Source: Candidatus Bathyarchaeota archaeon (GTDB taxonomy: Archaea > Thermoproteota > Bathyarchaeia > Bathyarchaeales > Bathycorpusculaceae). Taken from it: a DNA stretch of 64,000 bases. The stretch is taken from NCBI GenBank assembly GCA_963832745.1, contig CAWHVC010000003.1:224001-288000 (forward strand). Reading direction: 5' to 3'. Numbering within the stretch: position 1 is the first letter of the stretch; each line of letters opens with the position of its first letter. The notes beneath the pieces were generated by a model, which saw only the letters and a list, made by a program, of their open reading frames with translations, was not told the DNA's origin and did not search any database. Both the position numbers and the translations under genes were made by a program. Below, piece after piece: positions 1 through 64,000 of this stretch.

Positions 1-1247
1 ATTACGACTATGTGGTTTACGGATTTTGTGACTATGCGTTCAGCGATGGCACGGATTTCCTCGTTTTCCATGCAGGTTATAGCGGGGTGCATAACGTTGG
101 AAACAAACGGGATTTCCTGTGTTTGACGCATCGGCTTAACAACTGTGTCAAGAGGGAGCCTTTCGATAGGGGCTGTTAGGGTAAATTGGCCCTCGTCAAT
201 CCAACTCTTGAGAGTTTTGGAAACCTTTTTCGCCATTTTTAGGCTTGAAAGAGAACTAACGCGAACCCGTTTACCGTTCACATTAATAGCGCCCGATTTT
301 AGTTCAGCGTAGGAGACTTTGGCAAGTTTAGGCTTGTCTCTGCGCATTACGCTGTAATCGATTACGTCGGTGAAGATTTCACTGTCTCGAATTGCAGTTT
401 TTTGGGCTAAGCCTTCGTTTAGGATTGGAATAGGTATGCCTAAACCCACGTACATTGTTGTACCGTAACGTGTGAAAGCTGCACCCTGTAAAAATTCGGG
501 ACTCATTTTTTTGGCGTCCCCCTTTACCATCAATGTCCCGTTAAGGTTTTTGGGGCTATGCTGGGTACCTTCACCGATGATGTATCCTTGACCGCCGCCA
601 AGGAAGATTTTGGTGCCAAACCCAATGGTTTCATAGTCTGGGTCGTTCATGAGCGGGTTTAATTCGCCAGCGCCAGAATAGGTTGCATTGCGCATTCTTG
701 GCAGAAGCTTGCTCATGTAAGTGTAAATTGTTTCATCGCTACCATTGATTGCACAATTGTAGCGTTGGTAGCAGTTACGGAAGTTGAGCAAGAAAAACTG
801 GTTAAGGTCATCTTTTGTTATTGTTGTTTTAACTGCTGTGCGAGGGTAACAGTCAGTTCCATAAGCGGTGGCGCGCAATTCAACCTCGTTACCCGCAACT
901 AAATCTTGAATTACGTGACCGCCCCCGTACTCAAAAGGCTGTTTTTCACAAGAATTAGCCGCACCAATAAAGAGGTCAACAGCTGCGCCGGGATGGCAGA
1001 CTTCCACGTCGTTTAACCATGCCCGCTGGATTTTGATAGGTGGATCAGAATGTCCAAGGTTAATGACAGCGCCTGAAGAGCACATAGCCCCGAAAGTGCC
1101 GGTTGTTACAACGTCAACTTCTTTGAAGGCAACTTCTACGCCGCTGCTTTCTACAAGTTTTTTCATTTCTTCAGCGGTTAAGACTTGGGCGTCGCCTTTT
1201 CGGATTTTTTGGTTAATTTCCTCGATTGTCCGTGTTTTCTTAGACAA
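1..1247 (-). CDS. Homocysteine biosynthesis protein / L-aspartate-semialdehyde sulfurtransferase (DUF39 + C-terminal CBS domains), 3'-truncated by the window
   Basis: Not in the ORF track (no stop in window). Manual translation from TTG at 1247: MSKKTRTIEEINQKIRKGDAQVLTAEEMK...VDVVTTGTFGAMCSSGA..., typical of the MA1821/MJ0100 family. CBS-like VSNVMHPAITC near the window edge; AAGGT SD-like site upstream. Confidence 0.88.
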   Translation of the reverse strand, partial: MSKKTRTIEEINQKIRKGDAQVLTAEEMKKLVESSGVEVAFKEVDVVTTGTFGAMCSSGAVINLGHSDPPIKIQRAWLNDVEVCHPGAAVDLFIGAANSCEKQPFEYGGGHVIQDLVAGNEVELRATAYGTDCYPRTAVKTTITKDDLNQFFLLNFRNCYQRYNCAINGSDETIYTYMSKLLPRMRNATYSGAGELNPLMNDPDYETIGFGTKIFLGGGQGYIIGEGTQHSPKNLNGTLMVKGDAKKMSPEFLQGAAFTRYGTTMYVGLGIPIPILNEGLAQKTAIRDSEIFTDVIDYSVMRRDKPKLAKVSYAELKSGAINVNGKRVRVSSLSSLKMAKKVSKTLKSWIDEGQFTLTAPIERLPLDTVVKPMRQTQEIPFVSNVMHPAITCMENEEIRAIAERIVTKSVNHIVV

Positions 1248-1460
1248 GCAGCCTTACCTTGATGCCAATCGAAAAGTAACCCAAACAATATAATACTTAC
1301 GCAAAAAGCCGCCCATAAAACAGGTCAAGCATGAGAACAAAAAGAAAAACAACATAGCAGTTTTAAAAAAGATTGCTTTTTAACTTAAAATGATCCTAAA
1401 CAGGATTTTCTGAATAGTTTTTAATACCACTTAGTTTTAAATGCGATTGCTTGTGGAGCT

Positions 1461-2714
1461 ATGAAAAACTGGAAAAGCGCCAGTATAAGCATAGTCTTAT
1501 TAGCTGTGCTCTTGAATGCAGCCGTGTTTTTGCCAGTAAACGCTGCTGAGAAATGGAATTTTGAGATAATAGATGAACATGGTGGCTCATGGGATATTCA
1601 ACATTGCCCTGTGGTTTTGGATTCTAAAAATTTGCCACATATCATTTACACAGAACTTCACCTTACATGGAGACAAGACAAATCATACACCGTAAACTAC
1701 GCCTACTGGGATGGCTTTGGCTGGAACAAACAAACGTTAGGGGAAGGAATAGCCTATAGTATCGCTATAGATGCAAATGATAATCTTCATATTGTTTATG
1801 GCTCCATTGACCAACAAGGACAATTAACGTATGCAAACAAGACAGGAAATAACTGGATTTACCAAACTGTTTACTCTTATGACCCCGGTTATACCTCGAT
1901 AGCTGTTGATTCATGGGGAAAACCGCACATAGCATTCAGCAGTGGTGGCGAATTAAAGTATGCAAGTTGGACAGGCAGTGACTGGAGCATTCAAAAGGTT
2001 GACGATACCCCAGCGAATGAGTATAGTTTATCTTTGGCTTTAGATTCAAACAATAATCCAACAATAGCATACTACTTTACGCTCACAGTACTGAACGTTC
2101 CTACTGGTGTTTACACAACCACATCGAGTCTAAGGCTTGCTACTTTCAAAGATTCAAACTGGGAAATTCAAAACCTTTCAGATATGCCTGGAGAATTAGG
2201 AAACATTGTTTTAGATTCAAATGAAAACCCGCATTTAACTTACAAGTTAAGTTACCCACCCAAATTGTCAGCTTTTGATAACAGTACACTTGTTTACGCC
2301 AGTTGGGACGGGGCTTCTTGGAACATGCAAAGTGTTATCACTAATGATTACGTTGATTCTATGAATCTTGACCTTGATTCTCAGGATAACCCGCATATCA
2401 TTTTTTCTTCAGGTGTAAATCTCACTTACACAAGTTTAACAAGTAACGGTTGGGAAAAACAAACATTTAACAGCACCTTGGGTCCCTGCTGTTTAGCCTT
2501 AGACTCTAACAACCTTCCTCACCTAACTTGCATTACACCCAATTTAAATTCAGACAATGTTTACTATGTGAATGTAGCTTATGCTACAGTGCCTGAAGCC
2601 TCGAATCCTCTGGGGCTTACCCTGCAAAACTGGTTTTTACCGTTAACACTTACTGCAGTTTTAGTTGCAGTAGGAACAACTTTAGCTTTGGTATGGAAGA
2701 AAAAGAAACATTAA
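1461..2714 (+). CDS. Exported, membrane-anchored beta-propeller-like repeat protein
   Basis: N-terminal signal peptide, about 7 repeats of [LI]D[SA]xxxPHI-like motif, C-terminal TM helix followed by KKKKH. Confidence 0.7.
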   Translation: MKNWKSASISIVLLAVLLNAAVFLPVNAAEKWNFEIIDEHGGSWDIQHCPVVLDSKNLPHIIYTELHLTWRQDKSYTVNYAYWDGFGWNKQTLGEGIAYSIAIDANDNLHIVYGSIDQQGQLTYANKTGNNWIYQTVYSYDPGYTSIAVDSWGKPHIAFSSGGELKYASWTGSDWSIQKVDDTPANEYSLSLALDSNNNPTIAYYFTLTVLNVPTGVYTTTSSLRLATFKDSNWEIQNLSDMPGELGNIVLDSNENPHLTYKLSYPPKLSAFDNSTLVYASWDGASWNMQSVITNDYVDSMNLDLDSQDNPHIIFSSGVNLTYTSLTSNGWEKQTFNSTLGPCCLALDSNNLPHLTCITPNLNSDNVYYVNVAYATVPEASNPLGLTLQNWFLPLTLTAVLVAVGTTLALVWKKKKH

Positions 2715-2726
2715 CTGAACACCTTG

Positions 2727-2822
2727 CCCCAACCTATTAGATTCCTATTAGAGGTTCTATGCTGGAACCTATAGGGGTAGGTGCTATTGGCTGGAAAACA
2801 AGCCATTAGTATGTTGAAAAAG
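2727..2822 (+). repeat. Dispersed intergenic repeat, copy A
   Basis: ccaacctattag...cctataggggtaggtgctattggctggaaaa...ttagtatgttgaaaa aligns with 20476-20560, 61236-61293 and 62297-62472. Confidence 0.75.
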
Positions 2823-2852
2823 GGTAGAAATTGTTAGCAGCCCTGGGTGGGT

Positions 2853-5800
2853 TTACCATTGTTTCCAGGGGATTTCGTCCATGTACTCGTTGAGACTGCG
2901 GATTGATGCTCCGTTGTCTTTATGTTTAAGCACATCAACCAATGCAGCTGCAAGTTGTAGGTTGGTTATGACTGGCACGTTGAATTCTACTGCTTGGCGT
3001 CGGATGATGTAGCCGTCGGTTAAGATGTCTGAGTAGCTTGTTTGGCGGTTTGCGACTGGCACGTTTATGACTAAGTCGATTTTGCGTTCTTGTAGGTAGT
3101 CGAGGATGTTGGGGTTTGCTTGTGCGTCTTTAACTTTGTAGAGTATGGTTGTGTTCACGCCTGAAGCGTTCAGCACGTTGGCTGTGTGGGCTGTTGCGTA
3201 GATGCGGAAGTTCATTTCAGCAAACGCTTTTGCGATTGGGACGACACGTTTCTTGCGTTCCTCATCGCCACCGACGCTGATTAGAATAGCGCCGTCTTTT
3301 GGTGGAATGTTAACCTCGGCAGCTTGCAAGGCTTTACTGAATGCGTCTGAGAAGCTTTCGCCAATGCAGGCAACTTCGCCTGTGCTGAGCATTTCTACGC
3401 CCAAAACTGGGTCAGCGCCGCTAAGACGCATGAAACTAAATTGTGGAACCTTGACGCCTACATGTGGGGCAACAGTCATGGGTGAGAGTTGGATAGTGAT
3501 TTTTTTGCCCAACATTGCAAGAGTTGCTTGTTCAATCAGGTTTACGCCACGGGTTTTGCTGACAAACGGCATTGACCGTGAAGCGCGTAAGTTGCATTCG
3601 ATAACGTTGACGACGTCGTCTTTTACTAGGTATTGGATGTTAAAGGGGCCACGGATTCTAAGCGCCTTTACGATGCGTTGGGTGCAGTCTTCAATTTTCT
3701 TTTGAACCTCAATCTTAAGCGCTTGTGGTGGGATGGTCATTGTTGCGTCGCCGCTGTGGACGCCCGCGTTTTCTACGTGTTCCATTATTGCGCCGATTAG
3801 CACGTTTTCGCCGTCGCTGACGCCGTCAACTTCAACTTCTTTGGCGCGTGTTATGAATTTGCTGATGACAACTGGATGGTCATGGGAGACTTTAGCTGCG
3901 AGGTTTAGGAAGTTTTCAAGTGAGGCTTCGTTGTAGGCTACACGCATAGCGCTGCCAGAGAGCACATAGCTTGGGCGGACGATAACGGGGTAACCAATTT
4001 TTTCTGCGCTACGTTTGGCGTCTGCAATGGATACAAGTTTGCTCCAAGGCGGCTGACTAATACCAAGTTGGTCAAGTAACGCGCTGAATTTAGAGCGGTC
4101 TTCTGCTAAATCGACATCATGTGCAGATGTGCCAAGGATTTTGGCGCCTAACTCCGTCAGTTTCATGGACAGGTTGTTTGGGATTTGTCCACCGACGCTT
4201 GTGATTATGCCAAGCGGGTTTTCTTTGTCGTAAATGTCCATGATACGTTCAGTGGTTAATTCTTCAAAGTACAGTTTATCCGACACATCGTAGTCGGTGC
4301 TGACGGTTTCAGGGTTATAGTTAACCATGATGGCTTCTTTTATGCCGTTTTTCTTGAGCGCCCAAATCGTGTTAACGCCGCACCAGTCAAACTCGACGCT
4401 TGAACCGATACGGAAAACGCCTGCACCTAGAACAATGACTTTGCTTGGAGTATTGGAAAGTTCAATATCGTCTTCGTCTCCACCGTAAGTCATGTAAAGA
4501 TAGTTGGTTTTGGCTGGATACTCGGCGGCTAAAGTGTCGATCTGTTTAACTGAAGGAACAATTTTAGCGTTTTTACGGAAAGTGCGAATTGTTGTTTCGT
4601 CAGTGCATTGGCAAACTGCAATTTGCTCATCTGAGAAGCCTATGCGTTTAGCTTCACGTATAACCTCAACAGCTTCGGATTCGCCAAGATTTAGGTTGCG
4701 CAGTTTATCTTCCATGTTAAGTATGTTCTTGATTTTATACAGGAAGAAAGGATCGATTCCGCTTAGGCGATAAATTTCTGGTACACTTAATCCCATGCGA
4801 AGGGCTTTGCTGATTTTGTAGAGACGCTCATCTGTTGGATCCGCCAGTTCATCACGAATGCGTTCCTCTGATTCAGGCTCAGAATCTTCGGGGTTGCAGA
4901 CTAAACCGATTTTGCCGATGTCAAGCATTCGGACAGCTTTCTGCAGAGCCTCTTCAAAGCAGCGGCCAATAGCCATGACTTCGCCTACACTGCGCATTTG
5001 TGGTCCAACATGGCGGTCGGCGTTTTTGAATTTTTGAAGATCCCATCGAGGGATTTTAACCGTGATGTAGTCGAGGGCTGGTTCGAAGCAGGCGGTTGTT
5101 ACTTCTGTTACTTTGTTGATTAATTCAGGCAACAGGTAACCGATGGTTAACTTAGTAGCGATATAGGCAAGCGGGTAACCAGTGACTTTGCTGGCTAAAG
5201 CGCTGCTTCTTGACATTCTTGAGTTTACTTCGATGACTCGGCATTCTTCGGATTTAGTGTGAAGTGCCCATTGGATGTTGCATTCGCCAACTATGCCGAG
5301 GTGACGTATTGCGTTTATGCTGATTGAACGTATTTTGTGGTATTCACGATTCGTCATGGTCTGTGAGGGCGCAACAACGATGCTGTCGCCAGTGTGAACG
5401 CCCATGGGATCAAAGTTTTCCATGTTACACACGGTTAAACAGTTGTCAGCATAATCACGCATAACCTCATATTCAACTTCTTTCCAGTGACCAACATACT
5501 CTTCAATTAGGACTTGCCCGATGCGGCTCTGTGCGATTCCTCGGGTAACGATTTCTTTAAGTTCGGTCACATTATGGGCGACGCCACTGCCTTTGCCGCC
5601 TAAAGTGTAAGCTACACGAACAATCACAGGGTAACCGATTTCTTCAGCTGTTTCCATGGCAGATTTGAGACTAGTAGCTGATTTGCTTTTTAGGGGTGGA
5701 ACGTCGGCTTCAAGCATTGATTGACGGAAACGTTCCCTATCTCCTGTATCTTCAATGGCAGAAATTGGAGTACCTAGAACTTTACAGTTGTACTTGTCAA

Positions 5801-6122
5801 GAATACCTGTTTTGGCTAGTTCGATGCCGCAGTTTAACGCGGTTTGTCCACCGAACCCAAGCAGGATGCCGTCAGGACGTTCCTTAGCTATAACTTTTTC
5901 CACAAATTCGGGGGTAACTGGGAGAAGATAGACTTTGCCTGAAAGCCTTGGGTCAGTTTGGATTGTTGCAATGTTGGGGTTAATTAGAACGGTTTCTATA
6001 CCTTCCTCTCGCAGGGCTTTTAGGCATTGACTTCCACTGTAATCGAATTCGGCTGCTTCACCAATTTTGATTGCGCCGCTTCCAAGAACAAGAACTTTAT
6101 GTATCCAATCGAATTTCGGCAT
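2853..6122 (-). CDS. carB: Carbamoyl-phosphate synthase large subunit
   Basis: GSGAIKIGEAAEFDYSG, two ATP-grasp halves, C-terminal MGS domain, 1089 aa. Confidence 0.98.
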   Translation of the reverse strand: MPKFDWIHKVLVLGSGAIKIGEAAEFDYSGSQCLKALREEGIETVLINPNIATIQTDPRLSGKVYLLPVTPEFVEKVIAKERPDGILLGFGGQTALNCGIELAKTGILDKYNCKVLGTPISAIEDTGDRERFRQSMLEADVPPLKSKSATSLKSAMETAEEIGYPVIVRVAYTLGGKGSGVAHNVTELKEIVTRGIAQSRIGQVLIEEYVGHWKEVEYEVMRDYADNCLTVCNMENFDPMGVHTGDSIVVAPSQTMTNREYHKIRSISINAIRHLGIVGECNIQWALHTKSEECRVIEVNSRMSRSSALASKVTGYPLAYIATKLTIGYLLPELINKVTEVTTACFEPALDYITVKIPRWDLQKFKNADRHVGPQMRSVGEVMAIGRCFEEALQKAVRMLDIGKIGLVCNPEDSEPESEERIRDELADPTDERLYKISKALRMGLSVPEIYRLSGIDPFFLYKIKNILNMEDKLRNLNLGESEAVEVIREAKRIGFSDEQIAVCQCTDETTIRTFRKNAKIVPSVKQIDTLAAEYPAKTNYLYMTYGGDEDDIELSNTPSKVIVLGAGVFRIGSSVEFDWCGVNTIWALKKNGIKEAIMVNYNPETVSTDYDVSDKLYFEELTTERIMDIYDKENPLGIITSVGGQIPNNLSMKLTELGAKILGTSAHDVDLAEDRSKFSALLDQLGISQPPWSKLVSIADAKRSAEKIGYPVIVRPSYVLSGSAMRVAYNEASLENFLNLAAKVSHDHPVVISKFITRAKEVEVDGVSDGENVLIGAIMEHVENAGVHSGDATMTIPPQALKIEVQKKIEDCTQRIVKALRIRGPFNIQYLVKDDVVNVIECNLRASRSMPFVSKTRGVNLIEQATLAMLGKKITIQLSPMTVAPHVGVKVPQFSFMRLSGADPVLGVEMLSTGEVACIGESFSDAFSKALQAAEVNIPPKDGAILISVGGDEERKKRVVPIAKAFAEMNFRIYATAHTANVLNASGVNTTILYKVKDAQANPNILDYLQERKIDLVINVPVANRQTSYSDILTDGYIIRRQAVEFNVPVITNLQLAAALVDVLKHKDNGASIRSLNEYMDEIPWKQW

Positions 6123-7267
6123 TATTTTGCCTCCAAAGTTTTTTTGAATTTATCAAACAGCATTTCAGTATCGTAAGGTCCAGGTGAAGCTTCAGGATGC
6201 CATTGAACTGCAAAGACGGGTTTGGTTTTGTGTTTTATGCCTTCAGTGGTTTTATCGTTAGGGTTTACGAACCAGGGTTCAAGCGGCGTCTGCTTTAGAG
6301 TTTCCAAGTTTATAGCGTAACCGTGATTTTGAGTAGTAATATAACAACGTTTACTGGTCAAGTCAAGAGCAGGCTGGTTTTGAGCTCTGTGACCAAACTT
6401 AAGTTTGTAAGTATCTGCACCCATTGCTAAAGCCAAGATTTGAGCACCCAAACAGATACCCATCACTGGAACCTTTTCGACGAGTTCGCGAAGGGCTTCA
6501 ACGGTTTTTGTGTTACGTTTAGGGTCACCTGGCCCGTTGCTGACAAAGACACCGTCAGGGTGGTAAGATAAAATCTCTGCTGCTGAGGTGTCGTATGGTA
6601 CTCGGATAACGTTTATTCCTCGTCTTAACAGGTTACGGATAATGCTGAATTTAACTCCACAGTCAATTAAGACAACGGTTAGTTTGCCGTCAACATTGTA
6701 CTTGCAGGGTTTTTTAACAGAGACTTCCTTGACAAGGTCGGTCTGATTGGGGTCTGCAATATTGTGTCCATTTTTCAGGAGCGCTTCAAGGTTTGGTTCT
6801 TCGTTTGCGTCAAAAACTTGCATTATTCCAAGCATGACACCGTGGGTTCGCAGTTTTTTGGTTAATCGTCGTGTGTCTATGCCGTAGATTCCCGGGACGC
6901 CTTCGTCGGATAACCATTTGTCAAGGGTACGGGTGGATGCCCAATGGTATGGTTCGAGACAGAGCTCATGGATTACTAAGCCTTGAACTTGAATGTGGTC
7001 TGATTCAAAGTAAAGTGGCAAACCAAGGTTAAGCTCGTTTGATGGAACACCATAATTGCCCACCATTGGATAAGTAAGAGTTAAAATTTGTCCTTTATAC
7101 GAGGGGTCGGTTAAAGATTCAGGGTACCCAACCATTGAAGTTGAAAAAACCACTTCGCCACTTATTTTTCCGGTGGCACCAAAACCTTTCCCGATAAATG
7201 ACGTTCCGTCTTCAAGAAGCAGAACCGCTTTTTTAGTTTTATCCGACATGCTGTGTTGTGACTCCAA
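6122..7267 (-). CDS. carA: Carbamoyl-phosphate synthase small subunit
   Basis: LTDPSYKGQI, SNGPGDP, GICLG, QWHPE glutaminase motifs. Confidence 0.98.
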   Translation of the reverse strand: MESQHSMSDKTKKAVLLLEDGTSFIGKGFGATGKISGEVVFSTSMVGYPESLTDPSYKGQILTLTYPMVGNYGVPSNELNLGLPLYFESDHIQVQGLVIHELCLEPYHWASTRTLDKWLSDEGVPGIYGIDTRRLTKKLRTHGVMLGIMQVFDANEEPNLEALLKNGHNIADPNQTDLVKEVSVKKPCKYNVDGKLTVVLIDCGVKFSIIRNLLRRGINVIRVPYDTSAAEILSYHPDGVFVSNGPGDPKRNTKTVEALRELVEKVPVMGICLGAQILALAMGADTYKLKFGHRAQNQPALDLTSKRCYITTQNHGYAINLETLKQTPLEPWFVNPNDKTTEGIKHKTKPVFAVQWHPEASPGPYDTEMLFDKFKKTLEAK

Positions 7268-7287
7268 AGCTTGATCTACCTATAATT

Positions 7288-8769
7288 TCAATTTTTGTTA
7301 TCTGATGACTGTGAAGAGTATGAATCCACCAGATCGTCCAGCGTGTTTGAGGCTTTTGAAAGCGCAACTTTAAGGCTCAAAATCGCCCATTCAGTTTGCG
7401 TGTGACTTTTGACTCTTTCTTTTAAGGTTCTTTCAACCTCGATTGGTGATGGACCGCCTTGAACTTTATATGTTTCGACTATTTTGCGTGGATTTGTGCA
7501 TTCAACTATATCTTCTAATTTAACAGTTAACTCCAAACCAGCGCTTTCTTTAGCGACCTTATGCAACAACTCGGATGAAGTATCTATAAGCGTCTTTTTG
7601 GATTCAATCAAAGTTTTTACAATTGCCCCAGCAATTTTGTGCGCTGTGCGAAAGGCAACGTTGTATTTGCGTACAAGCATGTTTGCCAACTCCGTAGCGC
7701 CGACAAAGCCTGCAGCCGCTTTTTGTTCAACGTTGCTGGAAACTTTAATGTTTGGAACCAATTGGGTAAAGATATTCAGGGATGCTTTGAGGTTGTCTGT
7801 TGCTGCCCAAAGTTTGGGAGTTAATTCTTGGAAGTCAAGATTGTAAGTTGTAGGCAAGCTTTTCACTGCCGCAGCCGCCGCCACATAATCACCTAAAGCA
7901 TAGCTTGCTCGTGCCCGTATAACTTCGAGGCATTCAGGGTTTTTCTTTTGCGGCATAATGCTGCTTGTTGAAGTGAATTCGTCTGGCAACTCGACGGTGC
8001 CAAACTCAGCTGAACTCCAAATGATTAGGTCTTCAGCAAAACGACTCAAATTCACGGCGGTTAAGGTTAAAGCGGCGACTGTTTCAACTATGAAATCTCG
8101 GCTACCCACTGCGTCAATCGAGTTTTCCAAAACATCGCTAAAACCCAAAAGTTCGGCGGTGCGTTTACGGTTGAGTGGGAAACTTGTTGTTGCCAAGGCG
8201 CCCGCACCCAATGGTGAAAAGTTGACGCGTTCATATGCACCTTGCAAACGTTGTAAATCGCGTCCTAAAGCGTCATACTGTGAAACAAGGTAATGTGCGT
8301 AAGTAACCGGTTGAGCCGCCTGCAAATGAGTGTACTCCAGAATTATTGTGTCTAAATGTTTAGCTGCCGTATCAAGCAGGTTCTGCTGCATTTCCAAAAT
8401 TTCCTGCATAATAAATAGCAACTCGTTGCGTAAGGTCATGCGTATTGCGGTTGTGACTTGGTCGTTTCGGCTTTTTGCTACGTGCATGTTGCCGCCGACT
8501 TCTGGTCCTGTTTGGGATAGGACGGCTTCTTCGACTGCCATGTGCACGTCTTCCGCTTCTGGGTCAAGCTTGGATGCAGAAAGATTTGCGAGTGCAGCAA
8601 GAATTTTTGTGCCGGGTTGCCAAGGAATAATTTCTTGTTCCATAACCATGGCAACGTGTGCTTTGTTAATTGCCAACACTGCCTCAGCAAGGCGGGTATC
8701 GTCATTTCTTGAAGAGGTGAAATGAGCAACGTCTTCTCGAACATTGCCGAGGCGTCCTCCATGCAACAT
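7288..8769 (-). CDS. argH: Argininosuccinate lyase
   Basis: SRNDQV and SSIMPQKKNPE signatures. Start taken as ATG at 8769 because the track's TTG at 8796 overlaps the GAGGAGG SD. Confidence 0.95.
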   Translation of the reverse strand: MLHGGRLGNVREDVAHFTSSRNDDTRLAEAVLAINKAHVAMVMEQEIIPWQPGTKILAALANLSASKLDPEAEDVHMAVEEAVLSQTGPEVGGNMHVAKSRNDQVTTAIRMTLRNELLFIMQEILEMQQNLLDTAAKHLDTIILEYTHLQAAQPVTYAHYLVSQYDALGRDLQRLQGAYERVNFSPLGAGALATTSFPLNRKRTAELLGFSDVLENSIDAVGSRDFIVETVAALTLTAVNLSRFAEDLIIWSSAEFGTVELPDEFTSTSSIMPQKKNPECLEVIRARASYALGDYVAAAAAVKSLPTTYNLDFQELTPKLWAATDNLKASLNIFTQLVPNIKVSSNVEQKAAAGFVGATELANMLVRKYNVAFRTAHKIAGAIVKTLIESKKTLIDTSSELLHKVAKESAGLELTVKLEDIVECTNPRKIVETYKVQGGPSPIEVERTLKERVKSHTQTEWAILSLKVALSKASNTLDDLVDSYSSQSSDNKN

Positions 8770-8813
8770 TTTAGACGTTTTCCATGCCCTCCTCAAGTTT
8801 TTTTAGTTTTGTT

Positions 8814-10034
8814 CTACTTGGTAGTCTTTGAGGCTTTCGGTTCCTTTGACGCTTTTAATGCATTGTACATCTTTGTTTGCATGCCCCAGAGTTCAATGAA
8901 GCCTTTTGAGTATGACTGGTTAAAGCTTGTTTTAATGTTATAGTTTGCCAAGTTCTTGTCGTAAAGTGAGTTTGGTGAACTACGTCCGACAACTTGCATG
9001 CTACCCTTGTAGAGCTTCAGTTTAACTTCGCCGTTCACGTTTTCTTGTGAACGGTTGATGAATGCGTCTAAATCATCTTTCAATGGGTCAACCCACAAGC
9101 CTGCATAAGCAAGGAAGACCCATTGGTCATCAATGGTTTGTTTGAAAAGGTTTTCGTGGCGTGTCATAACCATTTTTTCAAGGTCACGGTGAGCTTCCAA
9201 AATGACAATCGCTGCTGGGCACTCGTAAACTTCACGGGATTTTAAGCCGACGATACGGTCTTCTATGTGGTCAATTCGACCTACACCGTTTCGTCCAGCA
9301 ATCTTGTTTACTTCCTCTATAAGTTCAAGGGGCAGCATTGCTTTTCCGTTAACTGCTACTGGTTCACCTGATTGGAAAGTGATTGTTACGTATTCGGGTT
9401 TGTCTGGAGCCTTTTCTGGCGCAACTGTCCATTCATACGCGTCGGCGGGTGGCTCAACACTGGCGTCCTCAAGCAAACCGCATTCGATGGCGCGTCCCCA
9501 AACGCTGGCGTCAATACTGTATTTGGTTGCGTTAATTGAGATTGGAATGCCTTTGGCTTTGGCGTACGCCATTTCTTCTTCACGGGTCATGCCCCATTCA
9601 CGTACTGGAGCAAGAACTTTCATTTCTGGTGCTAAACTGCTTAATGTTATATCAAATCGGACTTGGTCGTTTCCTCGCCCTGTGCAGCCGTGGGCTAAGC
9701 CTGTTGCGCCTTCTTGTTTGGCGATTTCAACCATTTTTTTGGCGATTAATGGTCTTGATAGGCTTGTGCTAATTGGGTATTTGTCTTCATAAAGCGCGTT
9801 GGCTTTTATGGCGGGGAAAATATAGTCTTTGGCGAATTCGTCTTTGGCGTCGATTGAGAAGTGTTTTAGAACGCCAAGTTTATGGGCTTTTTCTTCTGCG
9901 CCAGGCAGGTCTTCGCCTTGGCCTACGTCAACTGTGACGGTGATTACTTGTGCGTCATATTTTTCTTGGAGGTATTTTATTAACACGGATGTGTCTAATC
10001 CGCCACTATATGCAAGTACAATTTTCTCGGTTAT
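8814..10034 (-). CDS. argG: Argininosuccinate synthase, probably starting at non-canonical ATA
   Basis: HGCTGRGNDQVRF motif. The essential KIVLAYSGGLDTS PP-loop lies upstream of the track's GTG (9986); the frame is open to an in-frame TAA at 10038-10040; ATA at 10034 sits 6 nt after GGGGAG. Confidence 0.95.
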   Translation of the reverse strand: MTEKIVLAYSGGLDTSVLIKYLQEKYDAQVITVTVDVGQGEDLPGAEEKAHKLGVLKHFSIDAKDEFAKDYIFPAIKANALYEDKYPISTSLSRPLIAKKMVEIAKQEGATGLAHGCTGRGNDQVRFDITLSSLAPEMKVLAPVREWGMTREEEMAYAKAKGIPISINATKYSIDASVWGRAIECGLLEDASVEPPADAYEWTVAPEKAPDKPEYVTITFQSGEPVAVNGKAMLPLELIEEVNKIAGRNGVGRIDHIEDRIVGLKSREVYECPAAIVILEAHRDLEKMVMTRHENLFKQTIDDQWVFLAYAGLWVDPLKDDLDAFINRSQENVNGEVKLKLYKGSMQVVGRSSPNSLYDKNLANYNIKTSFNQSYSKGFIELWGMQTKMYNALKASKEPKASKTTK

Positions 10035-10089
10035 TGTTTACTCCCCCGTTTTGTGAGCTAAATTATTTCCCTTACCTTGCAGGCTATAT

Positions 10090-10147
10090 TTTTAAACCTT
10101 GTGACTTTTTTGTTACATAAGAAGCTTTAAATGTACTATTTGATACA
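10090..10147. promoter_or_regulatory. Divergent argG/ACT-gene promoter with putative two-site operator (TGTGAC-N6-GTTACA, 14 nt, TGT-N10-ACA)
   Basis: 10090-10117 is 25/28 identical to 33061-33088 upstream of lysW; TATA-like elements on both strands. Confidence 0.7.
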
Positions 10148-10158
10148 TCGATATTTCT

Positions 10159-10737
10159 ATGACCATAGCTCAAAACGTCCGCTACTACCTACGAAACAAG
10201 CCCTACCTACTTGAAGCACTTGAAAAAAACATAGTTAACCTAAGCGAGCTATCCCGCCAAATCCAAAATGAACTAAACACAGATAACACAAGCGCCGTAA
10301 AAGCTGCCCTGCGACGATTCTCTGAAGAACTACAAAAGCACAAACAGAAAAGAGAAGAAAAAGTTCTTGCACTGCTTAAACGCAGCAGCATCGCAGTTTA
10401 CGACAGAAAATCTGTCATGATAACCTCGAAAGAAATGCAATCTAAAAATGGCATGAAAGTTGACTTGCCAGGAAAATACGTGTATCTCCTTGACAGGTCA
10501 GATTTGCCTGAACGCATAACCACACTTGTCAAGCATGAAAACTGCACAATGATTGTTATTCATTCGCCTGAAGAGTTAGAAGCAACTCCAGGTGTTGTCG
10601 CTTTCCTTGCAACCTTGCTGGCAGAACAGAACGTTAACATGATTGAGTTCATTTCATGCTGGACTGAAACAGTCATTGTCGTAGAAAAGAAGGATAGCCT
10701 AAAAACCTATGAAGTCCTCTCAAACATGGTAGGCTAA
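10159..10737 (+). CDS. ACT-domain protein with N-terminal helical (possibly DNA-binding) domain; candidate amino-acid-responsive regulator
   Basis: C-terminal TPGVVAFLATLLAEQNVNMIEFISCWTETVIVV is ACT-like; divergent from argG; TTTAAAT about 26 nt before ATG suggests a leaderless mRNA. Confidence 0.7.
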   Translation: MTIAQNVRYYLRNKPYLLEALEKNIVNLSELSRQIQNELNTDNTSAVKAALRRFSEELQKHKQKREEKVLALLKRSSIAVYDRKSVMITSKEMQSKNGMKVDLPGKYVYLLDRSDLPERITTLVKHENCTMIVIHSPEELEATPGVVAFLATLLAEQNVNMIEFISCWTETVIVVEKKDSLKTYEVLSNMVG

Positions 10738-10796
10738 GCCGTAAACTTAGCAATAAAATTAATAATATTCACAATCGATAAAGTTTCTAACCCAGA

Positions 10797-11759
10797 GTGA
10801 AAATAAAGATGCCAGCAAAACAAGTAACAGTAAAAGCGCCAGCAACAAGCGCCAACCTTGGTCCAGGCTTTGACGTTTTCGGCATAGCCCTAGAGCAGCC
10901 AAGCGACAAAGTAACCCTAACAGGCACTATGCATGGAATAAAAATCCAAATCAGCGGCATAGGAGCAAGAACAATCTCACTTACACCAGATAAAAACACG
11001 GCAGGTCTTGTAGCAAAAAAAATGATAAACGATTTCAAATTAAACACTGGCCTGCACATTCATGTTGAAAAAGGCATTTTCCCTGGAAAAGGGTTAGGAA
11101 GCAGCGCAGCTTCAGCAGCCGCAGTAGCGTTTGGCATCAACACCATGTTTGATTTAGGCTTAAGCAATAAACAGTTAATTGAGTACGCAGCAAAAGGCGA
11201 GGTAGCCTCCGCTGGTTCTGAGCATGCAGATAACGTGTCTGCTGCGATATGCGGAAACTTTGTACTCATCCGTTCATATAATCCCTTAGAAATTATCAAT
11301 TTGGAGTGCCCAAAAGATATGGAACTCGCAGTAGCTATGCCTAAAATGATTACGCCTCCAAACAAGACCGAAAAAGCCCGAGCAGTAATTCCAAAACTAG
11401 TACCTCTAGAAAAGCATGTTCAAAATTTGGGCAAGGCAGTTGCTATGGCGGTTGGGTTTGCCATCGGTGATGTGGATATTATCGGTCAATCGATGGTTGA
11501 TGTTATTGTTGAACCAGCTAGGGCATCATTAGTTCCAGGTTACAGTAAAGTTAAAGAAAACGCGTTAAATGCAGGCGCATTAGGCGTGACGATAAGCGGC
11601 GCTGGACCAGCCATGATAGCTATCGTAAACAAAAACAAAGGCGACACAGCTAAAGTTGCAGCGGCAATGCATGAAGGCTTCCTATCGGCGGGTTATGATT
11701 CTAACGCTTTCGCCACAAAACCCGGCAAAGGCGCCTACTTAGTGGAGATGAAACTATGA
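10797..11759 (+). CDS. thrB: Homoserine kinase
   Basis: PATSANLGPGFD, GKGLGSSAAS (GHMP), SGAGP. Confidence 0.96.
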   Translation: MKIKMPAKQVTVKAPATSANLGPGFDVFGIALEQPSDKVTLTGTMHGIKIQISGIGARTISLTPDKNTAGLVAKKMINDFKLNTGLHIHVEKGIFPGKGLGSSAASAAAVAFGINTMFDLGLSNKQLIEYAAKGEVASAGSEHADNVSAAICGNFVLIRSYNPLEIINLECPKDMELAVAMPKMITPPNKTEKARAVIPKLVPLEKHVQNLGKAVAMAVGFAIGDVDIIGQSMVDVIVEPARASLVPGYSKVKENALNAGALGVTISGAGPAMIAIVNKNKGDTAKVAAAMHEGFLSAGYDSNAFATKPGKGAYLVEMKL

Positions 11760-13006
11760 GTTACCAAGAATGCATAAACTGTCACACAAAATACGACATA
11801 GACGAAATAGTATATTTCTGCAAAAAATGCGGAGACATCCTTGAAATAAAAATGGACATAGAAAGGGCAGCAGAAACCGTTAAAACTGGAGACTACAAGA
11901 AAACTCCAATTTCTGTTTGGCGTTACCGCGACTTTATGCCAATTCATGAAGCAACAAAAGTGGTCACTCTAAATGAAGGAGGAACTGGCCTTCACCGTTC
12001 CGAACGCCTTGGCGAAGCACTTGGACTTACCAATTTGTGGATAAAAAATGAGGGCGAAAATCCAACAGGCAGCTTCAAAGACAGAGGCATGACCGTGGGC
12101 GTGACCAAAGCTGTCGAACTGGGAGCACGACACGTAATCTGCGCTTCAACAGGCAATACAAGCGCCAGCCTAGCAGCCTACGCCGCACGCGCAGGAATAA
12201 GATGCACCGTGCTGATTCCGTCAGGCAAAATTGCTTACGGCAAACTATCACAAGCCATGATTCACGGCGCCAAAGTCCTTCAAGTCCGCGGCAACTTTGA
12301 CGAAGCCCTCGAGTTTGTACTAAAACTTGCTGAGAAACACCCAAGCATTTACTTACTCAACTCAATTAATCCCTTCCGTATAGAAGGTCAAAAATCGTTA
12401 GGCTATGAAATCTGTGAACAACTAAATTATGACGCCCCAGACCGTCTAATCGTGCCCGTCGGAAACGCGGGAAACATAAGCGCCATCTGGAAAGGCTTCA
12501 GCGAATTCTACAAACTCGGCCTAATCAAGAACCTGCCCAAAATGACTGGAATTCAAGCGGCAGGTTCAGCACCCATTGCCAAAGCAATCAAGAGCCACAG
12601 CAACAAAATCGTGCCAGTCGCAGAGCCAGAAACTGTTGCAACAGCCATCCGCATCGGTGCGCCAGTTAGCTGGAAGAAAGCTATCAACGCCATTAACGAT
12701 TCTCATGGCACAGCAGAAACTGTTACAGACGAAGAAATCCTTAATGCCCAAAAGCTTTTGGCACAGATTGAAGGCATCTTTGTGGAACCCGCAAGCGCCT
12801 CCTCAATCGCGGGTCTTAAGAAGCTTGTGCGTAATGGCATAATTAACAAGGACGAACGCATCGTTTGTGTTACTACTGGTCACGGCTTAAAGGACCCAGA
12901 CACCGCCATCAAAATGAGTGAGAAACCAGTTGAGGTTGACGCGGAAATGACTGCTATCGAAAACGCTTTAGGCATTAAATCCCAAGTAGCAGTAACACAA
13001 AGGTGA
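11756..13006 (+). CDS. thrC: Threonine synthase
   Basis: N-terminal Cys knuckle, NPTGSFKDRG PLP lysine, ASTGNTSAS. Confidence 0.96.
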   Translation: MSYQECINCHTKYDIDEIVYFCKKCGDILEIKMDIERAAETVKTGDYKKTPISVWRYRDFMPIHEATKVVTLNEGGTGLHRSERLGEALGLTNLWIKNEGENPTGSFKDRGMTVGVTKAVELGARHVICASTGNTSASLAAYAARAGIRCTVLIPSGKIAYGKLSQAMIHGAKVLQVRGNFDEALEFVLKLAEKHPSIYLLNSINPFRIEGQKSLGYEICEQLNYDAPDRLIVPVGNAGNISAIWKGFSEFYKLGLIKNLPKMTGIQAAGSAPIAKAIKSHSNKIVPVAEPETVATAIRIGAPVSWKKAINAINDSHGTAETVTDEEILNAQKLLAQIEGIFVEPASASSIAGLKKLVRNGIINKDERIVCVTTGHGLKDPDTAIKMSEKPVEVDAEMTAIENALGIKSQVAVTQR

Positions 13007-13007
13007 A

Positions 13008-14042
13008 TTGGGCATGAGAATTATTTTAGTCGGCTACGGCGTTGTCGGTAAAGGAGTAACCACGATTCTTGCCAAAAGATACTCGGAAAAGATTGCAAGC
13101 TACGGTTTCAACCCAAAAGTTGTCGCCATCGCCGACGTTGACGGGGCAGTAATTAACCCACGTGGTTTTAGCCCTGAAAAGCTGGAAATGTTCAAACAGA
13201 AAGGTTACCCAGTTTCAGCTGACCCAGATTTTGGTCACCAAGGCATGAGTGCTCTTGACGTGATTGAGAACGTGGAAGCCGAAGTCGTCGTGGAAGTAAC
13301 GCCTGTTAACATCAAAAACGCGGAACCTGCACTTTCTCACATCACAAAAGCCTTCAAAACAGGCAAACATGTAGTCACAACAAACAAGGGACCCCTCGCA
13401 TTGGCCATGCCAGCCTTAACAGAGCTTGCAGAATACAATAATGTGTTTTTGCGGTTCAGCGGTACAGTCGGCGGTGGAACACCCATGCTGGAATTCGCCA
13501 AACGTTGTCTTGCAGGCGATCGAATTCTTGCCATCAGAGGCATCTTAAACGGCACAACCAACTACATCTTAACCGAGATGGGTCAAAACCACATTTCATT
13601 CCAAGAGGCACTTTCTACTGCGCAGAAGCTTGGTTACGCAGAAAGAGAACCATCAATGGATATTGACGGTTTTGATACTGCCTGCAAAGTTGTCATTTTA
13701 TCTAATTGGATTATGGGCAAAAAAGTAACCCTAAAAGACGTGGACAGGACAGGCATACGTGAGGTTACGTTGGAGATGCTTAAAGACGCGGCGAAAAGAA
13801 ACAGCACAATCAAACTCGTTGGCACTGTAGATGACAAGCAAGTATCTGTTAGACCAGTTGAAATTCCTTGGGCTAACCCCTTGTGTGTTAGCGGAGTTTT
13901 AAATGCGGTCACTTTCCAAACTGAGTATGCGGCAGATCAAACCCTAATCGGTCGAGGTGCAGGCGGAATAGAGACTGCCAGTGCGGTTTTAAGAGACCTC
14001 TTAGACATAAGACATAAGTTAGCCTCAAAACTACTATCCTAA
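13008..14042 (+). CDS. hom: Homoserine dehydrogenase
   Basis: GYGVVG, VVTTNKGP, GILNGTTNYIL, GRGAGGIETA. Confidence 0.95.
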   Translation: MGMRIILVGYGVVGKGVTTILAKRYSEKIASYGFNPKVVAIADVDGAVINPRGFSPEKLEMFKQKGYPVSADPDFGHQGMSALDVIENVEAEVVVEVTPVNIKNAEPALSHITKAFKTGKHVVTTNKGPLALAMPALTELAEYNNVFLRFSGTVGGGTPMLEFAKRCLAGDRILAIRGILNGTTNYILTEMGQNHISFQEALSTAQKLGYAEREPSMDIDGFDTACKVVILSNWIMGKKVTLKDVDRTGIREVTLEMLKDAAKRNSTIKLVGTVDDKQVSVRPVEIPWANPLCVSGVLNAVTFQTEYAADQTLIGRGAGGIETASAVLRDLLDIRHKLASKLLS

Positions 14043-14059
14043 AAAAGAGCTGAAGAAAG

Positions 14060-15469
14060 ATGAAGAAAGTAATAATGAAGTTCGGCGGAACCAGCGTTGG
14101 CACAGGCGAAAACATACGTCGAGTAGCCGACATAGTATCACAATACTCTAAAGAATACCGTGTCGTTGTTGTAGTTTCAGCTTTGGCAGGAGTAACAAAC
14201 AAACTGTTTGAAGTCGCCTGTCAAGCAATGAAAAGCGACGAAAAACTGGTTAAGAACTTCACAGAGGAGTTACTACAAAAACATAAAGAAGCAGTCGGCG
14301 CCGCTATATCGAGCAAACCGTTACAGAAAGAAGTTAACCAAATCATAGAAGAAACAATAGCGGAGCTTGAAAAAGTATTAACAGGCATACAGTATGTAGG
14401 CGAATTAACCCCGAAATCTAAAGATTACGTGGTCTCCTTTGGCGAGCGCCTATCAGCACCAATTGTTTGGGGCGCAATACAAGACCACAAACTTGAAAGT
14501 CAATGCTTCACAGGCAAAGAAGCAGGCATAGTAACCGACTCCAACTTTGGCGAAGCAGACCCACTCATGAATTTTACAGCTCATCTTGCACGCGAAAGAC
14601 TTGGGCCAGTGCTTGAAAAAGGCGTAATTCCAGTAGTGACTGGCTTTATTGCAGCAAACCAAGACGGCATCGTAACCACCGTTGGACGAGGAGGCAGCGA
14701 CTACACCGCAACCATACTTGGCGTCGCATTGGAAGCAGACGAAGTGTGGATTTGGACAGACGTTGACGGAATCATGACCACTGACCCCAAACTTGTCCCA
14801 TCCGCAAAACTGCTGCCACAACTTAGCTATCAAGAAGCCGCAGAAATGGCGATTTTCGGCGCAAAAGCCATGCATCCACGCGCACTCGGACCAGTAAGCA
14901 AAGAAAACATTCCAGTTAGAATACGCAACGCTTTCCACCCAGAAAACTCAGGTACCCTAATCACCAAAGAGCCAACTTCAAACGCTAAAGAAGTCGTCAA
15001 AGCAGTAGCCATGATAAAGGATGTAGCAATGCTAAATGTTAACGGTGCCGCAATGGTTGGTGCACCCGGCAGTTACGCAAAAGTTTTTGATGTTTTGGGC
15101 AAAAACAACATCAACGTTATGATGATATCAACCGCGGTCAGCGAAGCAAACATTTCAATGATAATTAAACGCGGAATGCTTGGCAGAGCAATAAGCAACC
15201 TTGAAATTGCCCTGCTTGAACGCGGCGGAATGGTCAGCGAAGTTACAGCAGAAGATGACGTCGCCGTAATCGCAGTTATGGGCGCCTACATGAAAGGCAC
15301 ACTGGGTTTAGCTTCAAGAATCTTTGCAACCGTCGCCAAGAAAGGCATAAACATCCGCATGATTGCTCAAGGCAGCAGCGAACTCAACATCAGCTTCGTC
15401 GTTAAAGAAAAAGACGGTATAGAAGTTGTCAGGGCAATTCATGAAGAATTCAACCTCGACAAAGCCTAA
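14060..15469 (+). CDS. lysC: Aspartate kinase (thr-operon paralog, two ACT domains)
   Basis: MKFGGTSV, GRGGSDYTA, WTDVDG, C-terminal ACT pair. Confidence 0.95.
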   Translation: MKKVIMKFGGTSVGTGENIRRVADIVSQYSKEYRVVVVVSALAGVTNKLFEVACQAMKSDEKLVKNFTEELLQKHKEAVGAAISSKPLQKEVNQIIEETIAELEKVLTGIQYVGELTPKSKDYVVSFGERLSAPIVWGAIQDHKLESQCFTGKEAGIVTDSNFGEADPLMNFTAHLARERLGPVLEKGVIPVVTGFIAANQDGIVTTVGRGGSDYTATILGVALEADEVWIWTDVDGIMTTDPKLVPSAKLLPQLSYQEAAEMAIFGAKAMHPRALGPVSKENIPVRIRNAFHPENSGTLITKEPTSNAKEVVKAVAMIKDVAMLNVNGAAMVGAPGSYAKVFDVLGKNNINVMMISTAVSEANISMIIKRGMLGRAISNLEIALLERGGMVSEVTAEDDVAVIAVMGAYMKGTLGLASRIFATVAKKGINIRMIAQGSSELNISFVVKEKDGIEVVRAIHEEFNLDKA

Positions 15470-15480
15470 ATAGGCTTTTT
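15461..15480. terminator. Short hairpin plus T-run between convergent genes
   Basis: aaagccta-aa-taggcttt followed by further Ts, overlapping the ask stop codon. Confidence 0.5.
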
Positions 15481-15492
15481 CTTAATTTTGTT

Positions 15493-17529
15493 CTATTTTA
15501 ATTGTTTAAGCATTGATTCTACGCTGTTTGTTGGGGGCATGCAAGTTTTGCCTTTGCAGACATACGCGGTTGCTTTGCCGTCAAGCTGTGTGTAGTCAGT
15601 GTCGTTGGTTCTTAGTTGGATAGTGGTGTTTGGTAAATACTGCTTGTTGAGGGCATCTATCATTTGGGTGGTATCGGCGTCTTTTGGGTCTCCAACGATT
15701 ACGACACTGCTGGATGGTCCAGTAATCAGGTACATTGCGCTGAGGAAGAAAGTGAAGGCTTGGGGTCCGTCCTCGATTTCGTCGGCGAAGGTGTGGGTCA
15801 TTTGTTCTGCATTTGCTTCGTAGTCTGGGTTGCCTGTTAAGCGGCTAAGCCACAGTAGCACCCAAAACGCTGCCGAGTTGCCCGAGGGGATAGCGCCGTC
15901 ATAGAGTTGTTTAAGCTGGGGCATGCCTTCTGCCTCTACTGTTTGGTAGTAGCCGCCTTTGCTGTTATCCCAAAATCTTGCAACCATGGCTTTGGCTAAA
16001 TCTGCGGCGGCTCCAATATATTTGGCTTCAAAAGTTGCTTCATAAAGCTCGATTAAGCCTAAGGATAGAAATGCGTAGTCGTCAAGGAAACCTTCGATGG
16101 CGGTTTCTCCTTTAATGTGGCGGTGGTAGAGGAGGTCGCCTTTGAGCATGTGGGTTAGGATGAATTCAGCGGCGTTCTTTGCTGCCTCGACGTATTTGGC
16201 TTCGTTTAAGACCTTGCCAGCTTTAGCATAGGCAGCTATCATTAAGCCGTTCCAGTCAGCCAGAACTTTATCATCCAAGGCGGGGGCAACACGCTTCTTT
16301 CTCGCCGTAAAAAGTTCTGAGCGAGCATTGATTAGTTGACTATTTATTTCCTGCATGGTTAAACCTTTGTAAGGGGCAAGTTCTTCAAGGGATTCGGCGA
16401 TGTAAAGCACGTTTTTGCCGGTTGGTCTTCCGTGTTCTGAAAAGTTGCCTTCAGCTTTCAAACCAAAAACGTGGACTACCAATTCTGCATCTGCTAGCTG
16501 TAAGGTGTCGAGGACTTCGTTTAGTGTCCAGAGGTAGAATTTGCCTTCTTCGCCTTCGCTGTCAGCGTCTTGCGCTGAATAGAAACCGCCTTCTGGTGAC
16601 GTTAATTCACGCTGAACATAATCAAGAGTTTCTCGAGCGGTCTGGGCGTAGATTTGGTTGCCTGTTAACTGGTAAGCTTCAATGTAAGCCAACACGAGCA
16701 GGGCTTGGTCGTAAAGCATCTTTTCAAAATGTGGAACAAGCCAATACGCATCGGTGCTGTAACGATGGAAACCGTAGCCAATTTGATCAAAAACTCCACC
16801 AAGACGCATCTTTGTCAGGGTTTGCTCGACCATGGCTAAAGCTTTCTTTTCCCCAGTCTGAGCATAATACCGCATCAGAAACAAAAGCCTGTGAGGAATT
16901 GGAAATTTTGGTGCAGCATAAAAGCCGCCGTTAACATCGTCGAAATCCATCTGTAAATGCTCATAAGCCGCCGTCAGCACCGACTCATCAAGCTGAGTCT
17001 CTGAAATCTTGTTTTCCACCACTAACAAACGACGTTTAACATCTTGCCCAACCATTTCCATTTCCTGCCGCTGGGTTTTCCAAATATGCATTATTTGAGG
17101 TACAAGGTCCAGTAAGCCAACTATACCGAAAAGGCTGGTTTTGGGAATGTAGCTGGCGACGAAGAACGGGTTAAGGTTGGGGGTTAGGATGATGTTTAGG
17201 GGCCAGCCGCAGTTTCTGCCCATTGCTTGACAGTAAGCCATGTAAGAGGCGTCGATGTCGGGACGTTCTTCTCGGTCCACTTTTATGCAGACAAACGCTT
17301 CATTGAGTAAGTCGGCGACTTGTGGGTCGCTGAAGCTTTCATGCGCCATTACGTGGCACCAGTGGCAACTGGAGTAGCCGATGCTTACAAAAACAGGTTT
17401 ATCTTCAGCCTTTGCCCTATCAAAAGCTTCTTGCCCCCATGGATACCAATCCACTGGGTTGTAAGCGTGCTCGAGAAGGTAAGGGCTTTTTTCATTAATG
17501 AGCCTATTAGGTTTAAGGTTTGACTGCAA
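15493..17529 (-). CDS. YyaL/SPATA20-family thioredoxin-domain protein (DUF255)
   Basis: [41 protein letters not shown]. Confidence 0.93.
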
Positions 17530-17578
17530 AAAACGACCATCCTATACAATATTGTATGGCGCTAAGGGTTTTTAATCA

Positions 17579-17980
17579 TTATTCAACAGTTAACGCTAAC
17601 TTATCCATCTTATCTGTAAGAAAAGCAAAATCGACTGAACAAAACAGGTGACTTGCACAGTTACAATCGGAACAACCAAAATTGGGCACAGAATCGCAAT
17701 TCTTAGCCAACAATTGTGCGGTTTGGCATTCACACATTTTGTCTACCTCCAAACAGTAAACCTCTGTAACCTCAACTGCAGGGTCAACTAACAGGTAATC
17801 GATATGCCAAAAGAAGCGTTTTTCTTTTCGCAGGTGCCGTTTAACACGGGCTTCGAGACTATTTTGGGCTGAACCCACATACGCATACAGTCCTGCAGGA
17901 AAACTGATTTCGCCTAAAGCACCAACTTTTAGACTTATGGGTTTACTGATTTTGATTATGAGAACGTAGATGCCTTTCAC
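17579..17980 (-). CDS. GIY-YIG (Uri-superfamily, DUF123) endonuclease
   Basis: KGIY...YAYVGSA...WHIDYL...FGCSDC-C-SHL. Confidence 0.88.
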   Translation of the reverse strand: MKGIYVLIIKISKPISLKVGALGEISFPAGLYAYVGSAQNSLEARVKRHLRKEKRFFWHIDYLLVDPAVEVTEVYCLEVDKMCECQTAQLLAKNCDSVPNFGCSDCNCASHLFCSVDFAFLTDKMDKLALTVE

Positions 17981-17989
17981 GGTACTCGC

Positions 17990-18409
17990 CTAGGCCGATA
18001 AGAGCGCGGTAGTGGTTTGGGCTTGCACGTATTTTTGGGCTTTCTCTTTTAGGGTTTGGTCTTCTGTTATGAGTTTGATGTTTTTTTGTTTTGCAAAATA
18101 GATGTAGCTTGAATCGTAAAACGAGAGGTTTTCGGTTTTGGCTATTTCCATGATCTGCTGAAAAGTTACGTCTTGATTTAGGATTTTGTCTATTCTCGAC
18201 AGAATGAGTTGAGCAACTTTTTCCAACACTTTTGCTTCTTGCTGGGTTAAGAATTTGGCGATGCCGCTTTCTTTGAGGAGGGCGTTTCCAACTTCATAAA
18301 CGGTTAGGTCTAGGATGAGTGAGTTTTGGAGGTGCTGAAACGTGGTTTGTACGTTTGCTTTTTTGATTAAAAGTATGAATGCGGAGGCGTCGAGTAGGTA
18401 TTGTTTCAT
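17990..18409 (-). CDS. vapC: PIN-domain (VapC) toxin
   Basis: LLDASA, YEVGNAL, LSFYDSSY, LITED. Confidence 0.9.
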   Translation of the reverse strand: MKQYLLDASAFILLIKKANVQTTFQHLQNSLILDLTVYEVGNALLKESGIAKFLTQQEAKVLEKVAQLILSRIDKILNQDVTFQQIMEIAKTENLSFYDSSYIYFAKQKNIKLITEDQTLKEKAQKYVQAQTTTALLSA

Positions 18410-18630
18410 CTTGGGTCTCTTGAGTCATGTATGGCGGTTGCGATTTCGGCGTCTGGGATTTTTTCGAGGACTAATTTCATTTCGCTTATGGCGTTTGATA
18501 GTTCGGCGTTTTCGATTCTGCGGATTTCATCTTCGAGTGCTAGGCGGACGGTTTCTGAGACGTTGATTTTGTGTTGGCGGATTTTGTCTTTGAGCGTTTT
18601 TTCTACTCGGACGGTAATGATTTCTGACAT
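18406..18630 (-). CDS. Ribbon-helix-helix (CcdA/VapB-like) antitoxin
   Basis: IITVRV...INVSETVRLALEDEI; overlaps the PIN gene by ATGA; palindrome TGTATTACA (18639-18647) lies between TATA box and start. Confidence 0.85.
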   Translation of the reverse strand: MSEIITVRVEKTLKDKIRQHKINVSETVRLALEDEIRRIENAELSNAISEMKLVLEKIPDAEIATAIHDSRDPR

Positions 18631-18771
18631 ACAAAAAATGTATTACAATTATGTATATAAGCATGCCGTTATACAATAAACGTAAGACAACAACAGTCCA
18701 TCAAAAACCTGCAAAACAACACAACAAACATTAATCCAGCCAAACCCAACCAGTAAACAAAGTGCCAAAAA

Positions 18772-19338
18772 ATGCCAGAAATCGACCACACCCCAGAAAC
18801 CCTACAAAAACTAAAACAATTACTAAACCCACAAAACGACACCTACCAGTTCTTAGGCTTCACCTTCAACCTAAAAACCGCAACCCTAACCAACCACATA
18901 GGCAAAGTCAACCCTGAAGAACTAAGCATAAAACTCTTACCCGCCATACTAAGCCACTACTCCCAAGCCAAACCCGCCCCCTCAATTGGCAACCTTGTAA
19001 AATTCAAAGACTTACCCGGCGGCTACTCCTACGCAGAAGCCTTCACCAAAAGGGCAATTGAACCCGTAGCAAAAACGTTTGGCAACAATCCACAACTCAT
19101 GGTCAAAGCAGCACAACTTTTAGAAGGAAAACCCCTCAAGCTTGGAGACGCTTCCTTTGTTATAGAAGCCTTGAAAGGCATTACGTTAACGTACATTCTT
19201 TGGAGGGCAGACGAAGAGTTCCCTGCAGAAGTTAATATTTTGTTTGATGATTCCGCAAGCAGCTATTTGCCTACGGAAGACTTGGCGGTGCTTGGCGAGT
19301 TAACAACAGTTCGTCTCATTGCAGCAAGCAAACCCTAA
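18772..19338 (+). CDS. DUF3786-domain protein
   Basis: FKDLPGGYSY...WRADEEFPAEVNILFD...LPTEDL. Confidence 0.8.
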   Translation: MPEIDHTPETLQKLKQLLNPQNDTYQFLGFTFNLKTATLTNHIGKVNPEELSIKLLPAILSHYSQAKPAPSIGNLVKFKDLPGGYSYAEAFTKRAIEPVAKTFGNNPQLMVKAAQLLEGKPLKLGDASFVIEALKGITLTYILWRADEEFPAEVNILFDDSASSYLPTEDLAVLGELTTVRLIAASKP

Positions 19339-19347
19339 AAAAGTAAT

Positions 19348-19488
19348 TCACCAGCACTGTACCAAACAAATATCCATCCAAACTTTTTCAAAAGCAAGTT
19401 TATGACTGGTTTGGATATGCCTTGTCAATTCTTCAGATTTTGAAAAAACAGCGTTACAGATTGGGCATTCTTTGCCTGATTGTGTCAT
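19348..19488 (-). CDS. Small C2H2 zinc-finger protein (46 aa)
   Basis: MTQSGKECPICNAVFSKSEELTRHIQTSH fits C-x2-C-x3-F-x5-L-x2-H-x4-H; start moved to the ATG at 19488. Confidence 0.7.
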   Translation of the reverse strand: MTQSGKECPICNAVFSKSEELTRHIQTSHKLAFEKVWMDICLVQCW

Positions 19489-19691
19489 AAAAAAGAACCC
19501 TAAAAGAGACAGGGATTTTGCCTTTTTACGGTTATGTGATTGCAAGATGGAACAACAAAACGGTTTCTGTGATTCTTGATAAACATAAAATATTTGAGAA
19601 ATACAAGGGGGGCTGGTGTTAATGGTTAAAAATCGAGCCAAAGTTGTAAAAAAGTGAGGAGCAGCCCTTGATAGAGCGTGCCCTTTCGGGT

Positions 19692-20396
19692 TTAGTTTAT
19701 TGTGATTACCACGTTGTCAATGTTGTAGGTTAACTGTGTTTCCCAACGCACAGAAAAGCCCAATGCAACATAGACATCACCTGAAGAGCCAACGTCTACT
19801 TCTTGAGATATACTGTAGGTTTTCCAGCCTGCAACATCATTTGCATTGCCTAACACTTGGAAGTCACCTTCAGTTGAGGGATTTTTGTCTCCGACGTAAC
19901 CCACAACTGCTGCCATGGTGTTGAAGCTTTCATTTTCACTCCAGAAGCTAAAGGTAACGTTAACGTTTCTGGTCTGGTTTGGTTCTAAGTGAAGTTTTTG
20001 TTCAATCCAGACGGTTCCGTCGTCTTGAAGTCCGTCAATGTAGAGCTGAACGGAATGGTTGCCTGTGGAGGAAACGTTTGCTACGGTTGTAACGTTCCAG
20101 TCAACCTGCGCTGGGAGGTCTACATCTGCTGTCCAGTTGCCTAAGCCGTCCTCAAAATCGCTAGTTAGGGTTTGGTTTTGGGTTGGCGTTGGAGTAGGGG
20201 ATGGTGAAGGTGTAGGTGTCGCGGTGGGAGTTGCAGTTGGGCTTGGTGTTGGCGTGGGCGTTGGAGTTGGCGTTTGAGCAAACAAGTCGGGATTAAAGAA
20301 AAATACGCCTGCAACAATAGCTACAACCAAAACCAATGCAGCGCCTATTACAATGATTGATTTAGAGTTCATTATTTTGTCATCCTGTTTTTTCAT
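19692..20396 (-). CDS. Membrane-anchored surface protein with Pro/Thr linker and beta-sandwich domain
   Basis: N-terminal TM, (TP)n tract around 20180-20275, SDFEDG...YNIDNVVI carbohydrate-binding-like domain. Confidence 0.65.
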   Translation of the reverse strand: MKKQDDKIMNSKSIIVIGAALVLVVAIVAGVFFFNPDLFAQTPTPTPTPTPSPTATPTATPTPSPSPTPTPTQNQTLTSDFEDGLGNWTADVDLPAQVDWNVTTVANVSSTGNHSVQLYIDGLQDDGTVWIEQKLHLEPNQTRNVNVTFSFWSENESFNTMAAVVGYVGDKNPSTEGDFQVLGNANDVAGWKTYSISQEVDVGSSGDVYVALGFSVRWETQLTYNIDNVVITIN

Positions 20397-20475
20397 AACT
20401 GACTGTCAAAGGGCGGATTTAGCGCTAAGCCTTAGAACATCCTGTCTAACAAATAGAACACAGTAGGCGCTATAC

Positions 20476-20560
20476 AGCTCAAAGCTGCAAAACACTAAAA
20501 GGGGGTAGGTCCTATTGGTTGAAAACCACGTTATTAGTATGTTGAAAACAAGTAGTTTAG
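20476..20560 (+). repeat. Dispersed intergenic repeat, copy B (middle + 3' modules)
   Basis: agctcaaagctgcaaaacactaaaagggggtaggtcctattggttgaaaa...ttagtatgttgaaaa matches 62391-62472 and 2774-2822. Confidence 0.75.
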
Positions 20561-20632
20561 AAAGAAACCGACATACAAGAAAAAAGTGCTCTTCCAAACG
20601 GTGTCCTGCTTTGTGAAAACGACCGGCTGGTT

Positions 20633-21724
20633 TTAGAGGGCTTTGGCTTTTTTCTCAATTTTATAAAGCAACGTAGTTTCTCCCAGAATCAACAAAGTGT
20701 CATTTTCCAAAAGGGTAAAGCCGGGGTCAAAGAGGTTAGTCACAACTTTCCCATCTCTAATCACGCCGATGATTGAACCGTATTTGGAGATTTGCTGCAA
20801 ACCCTTCCCAATTAGTGGCGAACCCTTAAAGATGGAGAATTCTGCGATTTCTTTGGCACCGATTTTCTCCGAGAAAACAATACCTACCAGTCCCTTGGTG
20901 ACAGCTGAAAGCGCAAGCAAATGCCCAACAGTGACAGCATCGGGAATAACCATGCTTGCACCCGCCGCCTTCGCCGTGTCAACCAACGTTGGGTCATGAA
21001 CTACACTGATTACGCGGATGTCTTGGCGGACCTTGCGTGTAGTAAGCAGAATGAGCATGTTCTCTGCATCTTGCTCATGAGCTATAACAACCATGGAAGC
21101 CTGATCAATACCAGCGGTTTTGAGAGCTTCAATGGGCTGTGTTTCATATTCAAGCACCACAAAAATGTCCCGTTTAAGCAACTCATTATAGGTGTTGGGG
21201 TCCTTGGTCATTATTACGTAGTCAAAGCCTAATTCTTCAAGCTTTTCAGAAATGTATTTGCCTAAGTGACTGTAGCCAAACACGATTACGTGGTTTTTTA
21301 GTCGCTTCATTAACTGTTTTTGAGCTTCGCTTTTTGCAAGTTTACCGTCAACTAACATGCTAACCATACTCTGAACAATAGAGGCTAACGCTCCAACCGA
21401 TATTATAATCAAGACTATTAAAAGCACTGCTTCATCAGAGTTTAACGTGAAAAAGTTGCCGCCATTTGGAATGAACATGCCAATAGTAGTTATAGTAGAA
21501 ACTGAAGCCAAGAACGCGTTGATAGTTGGCAAATGGTCATAGTAAGAGTAGATGGCTGCGCCGAAAATGAACATTAAAGCGAGGATAAGTACCTGTCGAT
21601 AAACCGCTTTAACGAAAGCTATGGGACCATAGAAGGCTTGATAGAAAACGAAGCTAAATTTACGGGTACGTTTATGAATACGCCCTTTGGTGTGACCCCC
21701 GAAAATAAATTCCTCTTCATTCAT
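20633..21724 (-). CDS. Potassium-channel-family protein with TrkA-N/TrkA-C (RCK) domains
   Basis: Two TM helices around STITTIGMF pore loop, NHVIVFGYSHLG Rossmann motif, TrkA-C at C-terminus. Confidence 0.85.
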   Translation of the reverse strand: MNEEEFIFGGHTKGRIHKRTRKFSFVFYQAFYGPIAFVKAVYRQVLILALMFIFGAAIYSYYDHLPTINAFLASVSTITTIGMFIPNGGNFFTLNSDEAVLLIVLIIISVGALASIVQSMVSMLVDGKLAKSEAQKQLMKRLKNHVIVFGYSHLGKYISEKLEELGFDYVIMTKDPNTYNELLKRDIFVVLEYETQPIEALKTAGIDQASMVVIAHEQDAENMLILLTTRKVRQDIRVISVVHDPTLVDTAKAAGASMVIPDAVTVGHLLALSAVTKGLVGIVFSEKIGAKEIAEFSIFKGSPLIGKGLQQISKYGSIIGVIRDGKVVTNLFDPGFTLLENDTLLILGETTLLYKIEKKAKAL

Positions 21725-21818
21725 TCACGCGTCTTCCGATGCTGCCGCTTTTCCGTTTAATTAATTACACTGTTAAATAATGGTTCCTGTTCATAGCAGT
21801 TGACACGTTTGTTTTTAT

Positions 21819-24800
21819 TCATGGCTGCTGGGATTTCACGTAAACCTCAATATTCACTGCCGCCGTTGATTGTCCAATGAAATCCGACAGTTTTCCCGAC
21901 CAGCGAGGAGTTGAGTCTGCCGTGTACCCAACCGTCTGCGAGATTCCCCGCCATAGTAGTGCTTTATCATAGTCTTTAGCATCTTGAGGCATGAATTCAA
22001 AGATGCTACGACTGGCAACGATGACAAGTTTCTTCTTCATGCGGCTGATTGAAACGTTTATGCGGTTAAGGTTAAGGAGAAAATCGCTTTCACTGCGAAC
22101 GTAATCGGGGTCGCTAACAGTTGAGCTGATAATGATGAAGTCTGCTTCGCCGCCTTGATACCGTTCAACAGTATCTACACGGGTTTCACCGTAATCTTCT
22201 GCAAGCATATTCTTGAGCAGGCCTTTTTGGGCGTTATGCGGCGTAATCACACCTACAGCGTCGGGTGAAACACTGCGCACCAACGCGTTAACGATTGAAG
22301 CCTCAGTCAGATTTGACTGAAAACTTTCAGCCTCATCATGCACGATAAGCACAAACACGTTTTCCGGCTCCAAAACCACGCCTAAACCGTCAGTTGAAGG
22401 TTTAGAAGGCTCCAATGTTTCTTTCTGGTCACTGCGAAAATCGATTTTATCTTTTTCGTAAACCCACTCTTTAAGAAAATCAGCTATGACCGAGTGGCAC
22501 CTGTGACTTTCACAGAGCCGTTCTGCGGGGATGTCGGCTGGGTTTTTGCATTTTATCCGTTCAATTCCCAAATCCTCGTTACGAAGTAGGCGAAGGAAAT
22601 CCATTGCTGAGAGGAAACTGGCCATTTCTTCGAGTGTTCGGCGGTCTTCTTTTTCCCAGTTATGAGCGACGATAGGCGGGAGCTGACGGTGGTCACCTGC
22701 AACGAGGATTTGGCTATTTTTGGTCAGGAAGCTGCCGGAGAGGATGAGTTCGGGGAGTCGCATCATACTTGCTTCGTCCACGACTAGGAGGTCAAAGAAG
22801 CCTTCGCCCCAAGGTGGTTCGTTGCCGCCGATTTTCTTCATTAAACCGTACAGTCCTGGTGGGGTTAGGCATAGAATTAAGGGGTCAACAGCCGATGGAT
22901 TAGGCGTTAACGTGGATTGATTCATTAAAAGTCCAGTTAATTCTTCAACTGTACTTTTATCTTCATTATAGTTAACGTAGGTGACGCCTTCAATGGGCTT
23001 TACAGATGCAGTGTTGCTGCTGAGCACTCGGAAAATTCTCAGGTCTTTAAGGTCCTTGCCGCCCGCGTCAATATATTCCTGCCAGCACCGTGCAAGTTTA
23101 GCCACAAACTCTTGAATTGCCTTATGAGTTGGAGCAACCATTAACACGCGACATTTTGAAGCTGCACGGTGAGCAGCTACATGCGCCAAAACCGCCAACT
23201 GCAAAGTCTCAGTCTTCCCAGTACCCGGCGGACCTTGAAGCATAACGATGGGTTCTTTGCCAAACACGCGGTCAACAAAACGTGCCTGCTCCGCTTTAGG
23301 AGGCAAACGCCGTTTCTCCATCCAACCTAAAAAGTTGGAGGCAACTGTTTTTGGCAGGGCAGTATGTGTTGAGTTTGTTTTTTTGCCCGCAAGGTAATCT
23401 GCCAAGAGAAGGTAAAGCACGTTGTTGCCTGAATAATCAAGGCATTTTGCAGCCCTATCCGAAATGATGTCGTCGGCAAGCTCATCAAGGATATAGTAAC
23501 GTCCTTTTTCAAAAAGTTGCAGGTATTTGCCTTTGGCTTTTTCTGGGTCAGTCGTGGGCAGGTTATGCCAAGCACTGTATTTGCTGCCTTTGCCTCTTGG
23601 CCAACTGACAACTTTAATAGCAATTTCAGAACTCTGAACATCCACCTTGTCAACGATGGCGCGAGCGGATTTTTCTACTTCGGAAGGTGAACGTTTTTGG
23701 GCTTCCTCAAATTGGCCTGAAACATTTTTTGATAGTTCTGTTACTACCATCCAGTCGCCAGAACTGGAGCCGTCTGAACCTTTAACTCGGCAAGCGTTAG
23801 CGACACATTCAGCCTTAGGTAACCCGATACCTTCATAGATAAGCTTTCCTTTCACCACAAATTCCTGTTCGAACTCAAAAACGCTTGTACACTGGAAAAT
23901 TAGTGACCTGCCAGAAGCTACCCGCTGATAAGGCAACAACGCATAATGCTGGTACATTTCTTGCCGTTTAGAGAAATACTCCAAATCAAGGAATTCTCGG
24001 CAACTACGTTCAAGAGTAGAAAGCCCCAATGAGAATTCAGCAATTTTTGGAACACCAATCGGCTTCTTACCAAGGCGTCGGTTGCGAATGTTTAGTGACC
24101 GCTCAATATGCTCCAGCGCCAAGCAGATTTTTTGTCCCATCAAATTAAGTTCTTCATCAGTTATGCGGCGAGTCTTTTTTGTGTAATCACACCATTTTCG
24201 TTTCTCCAGTAGAACTTTGGCTTTGCCCTTTTCTTGATAGGTGTCCAATCTGCCTTTGACGCCCCAAATATATTCGATAGGCAATTGGTCGCCGAATCGG
24301 GCGCGTGCCGGGTAATAACCATCTTTATGATACAACTCGTCTCTTAGAAAAACTATGGAACCGTCAGGGTTCCTGTTGAAAGGTAAAGAGTAATTGAATA
24401 AACCGTCACGGAAAACCAAACTCAAATCCACAGATGTTCCGTCTTTACATTTGGCTGTCCAGTTTTTGCGGTCAAAATAGGCAGCTTGCTCAAGAATGGG
24501 TAACAATCCACAACTGTGAAATTTAAGCGCCTTTCGATGCTGCACCTCATCTTGCAAAATAGAGAACATTGGTTGGTCAATAGCCTGCCGCAAACCAAGA
24601 AGATCGCGGACTGCTCTGGCGCTAATAAGTGAGGGCTGACGGCAAACGGCTTTCATTAGAATGTCACGTTCTTGGCGACTGAAAAAATACAGGTGAATAG
24701 GAGCCTCATCTGGGCTGCCTACTTCGTTTGCGACCTTCTGGATTGCTGCACTTAGATCAGTGAAGAAGGCTTCAAGGAGAGTTTTTTCTTCGTCTAGGCA

Positions 24801-26168
24801 AGCTTGATGGTCGTCGGGTAGCATTCGGATAACTTGAGATATGCTTGGGACCTCGCCTCTGTAACGTGTACAGTTAACGCGTGCACTGATAAGGGAGACA
24901 ATGTCAAGCATGTAGTCCCATTCAACAAAAAGGTAAATGCGTATCATGCCATCAGGGCTAAACATTAACGACGTGTCGGCGCCAGTGGAAGGGTTGTCCT
25001 CGGGCAGGCTCCCGTATCCTGTGCCAGTTAACCATGGCATCCAACGGCTTTTGCTTGCACAGGGACTACCAGGGCGGATTCCACTTATCATGTATTGTGA
25101 ACGTTCAATAAGCCAGTCCAGTTTAGGACCAACAATTGGGTCAGTTGAGAGTTCATGAACTTTTTGAGGGTCATTTGCTGGAAGATTTTTGAAATCGTAG
25201 GGGCGCAGGCTGTAGGTATCAAAAACGGGTTTGAGCTTTGCCAAATCCTCGAGCCTGTAGATTCCATGGTGCCCAAGCGCTTTCTGTTCGCCACGGCTTA
25301 GATTTAGCAAGGCGATGCTTTCTTTTTCGACGGCGCAAATTATGCAGCATTCATTAAAGCCGCAGTTGTCACATCTCCAGCATAGTTGAAACTCTACCTG
25401 TTCCAGCGGTGTCTGATGAATACGGTTTAACTCACCATTACCGGCGAGCAGTCGTTCAACATCTTGAATTAATGGGCTTAGTTTGAATTTGGGCAGTTTT
25501 TCGGGGTCAAGACTTTCAAGGCTGGTTTCACGGTTGATTACGCCGCCTTCAATCTCAACATTAGAAATCAAACTGCCAAGCTCTCTTGACAAAAGCAGAA
25601 CATAAATTGCTACTTGAATACGGTGAGCGGTCTGCTCTTTCCATGAGGCTTTTAGTTCAAAAATTCGTACCTTGACTTTGCCGTTTCTTAGTGGCCAAAT
25701 CGCGATTAAATCAGTGATGCCTTTTACATCCCACACGCCAATTGGACCCTTCATGGGCGCTTGGTAAAGCAGCACAGGACGGTTATCGGTTTTTTCGCCT
25801 GCAGAAATTTGGGCTTCAATAATTTGCTTTAACTCGTTTAGGGAGTCAACTGCTTTTTCCCAACCATGCGTGTGAGGGTCATATTTGGTGAAATCATGAT
25901 AGTCAGCGGCTTTTGTTTTTAGTTCGGCGACTTTTTTCTCTTCGAGGGATTTGCCGGCGCCGTAAAGCAAGGGGCTAATAGGTTTGAAGGCTTCGGGCCA
26001 ACTACGTTTTTTGACTTCTTTGCCTTCAAATTTTAGTTTAAAGAAGCGTGGGCAACAGTTGAACCGAATGTATTCTGCTATGCCTGAAGCGGTTAGAGAA
26101 TCGCTGTTTTGCTCTTCTTCCTCGTCGTCAGTAAAAGTGTAGTCCATGTTTATGTCGCCATCGCTCAA
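21819..26168 (-). CDS. PD-(D/E)xK (RecB/Cas4-like) nuclease fused to a Dna2/UPF1-type SF1B helicase
   Basis: GITDL...FELKAS...HRIQVAIY with Cys cluster (CCPR; CWRCDNCGFNECC); QGPPGTGKT, VVDEASMM, AGDHRQLPP, VITPHNAQ, DTVERYQGGE, NRINVSISR. Confidence 0.85.
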   Translation of the reverse strand: MSDGDINMDYTFTDDEEEEQNSDSLTASGIAEYIRFNCCPRFFKLKFEGKEVKKRSWPEAFKPISPLLYGAGKSLEEKKVAELKTKAADYHDFTKYDPHTHGWEKAVDSLNELKQIIEAQISAGEKTDNRPVLLYQAPMKGPIGVWDVKGITDLIAIWPLRNGKVKVRIFELKASWKEQTAHRIQVAIYVLLLSRELGSLISNVEIEGGVINRETSLESLDPEKLPKFKLSPLIQDVERLLAGNGELNRIHQTPLEQVEFQLCWRCDNCGFNECCIICAVEKESIALLNLSRGEQKALGHHGIYRLEDLAKLKPVFDTYSLRPYDFKNLPANDPQKVHELSTDPIVGPKLDWLIERSQYMISGIRPGSPCASKSRWMPWLTGTGYGSLPEDNPSTGADTSLMFSPDGMIRIYLFVEWDYMLDIVSLISARVNCTRYRGEVPSISQVIRMLPDDHQACLDEEKTLLEAFFTDLSAAIQKVANEVGSPDEAPIHLYFFSRQERDILMKAVCRQPSLISARAVRDLLGLRQAIDQPMFSILQDEVQHRKALKFHSCGLLPILEQAAYFDRKNWTAKCKDGTSVDLSLVFRDGLFNYSLPFNRNPDGSIVFLRDELYHKDGYYPARARFGDQLPIEYIWGVKGRLDTYQEKGKAKVLLEKRKWCDYTKKTRRITDEELNLMGQKICLALEHIERSLNIRNRRLGKKPIGVPKIAEFSLGLSTLERSCREFLDLEYFSKRQEMYQHYALLPYQRVASGRSLIFQCTSVFEFEQEFVVKGKLIYEGIGLPKAECVANACRVKGSDGSSSGDWMVVTELSKNVSGQFEEAQKRSPSEVEKSARAIVDKVDVQSSEIAIKVVSWPRGKGSKYSAWHNLPTTDPEKAKGKYLQLFEKGRYYILDELADDIISDRAAKCLDYSGNNVLYLLLADYLAGKKTNSTHTALPKTVASNFLGWMEKRRLPPKAEQARFVDRVFGKEPIVMLQGPPGTGKTETLQLAVLAHVAAHRAASKCRVLMVAPTHKAIQEFVAKLARCWQEYIDAGGKDLKDLRIFRVLSSNTASVKPIEGVTYVNYNEDKSTVEELTGLLMNQSTLTPNPSAVDPLILCLTPPGLYGLMKKIGGNEPPWGEGFFDLLVVDEASMMRLPELILSGSFLTKNSQILVAGDHRQLPPIVAHNWEKEDRRTLEEMASFLSAMDFLRLLRNEDLGIERIKCKNPADIPAERLCESHRCHSVIADFLKEWVYEKDKIDFRSDQKETLEPSKPSTDGLGVVLEPENVFVLIVHDEAESFQSNLTEASIVNALVRSVSPDAVGVITPHNAQKGLLKNMLAEDYGETRVDTVERYQGGEADFIIISSTVSDPDYVRSESDFLLNLNRINVSISRMKKKLVIVASRSIFEFMPQDAKDYDKALLWRGISQTVGYTADSTPRWSGKLSDFIGQSTAAVNIEVYVKSQQP

Positions 26169-26295
26169 ATTTTTTTGCCTCTTTTTTGAAAGGTTAAGGT
26201 GTTGTCTTTAACTAATGTGGAGATTATTGTATTTACCGATAGTTTAAACCTAAGACGCAAAACCAAACACACCGCTGAAAGGAAACAAACTAAAA

Positions 26296-26868
26296 ATGCA
26301 TAAAACAATCAAACCCAGCAAACAGTTAACCTTTGACAGTTTACCCGCCGCACCCACAAAACAAGCCACCAACACAAAACCGGAAATGAAGAAACAAATT
26401 CGTGTAACCCAAATGGAAGCCGAAACAGGAATAGATGAATTAGCAATCAAAATCAGCTTTAAACTTGAACCTTCAAGGTTGAGCTTTTCTAAAGTTAGAG
26501 CCGACCTATTCTTTGAAGATGCCCATATCAGTTCAGTGTTGATTCGAGTACTTCAAGGACCCTTAGCAACGGATGAATCAGAGTACACTTGGATGCTTGA
26601 CACTAAAGGCATAGGTGCTGGCACATACAGGTTACGGGTTGCAATGTACGAGTTGTGGTCTTCGGGGGAACGGTTATGCCAAACCAGCAGCGACGTAACC
26701 GTGGATTATGTGCCGCAAACTCGGCAGTCAAGACTGGTTAAGATTCCAACAGTGATAAGTGTTGCAGGCGCAGACGTAACGGTTATTTCAGGCAAAGAAA
26801 AAGGCGTTTTTTCGGAAATAGAGAAAAAAGCAAAAAATGAGCAGTTAAGCCAAAGAGACAGTTATTAA
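26296..26868 (+). CDS. Hypothetical protein (Ig-like beta-rich)
   Basis: 190-aa ORF divergent from the nuclease-helicase; LDTKGIGAGTYRLRV is Ig-like. Confidence 0.6.
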   Translation: MHKTIKPSKQLTFDSLPAAPTKQATNTKPEMKKQIRVTQMEAETGIDELAIKISFKLEPSRLSFSKVRADLFFEDAHISSVLIRVLQGPLATDESEYTWMLDTKGIGAGTYRLRVAMYELWSSGERLCQTSSDVTVDYVPQTRQSRLVKIPTVISVAGADVTVISGKEKGVFSEIEKKAKNEQLSQRDSY

Positions 26869-26873
26869 GAGGT

Positions 26874-27251
26874 TTAGAGGATTTCTTTTACTTTTACGCG
26901 GTTACCTTTTTGCTCTTCTTCTTCAATTTTAATTTCAAGCCAACTTCGAACTACATCCTCATTACTTAAACCATGGCTGTGAGGTTCAGGCTGAACATGC
27001 CTTTTTATCATCATAAAACAGGTGTCAGAAATCATCATTTTATAGTTCCCGTTTGGCAAGGTCTTGATGGTTACGTGGCTTTCGTCTGTTGGCAGATTCC
27101 CGTAGGAGCCAGGGTTTTCAATATCTAATTCGCGTTCAAGCCATAACTCTAAAAGTTCAGTGTTTGGACGTTTTGGCTTTTTAATTTGGCTGTTAACGTA
27201 AGTCATGTAGTGTTCTGGAATTGTTAATTCGAATGTTTTCAAAGCGCACAC
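26874..27251 (-). CDS. Hypothetical protein
   Basis: 125-aa ORF with GGTGA SD; no recognised motif. Confidence 0.55.
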   Translation of the reverse strand: MCALKTFELTIPEHYMTYVNSQIKKPKRPNTELLELWLERELDIENPGSYGNLPTDESHVTIKTLPNGNYKMMISDTCFMMIKRHVQPEPHSHGLSNEDVVRSWLEIKIEEEEQKGNRVKVKEIL

Positions 27252-27320
27252 TCACCATGATTTAACTCTAAACATGCAATTAAATTTAATCCTAAAGCAA
27301 AGGGTAAAAGGAAAAGAGTG

Positions 27321-28457
27321 TTAGTTTTTGTTTGCAGTTTGGCTGTTGTTTTTGTTGTGAAGCTCTGCCAGTTTAAGAATGGTTTCTTTGTAGACGGCTA
27401 TAGCGTTTAAGTATTCTTGGATTTCAATGTGTTCGTCAACTGTGTGGTCAAGATGTGAATCTCCAGGGCCATAAGTTACTATTGGCAAATTCATGGCTTT
27501 TCCCAGAAGGTTCATGTCCCCAGTGCCTGTTTTCCGTAGCAACGTTGCAGGTCTGTTTAGCACTTTGCGGACTGATGAAGAAATAACGTGAACAAGCGGT
27601 GAAGACTTATTTGCTTCAAACGGCTCCACAGTATCTTGCACGGATGCTTTAATGTTGACTTCTGGGTTTGCATTTTGATAGTTTCCAATTATCTTCATCA
27701 TTTTATCGTAAACTTGTGCGGTTGTAAATTGTATGGGTACACGGACGTCAAGCATCATTTCAGCTTCAAAAGGAATAACAGAGTTTCCTTCCCCACCAAC
27801 CATTTTCACAAGACACACGGTTATTGAAGTGAAGGGTGTTTCTTGGGGGTCTATCGAAGGGAAAGCACAAGCTGACTTAATTTTTTCCCATAACTCATAC
27901 GCTTTTTCGAGCGCGTTATCATAAAGCCAAGGTGTTGAAGCGTGACCAGTTTCAGTTTTAACTACAATTTTTAGCTGAATCTGCCCTTTGTAACCAACAG
28001 TAATATTTTCGACTCCGCTGGGTTCACCAAAAACGGCGTAATCAGCTTCTATACCCTGAGTGATAAGGTGACGAACGCCTTTGCTTGTTGCTTCCTCTTC
28101 CACAACGCTTGCAATAAGGATTTTGCCTTTAAAATTGGGGTCTTTTGAAGCTGCGACCGCTGCCATGACCATTGCGGCTAAGGGTCCTTTTGCGTCGACT
28201 GCGCCTCGAGCGTAAATTTTGCCTTCTTCAATGCGGAGCGGCATGTGTCCTGCAACGGTGTCCATGTGACCACAAAGCAGGATAACTGGTTCGCCGTCAC
28301 CGACTACACCGATTACGTTGCCTATTGTGTCTATGCCGACTTCAAAGCCCATATTTTTCATTTCGAGGGCTAAAAAGTTGGCTATGTCTTGTTCTTTGCC
28401 GCTGGGGCTGTAAATGCCAAGTAGGTTAGTTAGAAACCGTACTGCTTGCTCGTTCAT
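27321..28457 (-). CDS. lysK: LysW-lysine/ornithine hydrolase (M20 family)
   Basis: GHMDTV, GRGAVDAKG, VEEE, YGPGDSHLDHT. Confidence 0.93.
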   Translation of the reverse strand: MNEQAVRFLTNLLGIYSPSGKEQDIANFLALEMKNMGFEVGIDTIGNVIGVVGDGEPVILLCGHMDTVAGHMPLRIEEGKIYARGAVDAKGPLAAMVMAAVAASKDPNFKGKILIASVVEEEATSKGVRHLITQGIEADYAVFGEPSGVENITVGYKGQIQLKIVVKTETGHASTPWLYDNALEKAYELWEKIKSACAFPSIDPQETPFTSITVCLVKMVGGEGNSVIPFEAEMMLDVRVPIQFTTAQVYDKMMKIIGNYQNANPEVNIKASVQDTVEPFEANKSSPLVHVISSSVRKVLNRPATLLRKTGTGDMNLLGKAMNLPIVTYGPGDSHLDHTVDEHIEIQEYLNAIAVYKETILKLAELHNKNNSQTANKN

Positions 28458-29637
28458 TTTCTTCTTCTCCTAACGCTTCATCTAATGTTTTTACTGCTTT
28501 GTCGATTTGTTCTTTGGTAATTATCAAGGGAGGCAAGATGCGGATTACGGTTCTGCCAGCGTCTATAACAAGAACACCTTTGCTTATTGTTTTCATAATT
28601 ACGCCATAAACGTCATAGCGTAATTCAATGCCAAGCATTAAGCCTAAACCGCGCACTTCTTTGACGATTTTGTGTTTGGCAGCAACTGCTTCAAGTTGTT
28701 CTTTGAAGTATTTTCCGTTAACTGCAGCTTTACCAGCTAAGTCTTCTTCCAGCAAGGCGTCGATTGCGGCGCATCCTGCTGCACAAACAAGTGGGCTGCC
28801 GCTGAAAGTTGTTGAGTGTTCACCGATTTTAAGGGTGGACATGAGGTCTTCTCTTGCAACGGTTATGCCGATTGGTAAGCCACCTGCGAACGGTTTGGCG
28901 AGGCACATGATGTCTGGTGTTACATCCCAGTTTTGGCATCCAAAGAGTTTGCCTGTACGTCCAAAACTTGACTGAACCTCATCAAGAATAAGAAGAACAC
29001 CTTTTTCAGTGCAGATTTCCCGTACCTGTTGCAGGTAACCGTCTGGTGGAACGCGGATTCCGCCTTCTCCACGGATGGGTTCGATTATGACTGCGGCGGT
29101 TTTGTCGGTTATTGCTTCCCGTATCTTGTCCGGATTGTCGGGTGCAACATGTTTTATGTCGGGTATTAGTGGCATGAAGGGTTCGCGGTATTTTTTGTCC
29201 CATGTAAGGGATAAAGCACCCATTGTTTTGCCATGATAAGCACCCATTACGCCGATAATTTCTGTTTTACCGGTTGCTTTCCGTGCAAGTTTTATTGCAC
29301 ATTCTACCGATTCAGCGCCGCTGTTTGAAAGAAACGCTTTATCCAAGCCTTTGGGGGTAATACTGACTAGTTTTTGGATGAATTCAGCGCGTTTATCATT
29401 GTAGTAGCAACTATGCAGTGTAATGAGTTGTTCTACTTGGGTTTTTACAGCTTCAACAATTTTTGGGTGACAATGCCCAAGTGCAGCTACGCCGTAACTG
29501 CTTGCGCAGTCAAGATATTCTTTACCGTTAATATCCCACAGCAGTGCGCCTTTACCGCGTGTGAATACAAGTGGCTTTTTAGAGAAAACGTTAGCCAAAT
29601 AACGTGTTTCAATATCCATTATTTCTTTTTCATTCAC
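28426..29637 (-). CDS. lysJ: LysW-semialdehyde aminotransferase (LysJ/ArgD)
   Basis: Class III PLP motifs SNSGAESVECAIK and DEVQS..GRTGK; lies in the lysW cluster. Confidence 0.93.
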   Translation of the reverse strand: MNEKEIMDIETRYLANVFSKKPLVFTRGKGALLWDINGKEYLDCASSYGVAALGHCHPKIVEAVKTQVEQLITLHSCYYNDKRAEFIQKLVSITPKGLDKAFLSNSGAESVECAIKLARKATGKTEIIGVMGAYHGKTMGALSLTWDKKYREPFMPLIPDIKHVAPDNPDKIREAITDKTAAVIIEPIRGEGGIRVPPDGYLQQVREICTEKGVLLILDEVQSSFGRTGKLFGCQNWDVTPDIMCLAKPFAGGLPIGITVAREDLMSTLKIGEHSTTFSGSPLVCAAGCAAIDALLEEDLAGKAAVNGKYFKEQLEAVAAKHKIVKEVRGLGLMLGIELRYDVYGVIMKTISKGVLVIDAGRTVIRILPPLIITKEQIDKAVKTLDEALGEEENERASSTVSN

Positions 29638-30439
29638 TAGTTATCACTGTACCAACTTGATGATTAAGAACTGAAGTTATAGGCTGCTTAGCAGTTCCTG
29701 AAGTTACAAGAACCTCTTTGACGCCTTGATTGAGCGCTTCCAAACCTGCATGAACTTTGGTGCTCATGCCACCGCCGATTTTAGATAGAACCTCTTTGAC
29801 TTCGGTTGCAGCGATTTTTGGCACACGCTCGCCTTTAAGAATTAAACCTTCAACATCAGTTAATAGAATAAGTTTATCTGCTTTTAAGGCACCTGCGACT
29901 ATTGCGGCTGTTCTGTCGCCATCCACGTTTAGGGGTTCACAGTCTTGACTTAACGCAATCGGAGTCACGATTGGCACGTAGCCTTTTTCAAGCAGCAGAT
30001 TAAGCAACTCAGTGTTTACTTGAGTAATTTTGCCTGTATAGCCACCATCGATAACTTTTTTCCGTCCACGCTCATCAACAACGATTAAGCGCGTTTTACG
30101 TTCAGCTTTCAAGATTCCAGCATCTAATCCGCTTAAGCCTACAGCGGGCAATCCTTGGGCTTCAAGAGCCAACACGATTTGTTTGTTAAGTTTGCCCGCC
30201 ATGACCATGGTGTAGATTTCGATGGTTTCTTTGTCGGTGTAGCGACTGCGGAAACCTTCAGGTGACATGATGAATTTTTGTTCTTTGCCAAGTTTAGCGG
30301 CGATTTCGGTAACTTCCACTCCGCCTCCATGGACGAGAACGACTTTATGTTCTTTGGCGACTTCTTTTAGGTCGGATACTAGGTCGCTGGATGCACCTTC
30401 TTTCAGGATGCTTCCACCCATTTTAATAACAAGCAGCAT
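29630..30439 (-). CDS. lysZ: LysW-aminoadipate/glutamate kinase (LysZ/ArgB)
   Basis: VIKMGGS, VHGGG, GFRSRYTD, LNVDGDR, GGGMSTK. Confidence 0.93.
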   Translation of the reverse strand: MLLVIKMGGSILKEGASSDLVSDLKEVAKEHKVVLVHGGGVEVTEIAAKLGKEQKFIMSPEGFRSRYTDKETIEIYTMVMAGKLNKQIVLALEAQGLPAVGLSGLDAGILKAERKTRLIVVDERGRKKVIDGGYTGKITQVNTELLNLLLEKGYVPIVTPIALSQDCEPLNVDGDRTAAIVAGALKADKLILLTDVEGLILKGERVPKIAATEVKEVLSKIGGGMSTKVHAGLEALNQGVKEVLVTSGTAKQPITSVLNHQVGTVITSE

Positions 30440-30445
30440 GGTAAA

Positions 30446-31500
30446 TCACATCGGGTGGAACCCAGTGCTCTTAAGGCCTGTGGTTTCGTCTATTCCCATG
30501 AGCAAATTGAGGCATTGTACACCTTGTCCTGAAGCGCCCTTGCACATGTTATCAATGGCTGAGAACATCATTAAACGGTTTGTGTGCTCATCAATCTCGA
30601 AAGCCGACGTCACAGAAGTTTGTACCTAAGGTGATTTTGGGGTCTGGAAGCTGGTAGGGTCCCTTCTGGTATTTGACTAAGCGCACAAACGGCTCGTTTC
30701 CATACATGCCGCGTAGCGCTTTCCAAAGGTCCTTGCTGGCTATGGGTTGTTTAGGATAAGCGTGAATGGTTGCTAAGATGCCGCGTACCATGTTTACGGC
30801 GTGTGGCGTAAAACCGATTTTTACGGGTTGAGTACTCAACGCAGATAGTTCTTGTTCTACTTCGGCTGTGTGACGGTGCCCAGCAACTTGGTATGGACGT
30901 ACACCACCGAAACGTTCAGGGTGATGTGAAGCGAGGGTTGGTTTACTTCCGCCTCCAGAACTGCCGACTTTGAGGTCAACCACGATTTTGTCGGGGTCAA
31001 CAAGGCCTGCTTTAACGATTGGTGCTAAACCTAAGATGGCGCTTGTTGCCATGCAACCGGGGCAAGCGACGAGTTTAGCATTTTTGATTTCTTCTCTGAT
31101 GAAGCTCGGGCAGTCCGTATACTGCGTCTTTAAGCATGTCGGGGTGAGCATGTTTCCAGCCGTAGTAGGTTTCGTAGTCGACTGGGTTTTTGAGGCGAAA
31201 ATCGGCGCTCATGTCAATGACTTTTAAGCCTACCTCAAGCAGTTTAGGAACCAAGTTTACTGAGCCTCCATGTGGAGTGGCTGTGAATATTAAGTCACAG
31301 TTTTTTTGAAGTTCAGCCATGTCTTGGGGTACAAATTTAAGTTGAGTTAAACCTCGAAGGTTTGGGTGAACGTTGAAAATGTATTCGCCGGCGCTTTGAC
31401 GTGAAGTAACCATTGTTACCTCTGCCTGCGGATGTAAAAGTAGCAACCGCAAGAGTTCCCCGCCAACGTATCCTGAACCACCAATTATTCCGATTCTCAT
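30446..31500 (-). pseudogene. lysY: LysW-phosphate reductase (LysY/ArgC) interrupted by two +1 frameshifts (pseudogene, assembly error or recoding)
   Basis: Three consecutive frames give GGSGYVGGELLR...YGLPELH / REEIKNAKLVACPGC...FCDVGF / EIDEHTNRLMMFSAIDNMCKGASGQ. Extra bases at about 31098 and 30599; removing them gives an intact 350-aa protein. Confidence 0.9.
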
Positions 31501-31534
31501 TCTTGTTTGCTCTCCCTAAAGGTTGATTTGGTTT

Positions 31535-32716
31535 TTAGTTGATTAGGCTTTGTGCAGCCTTTAATAGTGGAATAGCCACGTTTAGGCCTGTTACGAGTCG
31601 GGTGTTTTCCCAGAACTCGGGGCAAGAATTTGCCTCATGAAACACGAGGGCATTCTTGTTATTTTCTATACTTTCATCAATTACATTTTTAACTTTCTGG
31701 TATGGATCTGAGCTTGCATAGGCACTGAAAGTTTGTTCCAACTTTCCGTTCCATGTTGGAAAATCAGTTAGACGTGTCTCGTCCGCTTTAACCTTCTGTA
31801 CGGGCAGGTAAGCGTTTGCTGCTAAGTCAAGCTGAGTTTTTAGGTAATCTTCTGTTACATTGTTTTTTTCTGTAACATTTACCATGGCGTCAAGCGCAAA
31901 AATCCAAGCGTCACTACCCTTGCCAAGGGTGTCGCCGGATTTGACTGCTAAATCAATCACACTTTGGGGCAGTTTGGCTTCAAACACTAGGTTACCAAGG
32001 AAAGTGTTAGTTCGAAAATCCTTAAAGCCCGCCCGGGCAAGCGCCTTGTTATAGCAGACGGCTTGGTTGCCTTTCTCTTTGTAAACTATTATGCGTAAGT
32101 CGTAGAACCATTTGTTTACTAGTTCTTGGGCGACTACACCGATTGGGTTAATGATGTTTGGTTTTGTTTCTTGAATGTTAGCGATGAGTTCTTCACGGGT
32201 TTTTGAGAGCATAATCATTTTGCCGTGGGTTCCAGCATCTGCCTTAATCACGATACCATCTTCAAAGGGAATTTCCGCTTGGAAAAGGTCGGCGATGTCT
32301 TTTTCGTTGTGTATTTCTTTGCCATTCTTCATGAAGTCAGAAGCGTCACAGGGCACAAACACGGTTTTTGGAATTGGCAACCCTGCTTTCCAAAGGTTTA
32401 GCAGTGTACGGAGTTTGCTGTAGCAGGTAAATTCCGCTTGGCTGGTGTTAATGGTTTTTTTGCCAAGCATCTCCATAATGTATGAAGCCTGCAGTCGACG
32501 GTTTTTGCTTTGGGCCCGGTTAAGTACAGCAGCGGTTTGGTTGAAAGTTTCAATATAGTCTTTGCCTTTGGTTTTGGCGCTGAAACCCTCCTTTGAAATT
32601 GCCAAAGCAATTTTGCGGAATGGAATAAATTTTAGGTCAATTCCAAGTTGTTGCGCTGTCTGTTTTATGCCAGCTTCATCATTTTCTGAGCGTTCATAAA
32701 GAAGGGCTATGCTCAT
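31535..32716 (-). CDS. lysX: Divergent LysX/ArgX-like ATP-grasp ligase
   Basis: Between lysW and lysY; IPKT, QELV, DLR, FRTN, HEANSCPEF motifs; 393 aa, longer than usual. Confidence 0.75.
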   Translation of the reverse strand: MSIALLYERSENDEAGIKQTAQQLGIDLKFIPFRKIALAISKEGFSAKTKGKDYIETFNQTAAVLNRAQSKNRRLQASYIMEMLGKKTINTSQAEFTCYSKLRTLLNLWKAGLPIPKTVFVPCDASDFMKNGKEIHNEKDIADLFQAEIPFEDGIVIKADAGTHGKMIMLSKTREELIANIQETKPNIINPIGVVAQELVNKWFYDLRIIVYKEKGNQAVCYNKALARAGFKDFRTNTFLGNLVFEAKLPQSVIDLAVKSGDTLGKGSDAWIFALDAMVNVTEKNNVTEDYLKTQLDLAANAYLPVQKVKADETRLTDFPTWNGKLEQTFSAYASSDPYQKVKNVIDESIENNKNALVFHEANSCPEFWENTRLVTGLNVAIPLLKAAQSLIN

Positions 32717-32792
32717 CGCTAATCGTCCTTTAAAGCAAATATTTCAAAAATAATGGTAACATTCTAAAATAGTAGGATGATTGATTGACTGC

Positions 32793-33020
32793 TTATTCGC
32801 CCCAGTCTTCGCCTTCGATGGTTAACTCTTGTAGGTCGACGCATCCACCTTTAACGGTTTTTACTTCGAGTTCAAGTCCACATCCAGGGCAACTGACGAT
32901 TTCGCCGGTTTCTGTGTCTGCTGGCACGTCTAGTTCTGCGTCACAGTCTGGGCATTTTGCTTTGCAGATGTCTGCTTCGTGGGTGTTTGGATTTGTGGGT
33001 TTTATCATTGTTTTACTCAC
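32793..33020 (-). CDS. lysW: Amino-group carrier protein LysW
   Basis: CPDC...CPGC zinc ribbon and C-terminal EDWGE. Confidence 0.96.
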   Translation of the reverse strand: MSKTMIKPTNPNTHEADICKAKCPDCDAELDVPADTETGEIVSCPGCGLELEVKTVKGGCVDLQELTIEGEDWGE

Positions 33021-33060
33021 TTTTTTATTGGAAATGAACTTTTTATTAAAAGCGGGTACC

Positions 33061-33118
33061 TTTTAAACATTGTGACTTATATGTTACAGGTTGGAAAAGA
33101 AATGTTCCAAATATAACA
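33061..33118. promoter_or_regulatory. lysW-operon promoter with the same two-site operator as argG
   Basis: ttttaaacat-TGTGAC-ttatat-GTTACA, 14 nt, TGTTccaaatatAACA. Confidence 0.7.
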
Positions 33119-33263
33119 AAAAGCCGTGAAAGGTTAAGCATGCAAGCTCAGGTTTTTGCGGTAAATAATAGCAGTTAAAAAACGATAAACGTACTTCTCA
33201 AGACGCATTAGTGCCGAAATCGTTAAATTCAAACAACCGCATCCTTACCACAGGCGCAAAGTA

Positions 33264-33674
33264 ATGGATGAAACAGACCGGAAAATTTTAAAGATCCTCA
33301 AAAACGACGCAAGAGCAGGCTACGTCGAAATCGGTAACCAAGTCGGCCTATCCGAAGGCGCAGTCCGAAAAAGAATCAAAAACCTAACCGACGATGACGT
33401 CATCCGCAAATTCACCGTTAAAATCGGCGTCAAAGAAGGCGCAGAAGCTATAACCCTGCTCACTGTAAACCCAGCCTACCCCACACAAGAAGTTACAAAA
33501 CGCATACAACTTATCCCAAATGTTGAAACAATCTATGAAGTTACAGGCGAATACGACATTGTCGCAGTCATCGGCGGCATGAACGTTGTCGAAGTTAACG
33601 AATGCATCGAAAAAATCCGCCGTGTAGAAGGCATAATGAAAACCAACACAATGATAGTTCTACGCAACCTCTAA
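33264..33674 (+). CDS. lysM: Lrp/AsnC-family regulator (LysM-like)
   Basis: MDETDRKILKIL...SEGAVRKRIK, EVTGEYDI; divergent from lysW. Confidence 0.85.
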   Translation: MDETDRKILKILKNDARAGYVEIGNQVGLSEGAVRKRIKNLTDDDVIRKFTVKIGVKEGAEAITLLTVNPAYPTQEVTKRIQLIPNVETIYEVTGEYDIVAVIGGMNVVEVNECIEKIRRVEGIMKTNTMIVLRNL

Positions 33675-34179
33675 CTTTATTACTTACACTATTTTTGGGA
33701 TTACACGATTAGTTCTCTTTCATATTCAACTTTTCACACCTAAACACCCCAACCCCTAACAATCAATACAAAGCCTGCAGCGGCAACCTCAGAGTACAGA
33801 TACTAAAGGGACATGCAAGCCAAAGATTGAAGCGGTAAACTCACCTTTTATCTCTGGGTATCATCAAACGCATAATAAAACCGACACCAAGGTAGTGCTT
33901 CTTAACTCTTAGCGGCACTTTCCTTTGCGGTTGGACCAAAAGGGTAGGCCTTTACTTATTTAGGTGGCTTAGGAAACTGCAAACACTTACTGAGGTAAAC
34001 CACAAGCAGAGCCACCTATTTTTTGATTTACACATAAAGGAGGACTCAGTAAAACGAAACGCCCGCGTTGTTACAGCCCATCTGGCACAGCATGTTTACT
34101 TAAAACATTTATTGATAAACAATAATGCCTATAGCCTGTGTACCCTCAATTTGTATCTTACATAGGAAGATACACGTTA

Positions 34180-35010
34180 ATGAAAAACTTTAAAATAATC
34201 ATAACTTTCATGGCAGTTTTATTAATCGCTTCAATCGGCGCAAACGTCTACTTCGCAAGCTCTATGACAGCGTCAAACAACAACGACACAACCAAACTTG
34301 GGATGGTCTCAGCCCTCTCACAGGTTCAAGTCAATATAAACACGGAACTACAAAAGATCGGCAGCAGTCTCGCCCTCGCTTCACAGCAACTCACTTACAC
34401 GGGCTTAACCGGTGAACAAGCAGATGCAGTACTAAGTGAGTTAGCCTCTAACAGCACCTACATCATCGACGCAGGAACCGAAGACATGAACAACATAATG
34501 GTCGCCGTGCAGCCTCCTGCATGCAACAATGTAATCGGCATAAGCGTCGGCGAACAAACCTGGCTAAACACTAATCCTAACGGTCCCATAAATCCCATGA
34601 TGACTCCAGTTATACCCCTTATAGAAGGCACAACAGGCATAGCAATGGCAGCACCAGTCTTCAACACAGATAAAGAAATGATAGGTACAGTCAGCATCAT
34701 CTTTAACCCTCAAACACTCATCAGCACAGCTGTCGCAAAAGCCCCAGACAACGCCAAATACGAATTCTCAGCTATGCAGACAGACGGTTACTCAATGTAC
34801 GACAGCGAGCCAGAGTACCAGGGCACAAATCTCCTTACAAACACTTCAATACCAGGCTACAGCCTCATCTATAATTCAGTAAGCAACACCGCCAACAGCA
34901 TCTCTGGATACTACCTCTACGACTACCAAGGCACCAATTGGCAATGTTACTGGACAACCATAAACGCTTTCGGTCAAGACTGGCGACTATCAGTTCACCA
35001 CACAGCATAA
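34180..35010 (+). CDS. Stand-alone extracytoplasmic Cache-like sensor protein
   Basis: One N-terminal TM/signal; MTPVIPLIEG..GIAMAAPVF...IGTVSI dCache-like pattern; no cytoplasmic output domain. Confidence 0.65.
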   Translation: MKNFKIIITFMAVLLIASIGANVYFASSMTASNNNDTTKLGMVSALSQVQVNINTELQKIGSSLALASQQLTYTGLTGEQADAVLSELASNSTYIIDAGTEDMNNIMVAVQPPACNNVIGISVGEQTWLNTNPNGPINPMMTPVIPLIEGTTGIAMAAPVFNTDKEMIGTVSIIFNPQTLISTAVAKAPDNAKYEFSAMQTDGYSMYDSEPEYQGTNLLTNTSIPGYSLIYNSVSNTANSISGYYLYDYQGTNWQCYWTTINAFGQDWRLSVHHTA

Positions 35011-35127
35011 AACAATCAACTTTTCCTTTTTTGTTAAACCGGCAAGTAACGTCTAGGTTGTTTTATTTTGATTTCCTGCCTAGTTATGCAAGCTGTTTAA
35101 AGTTGAACCAAAACATAGCGCTTTAAT

Positions 35128-35574
35128 TTATGGTTCTACTTTTATGCAGGTTACTTTTATGCCGTTTTTCTTTAGCAACGCAGCCGTTACCCCATCGCCG
35201 GTTACAAATTTACCTTTGAAGGAACCATCAAAGATTTTTCCGCAACCACATGAGGGGCTTCTTTCTGTCAGCAACGCTTCTTTTGCTCCTACAGCCTGAG
35301 CAATCCGCAGCGCCTCATTGGCACCTTTTAGGAATTGGCTGGTTACGTCTTCGCCTTGCATGTTAACGACTTTGGCTTTTCCCGTAAGTACGTCTGCGCC
35401 GGTTCCGCCTTGAATCTCTGCTGGCACCCGAGGCAATGGCAGGCCTCCAAGGATTTCGGGGCAGATTGGGAACAGGTTGCCTTTCTGGAACTCTTTACGT
35501 AATGTGGGGTTTAGCCAGTTTTTGGCTTCAAAATTGCAGTTTACACCGAGTAGGCAAGCGCTGACGAGTTTCAT
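35128..35574 (-). CDS. DUF523 / 2-thiouracil desulfurase family Fe-S protein
   Basis: VSACLLG..C, PICPE..GGL..PR, SPSCGCG, GDGVTAALL. Confidence 0.9.
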   Translation of the reverse strand: MKLVSACLLGVNCNFEAKNWLNPTLRKEFQKGNLFPICPEILGGLPLPRVPAEIQGGTGADVLTGKAKVVNMQGEDVTSQFLKGANEALRIAQAVGAKEALLTERSPSCGCGKIFDGSFKGKFVTGDGVTAALLKKNGIKVTCIKVEP

Positions 35575-35749
35575 GAGTTTAAACGTTCCGTGGTTTAATG
35601 TAAGATTGCTTTGTTTTTGAAAAAGATATGCTTTGTTGGACAGTTATCTGATTTAAAGGTTGCATAGGTTGAACTTATAGTCAGAGTTCATAACTTATAA
35701 TAGCCAAAAAACCCCAATTAACCAATAATTCTCAACGGAGAAATCGATT

Positions 35750-37180
35750 TTGACAGACCAACCTTCACAAACCACTTTAAACGCCAACATCAAAATAGCA
35801 GGATACCTTGATCGAATTCAGCAACCCGTAATGGCTGTTGATAAAGACTTCAACATACTCTACATAAACCAGTACGGTGCAACATTGCTAAATTCAACAC
35901 CTCAACAACTACAAGGACAAAAATGTTACAGTCAATTCAAAACAGGCGATTGTAATACAGAAAAATGTGCCTGCAAAATCGCCATGCAAGAAAAGAAGGA
36001 AGCTACGTCCAAAACAGTTGCAAATCCGTCAGGCTTAGAATTGCCGATTCAATATACTGGGGCACCCTTGGTTGATGAAAACGGCAACGTAACTGGCGCA
36101 GTTGAAGTTGTAACAAACATTGCAGACTTAAAAAATGCGTTGGACATGATTAATGGAATATTAAAGGCTGCCTCAAGTGCTTCTCAAGAAGTGGAGGGTT
36201 ATGCAACTGAAGTTTTAAGCACCGCAGAAAACGTTGGTACAATGGCAGCTCAAGCCGCTGAAGCATCAGAGAAACTAAGGACCTCTTTAGAGCAGGTGCA
36301 ACAAGCAGCCGAAAATGTTTCCAGTGGAGCGCAGAGCCTTTCGACTCTTGCTCAAAGCACAGCAAGAAACATTGAAGTTCTTACCACAAAAATAACTGAT
36401 GTAGACAGGAAAACAAATGAAGTCAACGTTGTTGTAGCTGAATCAAACAAGTTGGCTAATCAGGTAAAGTCTGGCGGTGAACACGCTTTGTCAGCTTTAG
36501 GCGAAATAAAGAAGGCTTCCTTTGGCGTGCAAAACATTATTTCAGAAGTAAACTCGTCTGTAAACAACGTTGCAAGTTTAGCTGATGATATTTCACAAAT
36601 AGCTGGGCAAGTAAACATGCTTGCACTTAATGCTGCTATTGAAGCTGCAAGAGCAGGAGAAGCAGGACGAGGCTTTGCAGTAGTAGCTGACGCAGTAAAA
36701 CAGTTAGCAGGTCAAGCAGGCAAAGCAGCAAACACAGCAGTACACTCAATCGACGGCATAACCAAATCAGGCAAAAATGCGGCTGAAATGTCAAAAAATG
36801 CTGGCGAAGTAGCAAACAACGGTGACAGCATCGTTAGTCAAACAATAAATGGTTCCCAAAAGGTAGCAGAATCAATGGATAAAATCTTGAATATAACTCA
36901 AAATTTAACTGCTATCGTGCAAGGCAGCGCCAAATCTCTTGAAGACGTAAACCACGCAATAGAACAAGTTGCAAGCGTTTCTGAGGAATCTGCGTCAGCC
37001 GCTGAAGAAACAACCGCCAGCATTGAAGAACAAACTGCAGCCACAGACCAAGTTGCTTCAGTAAGCAAGAAACTGCAGAACGAAGGCGAAAAAGCCATTG
37101 AGATTGCCAGAAAAATAAACGCTTCAATTAAAAAGCTAAACGAGGAACTTTCTAAAGCTGAAGCAATGCAGCTCAACTAA
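35750..37180 (+). CDS. Cytoplasmic PAS-domain methyl-accepting chemotaxis protein
   Basis: Cys-rich PAS domain; QVNMLALNAAIEAARAGEAGRGFAVVA signalling hairpin; no TM. Confidence 0.92.
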   Translation: MTDQPSQTTLNANIKIAGYLDRIQQPVMAVDKDFNILYINQYGATLLNSTPQQLQGQKCYSQFKTGDCNTEKCACKIAMQEKKEATSKTVANPSGLELPIQYTGAPLVDENGNVTGAVEVVTNIADLKNALDMINGILKAASSASQEVEGYATEVLSTAENVGTMAAQAAEASEKLRTSLEQVQQAAENVSSGAQSLSTLAQSTARNIEVLTTKITDVDRKTNEVNVVVAESNKLANQVKSGGEHALSALGEIKKASFGVQNIISEVNSSVNNVASLADDISQIAGQVNMLALNAAIEAARAGEAGRGFAVVADAVKQLAGQAGKAANTAVHSIDGITKSGKNAAEMSKNAGEVANNGDSIVSQTINGSQKVAESMDKILNITQNLTAIVQGSAKSLEDVNHAIEQVASVSEESASAAEETTASIEEQTAATDQVASVSKKLQNEGEKAIEIARKINASIKKLNEELSKAEAMQLN

Positions 37181-37358
37181 ATTCAAGTTTCCGCCAACAT
37201 TTTTTATTCCGGTTCCTTTTTTGTCACGAAAGAACCATTATTTTCAAGTTTAGGCGGGACTCTTTTAATTATTAAGCCAAACAACGTTCAATTTAACGTC
37301 TGTTTCCGAAACGCTTATATTTTCTTGCCTATAACCAATTTCAAGGTTCGAAGCAAAA

Positions 37359-37433
37359 ATGATAAATCTTCACATTAACCCAAAAAGATTTCAAAGCTAC
37401 AGCTTCGAATACTGCTTTTATTATAACTTCTAA
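37359..37433 (+). CDS. Putative Phe/Tyr-rich leader peptide of the aromatic operon (MINLHINPKRFQSYSFEYCFYYNF)
   Basis: Manual translation; 4 Phe + 4 Tyr in the last 14 codons; downstream of TATA-like CTTATATT (37314-37321) and 63 nt upstream of the first gene. Confidence 0.8.
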   Translation: MINLHINPKRFQSYSFEYCFYYNF

Positions 37434-37437
37434 CAGT

Positions 37438-37478
37438 AGCCCAGAACTAACTAAAATTTTAAAGAAATGTTCTGGGCT
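37438..37478 (+). promoter_or_regulatory. Leader hairpin between leader-peptide stop and the aspartokinase SD
   Basis: Perfect 10-bp inverted repeat agcccagaac/gttctgggct, 4 nt after the leader TAA and 6 nt before GGGGGT. Confidence 0.7.
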
Positions 37479-37496
37479 GGCAAAGGGGGTAAAACG

Positions 37497-38741
37497 GTGG
37501 AAAATATAAAATCTGGCAAAAAAATTGTGGTTAAATTTGGCGGTTCAAGCCTTGCTGATCATGAAAAGCTACTGAAAGCTGTAATGGCTGTTGTTTCGGA
37601 AGCTAAACACGGTGTCAAAATCGCTGTTGTAGTTTCAGCTATGGGTAAAACTACTGATGTACTTATGACCACGGCTAAAAATACTTCAAACGGAAAACTA
37701 GCTAAACATGAATTGGATGACATTCTTTCTATGGGTGAACGCACAAGCGTACGCATCTTCGCTACTGCATTGCGGAACAATGGTGTTGACGCCTGCTACT
37801 TTGACCCCATGGAAGACAAGTGGCCAATAATCACTGATGAATCTTTCCAGAACGCTAACCCAATCGTTAAAGAATGCATCAAAAACATCAAAACCTGCGT
37901 TTTGCCGCTGGTTGAGAAAGGAACCATACCAGTAATTGCAGGTTTCGTAGGTAAAACTAAAGAAGGCAAAATTACCACTCTTGGCAGAGGCGGAAGTGAC
38001 ACCACAGCATTTATCCTTGGAGAAGGTATAGGCGCTGACCAAATCGTTCTTGTCACTGACGCGGATGGCATTATGTCAAGCGACCCCAAAATCATTAAGG
38101 CGCCTAAGCTTTTGCCAGAAATCAACGTTAATACCCTTATAGGTTTGGCTGATTCAGGAGCCAAATTTATCCACAGCAAAGCGCTTAAGTATAAACCGAA
38201 GGACATAGATGTTAAAGTTATGAGCAACAAGCATAACGACCTAAGCCAGCCAGGCACCCTAATTAAAGATGCATTAGCGTGGGAACTTGACGCTGAAATT
38301 GCTTATCCAACACCTGTTGCAGAGATAACGGTTATCGGAGAAGGCCTCTCAAGCAACACTAACATCATTACGGAAATGTTTGAAAAAGTCAGGCAGCAAA
38401 CTACACTGCTTGGCATGTCCATGAACTCAAATTCAATAATATTCTACGTAGCTCAAGAAAACAATATCGTGGAACTTTTCAACCAAATTCACCAAATCAC
38501 TATTGACAACAAAGAAACCATTGCAATGGCAGTCAAAAAAGACTTAGCTTTCATCCAAACCAGTGGTGTCGGTCTTGAAGAAACACGCGGTATCATCGGA
38601 AAAATCAGCGAAGACCTAAGACTTGCGGGCATCAACATTTCAGGCATCTTAACTATCACTTCCAGCATTTTACTGTTTGTAGATTGGAGCGAAAAAGAAA
38701 AAGCTCTAAAGCTCATTAAGACCTCATTAAAAACACACTAG
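37497..38741 (+). CDS. Aspartate kinase (aromatic-operon paralog)
   Basis: VVKFGGSS, LGRGGSDTTA, VTDADG, divergent ACT region; GTG start 6 nt after GGGGGT. Confidence 0.9.
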   Translation: MENIKSGKKIVVKFGGSSLADHEKLLKAVMAVVSEAKHGVKIAVVVSAMGKTTDVLMTTAKNTSNGKLAKHELDDILSMGERTSVRIFATALRNNGVDACYFDPMEDKWPIITDESFQNANPIVKECIKNIKTCVLPLVEKGTIPVIAGFVGKTKEGKITTLGRGGSDTTAFILGEGIGADQIVLVTDADGIMSSDPKIIKAPKLLPEINVNTLIGLADSGAKFIHSKALKYKPKDIDVKVMSNKHNDLSQPGTLIKDALAWELDAEIAYPTPVAEITVIGEGLSSNTNIITEMFEKVRQQTTLLGMSMNSNSIIFYVAQENNIVELFNQIHQITIDNKETIAMAVKKDLAFIQTSGVGLEETRGIIGKISEDLRLAGINISGILTITSSILLFVDWSEKEKALKLIKTSLKTH

Positions 38742-38745
38742 AGAG

Positions 38746-39546
38746 ATGGGATACTTGAATCAAGGCAAAACCAGGCGAATGAAACGAATCTTCCAGCAAG
38801 ATAACCGTACAGTAATTGTCCCAATGGACCACGGCGTAACCATCGGCCCAATCCAAGGCATCACCAACATGCAGCAAACAATAAACCAACTCGTTAAAGG
38901 TGGTGTTGACGCGGTTCTTGTTCACAAAGGCATCGCCAAAACTGTCGATACAACCGGCACCGGCTTAATCGTTATGCTCAGCGGCATGTCAAACCTTAGC
39001 CCAAACATAAACAATAAAGTTCAAGTCTGCAGCGTACAGGAAGCTATACGAATCGGCGCCGACGCAGTTTCCGTTCACGTTAACGTAGGTGCGCAAGATG
39101 AAGATAAAATGCTGCATAACTTGGGCAAAGTAGCTGAAGAATGCGACAGCTTTGGCATTCCTCTTCTTGCCATGATGTACCCGCGGGGACCAAGAATCGC
39201 AAATGAGCATGCACTTGAAGTAGTAGCCCACGCAGCCCGTATAGGTGCAGAACTCGGCGCAGATGTAATCAAAACTAACTACACGGGCACAATCGAATCA
39301 TTTAAGCAGGTTACTGAAAGTTGTCCAGCCCCAGTTCTAATCGCTGGTGGACCAAAATGCAAGTCCGTAGAGGAAATCTTGCAAACGACAAGTGACTCAA
39401 TCAAAGCAGGTGCAGCTGGACTCTCAATTGGACGCAATGTGTTTCAATGCGAAAATCAAGCATTAATCGTGAAGGCGCTCTCAGCTATCGTGCATAAAGG
39501 CGCATCTGTTGAGCAAGCCCAAAAAATTCTTGGTGAAAAACTTTGA
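38746..39546 (+). CDS. 2-amino-3,7-dideoxy-D-threo-hept-6-ulosonate (ADH) synthase, AroA' (class I aldolase family)
   Basis: VPMDHGV..GP, MMYPRG, ELGADVIKTNY, AGGPK, IGRNVFQ; directly before aroB'. Confidence 0.88.
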   Translation: MGYLNQGKTRRMKRIFQQDNRTVIVPMDHGVTIGPIQGITNMQQTINQLVKGGVDAVLVHKGIAKTVDTTGTGLIVMLSGMSNLSPNINNKVQVCSVQEAIRIGADAVSVHVNVGAQDEDKMLHNLGKVAEECDSFGIPLLAMMYPRGPRIANEHALEVVAHAARIGAELGADVIKTNYTGTIESFKQVTESCPAPVLIAGGPKCKSVEEILQTTSDSIKAGAAGLSIGRNVFQCENQALIVKALSAIVHKGASVEQAQKILGEKL

Positions 39547-40556
39547 AAGAGCTCTGGATAGAAACAGGTAAGATAGATGCTTTATCCAACCTCATAAAGA
39601 AGTACTGTGATGTTGTAGTTGAAGGCGACAAAGCTTCTTTTTTGGCTACAATACAAGAACAAACCGTTTTGTCCCCAACTGTTGAGTCTTTCGAGGAATT
39701 AGATGTTAAAGGCAAAGTTCTACGTATCTGCATAAGCGATAAGACAACTGAAAACTTGATTGTTAAAGCCGCAGAAAAAGGCGCAAGTTACATACTTATC
39801 AGCACCGCAAACTGGCGAGTTATTCCACTAGAGAATCTCATTGCCCGCATTAAGGGTAAAAGCAAACTTATCGCTGAAGTAACCAACGCTGAAGAGGCAA
39901 AAGTTGCACTTGAAACCTTGGAACTTGGCACCGACGGCGTGCTGCTAAAAACTTCTGACCCAGATGAGGTCTTAAAAACCGTTGTAGTTGTTAAGCCTGA
40001 AGCTTTGAAACTTGAAATGGCGGTTGCCAAAATCATTTCTACTAAGCCCATAAGCAATGGTGCACGCGTTTGTGTTGATACCTGCGATTTGATGATTCAG
40101 GGCGAGGGTATGCTGGTTGGCAGTCAAAGTGCGGGATTGTTTTTGGTGGAAGCTGAAGTTAACGAGAACCCGTATGTTGCGTCGCGTCCTTTCCGTGTTA
40201 ACGCTGGTTCCTGTTCAATGTACACATTGGGCAACCTCCAAACTACGCGGTACCTTCAAGAATTTAAGGCAGGCGACGAAGTGGTCATTGTTAATCGTGA
40301 GGGTAAAACACGCAGGGGAAATGTGGGTAGAATAAAAATTGAAATCCGCCCCTTAATCCTCGTGGAAGCGCTGGTTGAAGGTAAACTAATCAAAACTATT
40401 CTGCAGAACGCTGAAACTATCCGTGTGGTTACTCCTAAATCGTCTAAACCAGTCACCGAACTTAAAGAGGGCGACGAAGTCATAGTCCACTTAGCAGCAA
40501 AAGGGGGCAGGCACTTCGGCGTCAGCGTACCCGACGAAACGGTGATTGAAAAGTGA
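39543..40556 (+). CDS. 3-dehydroquinate synthase II (AroB')
   Basis: WRVIPLENLIA, RVCVDTC, RPFRVNAG, LQNAETIR, GRHFG. Confidence 0.93.
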   Translation: MKELWIETGKIDALSNLIKKYCDVVVEGDKASFLATIQEQTVLSPTVESFEELDVKGKVLRICISDKTTENLIVKAAEKGASYILISTANWRVIPLENLIARIKGKSKLIAEVTNAEEAKVALETLELGTDGVLLKTSDPDEVLKTVVVVKPEALKLEMAVAKIISTKPISNGARVCVDTCDLMIQGEGMLVGSQSAGLFLVEAEVNENPYVASRPFRVNAGSCSMYTLGNLQTTRYLQEFKAGDEVVIVNREGKTRRGNVGRIKIEIRPLILVEALVEGKLIKTILQNAETIRVVTPKSSKPVTELKEGDEVIVHLAAKGGRHFGVSVPDETVIEK

Positions 40557-41233
40557 CCCCCAAAATTTGCGTGTCCATAAAACCCAAAACCACAATTGAA
40601 GCATGTAGCCTAATCAAGAAAGCTGAAAACGCAAAAGCCGACTTCATTGAGGTCCGCTTTGACAACCTAGAGGAAACCCGCAGGTTTGAAGAAATTTCAA
40701 GCGCAACAAAAATCCCGCTTATTGCCGCAAATAAGCTGCCAAGCGAAGGCGGCAACTTTTCAGGCACCCACAATCAACGTTGGGAAACTTTGGTTTACGC
40801 TGCAAAAAGCGGTTTCCAATATGTCGATTTGGATCTAACAAACCTCAAGCTAAAAGAGAACATTATAGACTTGAAAGAGTTGGGGGTTAAAACTATTGTT
40901 TCATTCCACAGGTTTAGCGACGCTTTTACAGTTCAAGAAATGCAACGCATTTTAAATGAACAAATAAGTAGCGGGGCAGATGTATGCAAAATCATTGGTA
41001 CCGCAAAACAGGTACAAGATAACCTGACTGCACTTAATTTCGTTTCTGAAAACGCGGTTAAAACCAAGCTTGTGTGCTTCTGCATGGGTGAACAGGGCAG
41101 AATTTCGAGGCTTCTTTCGCCAGTTTTTGGGGCATTCTTCACTTTTGCATCTCTGGAAGAAGGTAGCGAGACGGCACCTGGACAAATAAGCATAAAAGAA
41201 ATGAGGACTGCCTACTCTTTATTGAGGCAGTAA
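40553..41233 (+). CDS. aroD: Type I 3-dehydroquinate dehydratase
   Basis: EVRFD, VSFH, GADVCK, CMGEQGRISR, APGQ. Confidence 0.92.
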   Translation: MTPKICVSIKPKTTIEACSLIKKAENAKADFIEVRFDNLEETRRFEEISSATKIPLIAANKLPSEGGNFSGTHNQRWETLVYAAKSGFQYVDLDLTNLKLKENIIDLKELGVKTIVSFHRFSDAFTVQEMQRILNEQISSGADVCKIIGTAKQVQDNLTALNFVSENAVKTKLVCFCMGEQGRISRLLSPVFGAFFTFASLEEGSETAPGQISIKEMRTAYSLLRQ

Positions 41234-41235
41234 CC

Positions 41236-42093
41236 TTGGCTATTTCCGCTAAAACACGTGTTTGCGCAGTTATCGGTGACCCAATAGAGCATTCGCTAAG
41301 TCCAACAATTCAAAATGCAGCGTTTGACGCGTTGGGGCTTGATTTTGTTTATACAGCTTTCAGGGTGAAGTCGTCTATGGTTGCAAACGCTTTAGCTGGA
41401 GTGCGGGCTCTTGGCATTATCGGTTTGAATGTTACTATGCCGCATAAAGAAGCAATTATACCGCAGTTAGATGGGATAGATGAAACAGCCCAATTCCTAA
41501 ATTCAGTAAACACCATCCACAACAAGGATGGCAAACTGTTCGGGTACAGCACCGACGGCATAGGCGCCCTTAACGCGCTTAAAGAGAACGGTTCTGACCC
41601 AAAGGGTAAACAAGTGCTTATGCTTGGTTCAGGCGGAGCCGCAAGAGCAATTGCGTACACGCTTGTCCAAGAAACAGATGAACTTGTTGTTCTTAACCGA
41701 ACAGTTTCAGAAGCCAAAGAATTAGCGGAAACATTAAAACAAAAATTTAACAAAAAAGTCATTGCAGATTCACTCTCACCAGAAGTAATAAAAGAAAAAA
41801 TCTGCGATTCGGACATTCTGATTAACGCAACTTCTGTCGGGATGAAACCTAACTTAGCCCAAAGTTTAATTGCACAAAACAGCTTAAAATCTGACTTGAC
41901 CGTAATGGACATAGTTTACAATCCAGTTGAAACAAAACTTGTTATCGAAGCCAAAGCTGCGGGTGCCAAGGTAGTAAGCGGCGTAGAAATGTTAATTTAT
42001 CAAGGTGCTGCATCTTTTGAAATCTGGACTGGAAAGCAGGCTCCGGTCCAGGTTATGAGAAAAGCCGCGTTTGAACAGTTAATTAGGATGTAA
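41236..42093 (+). CDS. aroE: Shikimate dehydrogenase
   Basis: IGDPIEHSLSP, NVTMPHK, GSGGAAR, NATSVGM, DIVYNP. Confidence 0.96.
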   Translation: MAISAKTRVCAVIGDPIEHSLSPTIQNAAFDALGLDFVYTAFRVKSSMVANALAGVRALGIIGLNVTMPHKEAIIPQLDGIDETAQFLNSVNTIHNKDGKLFGYSTDGIGALNALKENGSDPKGKQVLMLGSGGAARAIAYTLVQETDELVVLNRTVSEAKELAETLKQKFNKKVIADSLSPEVIKEKICDSDILINATSVGMKPNLAQSLIAQNSLKSDLTVMDIVYNPVETKLVIEAKAAGAKVVSGVEMLIYQGAASFEIWTGKQAPVQVMRKAAFEQLIRM

Positions 42094-42099
42094 ATTGTA

Positions 42100-42972
42100 G
42101 TGAAGGGAGAAGCTTTAGCGTTATCTCATGGTGCAGCAACAATCGTTAACGCCATAGCCACTGGTAAAGGGGCAGCATTCGGCGTTGACTTATACACTAA
42201 AGCACAAGTAAAACTAACCAGTGAACCGCAGGTTTTTGAATCCGAAATTACTTCAGACCAAAAAGAGAATCCAGTTTTGATACAAAAAACCGTTCAAGCA
42301 GTCCTCAAATGCTTCGGCAAAGAGAAAGAGTTTGGCGCAAAAGTCAAAACATGGAGCAACATCCCAATTGCTAGAGGACTTAAAAGCAGTAGCACAGCAG
42401 CCAACGCAGTAGCCCTCGCAACCCTTGGCGCTCTTGGCGAGACGCTGGAGGATTTGGAAACTGTAAAGCTGGGTGTACAGGCAGCTTTTGAGGCAAAGGT
42501 TACGGTTACAGGCGCTTTTGATGATGCTTGTGCCTCATTCTTTGGAGGCTTGGTAGTTACAGATAACCTGAACTGCAAACTTGTCAAGCAAGAAACCTTG
42601 ACTGAGGACTATGTAGTTCTGTTTCAGGTGCCCCCCAAAAAAGCCTACACCGTAAACACTGACATCAGCAAGCTTGCAGCGCTTAAGCCGCAGATTGAAG
42701 CAGCATACGACATGACACTGAAAGGTCTCCATTGGGAAGCTTTAACACTTAACGGATTAAGCTACTCGGCTGCTCTTGGTTTTAACTGCAAAGTCGCAGT
42801 TGACGCTTTAGCTGCGGGTGCACGGGCAGCAGGCTTGTGCGGTAAAGGACCAACAATCACTGCCGTCGTCTCCAAAGACCGCATTGAGCAAGTTAGGGCT
42901 GCTTGGCAGGATTATGAAGGGGAAATTTTACAAGCAAGTTTAAACCATGACAAAGCTAAGGTACTCGTATAA
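42100..42972 (+). CDS. aroK: Archaeal (GHMP) shikimate kinase
   Basis: GAATIVNAIATGKGAA, PIARGLKSSS, VTGAFDDA. Confidence 0.94.
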   Translation: MKGEALALSHGAATIVNAIATGKGAAFGVDLYTKAQVKLTSEPQVFESEITSDQKENPVLIQKTVQAVLKCFGKEKEFGAKVKTWSNIPIARGLKSSSTAANAVALATLGALGETLEDLETVKLGVQAAFEAKVTVTGAFDDACASFFGGLVVTDNLNCKLVKQETLTEDYVVLFQVPPKKAYTVNTDISKLAALKPQIEAAYDMTLKGLHWEALTLNGLSYSAALGFNCKVAVDALAAGARAAGLCGKGPTITAVVSKDRIEQVRAAWQDYEGEILQASLNHDKAKVLV

Positions 42973-44276
42973 TGGTCACCGTAACCGTTAAACCCACAAG
43001 CAAACTTCAAGGCACCCTTTGCGCGCCTTCGTCAAAATCTTACACACAACGTATGCTTATAGCAGCGGCGCTTTCACAAGGTACAGGAAAAGTTTCAAAC
43101 CCGCTTTTGTCAGAAGACACTGAAGCAACTTTTAGGGCTATAACAGCTTTAGGTGCCCAAGTACAAAAAGCAGCAGGTTGCTGGAATGTTCAAGGAGCAG
43201 AAGAGCTCAAAGCAGCCAGCGACTTAATTGATGTAGGCGAATCAGGTGCAACCTTGCGGTTTATGATTCCCATCGCGGCACTGGCGTCTGGGCGTTCAGC
43301 GTTTCTGTTGTCGAGTTCTTTGGAAAAAAGGCCAATTGAGCCGCTTCTTTCCAGCCTAAAACAGCTTGGAGTTAACGCTTATCATAAACAGATTGGGGAC
43401 TTTCCAGTAATCGTGGTGGAAGGGAGCGGCTTAGCTGGAGGAAGAACCAGTATCTCAGGTGATGTCAGTAGCCAATTTATCAGCGGCTTAATGTTTGCTT
43501 GCCCAATGGCTAAGGCTGACACGGAGATAACTGTTACAACACCATTAGAATCCAAAGATTACGTAAAAATGACCCAAGAAGTGCTTGCCCAACATCACGT
43601 TGAAGTGCAAATCAGCGACGATTTCCGCCACATCCACATTCCGGGGAGGCAGATTTTCAAGCAGGTTAACTGCAAAGTACCCGGCGACTTTTCCTCAGCG
43701 GCTTTTCTTTTGGCAGCAGCAGCCATCACCAAGTCAAATGTAAAAATAAACAACCTGACCTACGAGACAGCGCAGGGTGACCGTGCAATTTTGGGTGTTC
43801 TTAAGCATATGGGTGTTGAAGGCAAAGTCTGCGAGGACAGCGTAGAAATTCAAGGCACTGGCGGCTTGCTTAAGGCGGTTGATATTGACGCAAAGAATAT
43901 TCCTGATCTAGTACCGATTTGCACGGTTTTGGCTTGCTATTCTGATGGCGAGTCGAGGATTTTTAATGCTCAGCGTTTGCGGTTTAAGGAGTCTGACCGT
44001 TTAGCCACTGTCCACGAGGAGTTAACAAGAATGGGAGCTGAAATCAGCATGGACGAATCGAGCTTAACTATCAAGGGACCTTGCAAACTACACGGCGCAA
44101 CCATCAACCCGCACAATGACCACCGAATCGCCATGTCCACTGCCGTAGCCGCGCTTCGAGCCACTGACGAAACCATAATTGAAAACGCTGAGTGCGTCAG
44201 AAAGTCTTATCCAGCATTCTACACTGATTTAGAAGCATTAGGAGCGGAAATCGTTGGCGGGAAACTCGTTAGGTAA
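42972..44276 (+). CDS. aroA: EPSP synthase
   Basis: PSSKSYTQR, GESGATLR, SSQFISGL, RFKESDRL, DHRIAM. Confidence 0.96.
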   Translation: MVTVTVKPTSKLQGTLCAPSSKSYTQRMLIAAALSQGTGKVSNPLLSEDTEATFRAITALGAQVQKAAGCWNVQGAEELKAASDLIDVGESGATLRFMIPIAALASGRSAFLLSSSLEKRPIEPLLSSLKQLGVNAYHKQIGDFPVIVVEGSGLAGGRTSISGDVSSQFISGLMFACPMAKADTEITVTTPLESKDYVKMTQEVLAQHHVEVQISDDFRHIHIPGRQIFKQVNCKVPGDFSSAAFLLAAAAITKSNVKINNLTYETAQGDRAILGVLKHMGVEGKVCEDSVEIQGTGGLLKAVDIDAKNIPDLVPICTVLACYSDGESRIFNAQRLRFKESDRLATVHEELTRMGAEISMDESSLTIKGPCKLHGATINPHNDHRIAMSTAVAALRATDETIIENAECVRKSYPAFYTDLEALGAEIVGGKLVR

Positions 44277-45357
44277 AGAATTCATTGTAACAACGTTTGG
44301 GGAAAGCCACGGCAAAATCGTCGGCGTATTAATCGATGGCTGCCCAGCAGGGCTTGCGCTTTCGGAAGAGGATTTTCAGGAAGAACTTGACCGTAGAATC
44401 CCAGCAGAGCCCAAGATTGTTTCAGCCCGAGTCGAAAAAGACACAGCTAAGATTCTTAGCGGAGTGTTTAACGGCAAAACCACAGGTGCCCCCATAGCAA
44501 TTACAGTAGATAATAAAGAAACCAAATCCAGCGATTACGATGACATTAAGGACTTGCCAAGACCTGGGCACTCAGATTACCCAGCCCGCATAAGGTATGG
44601 CGGCTTTAACGATTACCGAGGCGGCGGAAGATTCTCTGGAAGAGTCACAGTTGCTCTCATACTTGCAGGAGTCATAGCTAAGAAATTGCTCGGCAGATAC
44701 AACATTGACGTTTTAGCCTACACAGCGGCAATAGGCAAAATCAAGTCCGAAACCCGATTTAATGCCTTGGAAATTCGCAAAAACCGCAACGCCGCAGCCA
44801 CGCGATGCCCTGATTTGGCGTGTGCTGAGAAAATGGAGGAAGCAATTGTTGCAGCCAGAAATGCTGGCGATAGTCTGGGCGGGATAGTTGAGTGCGCCGT
44901 GCTTAACATGCCTGTGGGAATTGGGGAACCGTTGTTTGACGCGTTGGACGCCGATTTAGCTAAGGCACTGTTTGGAGTTTCCGCAGTTAAAGGTGTCGAG
45001 TTTGGAGCTGGATTTGCGGCAGCGGAAATGTTGGGTTCCCGAAATAACGATGCATTCAGATTAAAGAATGGGAAAGTTGAGGCAGTGACAGATAACGCTG
45101 GTGGCATCTTGGGCGGCATAAGCAGTGGTATGCCAATCACGATGCGGGTAGCAATTAAACCTACACCATCAATTAGCAAGGAGCAGAAAACCGTTAACCT
45201 ATGTACAATGCAAGACACCACGTTAAGCGTAAAAGGCCGACATGACCCATGCATAGTGCCTAAAGCAGTGCCAGCCATTGAATCCGTGGTCGCTTTAACT
45301 TTGGTTGACCATCTGATTCGCGCAGGCTATGTCCCAAAAATCCTCAAGGAGCAGTAA
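44254..45357 (+). CDS. aroC: Chorismate synthase
   Basis: TFGESHG, RPGHSD, RGGGRFSGR, GRHDPC. Confidence 0.97.
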   Translation: MAGNSLGKEFIVTTFGESHGKIVGVLIDGCPAGLALSEEDFQEELDRRIPAEPKIVSARVEKDTAKILSGVFNGKTTGAPIAITVDNKETKSSDYDDIKDLPRPGHSDYPARIRYGGFNDYRGGGRFSGRVTVALILAGVIAKKLLGRYNIDVLAYTAAIGKIKSETRFNALEIRKNRNAAATRCPDLACAEKMEEAIVAARNAGDSLGGIVECAVLNMPVGIGEPLFDALDADLAKALFGVSAVKGVEFGAGFAAAEMLGSRNNDAFRLKNGKVEAVTDNAGGILGGISSGMPITMRVAIKPTPSISKEQKTVNLCTMQDTTLSVKGRHDPCIVPKAVPAIESVVALTLVDHLIRAGYVPKILKEQ

Positions 45358-45359
45358 AA

Positions 45360-45620
45360 ATGGAAGATTTGCAGACATTGCGTAAACGTGTCGACGAAAT
45401 TGACGAAAAAATTCTAAAAGCATTAAGTGAACGTGTTGAAGTCTGCAGGCAGATTGGCGAAGTTAAAAAGCAGCAGGGTCTGCCGGTGCGTGACCAATCC
45501 AGAGAAACCAAAGTTTACAGTAAAGTCAAAGAGAAAGCGGCCAATTTTCAGTTGGAACCCTCCCAAATTGAGGCGGTTTACCGCGAAATAGTTAATATGT
45601 GCAGTGCAGTTCAAAAATAG
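45360..45620 (+). CDS. Chorismate mutase (AroQ type)
   Basis: LRKRVDEIDEKILKALSER...IGEVK...PVRDQSRE. Confidence 0.92.
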   Translation: MEDLQTLRKRVDEIDEKILKALSERVEVCRQIGEVKKQQGLPVRDQSRETKVYSKVKEKAANFQLEPSQIEAVYREIVNMCSAVQK

Positions 45621-45651
45621 AAAGTAACTCTTAACGGAGAGTCATCTCACC

Positions 45652-46731
45652 TTGTTGTATGAAATAAATGAGAAAGCACTCAAACTTGAAAGTGAAGGAA
45701 AAAAGATAATCCGACTAAACCTCGGCGACCCAGACATGGCTACGCCCCCTGAAATCGTAGAAGCAGCATACGCTTCAATGAAAGCAGGCAAAACCAAGTA
45801 TTCATCATCTTACGGCGAGCTAAAACTACGTCAAAAAATCGCTGAGTTACACGGCGTTAAAGTAGAAAACGTTGTCATAACACCCGGTTCAAAATGGGCT
45901 ATTTTCAGCACCATGTTCTTAACCATGAAGAACGGCGGCAACGTAATCATCCCAACACCATACTGGACAGCTTACGATTTAATCGCAAAAAGCATCGGCG
46001 CTCAAACCAAACTACTTAAAACAGAAATGGAAACAGGCTGGAAAGTTGACTTAGAAAAACTTGAAAACCTAATTGACAATGAAACAAAAATGATTATCCT
46101 CAACAACCCAAACAATCCAACAAGCAAAGTCATGGATGACGAAACCCTTGACGGCATTGTTGAAATCGCCAACAAAAAAGGCGTCACCATACTCTCTGAC
46201 GAGGTTTACGGTGCAATCGCTTTTAAAAAGACCAAAAGCATCCTTGACTACGACAAAGAATGCAAACACATCCTTTCAAACGGGTTCAGTAAAACCTTTA
46301 CCATGACTGGTTGGCGTATCGGCTACATAGTTGCAAACAAAATGCTCGTTGACAAAGTAACCAAACTAAACCAAATCACCTTCAACAACGTACCAGTCTT
46401 TATTCAAGATGCAGCCATGAAAGGCTTAGAACTCCGCGAACGAATTGCAGAAAACATCAAAGCAAAATACAAACAACGTGCAGACCTTGCAAGCAAAAAA
46501 CTTTCAGCGGCAGGCTTCAAATTCACAACGCCAGAAGCACCATTCTATGTGTTTCCCAAACGTGACGGCTTAGACGGCGACAAATTTACGCTAAACCTGC
46601 TTGACAGCGGCGTAGCAGTTGCTCCAGGTTCAAGCTTTGGCGACTACCATGAACATTTCCGCATAAGCTTAACTGCACCAGACGACCAAATAGAAACAGC
46701 ACTAGACAAAATCGGTGAGGCAGCTCAGTAA
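45652..46731 (+). CDS. Class I/II PLP aminotransferase (probably aromatic/aspartate)
   Basis: NNPNNPT, SDEVY, GFSKTFTMTGWRIGY; within the aromatic operon. Confidence 0.9.
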   Translation: MLYEINEKALKLESEGKKIIRLNLGDPDMATPPEIVEAAYASMKAGKTKYSSSYGELKLRQKIAELHGVKVENVVITPGSKWAIFSTMFLTMKNGGNVIIPTPYWTAYDLIAKSIGAQTKLLKTEMETGWKVDLEKLENLIDNETKMIILNNPNNPTSKVMDDETLDGIVEIANKKGVTILSDEVYGAIAFKKTKSILDYDKECKHILSNGFSKTFTMTGWRIGYIVANKMLVDKVTKLNQITFNNVPVFIQDAAMKGLELRERIAENIKAKYKQRADLASKKLSAAGFKFTTPEAPFYVFPKRDGLDGDKFTLNLLDSGVAVAPGSSFGDYHEHFRISLTAPDDQIETALDKIGEAAQ

Positions 46732-46733
46732 AA

Positions 46734-47609
46734 ATGAGGACAGCCATTCTTGGCGCGGGAAAGATGGGCGTTTGGTTCGCTCGGTTCTGTAAAGGGAAAG
46801 GCGACACCGTGGTCCTTGCTGACCGTAAAGCTGAGAAACTGGCTAAACTCCGAACTGAGTTGCAAGTTGAAACAACCACAGATTTTGTTGAAGCAGTAAA
46901 GGGCGCCGATAACGTCCTAATCTGCACTTCCATATCTTCTTTTGAAGAAATAATTAAAAAAATCGCTCCTACAACCCATAAGGGGCAAGCAGTCATGGAT
47001 ATTTGCTCTGTTAAAGAGTACCCTGTTAACATTATGCATCAATATATTAAAGACGCAACCGTGCTTGGCACGCACCCAGTTTTTGGTCCAGGCAGCAACG
47101 GCGTAGCCCACAAAGCCTACGTTTTAACGCCTACTAATCCACAAGAAGAAGCCTTCGCGGAACGATACAAACTGTGGCTCGAAAAAGAAGGCGCCAACGT
47201 TTTCATCATGTCACCTCAGAAACATGACGAACTTATGTCTATCATTTTGGGTTTGCCACACTTTGTTGGGTTAGTTGCCTGCGAAACCTTGCTGGAGCAG
47301 TCAAGTTTTGCTGAATCCAAAAAGCTCGCTGGAACCACTTACCGCATGCTTTTAACACTTGCAGAAGCGACCGCACAAGAAACCCCAGACCTTTACGCTA
47401 ACGTACAAACCAAACTGGGAGACTTGGGCAAAATGGAGGAACTCTTCATCGAAAACGCGCAGGCGTGGCTTGATTTGATGAAAAACAAAGATCAGGCGGG
47501 CATTGTTGAGCGCATGGCTAAGCTGCGTGCTAAACTCGACAAAGTAGACGGCGATTACGCGAAAAGCTACCAGACTATGTATAAGATGCTGGAATCCACC
47601 GAGTCTTAA
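46734..47609 (+). CDS. tyrA: Prephenate dehydrogenase
   Basis: GAGKMG, DICSVK, THPVFGP, HDELMS...LPH. Confidence 0.93.
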   Translation: MRTAILGAGKMGVWFARFCKGKGDTVVLADRKAEKLAKLRTELQVETTTDFVEAVKGADNVLICTSISSFEEIIKKIAPTTHKGQAVMDICSVKEYPVNIMHQYIKDATVLGTHPVFGPGSNGVAHKAYVLTPTNPQEEAFAERYKLWLEKEGANVFIMSPQKHDELMSIILGLPHFVGLVACETLLEQSSFAESKKLAGTTYRMLLTLAEATAQETPDLYANVQTKLGDLGKMEELFIENAQAWLDLMKNKDQAGIVERMAKLRAKLDKVDGDYAKSYQTMYKMLESTES

Positions 47610-47710
47610 ACGTCATTGCCCTTTTTTCGGTTTAGAAACCGATTTAAAGCTAATCGGGCTCTATTTCTATAGTCAATTTTTTTGACAGTAACAGTTTTGG
47701 GCTGGAATTT

Positions 47711-48724
47711 TTGAAGAAAATAGAGGTTATCGTCAATCAGGAACAGGCAGGTACGGTTGAGAGGGTGTTTAACGAGTTAGGAATCCTCTATTTTTCTTCA
47801 GAAGTAAAAATCAACCTTAAAACTCAAGCGTACTATTCAGCTTCGTTGCCTGATGAGTTTTCTGAAAAAGTCATGAACAAAATTTCTGAAGCGCTAAACC
47901 TTGACGAAAAAGAAAATTTTGTAATGATAAGCGAAATTGAAGGATTTAGTTCAAAATATTTAGATGAACTTGAAGAAAAAGCTGGCAAAGAAGGCTCCAC
48001 CCCAAATCCAACCGAGGCATTGGTAGAAAGAACCGACCGCTATACACACTTAACCAAAGATATTGTAGCCCTAACGCTTCTAACAACCTTGGTGGCGTTG
48101 GCAGGGCTACTTTTGGATAACGTAGTTATTTTAATTGGAGCCATGATATTGGCGCCGCTCATTGGTCCCATAACCGCTTTAGCCATCAACACAAATTTGG
48201 GACGCCCAAAGAAACTGCTTCATAGCCAAACAAACGTACTTGCCCTGTTAGGTATGATTGTTTTGTTATCTGCGTTTACAACTTTTGTCATTGCTCAATT
48301 CGCGACTGTACCCTCAAGCACAATACAAATTGCAATACGAACCCACGTAAGCATCCTAGACGTGTTTATTGCCTTGGTTATTGGTTTTGCTGCGGGGTTA
48401 GCGTTTAGAGTAGAGTTGCCTGAGTATCTTTTCGGGGTAGCCATTGCGGCAGCACTTGTTCCACCTGCAGCCGTTGCGGGCATCGAATTGGCATTCCTTA
48501 ATCAAGCGTCTTTTATGAACGCTTTACTTTTGATGCTTGTCTACACGTTTGGGTTAGAATTTGGTTGTACTTTGACGTTGAGGATTATGGGTGTTTCGCC
48601 GCGTAACTTTTTTGAAAAAAGGGAAGCCAGAAAACCCACACTTTACTCTATCACGTTTCTTGCAGTGCTACTTGCTGTTCTGATTATTTTTATACTGCTA
48701 TCTCCTTTGGGACCAACCAGTTAA
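47711..48724 (+). CDS. TIGR00341/DUF389 membrane protein
   Basis: IGAMILAPLIGPI, GVAIAAALVPP. Confidence 0.85.
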   Translation: MKKIEVIVNQEQAGTVERVFNELGILYFSSEVKINLKTQAYYSASLPDEFSEKVMNKISEALNLDEKENFVMISEIEGFSSKYLDELEEKAGKEGSTPNPTEALVERTDRYTHLTKDIVALTLLTTLVALAGLLLDNVVILIGAMILAPLIGPITALAINTNLGRPKKLLHSQTNVLALLGMIVLLSAFTTFVIAQFATVPSSTIQIAIRTHVSILDVFIALVIGFAAGLAFRVELPEYLFGVAIAAALVPPAAVAGIELAFLNQASFMNALLLMLVYTFGLEFGCTLTLRIMGVSPRNFFEKREARKPTLYSITFLAVLLAVLIIFILLSPLGPTS

Positions 48725-48844
48725 ACACAACATTAAAAGGAAAAGCAGTTAACCATTAAGTTAGCTCTGCACAGGTTTTTTCAGGCACAAACAAGACGAT
48801 TTTATCAAAAAATCTATTACCTCCCAAACCAACCATTAAGAAAA

Positions 48845-49270
48845 GTGGCGTCTATGGAAAACTGTGCTAAATGCGGAAAAGAACTGGCTTGGAACGAACA
48901 GAAAATGGTTTTCTGGAACAAACAACTCAAGAAAGGCTATATCAGATGGATGGTTCTGGGGTCACCCTATTTTAATAAACAAAAAGATTTTCCACAGTAC
49001 GAGGGCAAAAAGTTGTGTCAAGACTGCGCTATAGACGTTTTCGACGAAGCCATGTCCCAAACCCCCACAGTGCAGATTAAAGGCGAAGATTTTGCGGACC
49101 TCAGAAAAAGCCTTGAAGAAAGCGGAATAGTGGTTTCAGCGTTTAACTGCCCCAAATGCAACGGCATGAATGATATCCCAGAAAAAGGCAAACTTTTAAT
49201 CTGCAAACACTGTGGAGCACCAATCAAACCTAAAGACATTTACGAAAAAATAAAAGAATTAACAAAATAA
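48845..49270 (+). CDS. Zinc-ribbon hypothetical protein
   Basis: Four CxxC pairs. Confidence 0.65.
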   Translation: MASMENCAKCGKELAWNEQKMVFWNKQLKKGYIRWMVLGSPYFNKQKDFPQYEGKKLCQDCAIDVFDEAMSQTPTVQIKGEDFADLRKSLEESGIVVSAFNCPKCNGMNDIPEKGKLLICKHCGAPIKPKDIYEKIKELTK

Positions 49271-49276
49271 CGGTTT

Positions 49277-50089
49277 TTAGATGATTCTTGGGTAAGACCC
49301 TAGAATCTTAACGAAAGTAGCATATTTTTCCAGCGCTTGCAGGGCTTCTGTGCAGCGTTTTTCTGTTCTGTGTCCTTCGAAGTCGAGGTAAAAATTGTAT
49401 TGCCAAGCGGTGGTTTTGGTTGGTCGGGATTCGATGCGTGTTAGGTTAATGTTTCTGGATGCGAATTCGCCTAGGGCATGATATAGGGTTCCGGGCGCGT
49501 GTTTGGCGCTGAAGATTATGCTGGTTTTGTCGTCTCCTGTTGGAGCTGCGTCTTCTTTTGAAAGTACAAGGAAGCGGGTGTAGTTGGATGGGTTGTCGGC
49601 GATGTCTCGGGCTACGATTTTCATGTTGTAGAGGTCTGCGGCTTTTTCGCTGGCGATTGCTGCTGCGTTAAAGAGAGCTTTTTCTTTTATCATTTTCACG
49701 CTGCCAGCGGTGTCGTAAGCTGGAATGATTTCCCATTTGTGCTTTTCAAGGTAACTGCGGCATTGACCAAGCGCTTGAGGATGGGAATAAACTGATTCGA
49801 TGTCTTCAAACTTTGTTTGAGGATTAGCGATTAAGACATGGGCGAGTTTGACGGCGACTTCTCCGCACACTTTAAGGTCATACGCTAAGAAAAGGTCATA
49901 GTTTTGGTTGACGCTACCCTCGATTGAGTTTTCAATCGGCACAACACCATTGGGAACTGCGCCGGTGTTTACGGATTCAAAGACGTCTCGGAAATCCTTA
50001 CAGGGCACAGGCTCTATTTTGCTGCCGAAAAATTTGTAGACAGCCATTTCGCTGTAAGCGCCAGTTTCTCCCTGATAGGTTACTTTCAT
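49277..50089 (-). CDS. pheA: Prephenate dehydratase
   Basis: YQGETGAYSE, PIENSIEGSV, SHPQALGQC, NYTRF, ESRP, LGSY. Confidence 0.96.
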   Translation of the reverse strand: MKVTYQGETGAYSEMAVYKFFGSKIEPVPCKDFRDVFESVNTGAVPNGVVPIENSIEGSVNQNYDLFLAYDLKVCGEVAVKLAHVLIANPQTKFEDIESVYSHPQALGQCRSYLEKHKWEIIPAYDTAGSVKMIKEKALFNAAAIASEKAADLYNMKIVARDIADNPSNYTRFLVLSKEDAAPTGDDKTSIIFSAKHAPGTLYHALGEFASRNINLTRIESRPTKTTAWQYNFYLDFEGHRTEKRCTEALQALEKYATFVKILGSYPRII

Positions 50090-51615
50090 TGTTTCTTGAC
50101 CTGATTACGATTCTTTAGTAGGCACTTGTTTATACCGTTTATCATAGCTTCCACGGACGCCATTACGATGTCTTCACGGGCTGCACGGGCGGATACGATG
50201 TTTCCTTTTTCGTCTTCAACTTTTATGATTACTTCAGCCACTGCGTTAGATCCACCAGTGATTGCTTCGAGACGATATTCGCTTAGCTTTATTTTTTCAA
50301 GGTTGCTTGTTAGCTTCTGTATGGCTTTTAGGACGGCGTCTACTGGGCCTACGCCGGTTTCTGCTGCCACGTACTCTTTGCCGTCCAAGGTTAAGCGTAC
50401 GGAAGCGGTTGGGATAACTTTGATGCCGGTTACGACGGCCATGTCGCATAGGTCAACAATTTTTTCTTCACCGAGGACCTCACCCATAACTGCTGAGGTT
50501 AAAGCGATTAAGTCAGCGTCGGTTACCATTTTGCCTTTGTCACCGAGTTCTTTGACGCGTTGCACGATTTCGGTTAATTGTTGCTCGGTTGGGTGGATGC
50601 CAATTTCGTTTAGTTCTGCTTGGATGCCTCTTGTGCCTGCCAGTTTGCCTGCGACGAGTTTGCGGGTTCTTCCGACTAGTTCGGGGCTGATTGGTTCAAA
50701 CGTTAAGGGCTGCTCTGTGACGCCGCGGGTGTGGATGCCTGATTCGTGGGCAAACGCGTTTTCTCCAACAATTGCTTTGTTTACTTGTACTGAGACGCCG
50801 CTTAATGATGCAACCATCCTAGATGTGCTGTACAGTAAACGCGTGTTTACGTTTGTTTTGTACCCGTAAACCACATGCAAGGTTGTTACTACTTCTTCGA
50901 GCGCCGCGTTGCCTGCACGTTCACCGAGCCCGTTGACGGCGACGTGAACTTGGTCTGCGCCTGCTTCAACTGCTGCAAGGCTGTTGGCAACTGCTAAACC
51001 AAAGTCGTTGTGACAGTGAGCGCTAATTGGAACCTTAATGTAACTCTTTAGCTCCTTGAAAAACTCAAAAGTTGTTCTGGGTATCATGCAGCCGACTGTA
51101 TCTGGCGTGTTTAGGCTGTCCATTCCTGCATCTTGGGCTGCCAAGCAGATTTGACGTAGAAAAGACGCTTCGGTGCGGGTGGCATCCATGGGTGAGAATT
51201 CACATTTTACGCCATGCTTCTTAACGTACTGGATTGAATCAACTGCCGCAGATAGGACTTGTTCCGGAGTCATGTTTACAGCGTGTTTCATCTGCACTGG
51301 TGAAGTTGGGATGAATACGTGAATCAAATCTACATTGCATTCTAAGGCGGCGTCGATATCTTTTCTTGTACATCTGGATAAAGCACAAACTTTTGAGTTT
51401 AGGCCTAATTTGGAGATTTCTTTTACGACTTTACGTTCGCCCTCTGAACTACTGGGAAAACCTGCTTCTATAATGTCGACGCCAAGCTTGTTTAGTTGCT
51501 GGGCGATTTCGATTTTATCTTCCAGAGTCAAAGAAACACCGGGGGTTTGTTCCCCGTCACGTAGTGTCGTGTCTAAGATTTTGATAAATCGGGGGTTTTG
51601 AGTCATTGTTTTCAC
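50086..51615 (-). CDS. leuA: 2-isopropylmalate synthase
   Basis: [26 protein letters not shown]-terminal regulatory domain; in the leu operon. Confidence 0.88.
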   Translation of the reverse strand: MKTMTQNPRFIKILDTTLRDGEQTPGVSLTLEDKIEIAQQLNKLGVDIIEAGFPSSSEGERKVVKEISKLGLNSKVCALSRCTRKDIDAALECNVDLIHVFIPTSPVQMKHAVNMTPEQVLSAAVDSIQYVKKHGVKCEFSPMDATRTEASFLRQICLAAQDAGMDSLNTPDTVGCMIPRTTFEFFKELKSYIKVPISAHCHNDFGLAVANSLAAVEAGADQVHVAVNGLGERAGNAALEEVVTTLHVVYGYKTNVNTRLLYSTSRMVASLSGVSVQVNKAIVGENAFAHESGIHTRGVTEQPLTFEPISPELVGRTRKLVAGKLAGTRGIQAELNEIGIHPTEQQLTEIVQRVKELGDKGKMVTDADLIALTSAVMGEVLGEEKIVDLCDMAVVTGIKVIPTASVRLTLDGKEYVAAETGVGPVDAVLKAIQKLTSNLEKIKLSEYRLEAITGGSNAVAEVIIKVEDEKGNIVSARAAREDIVMASVEAMINGINKCLLKNRNQVKKQ

Positions 51616-51619
51616 AAGC

Positions 51620-52645
51620 TTAAGCTTTTAGCGCTGCAGCAATGGCTTGTGCCATCTGCATTGTAGAGGCTTTGCCGCCTAAATCTGGAACGGTAACGCC
51701 GTTAACCAATGTTTGGACTGTAGCGTTTTCTATTGCCGCAGCTGCCTTTAAGCATTTAGAATCATTAAACCGTTCACCCAGCCAATCCAGCATCATCTTT
51801 GCGGACAGTATCATGGATATGGGGTTTGCGATATGCTTACCAGCAATGTCAGGAGCTGAACCATGAATAGGTTCAAACAATGCAAAGTTATCGCCGATGT
51901 TTGCGCCTGGAGCCATGCCCAGACCGCCGATTAACTGCGCTGCCTCGTCACTTAGGATGTCACCGAACATGTTACACGTGCATAGCACGTCGAAGTCTTG
52001 GGGAGTTCGGATAAGGTGCATTGTCGCTGCGTCAACATACATTTCATTGTATTTGATATCTGGATATTTTTCTGCAGTTTCTTGACAGACTTTTTTGAAT
52101 AAGCCGTCGGTTACACGCATGACGTTTGCTTTATGAATTGCTGTTACTTTCTTTTTAGGGCGCAGTCTTGCGGTTTCAAACGCGCGTTTGGCGATGCGTT
52201 CACAGTTTTGCCTTGAAATTACTCGTAAGCACACGGTTACGTCGTTGCCGATTGTGTATTCTAAGCCTTTGTAGACGTCTTCAGTGTTTTCGCGTACGAA
52301 AATCATGTCTATGTCTGGGCGGGCAACTGGCACGTTTGGAAACGCCTTTAATGGGCGCACGTTAGCGTACAAGTCAAACAGCAAGCGTAATCGGACTATA
52401 ACGTCTGCTGCGGTTTCGCCTACTGGACCTTTCAGGCAAGCGTGTGATTCACGAATAACTTTTAGGCTATCCTCTGGCAGGGCGGCACCACGTTTTTTGA
52501 GCACTGCATCGCCTGCTTCAGCTTTGACTAAGTTGAGGTTTACGCCAAAGTTTTCTTGCACTACATCTATTATTTTCAAGGTTGCTTCAGTTAACTCGGG
52601 TCCGATGCCATCGCCGGGCATTAAGGCGATTTTGTATTCGGTCAT
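51620..52645 (-). CDS. leuB: 3-isopropylmalate dehydrogenase (isocitrate/IPM family)
   Basis: GDGIGPE, RENTE, HKANV, NMFGDILSD, EPIHGSAPD. Confidence 0.9.
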   Translation of the reverse strand: MTEYKIALMPGDGIGPELTEATLKIIDVVQENFGVNLNLVKAEAGDAVLKKRGAALPEDSLKVIRESHACLKGPVGETAADVIVRLRLLFDLYANVRPLKAFPNVPVARPDIDMIFVRENTEDVYKGLEYTIGNDVTVCLRVISRQNCERIAKRAFETARLRPKKKVTAIHKANVMRVTDGLFKKVCQETAEKYPDIKYNEMYVDAATMHLIRTPQDFDVLCTCNMFGDILSDEAAQLIGGLGMAPGANIGDNFALFEPIHGSAPDIAGKHIANPISMILSAKMMLDWLGERFNDSKCLKAAAAIENATVQTLVNGVTVPDLGGKASTMQMAQAIAAALKA

Positions 52646-53145
52646 TTCTTGTTCATCCTTTTACGTAAGTTCTCAATTAATCCGCCGTCAGTCAATATTT
52701 CCATGATGAACGGTGGCAAATTAGTGCCCTGCAAACTCTTTTTAGTTGACAGGTTTTCTATTTTGCCTGTTGTCAAATCGACGGAAACCTCATCGCCAGT
52801 TTTTACGGTTTCAGAGATGCCCTTGCATTCAATGACTGGCAAACCAATGTTTATGGCGTTACGGTAGAAGATGCGTGCAAAGGTTTCAGCGATGACACAT
52901 TTTACACCTGAATACTTCAAGGCTAAAGGAGCTTGTTCTCTGCTTGAGCCGCAGCCAAAGTTTTTGCCGCCAATCAGTATGACGCCGCCTTTTGCTTTGT
53001 TAACAAATTCGGTGTCTAAACTTTCCAAGGCGTGTTTGCCTAACTCGTAAGGGTCAACTAGTACCAAGTATTTTCCAGGTAAGATAACGTCGGTGTCAAT
53101 GTTGTTTCCGAATTTTATTGCTGGAGCTTTAATTTTTGAATCCAT
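52642..53145 (-). CDS. leuD: 3-isopropylmalate dehydratase small subunit
   Basis: NIDTDVI, NFGCGSSREQA, FARIFYRN. Confidence 0.93.
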   Translation of the reverse strand: MDSKIKAPAIKFGNNIDTDVILPGKYLVLVDPYELGKHALESLDTEFVNKAKGGVILIGGKNFGCGSSREQAPLALKYSGVKCVIAETFARIFYRNAINIGLPVIECKGISETVKTGDEVSVDLTTGKIENLSTKKSLQGTNLPPFIMEILTDGGLIENLRKRMNKK

Positions 53146-54413
53146 TACTGTTTTGCCTCCACTGTTGCTGGGTTGGTGATTTTTCCTGTTAACGCTGAAG
53201 CCGCGACCACTGCTGGTGAAGCTAAGTAAACGTTGGCTTGAGTGCTGCCCATTCTGCCGATGAAGTTGCGGTTGCTGGTGCTAACGCATGTTTCGCCTGC
53301 TGCTAGTAAACCGATGTGTCCACCTAAGCATGGACCACAGGCGGAGCCGCAAACGATTGCGCCTGCTTCAGTAAAGATTTCTGTTAAACCTTCAGCTAAT
53401 GCTTGCTTGTAAACTTCCTGTGAAGCCGGAATAACCAAGGCGCGAACGCCGTCTTTGACTTTTTTGCCCTTCATTACTTGAGCGGCTAAACGTAAGTCTT
53501 CTAGTCTACCATTAGTGCATGAACCAATGAATGCTTGGTCAACTACTACATCGCCAACCTCAGAGATTGGCTTAACATTGTCGACACTTGATGGGCACGC
53601 GATTTGAGGCTCCATTTTTGAAACATCAAAATCCATTGTGCATTCATATTGGGCGTCTTTGTCACTTTTCAGTGTTGCAAAGTCTGGCAAGTTTTTGACT
53701 CGGTTTTGTAGGAACTCTTTGGTTGTTTGGTCAGGTTCGACAATTCCGTTTTTGGCACCCATTTCTACTGCCATGTTACATACAGTCATTCTTCCTGCGA
53801 TGCTCATGGCTTTTATGGTTGGACCAGTGAATTCTGCGCTCTTGTAAATTGCGCCATCAACACCTAACTTGCCTATTATGTTTAGGACTAGGTCTTTTGG
53901 TGTGACGTATTTGGGGAATGTTCCGTTAACTTCGATTTTGATTGCTGAGGGTACTTTGAACCAGATTTTTCCGGTTGTCATTACTGCGGCTGCTTCTGTT
54001 GAGCCGATGCCAGTCGCGAAAGCGCCGAATGCGCCATACGTACATGTGTGTGAGTCTGCGCCGACTATTACTGAGCCAGGCACTACATGACCTTGTTCAG
54101 GCATGACTTGGTGGCAGATACCGCCCCGTCCTACGTCATAGATACGTAGTTTTTGTTCTTTAGCAAATTGACGCATTGTTTTATGAAGTTCAGCTGCTTT
54201 AACAGATTCAGCAGGAATCTGGTGGTCTAGAATGACTACTACTTTTTCGTTGTTCCAAACTTTTTCTGCGCCAATTTTTTTAAACGACTCTACAGCTAAA
54301 GGTCCAGTTAAATCGTGAATCATCAAGACGTCAACGTTTGCGTCCACAATTTCTCCTGGGGCGACAGATTTTTTGCCTGATGCTTTAGCTAAGATTTTTT
54401 CTGTAATATTCAT
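53145..54413 (-). CDS. leuC: 3-isopropylmalate dehydratase large subunit
   Basis: GADSHTCT, FIGSCTNGR, CGPCLG, STSNRNF. Confidence 0.93.
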   Translation of the reverse strand: MNITEKILAKASGKKSVAPGEIVDANVDVLMIHDLTGPLAVESFKKIGAEKVWNNEKVVVILDHQIPAESVKAAELHKTMRQFAKEQKLRIYDVGRGGICHQVMPEQGHVVPGSVIVGADSHTCTYGAFGAFATGIGSTEAAAVMTTGKIWFKVPSAIKIEVNGTFPKYVTPKDLVLNIIGKLGVDGAIYKSAEFTGPTIKAMSIAGRMTVCNMAVEMGAKNGIVEPDQTTKEFLQNRVKNLPDFATLKSDKDAQYECTMDFDVSKMEPQIACPSSVDNVKPISEVGDVVVDQAFIGSCTNGRLEDLRLAAQVMKGKKVKDGVRALVIPASQEVYKQALAEGLTEIFTEAGAIVCGSACGPCLGGHIGLLAAGETCVSTSNRNFIGRMGSTQANVYLASPAVVAASALTGKITNPATVEAKQ

Positions 54414-54535
54414 GTTTTTTCTTCTCTTAATATTCTATTTTCCACTAAGCAAATGCGTCTTAAGATTAATCCTCTAAGAGACGTCACTAAAATTTTAAAA
54501 AGGGAAAATTAAGCCTTTCCATTCAGTAAACGCTT

Positions 54536-55048
54536 TTACTCGTCGATTCTGATGGATTTAGCGCCTCGAGCTAATGCGGTTATGCCTGTTCTTGCAAGTT
54601 CAAGGACTCCGAAGGTTTTCATCAAGTTTAGAAAGGCATCGATTTTGTCGGGTCCACCAGTAATCTCTATTGTTAAGCTGTCAGTTGAAACATCGATAAT
54701 TCTGCCTCTGAAGACATTAACGAAGTTGATTACGTCAGAGCGTTCCTTGGAATCCATGATTTTGACTTTAATCAGCGCTAGTTCGCGCATGACAAAGTTG
54801 CCTTGTTCGAGTTCCTCAACTTTTAACACATCGATTTGTTTAGCGACCTGTTTGGTTACCTGTTCAAGGGTTTTTTCGTCCTCGTTGACTGTTATGGTCA
54901 TGCGGGCAATGTCTTTTTGCTGTGTTGCACCTACAGTTATGCTTTCAATGTTGAAGTTTCGTCGTCTAAACAAGTTGGCGATGATATGAAGTACACCGGG
55001 CTTGTTTTCGACTAAGACAGATATGACTTTTGTTTTTCCTGCTTCCAT
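54536..55048 (-). CDS. ilvH: Acetolactate synthase small subunit
   Basis: VENKPGVL...FRRRNFNIESI, RELALIKV, ELARTG. Confidence 0.95.
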   Translation of the reverse strand: MEAGKTKVISVLVENKPGVLHIIANLFRRRNFNIESITVGATQQKDIARMTITVNEDEKTLEQVTKQVAKQIDVLKVEELEQGNFVMRELALIKVKIMDSKERSDVINFVNVFRGRIIDVSTDSLTIEITGGPDKIDAFLNLMKTFGVLELARTGITALARGAKSIRIDE

Positions 55049-56760
55049 TAGTAGTCACCTCTCTGTTGTGGTAATCCACAGCCTGGAGGCACAAATGGAA
55101 CCACATCGGTTTCTGAGCCTATAGGCACATCGATTACCGTTGTAACTTTACTTGACATGGCTGTTTTAACGGCGTTGCGGAACTCGTCAATTGAAGCTGC
55201 ACGGATGCCTTGTGCCCCGTATGCTTCAGCCAACTTGACAAAATCCGTTGTCTTGCCCAAGTTAACAGCGTTGTAGCGTCGGTTATAGAGTGTTCTTTGC
55301 CATTGAGCAACCATACCTAACACGCTATTGTTTAACACTATAACGATTACGGGAATGTCTTCCGTGACGCTGCAGGCTAATTCTTGCTCAGACATGATAA
55401 AGCTGCCATCACCAGCAATGTCGACGACCATGCGGTCGGAACAAGCAACTTTTGCTCCGATAGCTGCAGGGAAACCAAAGCCCATTGTTCCAAGTCCACC
55501 TGAACTGATGAAAGTGCGTGGCTGCAACGTTTGCATGTATAGGGCTGACCACATTTGGTTTTGGCCAACTTCTGTTGTTACTATGCCGCTTTCAGGCAAC
55601 AGTTTACGCAGTTCAGACAGCAAAGCTTTTGGCAGCAAGTCACGCGGCAACTCTTTCATTAAGGGGCTTAACTGTTCCTTGGCTTCCTTGACGCGGTTAG
55701 TCCAGGCTTTGCCTTCGCCTTTCTTTAGCTTCTTAGATGTAGCATTCAGTAGCATTTTCATTGCAGCTTTAGCGTCAGCAACAATAGCTAAGTCAACCTC
55801 AATGTTCTTGTTAATTTCTGCTGGGTCAACATCAATCTGAATTTTTTTAGCGTCCGCTGCAAAAGAGTCCAAGTTGGCGGTTGCACGGTCAGAGAATCTT
55901 GTTCCAATTGCCAGCAAAACGTCGGCTTCACCGATTAACCTGTTAGCGGCTGGGTTGCCATGCATGCCTATGCTTCCTAAAGATAACGGGTGATTCTCTG
56001 GAAATGCGCCTTTACCCATGAAGGTTGTTGCAACAGGCGCCATTAGCAGGTCGGACATTTGCACTATTTCGTCAGATGCGCCTGCCCAGATGACTCCGCC
56101 TCCAACTAGCAAGATTGGGCGTTCTGCTTTTGCTAAGAGTTCGGCGGCTTCGCTGATTTTGGTTGGGTCTGGCGGTTGGGGTAGCCTGTATCCGCGAACG
56201 TTGGGTTTGTTTGTGAATTCAACCTCGGAGATGCCGGCTTGCACGTTTTTGGGCAAGTCAATTAGGACGGGTCCTGGCCTGCCGGTGGTTGCAATGTGGA
56301 AGGCGTTGGTGACCATTTGGGGAATTTCGGAGACGGTGCGTGGTTGGTAATTGTATTTGGTGATGGCTGTGGTGATGCCTAAGATGTCTGCTTCTTGGAA
56401 TGCGTCTCTGCCAATCATGTAGCTTGAGTTGGCGCTGAATGTTGGGATTTGGCCTGTGAGGGCGATGACGGGGCTGGAATCCATGTAAGCGTTTGCGATG
56501 CCTGTTACCAGGTTAGTGGCGCCTGGACCACTGGTTGCCATACATACGCCTGCGCGTCCGCTGGCTCTTGCGTAACCTTCTGCTTCGTGTGCAGCGCATT
56601 GCTCGTGTCGTGCCAGTATGTGTCGGATTTTTTTGTTGCCGCAGAGCGCATCGTATACTGGAAGTATGGCGCCTCCTAAGATTCCAAAGATGGTGTCAAC
56701 ATTTTGACGTTCAAGGGATTCTAAAAGTGCTTGTGCACCAGACATTTTTGGCATGTTCAA
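55048..56760 (-). CDS. ilvB: Acetolactate synthase large subunit
   Basis: RHEQ, TSGPGATN, GRPGPV, SGGLGTMGFG, GDGSF. Confidence 0.96.
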   Translation of the reverse strand: MNMPKMSGAQALLESLERQNVDTIFGILGGAILPVYDALCGNKKIRHILARHEQCAAHEAEGYARASGRAGVCMATSGPGATNLVTGIANAYMDSSPVIALTGQIPTFSANSSYMIGRDAFQEADILGITTAITKYNYQPRTVSEIPQMVTNAFHIATTGRPGPVLIDLPKNVQAGISEVEFTNKPNVRGYRLPQPPDPTKISEAAELLAKAERPILLVGGGVIWAGASDEIVQMSDLLMAPVATTFMGKGAFPENHPLSLGSIGMHGNPAANRLIGEADVLLAIGTRFSDRATANLDSFAADAKKIQIDVDPAEINKNIEVDLAIVADAKAAMKMLLNATSKKLKKGEGKAWTNRVKEAKEQLSPLMKELPRDLLPKALLSELRKLLPESGIVTTEVGQNQMWSALYMQTLQPRTFISSGGLGTMGFGFPAAIGAKVACSDRMVVDIAGDGSFIMSEQELACSVTEDIPVIVIVLNNSVLGMVAQWQRTLYNRRYNAVNLGKTTDFVKLAEAYGAQGIRAASIDEFRNAVKTAMSSKVTTVIDVPIGSETDVVPFVPPGCGLPQQRGDY

Positions 56761-56856
56761 TTCTGTCTCCTTTGTTTTGAATTAGCGTTTAGACTGTTGT
56801 CTATGAAAAAATTGTTTGAGAACCGTGTTGCTTGTTTAGAGGTTAACCTAGGAATG

Positions 56857-56907
56857 TTAGAGAATAAGTACCCGTCGATCCCAGCTATTGAGGTGACAAT
56901 CCCTCAT
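56857..56907 (-). CDS. Putative Val/Leu/Ile leader peptide of the ilv-leu operon (MRDCHLNSWDRRVLIL)
   Basis: Manual translation; GAGG SD 7 nt before ATG; ends GTA CTT ATT CTC TAA; 96 nt upstream of ilvB. Confidence 0.7.
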   Translation of the reverse strand: MRDCHLNSWDRRVLIL

Positions 56908-57051
56908 GTTCTTGCCTCTTTAAAGTTCACGTTAAAATAAAAATACGCAATTGTTCAAATAAAAACCTATCGGTACAGAGGCGTTTTTACAGTAAATTGT
57001 GAATAAACATCATACAAAGCATACAGCCATCTAAGGTTTTTAGGCATGTTT

Positions 57052-57513
57052 TTAGAATGTGCGGTTTCTGAATTCCCGCCTCAGCTTCTCTGAGTCACTT
57101 TCCTCTTCAGCAGCGGGGACTTCTGGTGGGGCGGGTGCCCATTTAATTTGAACTGGCGGTGGCGGCGGTGACGTTTTTTTGGCTGAGAAGTCTTCTGTTT
57201 GGCTTGGCGGGTTTCTGCTTGGCTGGTCTTCTTGGGGTTGTGGCGGCGTTATTTGGTTTTTTGATGTGCCAATGGTGTTTTGGAGTAGTTTGGGTGAAAC
57301 GTAAAGTATTAGCCAAATTATTGAGCCGATGATGAATGTTAAACCTACATAGTAAACAAGTATAACCCATGCTGAGTCATACCCGGAAAAGAGAACATTT
57401 GAAGCTTCAATTATCCAAGCCACAATAATTAGGGCGAAAGCAACAATTATGCATTTAAACCAAGCGTAAAGGTCAAACTGTTTTTTGGCTTTATCAAATG
57501 ACGCTTTAAAGAT
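57052..57513 (-). CDS. Two-TM membrane protein with Pro-rich tail; probable ATC start
   Basis: The track's GTG (57423) cuts a TM helix (CIIVAFALIIVAWII); the frame extends to ATC at 57513, 5 nt after GGAGG. Confidence 0.55.
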   Translation of the reverse strand: MFKASFDKAKKQFDLYAWFKCIIVAFALIIVAWIIEASNVLFSGYDSAWVILVYYVGLTFIIGSIIWLILYVSPKLLQNTIGTSKNQITPPQPQEDQPSRNPPSQTEDFSAKKTSPPPPPVQIKWAPAPPEVPAAEEESDSEKLRREFRNRTF

Positions 57514-57650
57514 GTCTCCCTCCCCCCTAACAATAGGTATATGGTTGATTAATTTAAAAAACCTAGTGCTTAAAATAGTTAAAAATTTGCAGTTGAACTA
57601 AGAAAACCGTGTTTTTTGTGAAATTCAGGTTTAAGGAAGAATGTGGGGGG

Positions 57651-59171
57651 TTAGGGCTTTTTTGCGCCGTTGCCGTTTCGGTAATCTGTAATTAGCACGT
57701 TCATGCAGCTTAAGACTGCTTCCATGCTGGCTTTGACGATGTCTTCGCGGACTCCCATGGCGGTAACGGTTCGGTTGCCTTTACGCATGTGAACTACGAC
57801 TTCGACCATTGCGTCAGTTCCGCCGGTGATAGCTTTAACGTTGTATTGTTCCAGCGTTATGGGTTCTTTTTCTTTTATGGCGTTCTTAGCCGCGTTTATA
57901 GCTGCGTCAACTGGGCCTACGCCGACTGCTGTTCCCCAAACGTCTTTGCCGTTAACGCATAAGCGAACGGATGCGGTTGCGGTTACTTTGTCGCCGCCCA
58001 CGAAAGTCATTTCTTCCAGCTTAATCGGTTTAACCCCGCCTAAGCCCATGACGTTTTCTGCTATGGCTAAGACGTCGGCGTCCATGACGGTTTTGCCTTT
58101 GTCGCCGAGTTCTTTGATGCGTTGGAAGATTTCTTTGAATTGGTCGTCTGTGGGTTTTAGTCCCATGCTGTCAAGGTCTGCTTTGATTGCGTGTGAACCG
58201 CTGTGTTTGCCGGGTGCGATGCGGCGTGTACAGCCAACGAGTTCGGGAGCGATGGGTTCGTAGGTTAAGGGGTTTGCAAGCATGCCCTGTGTGTGGATGC
58301 CTGATTCGTGTTTGAACGCGTTTTCGCCAACAATTGCCTTGTTGGGCTGGGTGTGTACACCTGTTAAGCGGGCAACGAGTTGGGATGTGCTGTAGAGGAG
58401 TTCAGTTTTGATGCGTAACTCCTGCTGGTAAAGGGTGCGAAGGGTGATTACGATTTCTTCTATGGCGGCGTTTCCTGCACGTTCGCCTAGGCCGTTTATG
58501 GTTCCGTGGGCTTCCTGCGCGCCTGCTCCAAGGGCGGCGATGGTGTTTGCTACTGCCATGCCGAAGTCGTTGTGGCAATGCACGCCAACAGGAACCTTGA
58601 GTGTTTCTGTGAGTTTGGTGAAGAACTCGAAAGAGCGGTCAGGTGTTAAGATGCCTACTGTGTCGCATGGCGTGACTCGGTCTGCTCCGCAAGCTTCGGC
58701 TGCTTGGAAAACTTGGGTCAGGTAGTCAAAGTCTGAGCGTGTTGCGTCTTCGGCGAGCAGGTCAACTTTTAAGCCGTGTGCTTTGGCGTAGCTGACACAG
58801 TCCTCTGTGATTTTGACAACTTGGTCACGGGTCTTGCGCAGTTTACACTCGATATGCAAGTCTGACGTGGGTATTATCATGCACATTGTTTGTGCGCCAC
58901 TTTTGATGACGGCGTCTATGTCGCCTATTGTACCTCTGCCTGCGCTTGCCACTTCTGCTCTTAGGCCCTGCTTGGCAATCAAGCTTACAGCTTCAAGTTC
59001 GCCTTCAGAAACCGCGGCAAACCCAGCCTCAATCACATCCACGCCCAACTCGTCAAGACGCTGAGCTATGCGCAACTTGTTTTCTGGTACAAGAGATACT
59101 CCGGGTGTTTGTTCACCATCACGAAGGGTGGTGTCTAAAAAGTTTATACGCTTAGGGAAGCGGTTGAATAA
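57651..59171 (-). CDS. cimA: Citramalate synthase-like second IPMS paralog; start non-canonical or recoded
   Basis: [14 protein letters not shown] lies upstream of the track's start (59075); [14 protein letters not shown] resembles methanogen CimA; no in-frame ATG/GTG/TTG before the upstream stop. Confidence 0.75.
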
Positions 59172-59232
59172 AGCAATACCCCATTTAAAGTCACTCTATG
59201 GTTCACCGTCAAGCACAGATATAAAAATTATG
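59167..59232. repeat. Direct repeat copy 1 (cimA promoter/RBS region)
   Basis: aataaagcaataccccatttaaagtcactctatggttca...gatataaaaattatg repeated at 59997-60063. Confidence 0.85.
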
Positions 59233-59304
59233 GTAGGAGGGTTTTTGTTTGAATTCTGAAAAGGCTTTTAAGATTGGTCCCACATGATGTGTGTGGGATA
59301 ACGA

Positions 59305-59553
59305 ATGGAGGAACAGGTTATACTAAAAGTTGATTCTAAAGGGAGATTGTGCATTCCCGCCGAATTCAGGGAAGAAATCGGAGACGCCGCAATCATGAAA
59401 AAAACGCCCCAAGGCTTTCTCATTGTACCGGGCAAACAAGAAAACTTTATTGAATCCTTCAACAAAACCATAACCTCCGAGCCAAAACGTAAAGGCAAAC
59501 CTAAACTTGCCACTCCAGAAGAAATGAAGACTGCTTGGAGAACAGTCAAGTGA
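59305..59553 (+). CDS. AbrB/MazE-type antitoxin
   Basis: LKVDSKGRLCIPAEFRE. Confidence 0.88.
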   Translation: MEEQVILKVDSKGRLCIPAEFREEIGDAAIMKKTPQGFLIVPGKQENFIESFNKTITSEPKRKGKPKLATPEEMKTAWRTVK

Positions 59554-59987
59554 TAACTGGCTTAGACACAAACATCCTCTGCTACGCTCTTGACAAAATT
59601 TACCCAGAAAACACCCACATCAAAGAATTACTTACCAGTCTTTCGCCCGAAAACCTTGTTGCCATTAACCCAACAGTGCTCCATGAAACATACCACACAC
59701 TTGTTTACTATCTAGAATGGGCCCCCGAAGAAGCAGCAAAACGGCTGTCACTAATGCTAAAACATCCCTATATCAAATTCTACAACCAAACCCAAAAAAC
59801 CAGTCAAATAGCACTAAACCTTGCCGTAAAACATGGTTTAGAGGGCAGAGACGCCCTAATAGTCGCCAATTATTTGGCAAACAAAACCCCAATTATCTAC
59901 ACCCACGACAAAGCACTGCTAAAACTACAAAAAATCACTTGGAAAAATACCTGCCTAACACTAAAAGACCCAATCAACCAAAAATGA
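59535..59987 (+). CDS. vapC: PIN-domain (VapC) toxin
   Basis: GLDTNILCY, VLHETYH, GRDALI, YTHD; true start may be the GTG at 59550 overlapping the antitoxin stop. Confidence 0.88.
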   Translation: MENSQVITGLDTNILCYALDKIYPENTHIKELLTSLSPENLVAINPTVLHETYHTLVYYLEWAPEEAAKRLSLMLKHPYIKFYNQTQKTSQIALNLAVKHGLEGRDALIVANYLANKTPIIYTHDKALLKLQKITWKNTCLTLKDPINQK

Positions 59988-59996
59988 AAAATGCAA

Positions 59997-60063
59997 AATA
60001 AAGCAATACCCCATTTTAAAGTCACTCTATGGTTCAGGGTCAATGAACGATATAAAAACTATG
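59997..60063. repeat. Direct repeat copy 2
   Basis: First ~40 nt identical to copy 1 apart from one T; remainder diverged but alignable. Confidence 0.85.
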
Positions 60064-60079
60064 ATATAAGAGCATAACC

Positions 60080-60622
60080 TTGTCGGAGAATTTTGTGACA
60101 CGCTTATCTATAATATCCAAAACTGATGTCTATTTTAAAATGGAGACCAATAAAATGGAAAAACCTGATACAGCTGATAAAATTCTCAAAATAGTAGTTT
60201 TTGTTGGCCTCATTGTAGCCGTTGCCTTAACAATTGCATGTATAGAAAATAATCTACACAGCACAACGCGACCAGTTCGACCAATCATTGACGTTAGCAA
60301 CCAAGGCATTGCGGTAAGCGACGGAAACTACAACATTTCGTACTCAATAAAAGCGCAACAATCAACAACAATTGATAAGATACAAATTAAATCAAGAAAC
60401 ATTTCTGACCCAATCTCACATACTGAAGTTAAGGAAACAATGATTTTCGTAAACGGCACAAAAATGAACACAGAAAAAATAGGCTATGATTTGGATAGCG
60501 GCAGCATTCTTGAAGTGAACGCTATAATCCCTTGCACAAAAGTTCTCTCGAACGAAACATCAATCATCATAGTTACCCTTGAACCTTACAGTTCTAATTA
60601 TTTAACAACAATGCTTGCATAA
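60080..60622 (+). CDS. Hypothetical membrane-anchored protein
   Basis: Single N-terminal TM followed by a beta-rich domain; start uncertain. Confidence 0.55.
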   Translation: MSENFVTRLSIISKTDVYFKMETNKMEKPDTADKILKIVVFVGLIVAVALTIACIENNLHSTTRPVRPIIDVSNQGIAVSDGNYNISYSIKAQQSTTIDKIQIKSRNISDPISHTEVKETMIFVNGTKMNTEKIGYDLDSGSILEVNAIIPCTKVLSNETSIIIVTLEPYSSNYLTTMLA

Positions 60623-60636
60623 AACAATCCTTTGTC

Positions 60637-60843
60637 TTATGCTATCATATACATTTTGGCTCTTCCGACTGTTCGGGAGTTTTTGATTTTTCCAGCTTTT
60701 TCGAGCCCGAATAGATATTTTGAAACGGTATTCCTATGTAATCCGGTCTTTTCGGCTATCTCTTCTATCGAAAAGTCTTTTGGGCACTCTTTTTGTAGGA
60801 ATTCTAGAATTGTGTTTTCTATTTCTTGACTCATCAGGTGCAC
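60637..60843 (-). CDS. Small winged-HTH protein
   Basis: SIEEIAEKTGLHRNTVSKYLFGLEKAGKI. Confidence 0.85.
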   Translation of the reverse strand: MHLMSQEIENTILEFLQKECPKDFSIEEIAEKTGLHRNTVSKYLFGLEKAGKIKNSRTVGRAKMYMIA

Positions 60844-60943
60844 TGATGAACACTGTTATTAAACAACAAATATATACTTGGTTGTATATTAATATTGTGC
60901 ATAATTAAACAACATCATTACACACAGGAGAGAGACTTTAAAA

Positions 60944-61195
60944 ATGTTAACCAAAAAAGCAGTTATTGTTGTAGAGTTGGGTTTTGAGTCGGCTCAAGCG
61001 TCAGATTCCCAGATTGTGAAGGATATTCGAAAAGAAGCGCAGATTCCTTGGTGCAGCAAAATCCGCAAAATCGACGTCTACATAGCCAATAACCCAAGCC
61101 GTGACGCCTATGGTTCCTTGTCCACGTTGCGGCAAAAACCTAACCAAACCCACACGCACACGGGAAACCTTTCTTTTCAGAATCGACGACTATGA
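60944..61195 (+). CDS. Hypothetical protein divergent from the HTH gene
   Basis: AGGAG upstream; 83-aa ORF. Confidence 0.5.
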   Translation: MLTKKAVIVVELGFESAQASDSQIVKDIRKEAQIPWCSKIRKIDVYIANNPSRDAYGSLSTLRQKPNQTHTHTGNLSFQNRRL

Positions 61196-61235
61196 ATGCG
61201 ATCAATGCGGAAAACACTTCGAAGCAATCAGCTAA

Positions 61236-61293
61236 CCCCCACCTATTTGGATCCTAATATTCAATCTATGCAGAAAACCTATAGGGGGGTAGG
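61236..61293 (+). repeat. Dispersed intergenic repeat, copy C (5' module)
   Basis: cccccacctatttggatcctaatattcaatctatgcagaaaacctataggggggtagg aligns with 2727-2781 and 62297-62348. Confidence 0.75.
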
Positions 61294-61304
61294 CGAAAGC
61301 TAGT

Positions 61305-62021
61305 CTACCGATGTTTTCTTTGGTCGTAAACAAAAAGTCCACCTCCAAGAACAATCACAACTGCTATAATAATCGGCGTTACGTAAGGCAGGTAGGCTGG
61401 GGGTTGCTCTAGGGTTGGCGTTGGAGTGATTGGCATAGATGTTGTAGTGGTGGCAGATTTGTCTATTGCAGCTATGGAGCCTATCCGGTTCATTGTTAAG
61501 ATTTGTGTTGGACTCCAGTCGGTGATGCGGGTAATTGCGAAGTCAGGATAAAATATTGGTTGTAACATAAATGGGGCGTATTGTTTGAAATACCCTTCTA
61601 TTGCTTGTACTTGGTAGTCTCTTTTGGCGTTGTCTAAGGGGAGGCTTTGAAACATCTTGGAGGTGTAGTTTGTGTCGGACTGTTTTATGTAGCCACCTCC
61701 AGTGTTAACCCATTTATCTCGGGCATACTGCAAATTATCTGATTCAGTCCATTCAGTTTCATTGTGGAGTTTTGTGCGTATGTTGTAGTATAGGTTTACT
61801 TCATAACCCTGTGAATTGTTGTAGGGTGTGAAGGGCTGATTTTTAATTTGCAGCTCTACAGCTTGCGGATATTCAACATCCCACGTAAGCGGAACAACCT
61901 TCACAGTAAATTCTGGCACCGACAGACTATTAGAGGCAGAAGCAGAATCAACCATTATCAGGCTTGATGAAGCCAAAACAACGATAAGCAGTAAGGAGAG
62001 TTGTTTAGGAGATACACCCAC
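61305..62021 (-). CDS. Exported, C-terminally anchored surface protein
   Basis: Signal peptide, SVPEFTVK...IKNQPF...LYYNIR..., Thr/Pro linker, C-terminal TM plus basic residues. Confidence 0.7.
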   Translation of the reverse strand: MGVSPKQLSLLLIVVLASSSLIMVDSASASNSLSVPEFTVKVVPLTWDVEYPQAVELQIKNQPFTPYNNSQGYEVNLYYNIRTKLHNETEWTESDNLQYARDKWVNTGGGYIKQSDTNYTSKMFQSLPLDNAKRDYQVQAIEGYFKQYAPFMLQPIFYPDFAITRITDWSPTQILTMNRIGSIAAIDKSATTTTSMPITPTPTLEQPPAYLPYVTPIIIAVVIVLGGGLFVYDQRKHR

Positions 62022-62296
62022 GCTTGTTCGCCTAAAATATGCTAATTCTTTTTTGGATTAAAGGGTTCTCGTAAAGACTTGTTTACTAAGGCAAGTCAGT
62101 TTTTCTTTACTAAAGCACATTTTGTATTAACACTTTTTAATCGCCATTTTTTAAGCCCAAAATTCTTTAAAAGGCGCGAATTGCTGCTTTTTTAACTGTT
62201 GGAGCGTGAGAAATGCTTTAGCCTTTGCAGAATGGGTCATGCTAGTACCCGATTTGCATCTTGCTTTTCATTGAGCTCAGTGCTTTACTTTTCATA

Positions 62297-62472
62297 CCAA
62301 CCTATTAGGATCCAAATAGCAGATCTATGCAGAAACCTATAGAGGGGTCTACCTTTCTTGATAGGGGTAGACTCTACCTGCACTTTTCCAAGCCCAAAAC
62401 TGCAAAACACTAAGGGGGGTAGGTGCTAATGGCTGAAAAATACGCCAATAAGCATGTTAAAAAACAGTGGTT
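62297..62472 (+). repeat. Dispersed intergenic repeat, copy D (longest, all modules)
   Basis: Contains the 5' module (as A, C), ctgcaaaacactaa (as B) and the 3' module (as A, B). Confidence 0.78.
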
Positions 62473-62578
62473 TGTCGGGCTGTAATTGTTTTTTGGACAC
62501 ATAAAAGCTTAACAGCAACAGCCGCCCAATATGACAACAAAAGCAGCTTAATTGCAAATTTATACAGAGGAAGATAAG

Positions 62579-64000
62579 TTGAGAAGCAACGAAGTTAAGG
62601 TTGGATGTGAGCATGCGCCGCATCGGGCGCTTCTTAAATCGTTAGGATTAGACAATGATGACATAGCTAAACCATTCATTGGAGTAGCTAACAGTTACAA
62701 CACAATTGTTCCAGGACACATTCACCTGCGAACCTTAGGTGAAGCCGTAAAAGAAGGCATCTACGCCGCCGGCGGAACACCATTCGAATTCAACACAATC
62801 GCAGTCTGCGACGGAATCGCCATGGGACACCAAGGCATGCGATACAGCCTCCCAAGCCGCGAAATCATCGCCGACTCAGTCGAAATCATGCTACAAGCAC
62901 ACCGCTTCGACGGCTTAGTAATGGTAAGCAACTGCGACAAAGTCACACCCGGCATGCTAATGGCAGCAGCACGGGTAGACATACCAGCCATCCTACTCAC
63001 CGGAGGACCAATGGCAGCAGGAAAACTTAACGGCAAAAAAGTCAGCTACTCAGCAGTCCCCGAAGCCGTAGGCCAAGTTGTCGCAGGAAAAATGAGCGAA
63101 GACGAACTATACGCGCTCGAAAACGCCGCCTGCCCAGGATGCGGCAGCTGCAGCGGAATGTTCACCGCAAACACAATGGCATGCCTAAGCGAAGCATTAG
63201 GAATTTCACTACCCTACTGCGGAACCACAATGGCAACCAGCGCCCAAAAAGTCCGCTTAGCACGCCAAACAGGCAAAAGAATACTACAACTCGTCAAAGA
63301 AAACATTAAACCCTCAGACATCCTCACGCTGGAAGCCTTCAAAAACGCCGTCTCAGTTGACATGGCACTTGGCGGCTCAACCAACACAACACTACACTTA
63401 CCAGCAATCGCAAAAGAAGCCGGCGTAAAATTGCCCCTCGCCATGTTTGACGAAATCGGCAGAAAAGTCCCACACATCTGCAGCATGATACCAAGCGGCA
63501 CCTACGCCATCGAAGACCTAGACGCAGCAGGAGGAGTCCCAGCAGTCATGAACCAAATCCAAACACTCCTAAACCTAGACGCCCAAACCGTTTCAGGAAA
63601 AGTCTCAGACAACATCAAAAACGCCAAAGTCCTCAACGAAGAAGTAATTCACCCATTAAGCAACCCCGTTCACCCAGAAGGCGGCATAGCCATCCTAACC
63701 GGCAACCTTGCACCAAAAGGAGCAGTCATCAAAACCGCAGCAATCTCACCAAAAATGCAAAAACACACAGGCCCAGCCAAAGTTTACGATTCAGAAAACG
63801 AAGCCTTAACCGCAATACGCGGCAAACAAATCAGCCCCGGAGACGTCGTAGTCATACGGTACGAAGGCCCAAGAGGTGGACCAGGAATGCCCGAAATGCT
63901 TTTCCCAACAGCAACCATTGCCGGCATGGGTTTAGCTGAAAGTGTCGCTTTGATTACTGACGGCAGATTCAGCGGAGCCACACGCGGCGGAAGCATCGGT
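62579..64000 (+). CDS. ilvD: Dihydroxy-acid dehydratase, 3'-truncated by the window
   Basis: Manual translation from TTG: [19 protein letters not shown]...VPGHIHL...CDG...NCDKVTPG...[10 protein letters not shown]...[13 protein letters not shown]...TDGRFSG. Confidence 0.96.

Follow-up and report, generated by a model that had tools for sequence, protein, structure and literature searches.

Two promoters in this stretch of Bathyarchaeota DNA, those of the argG and lysW operons, carry nearly the same palindromic element, and the locus therefore raises the question of which protein reads this element and whether the two operons belong to one arginine regulon. The whole stretch that was analysed, referred to below as the window, is 64,000 nucleotides long. 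Proteins nearly identical to those encoded here bear source labels that place the organism in Bathyarchaeia. The initial annotation had proposed a shared two-site operator controlled either by the uncharacterised ACT-domain protein encoded divergently from argG or by LysM. Our analysis supports an arginine regulon with a shared operator on the basis of a conserved module, and favours the ACT protein over LysM as the candidate binder.

The shared element and the genes around it

The genes and sequence elements at the two sites are listed below with their positions in the window. The two palindromes of each copy are called box 1 and box 2.

2853-6122, minus strand: carB (NCBIfam TIGR01369, 1487.9 bits, over cut-off)
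6122-7267, minus strand: carA (NCBIfam TIGR01368, 470.3 bits, over cut-off)
7288-8769/8796, minus strand: argH (NCBIfam TIGR00838, 475.3 bits, over cut-off)
8814-10034, minus strand: argG, argininosuccinate synthase (NF001770, 578.5 bits)
10089-10097, minus strand: GTTTAAAAA, presumably the argG promoter TATA box, taken as such from the archaeal promoter consensus; also conserved in 22 loci of the genus and in other genera
10100-10117, unstranded: box 1, argG copy, TGTGAC-TTTTTT-GTTACA, 18 bp dyad
10126-10132, plus strand: TTTAAAT, putative TATA box of the DUF7523-ACT gene
10132-10147, unstranded: box 2, argG/ACT copy, TGTACTATTTGATACA, of the form TGT-N10-ACA
10159-10737, plus strand: DUF7523-ACT protein, 192 aa, candidate regulator (Pfam PF24367 and PF13840)
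27321-33009, minus strand: lysW operon (ORF layout and family matches), with the six genes that follow
27321-28457, minus strand: lysK
28426-29637, minus strand: lysJ
29630-30439, minus strand: lysZ
30446-31500, minus strand: lysY/argC, in three ORF pieces
31535-32716, minus strand: lysX-like
32793-33009, minus strand: lysW (the ORF list gives a GTG start at 33020)
33061-33068, minus strand: GTTTAAAA, putative lysW promoter TATA box, from sequence and conservation
33071-33088, unstranded: box 1, lysW copy, TGTGAC-TTATAT-GTTACA, 18 bp dyad
33103-33118, unstranded: box 2, lysW copy, TGTTCCAAATATAACA, of the form TGT-N10-ACA
33180-33194, unstranded: candidate LysM box, ACG-N5-CGT, AAACGATAAACGTAC, from the genus alignment, outside the shared module
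33222-33229: lysM TATA box, with the candidate LysM box ~30 bp upstream
33264-33674, plus strand: lysM, Lrp/AsnC family, divergent from lysW (NF040947, 165.6 bits against a cut-off of 180; Pfam HTH_AsnC-type and AsnC_trans_reg)

The genes argG, argH, carA and carB are presumed to form a single operon, the gaps between them being tiny. The start codon of argG is apparently an ATA (10034-10032) preceded by a GGGGGAG Shine-Dalgarno sequence, since no ATG, GTG or TTG is present upstream of its SGGLDTS motif. Downstream of the DUF7523-ACT gene stand thrB, thrC and hom. A link of the ACT gene to these genes was considered and rejected, because its downstream neighbour varies among genomes (thrB, thrC, lysK or an aIF1-like gene) while argG is constant.

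The two 28-mers at 10090-10117 and 33061-33088 are identical at 25 of 28 positions in the same register, each holding TGTGAC-N6-GTTACA beside a minus-strand TATA box, and in both copies a second TGT-N10-ACA palindrome follows exactly 14 nt further on, all as the initial annotation had described. Its placement of the second site at argG, between the TATA box and the ATG of the ACT gene, is likewise correct. The complete module is ~58 bp in length and consists of the TATA box, 2 bp, box 1 (18 bp dyad), 14 bp and box 2 (16 bp dyad), the two boxes lying 31 bp apart from centre to centre (~three helical turns) in both copies. The TTTTAAAC element located 2 bp from box 1 in both copies, and ~55 nt from the start codon of the minus-strand operon, reads as the TATA box of that operon. 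The mRNA of the ACT gene is probably nearly leaderless, since its ATG lies ~30 nt from the centre of its own TATA box.

It had been considered that the motif might be common at unrelated promoters. This is not the case: on both strands of the five-contig genome (3,021,879 bp) the exact TGTGAC-N6-GTTACA is present at two places only, the argG and lysW sites. The 12-base pattern is matched with one mismatch at 10 more places of the genome, none of which shares the flanks. When the window was shuffled, the two matches found in it at up to one mismatch compared with a mean of 0.28, and at least two matches were reached in 6 of 100 shuffles, so that the pattern count by itself is no more than suggestive. 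The contribution of chance becomes negligible when the shared flanks, the identical spacing, the same TATA-adjacent position and the conservation elsewhere are considered together.

A matrix derived from 40 distinct modules of the genus scored the argG and lysW sites at 32.0 and 30.2 bits, two values that are circular because both sites are themselves in the matrix. The next match in the genome scan reached 16.7 bits and lies inside an ORF. Secondary matrix matches (up to 16.7 bits for box 1 and up to 17.5 for box 2) were dropped, being located within ORFs or at unrelated places, and the combined two-box module was found in the genome at the argG and lysW promoters only.

Conservation of the two boxes in related genomes

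Phylogenetic footprinting, which had been suggested as a check on the element, revealed conserved islands at both promoters. When the argG/ACT intergenic regions from 22 genomes belonging to the genus were aligned, three islands at constant distances from one another were recovered, namely the TATA box, box 1 and box 2, amid sequence that varies freely. The same three islands, again in freely varying surroundings, are visible in the alignment of the lysW/lysM region, where the module is present in 24 of 26 aligned genus loci and absent from loci L039 and L041; four of 30 loci (L046, L050, L055 and L059), in which the start codon was not located, were left out of this alignment. Outside the genus, the same module is present at the lysW promoter in 5/5 other genera of the family and at the argG promoter in ten loci from five genera. 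Immediately beyond box 2, and just outside the boxes generally, the information content drops to nearly zero, in a profile whose values are underestimated because the argG set includes four reverse-strand copies and one spurious match.

The family consensus of box 1 is TT-RYGAC-(T-rich N6)-GTNAC-A and that of box 2 is TGTNC-N6-GNACA, which in some genomes becomes the perfect inverted repeat TGTTC-N6-GAACA. The motif as originally described holds at both sites of this genome but needs to be relaxed for its relatives, where the final A of GTTACA is variable at argG. Box 2 at lysW reads TGTTCCATTTGGTGCA in most relatives, close to the form TGTCCCATTTGATACA of the ACT promoter, and has drifted in this genome and its nearest kin. 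The spacers of box 1 are specific to the locus, TTTTTT at argG and TTATTT at lysW, which means that the two copies evolve independently while their half-sites are kept.

In a wider sample of 61 genomes of the family, one per genus, the strict pattern of TATA box plus box 1 is found in 18, usually as one site with an argG-type spacer and one with a lysW-type spacer, and the reversed control pattern is found in none (0/61). A second arrangement is seen in family f24, where the compact intergenic region contains a TATA element, TGCGAC-N6-GTTACA and then directly the ATG of the candidate regulator; in the five genomes searched this is the sole such site per genome. The autoregulatory position between TATA box and ATG is occupied by box 2 in the layout of family f1 and by box 1 in that of f24, so that some box is present there in both.

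The role of box 2 is clarified by two genomes of the genus (G186 and G014), in which an insertion of ~1.7 kb separates argG from the ACT gene. On the argG side, box 1 and box 2 are both kept in exact register despite the loss of the ACT TATA box, and on the other side the ACT gene retains its own TATA box and box 2. The retention of box 2 at argG after this loss points to a regulatory site in its own right. An explanation of box 2 as a mere core promoter or initiator element of the ACT gene was rejected on these grounds, and also because the lysW promoter carries a box 2 with no such gene to serve.

The element thus combines dyad symmetry, conservation above that of its flanks and rarity elsewhere in the genome, the features by which a transcription-factor operator is recognised operationally, and as judged from these features it is a candidate two-site operator that is real and conserved.

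Target genes and the product of the LysW cluster

A further site had been predicted upstream of argF, but the genome-wide motif scan found none there. The only ornithine-carbamoyltransferase-like locus of this genome besides the presumed pyrB (contig C5, 541449-542353) is broken over three frames. We rejected argF as a third target, since this locus has no upstream box and the strict pattern has no third recurring target across the 61 family genomes. What is supported is a minimal arginine regulon, putatively composed of argG-argH-carA-carB, the lysW operon and the ACT gene itself.

The LysW cluster had been suggested to make ornithine, and several features agree with this. A lysA gene (diaminopimelate decarboxylase) is present with 482.8 bits, over the cut-off of 297.9, while the genome profile search found no homocitrate synthase over its cut-off of 413.55, the best family match reaching 354.4 bits. 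The best model for LysZ is the dual [LysW]-aminoadipate/[LysW]-glutamate kinase, and the operator is common to lysW and argG. An alternative route to lysine, no supply of 2-aminoadipate and a link to arginine genes are together characteristic of a LysW-mediated ornithine (ArgW-type) route, and from these features the cluster probably makes ornithine. As a separate observation, the LysX-like ligase is unusually long.

The DUF7523-ACT protein as candidate binder

The N-terminal part of the protein encoded divergently from argG (residues 2-72) matches model positions 1-68 of 158 of Pfam DUF7523 (PF24367) with 39.5 bits against a cut-off of 27, and residues 126-188 match ACT_7 (PF13840) with 34.5 bits, also against a cut-off of 27. 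The DUF7523 match was found in 14/14 N-terminal domains of homologues from other genomes. Neither the Lrp/AsnC families of Pfam, both of which are matched by LysM in the same search, nor the ArgR/AhrC domains (Pfam at E <= 0.1, NCBIfam at E <= 0.01) match the protein. Its AlphaFold2 model, made from a 50-sequence alignment, has a pLDDT of 96.5 and predicts helices at residues 3-12, 15-22, 28-39 and 44-73, followed by a beta-rich region and then a canonical ACT unit.

A structural comparison with arginine-binding ACT proteins such as CASTOR1 had been suggested. The ACT-type fold was borne out and is aspartokinase-like, but the resemblance to CASTOR1 itself stayed at E ~0.13 by sequence profile, compared with 5e-9 for 3l76 and 3e-5 for 1zvp over the C-terminal ~120 residues. 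By fold, the C-terminal part is matched by 3tvi, 1zvp and 3ab2 (Foldseek E ~1e-5, TMq 0.44-0.50, probability 1.00), which are aspartokinase regulatory domains and VC0802/Atu0741. When modelled as a homodimer, the protein scored 0.51 against 0.03 for the best control. Among proteins solved as same-chain pairs, 20 of 30 attain that mark, compared with 1 of 23 single-chain proteins; since solved structures include plenty of ACT dimers, the result may come from resemblance to these rather than being independent evidence. At least 94% of the contacts were common to the three runs (partner pLDDT 81), and the predicted interface consists of symmetric contacts between residues 98-172 of the ACT part, leaving the N-terminal domains free.

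Folded alone, the N-terminal domain is predicted as four helices with a pLDDT of 90.2. It is basic in nature, its 75 residues including 15 Lys/Arg and 9 Asp/Glu, and a set of 50 diverse homologues shows little or no variation at N27, S29, R33, A50 and R53. A pattern resembling a helix-turn-helix can be read in the consensus EAL-x2-G-[IV]-x-N-x-S-x-L-[SA]-R. From the net positive charge, the invariant residues and this consensus we infer that DUF7523 binds DNA. The suggestion is made with caution because the domain has no significant structural or sequence relative: Foldseek returned nothing at E <= 0.001 (the best match, a Rex-family repressor, has E 3.1), the PDB profile search nothing below E 0.4, Pfam only sub-threshold hints beyond its own family and the Atlas search its own family alone, with scores up to 0.87.

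The gene is closely tied to argG. Among 201 sampled Bathyarchaeia genomes, full-length DUF7523-ACT members are present in 119 and argG in 154; by hand tally, 52 genomes have argG without DUF7523-ACT and 17 have a member without argG, 12 of these 17 belonging to one family that has only the most distant members. Adjacency was tabulated for the 102 best family-member places and the 93 argG places among those listed, nine genomes being without an argG place. In 71 of the 102 listed genomes, from 10 families, the best member is divergent from argG at a distance of up to 400 bp, and in two further genomes the pair is kept with an insertion between the genes. The two genes are on different contigs in 19 listed genomes, mostly from one f24 genus (g48). 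The pairing holds even for subfamilies that are only ~30% identical, whose intergenic inverted repeat is a different one (TTGGTCA...TGACCAA) but shares the YGAC core.

Within the 61-genome family sample, an orthologue (E <= 1e-68) is present in 19 genomes, and the module was recovered in all 19, the strict pattern detecting it in 17 and inspection in two that have a TTTAAG variant. One family genome that has no DUF7523-ACT protein matches the pattern once, with an unusual spacer. In 20 genomes from 11 other families without DUF7523-ACT, no box-1-like site (0/20) was found within 230 nt upstream of argG. Five genomes of family f1 without DUF7523-ACT, which are 90-100% complete, gave neither an ArgG nor a LysX-like match, and no f1 genome with argG but without DUF7523-ACT was seen; the co-occurrence in f1 is therefore equally compatible with DUF7523-ACT and with another arginine-tied factor. 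All of these co-occurrence counts overstate independence, as the genomes are related.

The element is conserved, is restricted to two promoters of this genome and is linked to one gene, and the best explanation, which we hold to be somewhat better than an even chance on the sequence comparisons, is that both of its boxes are bound by the adjacent DUF7523-ACT protein. Two copies of the protein would associate through the C-terminal ACT-type domain into a two-fold dimer, whose positively charged four-helix N-terminal domains would read the half-sites of box 1 (TGYGAC-N6-GTNACA), 2 bp upstream of the argG and lysW TATA boxes, and of box 2 (TGTNC-N6-GNACA), further upstream. How tightly the protein binds DNA would depend on an amino acid of the pathway, most likely arginine, occupying the ACT domains. 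Once occupied, box 1 would overlap the BRE position of the argG-argH-carA-carB and lysW operons, while occupation of box 2, between the ACT TATA box and the start codon, would allow the protein to limit its own synthesis. These positions of the two boxes suggest repression by the DNA-bound form, and we slightly prefer a repressor loaded with arginine over an apo-activator. That arginine is the ligand is no more than a plausible guess: in both sequence and fold the nearest ACT domains belong to aspartokinase, whose ligands are threonine and lysine. The spacing of the outer triplets differs by 2 bp between box 1 and box 2, which leaves room for two different binders.

An explanation that is possible but doubtful has one or more unlinked factors bind the module, with DUF7523-ACT as a co-regulated sensor that does not bind DNA, for example a regulatory subunit of ArgG or of another enzyme. 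It would account for the different spacing of the two boxes and for a DUF7523 domain in which neither homology nor fold supports DNA binding, and ACT proteins are often enzyme regulatory subunits according to the available part of the GapMind preprint (10.1101/2024.10.14.618325). However, when two genes are transcribed divergently from one control region and this arrangement persists in 10 families, a regulator paired with its target is the usual case, rather than enzyme subunits. Boxes stand at the autoregulatory position in both promoter layouts, and the type of repeat switches together with the protein subfamily. Moreover, two promoters are fewer than one would expect for a global factor, and the basic nature of the N-terminal domain also speaks for contact of DUF7523-ACT with DNA.

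It is unlikely that LysM binds the module and co-regulates lysW and argG, with the ACT protein merely co-regulated or unrelated. The lysM gene adjoins the lysW copy of the module, and Sulfolobus LysM is described, in the available part of PMC3597687, as binding just upstream of the lysW BRE/TATA and as having many amino-acid targets. Each LysM motif given there is a 15 bp dyad around a CG-N5-CG core, and the motifs are situated 11 bp upstream of the lysW BRE (the form GTWCG-N5-CGWAC used here is our summary of Table 1 of PMC3597687). This core is present in neither box 1 nor box 2 but is found in the separate element at 33180-33194 by the lysM promoter, which is conserved in the genus alignment, resembles the Sulfolobus motifs of PMC3597687 as far as these are given in the part available, and is likely to be bound by LysM itself. 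Box 2 accompanies the ACT gene rather than lysM. In f24, box 1 at argG/ACT is kept in 5/5 genomes, in which no LysX-like gene was found, and two of these five have no Lrp homologue more than 34% identical to the LysM of this genome. The missing core, the separate LysM-type element and the f24 boxes without a LysX-like gene or a close LysM make LysM an unlikely binder of the module.

That the two promoters resemble each other through a past duplication or by chance, without a regulatory role, is very improbable in spite of the shuffle result for the 12-base pattern, because the half-sites are kept while spacers and flanks diverge independently at two loci in many genera and both boxes are retained after the split of argG from the ACT gene.

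One-component regulators that sense a ligand, act at dyad operators and control their own genes are a familiar kind of system, and DUF7523-ACT is proposed here to be one. Bacterial ArgR/AhrC senses the end product, binds paired palindromic ARG boxes at arginine promoters and regulates its own gene. The logic proposed for DUF7523-ACT is the same, whereas the protein family and fold are unrelated, as reflected in the missing ArgR match in Pfam; the boxes stand in an archaeal TATA/BRE context, 31 bp from centre to centre instead of as adjacent 18 bp boxes. NikR and TyrR-type regulators join a DNA-binding module to an ACT-fold sensor that also mediates oligomerisation, which is the domain logic suggested for DUF7523-ACT, but their DNA-binding domains are ribbon-helix-helix and AAA+/HTH and no homology to them was detected. 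Aspartokinase ACT domains, VC0802/Atu0741 (ACT_7) and CASTOR1 resemble the C-terminal ~120 residues in profile and fold (CASTOR1 non-significantly); unlike the protein studied here, they have no DUF7523 domain and are enzyme or signalling modules with no link to DNA.

Sulfolobus LysM and other archaeal Lrp-type proteins, as far as described in the available part of PMC3597687, are also small one-component amino-acid sensors with an N-terminal DNA-binding domain and a C-terminal alpha/beta ligand domain, and the LysM system likewise has dyad operators beside the lysW BRE/TATA with a second, weaker site nearby. The ACT protein differs in having no sequence relation to LysM and no AsnC/Lrp Pfam match. 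The operator here is TGYGAC-N6-GTNACA and abuts the TATA box, in contrast to the 15 bp Sulfolobus type 11 bp upstream of the BRE (PMC3597687, available part), and the regulon is centred on argG.

A more general reading, for which we consider the chances evenly balanced, is that DUF7523 is an unrecognised DNA-binding domain and that DUF7523-ACT proteins are a widespread, autoregulated and amino-acid-sensing counterpart of ArgR in archaea, divergent from argG and with a co-evolving YGAC-core operator, to which the LysW ornithine operon was recruited in one family. The literature searched, with most subscription journals outside its scope, describes no dedicated regulator of archaeal arginine biosynthesis and does not mention DUF7523, and COG2150 appears in phylogenomic surveys alone in the portions of that literature available. 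The protein family, its candidate DNA-binding domain and an arginine-specific archaeal regulator are thus undescribed in the literature searched. If correct, the reading would explain what a domain of unknown function does, including its binding to DNA, provide the first operator consensus for Bathyarchaeia promoters and support the LysW cluster here as the ornithine branch of arginine synthesis. With a soluble protein of 192 aa, defined half-sites and few candidate ligands, the locus can be tested cheaply even though the lineage is uncultured.

For the DUF7523-ACT family, 252 clusters at 50% identity (E <= 1e-10) were counted, and the automatic Atlas labels of its members also point to Thermoplasmatota, Microcaldota and Nitrososphaerota.

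Start codon of argG

No ATG, GTG or TTG codon is present upstream of the essential SGGLDTS motif of ArgG in the window (10032-10048, minus strand). The GGGGGAG Shine-Dalgarno sequence of argG is followed, 7-9 nt further on, by a conserved start-position codon, which is ATA in the window and ATA, ATT, ATC, ACG, GTG or ATG at the same position in the relatives (loci L002-L024 and L067-L085). This range of codons suggests that translation of argG starts at near-cognate codons. The argG start is possibly a second, translational control point.

Elements upstream of lysM and in distant relatives

Two conserved elements are located upstream of lysM:
33180-33194, ACG-N5-CGT element
33220-33229, TATA region, AAA(A/T)CGTTAAATT
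The pair resembles an autoregulatory LysM box of the Sulfolobus type. Distant members of the DUF7523-ACT family (~30% identity, ~225 aa), the family of the candidate regulator, are encoded in families f5, f7, f11 and f12 (loci L025-L029), where their genes are likewise divergent to argG. The short intergenic regions of these loci contain TTGGTCA...TGACCAA inverted repeats, ~24 nt apart, which adjoin a TTTATA box.

Possible loss of argG, the ligase and the candidate regulator

Five genomes (G064, G119, G126, G211 and G180; 90-100% complete) of f1, a family in which many genera carry the shared two-dyad module at argG and lysW, have no match for ArgG, the LysX-like ligase or the DUF7523-ACT protein. 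In these genomes the arginine pathway may have disappeared jointly with its candidate regulator, and the organisms would then be arginine auxotrophs. In G006 and G162 (genus g1; 96-97% complete), the ACT gene is kept with box 2, the second dyad of the module, in its promoter and argG was not found. The regulator may persist after loss of its main target; alternatively, argG may reside in unassembled sequence.

LysX-like ligase and interrupted genes

The LysX-like ligase (393 aa; 31535-32716) is 63-66% identical among genera of the family, with no match in f24/f33 genomes. The LysX model (281 positions) covers only residues 3-267 with a low score (87 bits vs the cut-off of 275.6), leaving ~125 C-terminal residues unassigned. 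The lysY/argC gene is split into three ORFs of 141, 186 and 55 aa (30446-31500), and an ornithine-carbamoyltransferase-like gene elsewhere in the genome (C5:541449-542353) occupies three frames and is interrupted by stop codons. These two arginine genes are either in decay or broken by indel errors of the five-contig assembly.

Separately, inspection by eye of a minus-strand ORF of 1449 aa (21819-26168) shows clustered cysteines together with a Walker-type GPPGTGKT motif, suggesting a putative large helicase- or nuclease-like protein.

What the first reader, a model, noticed from the sequence alone, without database searches (positions are those of the whole stretch)
37314..37499. Phe/Tyr-rich leader peptide plus hairpin in front of an archaeal aromatic-amino-acid operon
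Seen: between a TATA-like box (37314-37321) and the first gene of the 11-gene aromatic operon is an unannotated ORF, ATG 37359 to TAA 37433 = MINLHINPKRFQSYSFEYCFYYNF, with 8 of its last 14 codons Phe or Tyr and no Trp, matching the operon's Phe/Tyr output. A perfect 10-bp stem (37438-37447/37469-37478) starts 4 nt after its stop and ends 6 nt before the ask SD. A second pairing, ttcgaagc (37347-37354) with gcttcgaa (37402-37409), links the leader's 5' UTR to the Phe/Tyr tract. Established: this composition is the hallmark of bacterial attenuator leaders (PheL, TrpL, IlvL). To my knowledge ribosome-mediated attenuation is barely documented in archaea. Inference: ribosome speed on Phe/Tyr codons controls read-through or ask initiation. 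There is no classical stem + long U-run, so the mechanism may be translational or depend on an archaeal termination factor.
Basis: partly seen in the sequence, partly recalled or inferred. Interest (0 to 1): 0.92.

Follow-up and report, generated by a model that had tools for sequence, protein, structure and literature searches.

The report
Phe/Tyr leader-peptide attenuator in Bathyarchaeia
A tiny upstream gene packed with phenylalanine and tyrosine codons, followed at once by an RNA hairpin, precedes the aromatic amino-acid operon throughout a class of archaea, and it looks like the bacterial "attenuator" way of sensing amino-acid supply, which I could not find described for archaea.

Summary
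It is also conserved far beyond this window. The window holds a 24-codon ORF (37359-37433, 8 Phe/Tyr in its last 14 codons). An 11-bp hairpin (P2, 37437-47/37469-79) starts 3 nt after the stop and ends 17 nt before the ask start.

I defined "aro-type" ask loci only by at least 45% identity to the window's ask. All 108 of 108 unique aro-type loci from Bathyarchaeia have such a leader ORF. None of 17 paralogous or outgroup ask loci does. The Phe/Tyr codons fill codons -10 to -2 and are frame-specific. They persist in G+C-rich lineages whose nucleotide sequences are unrelated.

A stable hairpin starts within or right after the stop in 95 of 103 leaders. Deep lineages use different stem sequences. 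T-runs are enriched inside this segment.

The geometry says P2 can fold only while a ribosome is held on the Phe/Tyr codons, and that it is melted by a ribosome at the stop. I found no terminator hairpin ("region 4") and no consistent masking of the SD.

Best reading: this is a ribosome-mediated attenuator whose OFF branch is hairpin-independent, perhaps U-tract/aCPSF1 termination. That branch is inferred, not shown. My literature searches found no archaeal precedent. It is a new variant of a known kind.

The parts
37306..37323 (+). Promoter block CCGAAACGCTTATATTTT (BRE-like CGAAA plus TATA box TTATAT at 37315-37320)
   Evidence: It is nearly invariant in the 24 same-genus loci. A TATA-like hexamer starts 40-51 nt upstream of the leader ATG in 79 of the 84 leaders where one was recognisable. 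Promoter function and a transcription start near 37343-37347 are inferred from the usual archaeal spacing of about 25 nt from TATA to start.
37346..37354 (+). P1 5' arm (GTTCGAAGC), probably at the very 5' end of the mRNA, 4 nt before the leader ATG
   Evidence: It pairs with 37402-37410 in the MFE fold. GGTTCGAAGC is conserved in the genus. RNAalifold keeps 5 pairs, one with a compensatory change.
37359..37433 (+). Leader ORF, 24 codons plus TAA: MINLHINPKRFQSYSFEYCFYYNF
   Evidence: The ATG columns are invariant in 25 of 25 loci while the N-terminal half is free to vary. An equivalent ORF is present in 108 of 108 unique aro-type loci.
37398..37430 (+). Phe/Tyr tract (Y S F E Y C F Y Y N F). 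Its first codons (37402-37410) are the P1 3' arm.
   Evidence: Across 107 leaders the F+Y fraction is 0.53-0.92 at codons -2 to -10 and about 0 beyond -17. The last F/Y codon is at -2 in 80, at -1 in 25 and at -3 in 2. The signal is frame-specific: 0.556 against 0.108 and 0.128 in the other frames.
37437..37447 (+). P2 5' arm (TAGCCCAGAAC), starting 3 nt after the stop codon
   Evidence: The core GCCCAG is conserved in most lineages. The first paired base lies -4 to 0 nt from the end of the stop in 95 of 103 leaders.
37448..37468 (+). P2 loop (21 nt) with TTTT at 37457-37460
   Evidence: Loop length varies from 12 to 21 nt within the genus. T-runs of at least 4 occur between the stop and the SD in 71 of 103 leaders against 21.1 +/- 3.8 expected. 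T-runs of at least 5 occur in 49 against 6.7 +/- 2.3. Most lie mid-hairpin.
37469..37479 (+). P2 3' arm (GTTCTGGGCTG), ending 17 nt before the ask start codon
   Evidence: CTGGG is invariant in 87 of 87 aligned leaders. The 3' end of P2 lies 15-24 nt before the ask start in 90 of 103 leaders, and 18-19 nt in 56.
37485..37499 (+). ask ribosome-binding site (GGGGGT) and start codon GTG 37497
   Evidence: Orthologues have GGGTG/GGAGG 5-9 nt before an ATG at the aligned position.
37497..47609 (+). Regulated operon: ask, aroA' (ADH synthase), aroB' (DHQ synthase II), aroD, aroE, archaeal aroK, aroA, aroC, chorismate mutase, aminotransferase, prephenate dehydrogenase
   Evidence: NCBIfam matches. 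Several neighbouring genes overlap or abut.

Best explanation
Segment 37345-37496 is the 5' leader of the ask-aro operon mRNA. It works as a ribosome-mediated attenuator that reads the supply of charged tRNA-Phe and tRNA-Tyr (and tRNA-Trp in some lineages).

A ribosome starts on the nearly leaderless 24-codon ORF. If Phe/Tyr-tRNA is scarce, the ribosome is held somewhere on codons -10 to -2. Its front edge then stops just short of the hairpin, so the P2 5' arm stays free. P2 folds as soon as its 3' arm is transcribed. If supply is good, the ribosome runs on to the stop codon and occupies the P2 5' arm, so P2 cannot fold while RNA polymerase moves on.

P2 therefore plays the part of the bacterial '2:3 antiterminator': folded means operon ON. 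There is no terminator hairpin. The OFF branch must be hairpin-independent. Most likely the unpaired, U-rich 3' half with its U-tract lets archaeal termination act before a ribosome loads on ask. That termination could be oligo-U intrinsic or by aCPSF1/FttA.

Shown: the anatomy, its conservation, its frame specificity and its geometry. Inferred: translation of the ORF, the direction of P2 (ON), and the termination step.

My odds: codon-sensing leader peptide about 0.8; P2 is the ON state about 0.55; U-tract/aCPSF1 is the OFF route about 0.3.
For: (1) ORF conservation. All 108 of 108 unique aro-type ask loci have a short ORF with at least 5 Phe/Tyr in the last 14 codons (5:2, 6:8, 7:37, 8:37, 9:14, 10:10). 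The loci were chosen by ask identity of at least 45%, not by the leader. They come from at least three families plus deeper Bathyarchaeia. None of 17 paralogous or outgroup ask loci reaches 5 with the same script.

(2) The link to the pathway. aroA' lies just downstream in 92 of the 108 loci and in 0 of the 17 controls. In deep lineages the order is leader-ask-asd-aroA' or leader-ask-aroB'-aroD.

(3) It is the codons that are kept, not the nucleotides. A G+C-rich family has MKGRREPMQTFKTPFFGRFGYFGY and MIYESQPLNMFTMPFFGSFGYFGYRG with unrelated DNA. The F+Y fraction is 0.556 in frame against 0.108 and 0.128 out of frame. The start codon is ATG in 105 of 107.

(4) The tract sits at codons -10 to -2. 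The N-terminal half is unconstrained.

(5) P2 is significantly stable in 97 of 103 leaders (z < -2, median -3.84). Its stem sequences differ in deep lineages, and there are 67 distinct stems in all. Changes in the conserved core are nearly all wobble-compatible on the + strand (GU/UG 16 cells, 1 break). Loop length varies from 12 to 21 nt. Both points argue for RNA rather than a DNA operator.

(6) Geometry. P2 begins -4 to 0 nt from the stop in 95 of 103, and the last F/Y codon is at -2 in 80 of 107. A ribosome stalled on F/Y leaves P2 intact. A ribosome at the stop must open it.

(7) A classical 1:2 pairing (tract with the P2 5' arm) is strong in some lineages: L150 z = -4.9 and L143 z = -3.0.

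(8) No 3:4 hairpin. Pairing between the 3' arm and downstream sequence is no better than shuffles (1 of 103 at z < -2).

(9) T-runs are enriched 3- to 7-fold. The 3' half is richer in U than the 5' half in 96 of 103. G000 has an aCPSF1 orthologue at 907 bits.

(10) Archaeal termination uses U-tracts without hairpins, and the aCPSF1 KH domains bind them (PMC8716108, passages read). Exclusion between FttA and the ribosome on the polymerase has been hypothesised (PMC11616081, Discussion passages).
Against: There are no expression data. No RNA run was available, so the transcription start, translation of the ORF and any 3' ends are unknown.

Formal covariation is weak. On the 33-sequence alignment only 2 of 15 pairs show compensatory change. 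On the 87-sequence MAFFT alignment nothing exceeds the shuffles.

P1 is not statistically supported overall (15 of 101 at z < -2). The 1:2 pairing is not either (2 of 103).

The U-tract is mostly in the loop. In the MFE fold at least half of it is paired in only 31 of 79 leaders, and it is fully unpaired in 35. 'Masking of the U-tract by P2' is therefore poorly supported. The window itself has only TTTT.

After the ribosome leaves, P2 is the thermodynamic ground state. The model therefore needs a kinetic, co-transcriptional decision that cannot be checked here.

No other amino-acid operon examined in this genome has a comparable leader (trp; composition scan). If this is an attenuation system, it is a lone one.

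The sequences are related, so the counts overstate independence.
Confidence: 0.6

Rival explanations
1. Same codon-sensing leader peptide, but the output is translational. P2, or the freed 3' arm, controls 30S access to the ask SD, as in ermC/cat or the mycobacterial poly-Cys sORFs. Operon-wide effects would then follow from translational coupling and polarity.
For: The 3' end of P2 sits at a fixed short distance from the ask start (15-24 nt in 90 of 103). In the window, and as a median in the genus-like group, the energy needed to open the SD region falls when a ribosome is placed late in the tract (6.0 to 3.8 kcal/mol). In the G+C-rich family the 3' arm is pyrimidine-rich and resembles an anti-SD, next to GGAGGTG. 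Many operon genes overlap.
Against: There is no consistent change in SD opening energy in the other groups (f7-like 6.3 against 5.8-6.2; deep 7.2 against 8.0-8.3). Pairs between the 3' arm and the SD or start (at least 4) occur in only 22 of 103 leaders and are no better than shuffles. P2 stops just outside the usual footprint of an initiating ribosome, so it should not block the SD. At steady state P2 refolds whenever no ribosome sits at the stop. A stalled ribosome does not open it, so the logic for a biosynthetic operon is hard to obtain.
Confidence: 0.17
2. The leader encodes an arrest peptide that senses free Phe/Tyr in the exit tunnel (TnaC-like) and stalls at or near its stop codon, rather than sensing tRNA charging at the codons.
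For: The C-terminal motif is conserved within families (SFDYYFYY..FP, FYSFSYFFYN). The last sense codon is often Pro (24 of 107) or Asn (30 of 107), directly before the stop. A ribosome held at the stop would keep P2 open.
Against: Between families only the Phe/Tyr content is kept, not a peptide motif. Compare PFFGRFGYFGY, RFFFKRYYYY and FFDFFYYYFYFE. That is what codon sensing predicts. The N-terminal half is unconstrained.
Confidence: 0.06
3. The ORF and the hairpin are conserved for a reason other than amino-acid sensing. Examples are a functional aromatic micro-protein, an mRNA-stabilising 5' structure, or a binding site for a regulatory protein on the GCCCAG/CTGGGC stem.
For: The stem core is unusually conserved in sequence: CTGGG is invariant in 87 of 87, with few compensatory changes. 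A sequence-specific binder would explain that. Nothing here shows regulation.
Against: Deep lineages have quite different stems at the same place. Loop length is variable. Substitutions are wobble-only on one strand. The tract composition matches the pathway product. The strict abutment of the stop and the hairpin is not needed for a micro-protein or an operator.
Confidence: 0.12
4. Chance: an AT-rich spacer that happens to contain a Phe/Tyr-rich ORF and a hairpin.
For: Ten of 4213 small intergenic ORFs in this genome have at least 7 F/Y in their last 14 codons. None of the other high-composition hits lies before a matching pathway.
Against: 108 of 108 against 0 of 17. The ORF is present in G+C-rich genomes. 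It is frame-specific. The hairpin has z < -2 in 97 of 103.
Confidence: 0.01

Closest known systems
Bacterial ribosome-mediated transcription attenuators of amino-acid operons (trp, phe, his, leu, thr leaders). For pheL see PMC3082878; I saw only the search listing and the start of the abstract.
   Same: A short ORF before a biosynthetic operon, with a run of the cognate codons near its C-terminal end. A hairpin starts right after the stop, so it can form only if the ribosome is held on the control codons (the 2:3 position). In some lineages the tract can also pair with that hairpin's 5' arm (1:2).
   Different: It is in Archaea. There is no 3:4 terminator hairpin with a U-run. The U-run sits inside or at the 3' side of the hairpin. 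In the window's family the tract pairs with the mRNA 5' end (P1) instead of with region 2. The hairpin ends at a fixed 15-24 nt from the first gene's start codon. No Rfam leader family matches.
Leaderless poly-Cys short ORFs that act as cysteine-responsive attenuators in mycobacteria (bioRxiv 10.1101/834739; listing and start of abstract only)
   Same: A very short or absent 5' UTR before a small ORF rich in one kind of codon, lying as the first cistron of a biosynthetic operon.
   Different: Different domain of life and different amino acid. I did not read that paper's mechanism and cannot compare it here.
Translational attenuation by leader peptides (ermC as summarised in PMC10219788, passages read)
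   Same: A stalled ribosome on a uORF decides between mRNA folds next to the downstream SD.
   Different: There the stall opens a hairpin that hides the SD. Here the SD is not inside the hairpin, and a ribosome stalled on the control codons leaves the hairpin intact.
Archaeal U-tract / aCPSF1 (FttA) transcription termination (PMC8716108 and PMC11616081, passages read)
   Same: An enriched U-tract lies in the leader, and the genome has an aCPSF1 gene. Termination needs no hairpin.
   Different: In the listings and passages I read, I found no case where this termination is switched by a leader peptide and an RNA hairpin. Its use here is my inference.

Membership tests
Bacterial-type leader-peptide transcription attenuator | A short ORF upstream of a biosynthetic operon, enriched in codons for the pathway's product | tested here: met
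   8 of the last 14 codons in the window. 108 of 108 orthologous loci against 0 of 17 controls. Frame-specific.
Bacterial-type leader-peptide transcription attenuator | A hairpin that begins just after the leader stop, so that a ribosome at the stop prevents it (the 2:3 position) | tested here: met
   P2 starts -4 to 0 nt from the end of the stop in 95 of 103 and has z < -2 in 97 of 103.
Bacterial-type leader-peptide transcription attenuator | Alternative pairing of the control-codon region with that hairpin's 5' arm (1:2) | tested here: inconclusive
   Overall it is no better than shuffles (2 of 103 at z < -2). It is strong in L150 (z = -4.9) and L143 (z = -3.0), and the f7-like group has a median of 12 cross pairs. 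In the window's genus the tract pairs with the 5' end instead.
Bacterial-type leader-peptide transcription attenuator | A 3:4 intrinsic terminator: a G+C-rich hairpin followed by a U-run | tested here: not met
   The 3' arm shows no conserved downstream partner (1 of 103 at z < -2). The longest T-run within 12 nt after P2 is at most 4, and it reaches 4 in only 7 of 103.
Bacterial-type leader-peptide transcription attenuator | Expression responds to charging of the cognate tRNA | not testable with these tools
   No RNA run was listed. No culture data.
Rfam leader families (Phe, Trp, His, Leu, Thr leaders) | A match to the covariance model | tested here: not met
   A cmscan of 36500-38500 at E up to 10 returned four weak matches to unrelated families and no leader family.
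Translational attenuation (ermC/cat type) | The downstream SD or start is sequestered in a structure that the stalled ribosome opens | tested here: inconclusive
   The opening energy of the SD region falls with a late stall in the genus-like group (6.0 to 3.8). It does not fall in the other groups. The SD lies outside P2.
Archaeal U-tract/aCPSF1-dependent termination site | A U-tract in the nascent RNA, and the factor encoded in the genome | tested here: met
   T-runs of at least 4 in 71 of 103 (expected 21.1), and of at least 5 in 49 of 103 (expected 6.7). TIGR03675 match at 907 bits. The window itself has only T4.
Archaeal U-tract/aCPSF1-dependent termination site | Transcript 3' ends at the site, dependent on the factor | not testable with these tools
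   No transcriptome was available.

The most novel reading that the evidence does not exclude
This is the first ribosome-mediated amino-acid attenuator in Archaea, ancestral to the class Bathyarchaeia. It shows that transcription-translation coupling is used for metabolite sensing in archaea. It lacks any terminator hairpin: a leader-peptide-controlled hairpin acts purely as an anti-terminator against the hairpin-independent U-tract/aCPSF1 (FttA) termination machinery. Attenuation logic has been rebuilt on a eukaryote-like termination system.
Probability: 0.35. Interest if true: 0.92.

Novelty: new variant of a known kind. Interest (0 to 1): 0.86.

Why it matters
Leader-peptide attenuation is a textbook bacterial mechanism that depends on coupled transcription and translation and on hairpin terminators. 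I know of no archaeal amino-acid attenuator, and six full-text searches found none.

A class-wide, sequence-diverse example gives a concrete natural system for three questions:
- Do archaeal ribosomes and RNA polymerase communicate?
- How is aCPSF1/FttA or oligo-U termination regulated?
- How do uncultured Bathyarchaeia control aromatic amino-acid synthesis through the aspartate-semialdehyde (DKFP) route?

It also supplies a compact part of about 150 nt that can be tested in tractable archaea. It shows as well that small upstream ORFs are missed by archaeal genome annotation.

Tried and rejected
- **RNA evidence:** The look-up of sequencing runs listed no RNA holder for window 37250-39250.
- **Rfam:** nothing relevant.
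- **SD-masking model:** the first script timed out. The lighter rerun gave no consistent effect across groups.
- **P1 as a general feature:** z < -2 in only 15 of 101.
- **Classical 1:2 pairing as a general feature:** 2 of 103.
- **3:4 pairing or SD pairing of the 3' arm:** 1 of 103.
- **P2 as a terminator (OFF state):** rejected on logic. A ribosome stalled on the tract leaves P2 intact, which would switch a biosynthetic operon off in starvation.
- **Direct melting of P2 by the stalled ribosome:** rejected on geometry. The last F/Y codon is at -2 in 80 of 107.
- **Termination-reinitiation bridged by P2:** rejected. A ribosome at the stop has the 5' arm inside it.
- **DNA operator:** disfavoured by the variable spacer and the one-strand wobble pattern.
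- **MAFFT/RNAalifold on 87 and on 33 P2 regions:** these recovered only 5-6 pairs because the inner stems misalign. I then imposed column pairs taken from per-sequence folds and counted them. Those structures derive from the same sequences, so they lean towards pairing.
- **Other leaders in G000:** the composition scan of 1148 small ORFs near gene starts gave no function-matched hit. I checked 10 downstream genes and none was an amino-acid biosynthesis gene.
- **trp operon (C2:191697-197322, minus strand):** it has only MRNCLWRTNAQNNTNN upstream.
- **pheA:** it has no leader of its own.
- **Second copy of the hairpin core in G000:** a loose pattern search gave only chance hits besides the leader itself.

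Rows dropped or not assessed:
- L064, L121, L131, L144 and L149 were dropped from the structure statistics because my automatic ask start was wrong.
- L031 and L061 are cut by contig ends. The tract and the stop are present, but the start is missing.
- L071 was not assessed, because my tblastn found no ask in the stretch I fetched.
- G021 (65% complete) had no aro-type ask.
- 22 of 60 genomes of the second family had no ask match at E <= 1e-60.
- One fragmented copy (G095) and a second G058 copy were not fetched.
- Supplementary files of papers were not consulted.
Full report
**What is in the window.** Between an MCP-like gene that ends at 37180 and ask lies a 316-nt spacer. It holds, in order:
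- a block CCGAAACGCTTATATTTT (37306-37323)
- GGTTCGAAGC (37345-37354)
- the ORF ATG 37359 to TAA 37433, encoding MINLHINPKRFQSYSFEYCFYYNF
- an 11-bp hairpin, P2 (37437-47 with 37469-79, 21-nt loop containing TTTT)
- the SD GGGGGT (37485-90) and GTG 37497

The leader RNA is unusually stable (-39.3 kcal/mol, z = -3.95, 0 of 200 shuffles). The MFE fold has two helices: P1 (37346-54 with 37402-10) and P2.

Downstream are eleven genes: ask, aroA' (ADH synthase), aroB', aroD, aroE, archaeal aroK, aroA, aroC, chorismate mutase, an aminotransferase and prephenate dehydrogenase. An aspartate kinase at the head of the operon makes sense. The archaeal aroA'/aroB' route starts from aspartate semialdehyde; that is established knowledge of the pathway.

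**Is it more than chance?** Within this genome alone it is only suggestive. Of 4213 small intergenic ATG ORFs, 10 reach at least 7 Phe/Tyr in their last 14 codons. The decisive evidence is comparative.

A search of 41 related genomes with the ask protein found orthologues (73-91% identity) in G000 and in 23 of 24 other genomes of the genus. The exception is 65% complete. One more orthologue, at 57% identity, lies in another family. All 25 loci carry the same arrangement:
- The promoter block is nearly invariant.
- The three ATG columns are invariant.
- The first half of the ORF is free to vary in sequence and length, yet it stays open.
- The second half reads SF[DE]Y[YGC]FYY and so on.
- The stop is followed at once by GCCCAGAAC, a loop of 12-21 nt, GTTCTGGGC, then the SD and the start.

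**Widening the sample.** A G+C-rich family (4 genomes) has leaders such as MKGRREPMQTFKTPFFGRFGYFGY and MIYESQPLNMFTMPFFGSFGYFGYRG, with unrelated nucleotide sequence. A third family has MNSHSTTSTTSWHFYSFGYFYYN and many variants; 38 of its 60 genomes have this ask.

A scan of one genome per species with an alignment of nine ask proteins returned 80 loci. The 69 Bathyarchaeia-type loci (46-91% identity) all have the leader. Their record titles include Candidatus Bathycorpusculum and Bathyarchaeum. The 11 Hadarchaeales, Jordarchaeia or Methanobacteriota loci (37-40% identity) do not.

After removing duplicates, 108 of 108 loci with ask at least 45% identical to the window's have at least 5 Phe/Tyr in the last 14 codons of the best upstream ORF, and 98 have at least 7. 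For 17 other ask loci (the dapB-linked paralogue and the outgroups) the same script finds at most 4. The two classes were defined by ask identity, not by the leader. aroA' lies right behind ask in 92 of the 108 and in none of the 17. In deep lineages the order is leader-ask-asd-aroA' or leader-ask-aroB'-aroD.

**What is selected.**
- The Phe/Tyr fraction is 0.53-0.92 at codons -2 to -10, drops to 0.2-0.3 at -11 to -14, and is about 0 beyond -17.
- The last sense codon is usually Asn (30) or Pro (24).
- The last Phe/Tyr codon is at -2 in 80, at -1 in 25 and at -3 in 2 of 107.
- Trp occurs in the last 16 codons in 34 of 107.
- ORF length is 22-29 codons in nearly all.
- The signal is frame-specific: 0.556 in frame against 0.108 and 0.128. 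The other two frames contain on average 1.2 and 2.1 stops.

This is the signature of a leader peptide whose codons matter, not its peptide sequence.

**The hairpin.** The segment from the stop to the SD folds significantly better than dinucleotide shuffles in 97 of 103 leaders (median z = -3.84).

Most lineages share the core GCCCAG/CTGGGC. There the changes are almost only C-to-U or A-to-G on the 5' arm, which keep G-U pairs in the + strand RNA. Deep lineages have quite different stems at the same place. Examples are GGAGAAACCG/CGGTTTCTCC, GGGCTGAAACGG/CCGTTTTAGCC and purine-rich/pyrimidine-rich arms.

Formal covariation is modest. On 33 sequences, 92.5% of cells pair, against at most 69% when partners are slid, but only 2 of 15 pairs show compensatory change. 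On the 87-sequence MAFFT alignment nothing exceeds the shuffles.

P2 starts -4 to 0 nt from the end of the stop in 95 of 103. It ends 15-24 nt before the ask start in 90 of 103. Its 5' half is purine/A-rich and its 3' half is U-rich (96 of 103). T-runs are strongly enriched, mostly mid-hairpin.

**How it most likely works.** This step is inference. A ribosome with a Phe/Tyr codon in its A site reaches at most to the stop codon, so P2 stays intact. Two codons further on, with the stop in the A site, it must open the 5' arm. That is the position of the 2:3 antiterminator in bacterial attenuators.

Treating P2 as a terminator or as an SD mask gives the wrong logic, or is not supported. No partner for the 3' arm (region 4) exists. 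The OFF branch must therefore not need a hairpin.

That fits archaeal termination, which relies on U-tracts bound by aCPSF1 (PMC8716108). It may also compete with a coupled ribosome (PMC11616081). G000 encodes aCPSF1.

I therefore propose that P2, once folded, protects the transcript until a ribosome loads on ask. If the leader ribosome reaches the stop, the U-rich 3' half stays single-stranded and transcription ends. The T-run may also act as a pause that synchronises polymerase and ribosome.

Weak points: the T-run is mostly unpaired even in P2, the window has only T4, and nothing here measures RNA.

**P1 and 1:2.** In the window's genus the first tract codons (AGC TTC GAA/GAC) pair with the presumed 5' end of the mRNA. 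This may limit the leader to a pioneer round of translation. That idea is speculative, and P1 is not significant class-wide. In other lineages the tract pairs with the P2 5' arm, as in the classical 1:2 helix. The wiring differs between lineages while the ORF, the abutment of stop and hairpin, and the spacing from hairpin to SD stay fixed.

**Novelty.** Six full-text searches found only bacterial cases. One general sentence says that uORFs act in all domains of life (PMC10219788). None of the listed hits concerns an archaeal amino-acid leader peptide or Bathyarchaeia. Absence from this library is not proof, and paywalled work is not covered.

I rate it a new variant of a known kind. The sensing principle is bacterial textbook. 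The domain of life, the missing terminator hairpin and the likely output are new.

**Verdict.** The output mechanism is unresolved.

Noticed in passing
window 49277-50089 (-), 50086-51615 (-), 51620-52645 (-): Prephenate dehydratase (pheA, PF00800) is not in the aro operon. It lies convergent to the operon, as the last gene of a minus-strand cluster. Its start overlaps by 4 nt the end of a 509-aa gene. That gene's translation resembles isopropylmalate/citramalate synthase, and it follows a 341-aa gene that resembles isopropylmalate dehydrogenase. The two resemblances are by eye; I ran no family search on them. Phe synthesis would thus be co-expressed with a Leu/Ile-type operon.
   Followed up: partly
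G000:C2:191697-197600 (-), outside the window: The trp operon has six consecutive minus-strand ORFs. Only trpE was confirmed by a family search (PF00425); the trpG, trpD, trpC, trpB and trpA names are my assumption. It has no Trp-rich leader. The only small ORF upstream is MRNCLWRTNAQNNTNN, with one Trp. By contrast, many aro leaders in other families carry a Trp codon at -12.
   Followed up: partly
L102, L121, L124, L090, L094: Contigs carrying this Bathyarchaeia-type leader and ask (67-90% identity) sit in MAG records titled Methanocella, Sulfotelmatobacter, Nanoarchaeia, Thermoproteota and Nitrososphaerota. These are probably mis-binned or mislabelled.
   Followed up: no
window 37467-37469: An in-frame ATG inside the P2 hairpin gives the longest ask ORF (424 aa). 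Automatic annotation may therefore call ask 10 codons too long and hide the hairpin inside a CDS.
   Followed up: yes
window 47711-48724 (+): A TIGR00341-family membrane protein of unknown function follows the operon after a 101-nt gap. I did not examine whether it belongs to the transcript.
   Followed up: no
G000:C3, minus strand, outside the window (reverse-strand positions 794953-795049): A small ORF, MVEVKMRMLMYRIEEDEEWEEGEDEEWEEEEW, has an extreme Glu/Trp repeat composition. It lies 159 nt upstream of a gene and is unexplained.
   Followed up: no
L139, L141, L143, L145: In deep Bathyarchaeia lineages aspartate-semialdehyde dehydrogenase (asd) follows ask behind the Phe/Tyr leader. In L143 and L145 aroA' comes next. 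The whole supply of aspartate semialdehyde for the aromatic pathway is thus under the leader. The window's operon has no asd.
   Followed up: partly

Follow-up and report, generated by a model that had tools for sequence, protein, structure and literature searches.

The stretch of DNA analysed here (64,000 nucleotides, referred to as the window) comes from a genome of the Bathyarchaeia and carries two short leader ORFs, each ahead of biosynthetic genes that match its cognate residues. On the forward strand, the leader at 37,359-37,433 encodes MINLHINPKRFQSYSFEYCFYYNF followed by TAA, and precedes an aspartate-kinase/aro operon. On the reverse strand, the leader at 56,907-56,857 encodes MRDCHLNSWDRRVLIL followed by TAA, and precedes ilvBN-leuCDBA-pheA.

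The first gene of the aro operon, aspartate kinase (AK; NCBIfam, E 1.6e-110), spans 37,485-38,741 (+) together with its Shine-Dalgarno (SD) sequence, GGGGGT (37,485-37,490). Its GTG start at 37,497 was set by alignment to relatives with an ATG at that place. The rest of the operon (38,746-47,609, +) encodes ADH synthase, DHQ synthase II, aroD, aroE, an archaeal shikimate kinase, aroA and aroC, and continues with a chorismate-mutase-like small ORF (45,360-45,621), an aminotransferase and prephenate dehydrogenase (tyrA). A putative promoter of the leader transcript, the TATA-like element GCTTATATTTT (37,313-37,323, +), keeps a constant distance of ~44-49 nt to the leader ATG at 21/22 loci of the genus, the 22nd being incomplete. 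Two hairpins flank the cognate tract. Stem A pairs GGTTCGAAGC (37,345-37,354, +), immediately ahead of the leader ATG, with GCTTCGAAT (37,402-37,410, +), which codes for S-F-E; RNAalifold predicts seven pairs, each kept in 19-22 of 22 sequences with zero compensatory changes, and the stem also appears in the minimum free energy (MFE) fold of the window sequence. Hairpin B (37,439-37,477, +) consists of GCCCAGAAC, an A/T-rich loop with a T run, and GTTCTGGGC. All nine of its pairs are kept in 22/22 sequences, with G-U variants in five; the element is unique in this genome and was found in 4 of the 70 genera of the family sample.

An aro leader ORF, 24-29 codons long from the proximal ATG onwards, occurs at all 22 genus loci and in three other genera. 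Its N-terminal half is variable and its tail is conserved as SF[DE]Y.FYY.., with length differences among the genus loci in multiples of 3. Within the tail lies a candidate shift site, UUU-UAU (37,416-37,421, +), with Phe in the P site and a Tyr codon in the A site, at which the P-site tRNA would re-pair with UUU after a +1 slip. The corresponding TTTTAT is nearly invariant in the alignment (TTC-TAT in 1/22). Overlying the ORF is a +1 frame of 47 codons plus TAA (37,366-37,509, +) that contains no ATG, GTG or TTG in this genome, crosses hairpin B and the SD and start of AK, and stops 10 nt past the GTG. This frame extends to the AK start region or beyond at 19/22 genus loci and 4/6 loci of other genera (23/28), and at four of the remaining five it is the +2 frame that does so. 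Against a frameshift model, the +1 frame is closed inside hairpin B at 5/28 loci, and both shifted frames are closed at one (L272). Since the +1 frame stays open in 12-41% of shuffles, the aro frame evidence alone is not decisive.

The ilv leader is preceded by AGAGG (56,919-56,915, -), a putative SD that occurs as AGAGG or AGGGG 8 nt before the ATG at 23/23 genus loci. The ORF is always 16 codons long, with TAA or TGA in the same column (23/23), and its codons 1-13 are almost invariant across the genus, synonymous sites included. They hold two modules of the same design. Module 1 (56,905-56,890, -) comprises the SD-like GAGGGATT (56,905-56,898), a 2-nt spacer, the P-site codon CAC (56,895-56,893) and the Leu sensor codon CUC (56,892-56,890); module 2 (56,882-56,869, -) comprises the SD-like GGGATC (56,882-56,877), a 2-nt spacer, CGG in the P site (56,874-56,872) and the Val sensor codon GUA (56,871-56,869). 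In other families the Val module precedes the Leu module, and both are in frame 0.

A +1 frame of 48 codons plus TGA (56,903-56,757, -) again lacks ATG, GTG and TTG in this genome. Its stop overlaps a TTG and lies 2 nt ahead of the first ilvB ATG. We compared 29 ilv loci, 23 of the genus and six from other families (seven families in all). The +1 frame is stop-free from the leader ATG in 29/29, and frames 0 and +2 in 0/29, with openness scored between the sensor and a point 15 nt ahead of the ilvB start. The open frame is 47-65 codons long, and its first stop falls at -11 to +14 nt of the ilvB start region. That position is held even though the intervening sequence and its length (138-185 nt) vary among families. 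Depending on the locus, 4-23% of dinucleotide shuffles left the frame open. A T6 run, CAATTTTTTCAT (56,811-56,806, -), lies past the 0-frame stop and ahead of ilvB, with a T-rich tract at the same place in the alignment; it is a possible archaeal oligo-T terminator. The ilvB-ilvN-leuC-leuD-leuB-leuA-pheA operon, ilvB SD included, occupies 56,771-49,277 (-). The ilvB SD (AGGAGAC, 56,771-56,765) is followed by possible starts at TTG 56,760, ATG 56,754 and ATG 56,745; because this SD is a good one, independent initiation at ilvB may occur. No conserved structure masking the ilvB ribosome-binding site was found (RNAalifold, -0.62 kcal/mol).

Outside the window, this genome has sister leaders ahead of its his (MRDCVH..) and trp (MRNCLW..) operons, in which the cognate residue is codon 6. 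The TrpE frame is open for 446 codons, with a profile match from residue 32 and its first start codon at about residue 69. In 26/28 genomes trpE has no start codon in its own frame, and the sole start is an ATG in the -1 frame within ATG-[AG]GG-[AG]AT-NNN-[CGA]TT-TGG-C, so that TrpE lies +1 relative to ATG-NNN-NNN-NNN-CUU-UGG-C. The two other genomes are G006, in which the ATG is fused in frame to TrpE and the TGG is absent, and G027, where an ATG in the TrpE frame accompanies the +1 layout. By comparative sequence analysis, then, TrpE depends on a frame change. In the his leader, two His codons stand exactly 19 nt apart at 28/28 loci, which places the second in the +1 frame. At all 28, frame 0 stops after ~21 codons, the +1 frame stops ~3 codons beyond the second His codon, and the +2 frame is stop-free from the leader ATG to -10 to +11 of the hisG ATG.

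In every family seen, the sensor codon encodes the pathway residue: UGG for trp, CAY for his, and CUC/CUU or GUA for ilv-leu. The 16S rRNA of this genome ends in ..GGAUCACCUCCU, and the ilv, his and trp leaders have, at constant spacing, a sequence complementary to this tail 2 nt before the P codon. Duplex energies with the tail, computed for the 14 nt before the P codon, were -9.1 (ilv module 1), -9.1 (first his module), -7.7 (ilv module 2), -7.0 (second his module) and -5.6 kcal/mol (trp), against a mean of -3.0 for 20,000 in-gene background positions. Background positions were as strong or stronger in 1.3% of cases for ilv module 1 and 3% for ilv module 2. Two observations count against slippage at these sites: the trp module pairs weakly in this genome (11% of background is as strong), and P-site re-pairing after a +1 slip would be poor for CAC|C of ilv module 1, though favourable for CUU|U and UUU|U. 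An SD-like module is absent from the aro leader (-0.9 kcal/mol).

The first-pass annotation had proposed that the two window peptides share a motif architecture and thus a mechanism. Its literal features are all present in this genome, namely H-I-N and H-L-N at residues 5-7, the basic pairs KR and RR before the tracts, and a ..TC TAA CA ending in both ORFs. Their conservation is another matter. H-[IL]-N occurs in 1/22 aro leaders of the genus and 0/6 from other genera, one of which has H-V-N at residues 5-7. In ilv leaders of the genus, H-L (23/23) and H-L-N (19/23) are retained, but other families have R-V-R or R-F-L there. The basic pair likewise stands for ilv (RR in 20/23) and falls for aro (KR in 2/22), and TC-TAA-CA occurs in one of 22 aro and one of 23 ilv leaders. 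The ILV tail of the ilv leader is variable in the genus (VLIL, VLFL, VFIL, VQIS, VQLL, VQLF, VHFY, VPRN) and absent from other families. Moreover, neither leader ranked within the top 70 of 8036 small upstream ORFs in a genome-wide ranking by residue enrichment. Given this lack of conservation and the ranking, chance is the best reading of the motif likeness.

Both leaders are real and conserved, and the annotation was right to see regulatory leader ORFs of archaeal amino-acid operons and to expect more of them, as the his and trp leaders and those of relatives attest. What it took for a common element is unconserved in the aro leader; in the ilv leader, the motif features are by-products of nucleotide-level signals (SD-like module, P-site codon and sensor codon), H-L-N being the P-site codon CAC, the Leu sensor codon and the codon after it. 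The two leaders are different sub-types: the ilv leader belongs with his and trp to an M-R-[DN]-x-x-Z family, and the aro leader is a longer, F/Y-rich ORF. Common to both is a short 0-frame ORF under a longer shifted frame, which has no start codon in this genome and runs out where the first gene begins. Such a frame architecture points to ribosomal frameshifting rather than to an exit-tunnel or stop-context effect.

Both leaders probably belong to a Bathyarchaeia regulatory system that uses programmed +1 ribosomal frameshifting at 'hungry' cognate codons. Comparison among genomes establishes the frame architecture, the sensor-codon identity and the SD-like module with its constant spacing; the trigger of the slip (amino-acid shortage), its frequency and the route to higher downstream expression are what we infer. 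A ribosome initiating at the leader ATG would, a few codons on, meet a codon of the operon's product (Leu CUC/Val GUA in ilv, Tyr/Phe in aro). With charged tRNA plentiful, reading would continue in frame to the 0-frame stop, ~95 nt (ilv) or ~65 nt (aro) before the first gene. With charged tRNA scarce, the A site would stand empty and the peptidyl-tRNA would slip one base forward, aided in the ilv, his and trp type by the complement of the 16S 3' tail 2 nt before the P-site codon. The ribosome would then follow the long +1 frame down to the start codon of the first biosynthetic gene, and operon expression may rise through termination-reinitiation, through a ribosome kept behind the polymerase across the T-rich terminator-like tract, or both. 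Support for the frameshift model appears strong at the ilv leader and weaker at the aro leader, where it leaves the strongly conserved hairpins A and B unexplained. If the model is correct, these leaders give the cell a new means of sensing that an amino acid is in short supply. We found no published description of such frameshift-sensing leaders.

Classical attenuation, in which the stall position alone would alter folding, T-run termination or access to the ribosome-binding site, is an unlikely alternative that applies mainly to aro. There, 7-9 of the last 12 leader codons are Phe/Tyr codons, as in bacterial pheL, the tract is flanked by two conserved hairpins, and the loop of hairpin B holds a T run; the MFE fold of the window sequence has the AK SD paired to the final codons of the leader, where a stalled ribosome would free it. 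However, that pairing was seen in only some of 22 folds, hairpins A and B showed no mutually exclusive alternatives, and the T run lies within a loop rather than following a hairpin. The ilv leader, whose Leu and Val codons are single and whose tail varies, fits poorly, and the model does not explain why start-less frames run to the gene start in ilv (29/29) and his (28/28) or why TrpE lacks a start codon. The first-pass view that the mechanism differs from the bacterial terminator/antiterminator switch is upheld. Neither alternative hairpins nor a hairpin-plus-U-run terminator was found in these leaders.

It is very improbable that no shift occurs and that the long frame instead initiates at a non-canonical AUU or AUC just past the ATG, with overlapping ORFs in competition. 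In the genus, the shifted frame of each of these leaders does have AUY as its second codon (within GGG-AUY-G for ilv and his, within GGA-AUY-G for trp), but the nearest SD-like GAGG is just 1 nt away from it. In his, the AUY frame closes ~3 codons past the second His codon and only +2 attains hisG (28/28); in G006, with its in-frame ATG, the AUY is lost. Nor would the cognate sensor codons and the fixed 19-nt spacing have a role.

Equally slight is the chance that the ilv leader is mainly a structured RNA, either riboswitch-like or a protein-binding element, with incidental ORFs. Such an RNA would account for the near-invariant synonymous sites of codons 1-13 and for three helices predicted by RNAalifold, which the frameshift model leaves unexplained, and by eye a candidate CUGGG/CCCAG pairing has a G-to-A change matched by C-to-U in two sequences. 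However, the predicted consensus structure is weak (-13.7 kcal/mol, without a single compensatory pair), Rfam gives no match, and module order is swapped in other ilv families with the reading frame retained; the long open frame ending at the ilvB start is not explained at all. That H-[IL]-N with the basic pair, or TC-TAA-CA, acts in the exit tunnel or at termination has next to no likelihood, all three features occurring in both peptides of this genome but not in the ilv leaders of other families, with H-[IL]-N and KR rare among aro leaders and TC-TAA-CA rare in both types, as counted above.

Among the known systems closest to frameshift sensing as proposed here is prfB, the gene of bacterial release factor 2, which is autoregulated by a +1 frameshift at CUU_UGA_C with an upstream SD-like stimulator. 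Both combine a short 0-frame ORF, a slippery P-site CUU, a functional product in the +1 frame and a slow A-site codon that reports the level of the regulated factor, and the internal SD-like sequence a few nt upstream has the same layout as the ilv/his/trp module. The trp site, CUU_UGG_C, differs from that of prfB by one base. In prfB, however, the slow step is the recognition of a stop codon by a protein factor, whereas here it would be the decoding of a sense codon by aminoacyl-tRNA, in archaea and in amino-acid biosynthetic operons, and the ilv, his and aro leaders would act through an upstream ORF rather than within the gene. The +1 frameshift of antizyme (OAZ), a polyamine sensor, is likewise both sensor and effector of a metabolic feedback loop; it is eukaryotic, differs in ligand and stimulation mechanism, and has the reverse logic, antizyme being made at product excess. 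Like trpL, hisL, pheL, ilvL and thrL, the leaders described here would read charged-tRNA supply through cognate codons of a short ORF, and many aro leaders of relatives end in F-P-stop, as does Escherichia coli pheL. Unlike the bacterial attenuators, the ilv, his and trp leaders have one or two sensor codons in place of codon runs, and the read-out would be a change of reading frame. In erm/cat translational attenuation, too, translation of a gene is governed by a ribosome acting in the leader ORF ahead of it, but there a drug-induced stall opens an SD-masking hairpin, of which no conserved counterpart was found for ilvB.

In the yeast Ty1/ABP140 +1 frameshift at CUU_AGG_C (Atkins et al. 2016, PMC5009743), the shift is driven by a hungry, slowly decoded sense codon that follows CUU, and the heptamer is nearly identical to that of trp, one base apart. 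Its slowness stems from a constitutively rare tRNA that gives a fixed product ratio; here the sensor codon is always that of the pathway end product, which, unlike in Ty1, implies feedback regulation. At the end of E. coli pheL, apparently incidental +1 frameshifting occurs at CCC_UGA (Gurvich et al. 2011, PMC3082878; Atkins review, PMC5009743). It resembles the present case in lying inside the leader peptide gene of an aromatic amino-acid operon, and differs in taking place at a stop codon with no shifted frame leading to a structural gene.

Because the sequences are related, the counts given here exaggerate the number of independent observations, which come from ~7 families in the case of ilv and 4-5 in that of his. 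The his double-sensor pattern was found in 88 of 401 sampled Bathyarchaeia genomes, with one match in the reversed control, and extends to a family of another order (L252/L253). Among 257 genomes of the other classes of the phylum it occurred once, a match that looks like chance.

The host genome (3.02 Mb, GC 0.41-0.42) carries two short leader ORFs in the window. The aro leader (37359-37433, +) translates to MINLHINPKRFQSYSFEYCFYYNF followed by a stop codon, and lies 64 nt upstream of aspartate kinase (AK), which is followed on the same strand by ADH synthase, DHQ synthase II, aroD, aroE, an archaeal shikimate kinase, aroA, aroC, a small chorismate-mutase-like ORF, an aminotransferase and prephenate dehydrogenase. 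The ilv leader (56907-56857, -) translates to MRDCHLNSWDRRVLIL and a stop codon, about 95 nt upstream of ilvB-ilvN-leuC-leuD-leuB-leuA-pheA. In this genome both peptides are literally as the first-pass annotation had described them. Orthologous upstream regions from 40 relatives were compared. H-[IL]-N is kept in 1/22 aro leaders, the basic pair (as KR) in 2/22 and the TC-TAA-CA ending in 1/22. Because the aro motifs are so rarely kept, and because ilv leaders from other families of the order (MRDNRVRGNRFLHR, MRDRFLNRHR and similar) lack the Ile/Leu/Val tail, the likeness between the two peptides is, judged across these relatives, a matter of chance. Residues H-L-N and D-R-R-V of the ilv leader seemed to be a peptide motif owing to the layout of a Shine-Dalgarno (SD)-like module with its P-site and sensor codons. 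The wider idea of a common, non-bacterial mechanism survives in spirit, although its common element was misidentified: in our overall reading, the evidence favours a regulatory +1 frameshift at hungry codons for the cognate amino acid, where charged tRNA is scarce. Further leaders were found in the same genome upstream of the his and trp operons.

The first 13 codons of the ilv leader are almost invariant in 23/23 genus loci, synonymous sites included, and the three codons preceding the stop vary. Its codons for cognate residues amount to one Leu, one Val and the variable tail, with no codon run. The +1 frame (relative to the leader ATG) is stop-free from a TGA overlapping that ATG to between -11 and +14 nt of the ilvB start region in all 29 loci, over a length of 47-65 codons, and in none of them is frame 0 or +2 open. 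In this genome the +1 frame occupies 56903-56757 (-), contains no start codon, and its TGA precedes the first ilvB ATG by 2 nt. After shuffling, such a frame stays open in 4-23% of trials; spacers are unrelated among seven ilv families. This layout makes a strong case for regulatory +1 frameshifting at cognate hungry codons in the ilv leader. A reading in which the leader is an RNA element bearing two GGGATCGTC repeats, to which a protein or tRNA might bind, was dropped because the frame pattern accounts for the repeats as two sensor modules.

Each sensor codon, i.e. the A-site codon for the operon's own amino acid, is preceded by a G-rich stretch, [GA]AU[CUA], 2 nt and a P-site codon. The 3' end of the host 16S rRNA reads ..GGAUCACCUCCU, with which GAGG-GAUC pairs through 8 base pairs and one bulged A. 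Duplex energies are -9.1 kcal/mol for the first ilv (Leu) and first his modules, -7.7 for the second ilv (Val) module, -7.0 for the second his module and -5.6 for the trp module, compared with a background mean of -3.0 kcal/mol over 20000 in-gene positions. The 2-nt spacer is found in all five modules, and the stimulator is recognizable in every case except aro, where the duplex with the 16S tail reaches -0.9 kcal/mol. Conservation of the ilv leader at synonymous sites is attributed to the SD-like module. The A-site codon specifies the cognate amino acid in every case and would be decoded slowly under starvation. Re-pairing of the P-site tRNA after a +1 slip is good at CUU-U, GUU-U, AUU-U (trp) and UUU-U (aro), partial at CGG-G, UUC-C and CUU-C, and poor at CAC-C. 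An early 0-frame stop with an open shifted frame continuing past it, as expected of a programmed +1 site, was observed for trpE in 26/28 genomes, ilv in 29/29 loci (the frame being start-less in this genome), his in 28/28 (the +2 frame, after two sites) and aro in 23/28. In the bacterial gene prfB an upstream SD-like arrangement stimulates the +1 shift, and the ilv, his and trp modules share that layout; the trp site CUU_UGG_C is one base off the prfB site CUU_UGA_C. It is likewise one base off the Ty1 site CUU_AGG_C (PMC5009743).

In this genome, the trp operon is preceded by ATGAGGAATTGCCTTTGG.. (MRNCLW..) and the his operon by ATGAGGGATTGCGTTCAT.. (MRDCVH..), and together with the ilv leader (MRDCHL..) these form a family, M-R-[DN]-x-x-Z, whose sixth codon specifies the amino acid that the operon makes. 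Other families have Val or Leu at codon 6 of their ilv leaders. The trpE gene (contig C2, 197533 to 196189, -; outside the window) lies in the +1 frame of ATGAGGAATTGCCTTTGGC, and its own frame lacks a start. This frame is open for 446 codons and matches the archaeal TrpE profile from residue 32; its first ATG, GTG or TTG comes at about residue 69, and on the upstream side it is closed by a TGA overlapping the leader ATG. Of 28 genomes, 26 offer no start other than an ATG or GTG in the -1 frame, with three codons and then [C/G/A]UU-UGG behind it; TrpE then runs on in +1, and the 0 frame stops after 10-34 codons. For these 26 genomes trpE is, as far as the nucleotide record allows, untranslatable without a change of frame. 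Transcriptional slippage would require a homopolymer run, of which there is none at the site, and sequencing error is ruled out by the 26 independent assemblies. As to the two exceptions, genome G027 carries an additional ATG in frame with TrpE, and G006 has an ATG fused in frame and no UGG, a fusion that lends indirect support to the predicted trans-frame TrpE product. Lacking a start in its own frame, trpE is expected to be truncated or called a pseudogene by automatic annotation; a programmed shift would account for its start-less or truncated appearance in these genomes, an annotation pitfall. A second Chorismate_bind match, short and in a different frame (C2:196161-196247), falls at the trpE 3' end and could reflect either a further change of frame or the next gene overlapping trpE.

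The his leader carries two His codons. In 28/28 loci the second follows exactly 19 nt after the first, and hence lies in the +1 frame; frame 0 stops after about 21 codons, the +1 frame stops about 3 codons past the second His codon, and the +2 frame is stop-free from the leader ATG to between -10 and +11 of the hisG ATG. One family of another order shares this arrangement. Two successive +1 shifts at the His codons would account for it, and we found no other simple reading. Taken with trpE, the frames argue strongly for regulatory +1 frameshifting at cognate hungry codons in the his and trp operons of this genome. Elsewhere on the contig that contains the window (C3:569358-570573, -), a histidinol dehydrogenase match falls in two pieces with one TAG inside (ORFs of 320 and 114 aa), perhaps through disruption of the gene, stop-codon read-through or a further instance of recoding.

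The aro leader differs in what is kept. The ORF is present in 22/22 loci in which aspartate kinase adjoins ADH synthase, and also in three further genera. Its N-terminal half varies freely (MNNLQVNPKRF.., MSNCKSKKENS.., MLNAKNKTNIT..), and the kept parts are a tail, SF[DE]Y.FYY.., and two hairpins; length changes are multiples of three. Phe or Tyr make up 7-9 of the last 12 residues in 22/22, and at the nearly invariant UUU_UAU a P-site tRNA that slipped by +1 at a hungry Tyr codon could re-pair perfectly. The +1 frame (37366-37509, +) is without a start codon, crosses the second hairpin (hairpin B) and the aspartate kinase SD, and stops 10 nt past the GTG. It reaches the AK start region or beyond in 23/28 loci; among the other five, the +2 frame does so in four and neither frame does so in one (locus L272). 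As such frames are open by chance at 12-41%, this evidence is supportive rather than decisive, and we have moderate confidence in +1 frameshifting in the aro leader. That the leader acts through ribosome stalling only, without a frameshift, is a serious rival. The two hairpins (stem A and hairpin B) are strongly conserved, and their role falls outside what the frameshift model explains. Aro leaders were not found in 1.5-kb flanks of 7 loci from other families of the order, which is not evidence of absence.

Bacterial-type attenuation was also weighed. Its codon cluster is seen in the aro leader but not in the ilv leader, and neither has mutually exclusive hairpins or a terminator composed of a hairpin and U run. 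RNAalifold predicts two separate hairpins with no alternative partner for the aro leader, where no intrinsic terminator is recognizable and the T run sits in the loop of hairpin B. For the ilv leader the predicted fold is weak, with 0 compensatory pairs. The T-rich tract of the ilv spacer (T6 at 56811-56806, -) has no hairpin and does not qualify as an intrinsic terminator; archaeal oligo-T termination is possible there. Masking of the SD sequence is seen at AK in only some folds, and for ilvB it is unsupported, with no structure downstream of the leader and no conserved masking of the ribosome-binding site. Given the variation in spacer length, a regulator is unlikely to bind stem A and hairpin B as palindromes in the DNA.

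Within the ilv leader (56836-56923, -), RNAalifold additionally predicts a hairpin around CUGG/UCGG together with the helices AGAGG/CCUCU and GAGG/CCUC; alternatively, CUGGG could pair with CCCAG, downstream of the stop, with a G-to-A change matched by C-to-U in two relatives. These possible structures overlap the leader SD, start codon and Leu sensor codon, and the frameshift model does not explain them. The variable ilv tail (56860-56868, -) often reads CUU followed by A, C or U, and CUU_AUU_C here; by its resemblance to the Ty1 heptamer, this CUU could be a third shift site, Ile- or Leu-sensing, without an SD-like module.

The distribution of the system was examined through the his double-sensor pattern, which occurs in 88/401 sampled Bathyarchaeia genomes from several families, with 1 match in the reversed control. 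Among 257 genomes of the phylum's other classes it occurs in one, and that match lacks the consensus. A second match in the genome under study (C2:195060-195093, -), inside a trp-operon gene and without the GGCG consensus, is probably due to chance. The aro, ilv and trp cases came back from a scan for ORFs lacking an early start codon and ending at gene starts; another ten candidates, searched against NCBIfam, gave no amino-acid biosynthesis hit (eight no family, one radical SAM enzyme and one flavin reductase) and were dropped. Thr, Met, Arg, Lys, Pro and Ser/Cys pathways were covered by ATGAGG[GA]AT-type starts and this generic scan only. Ranking 8036 small upstream ORFs genome-wide by residue enrichment produced noise, and of ten downstream proteins judged by eye none resembled an amino-acid biosynthesis enzyme. 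Rfam gave no match at either leader (36000-58500, E up to 5).

How amino-acid supply is coupled to the expression of biosynthetic operons in archaea is poorly understood. We regard it as moderately probable that Bathyarchaeia regulate at least four amino-acid pathways (Trp, His, branched-chain and aromatic) by one programmable recoding switch. The switch would have three parts: an SD-like sequence gripping the elongating ribosome by its 16S tail, a P-site codon, and one specifier codon for the end product. With these acting together, scarcity of charged tRNA would elicit a +1 frameshift. For trpE, the shift would affect expression directly, and the location of the site inside the gene would make the enzyme itself a trans-frame product. 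The shifted frames of ilv, his and aro each terminate no more than about 15-20 nt from the first gene's start codon, a geometry suited to termination-reinitiation, and at the ilv T-rich tract a ribosome kept behind the polymerase might also block premature termination. The his sites, acting in series, would steepen the response, and the ilv sites, acting in parallel (Leu or Val), would make it multivalent.

If true, the switch would represent the first natural use of hungry-codon frameshifting in regulation and an archaeal functional counterpart of attenuation and T-boxes, in which SD-like contacts act on elongating archaeal ribosomes. It would also offer a compact, codon-programmable sensor of aminoacyl-tRNA levels for engineering, and the idea of archaeal attenuation becomes directly testable with simple reporters. 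Full-text literature searches returned no description of archaeal leader-peptide attenuation or of such a frameshift system. The recoding review of Atkins et al. (2016) states of functional trans-frame products from hungry-codon frameshifting that "no examples are known" (PMC5009743); the present system, if confirmed, supplies the missing example. A 2021 review of archaeal recoding gives one proven -1 case (fucA1) and one suggested case, Mg-chelatase; the +1 case that it lists is haloviral, with none from cells (PMC8211752). Neither trpE nor anthranilate or tryptophan is named in the main text of the GeneTack survey, whose supplements may list frameshifted trpE clusters (PMC3711429).

The operons themselves merit brief comment. 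Aspartate kinase (37497-38741, +) heads the aro operon, which fits the archaeal dehydroquinate route via aspartate semialdehyde (then ADH synthase and DHQ synthase II), and is therefore placed under aromatic amino-acid control. Prephenate dehydrogenase closes this operon, and prephenate dehydratase (pheA, 49277-50089, -) closes the ilv-leu operon. Two features mark the 122-nt ilvN-leuC spacer (54414-54535, -) as a possible internal terminator or processing site: the T-rich sequence CCCTTTTTAAAATTTT and the imperfect inverted repeat GACGTCTCTTAGAGG..CTTAAGACGC. What seems to be a gap between aroC and the aminotransferase is occupied by an 87-codon ORF (45360-45621, +; MEDLQTLRKRVDEIDEKILK..) that, judged by eye, resembles an AroQ-type chorismate mutase.
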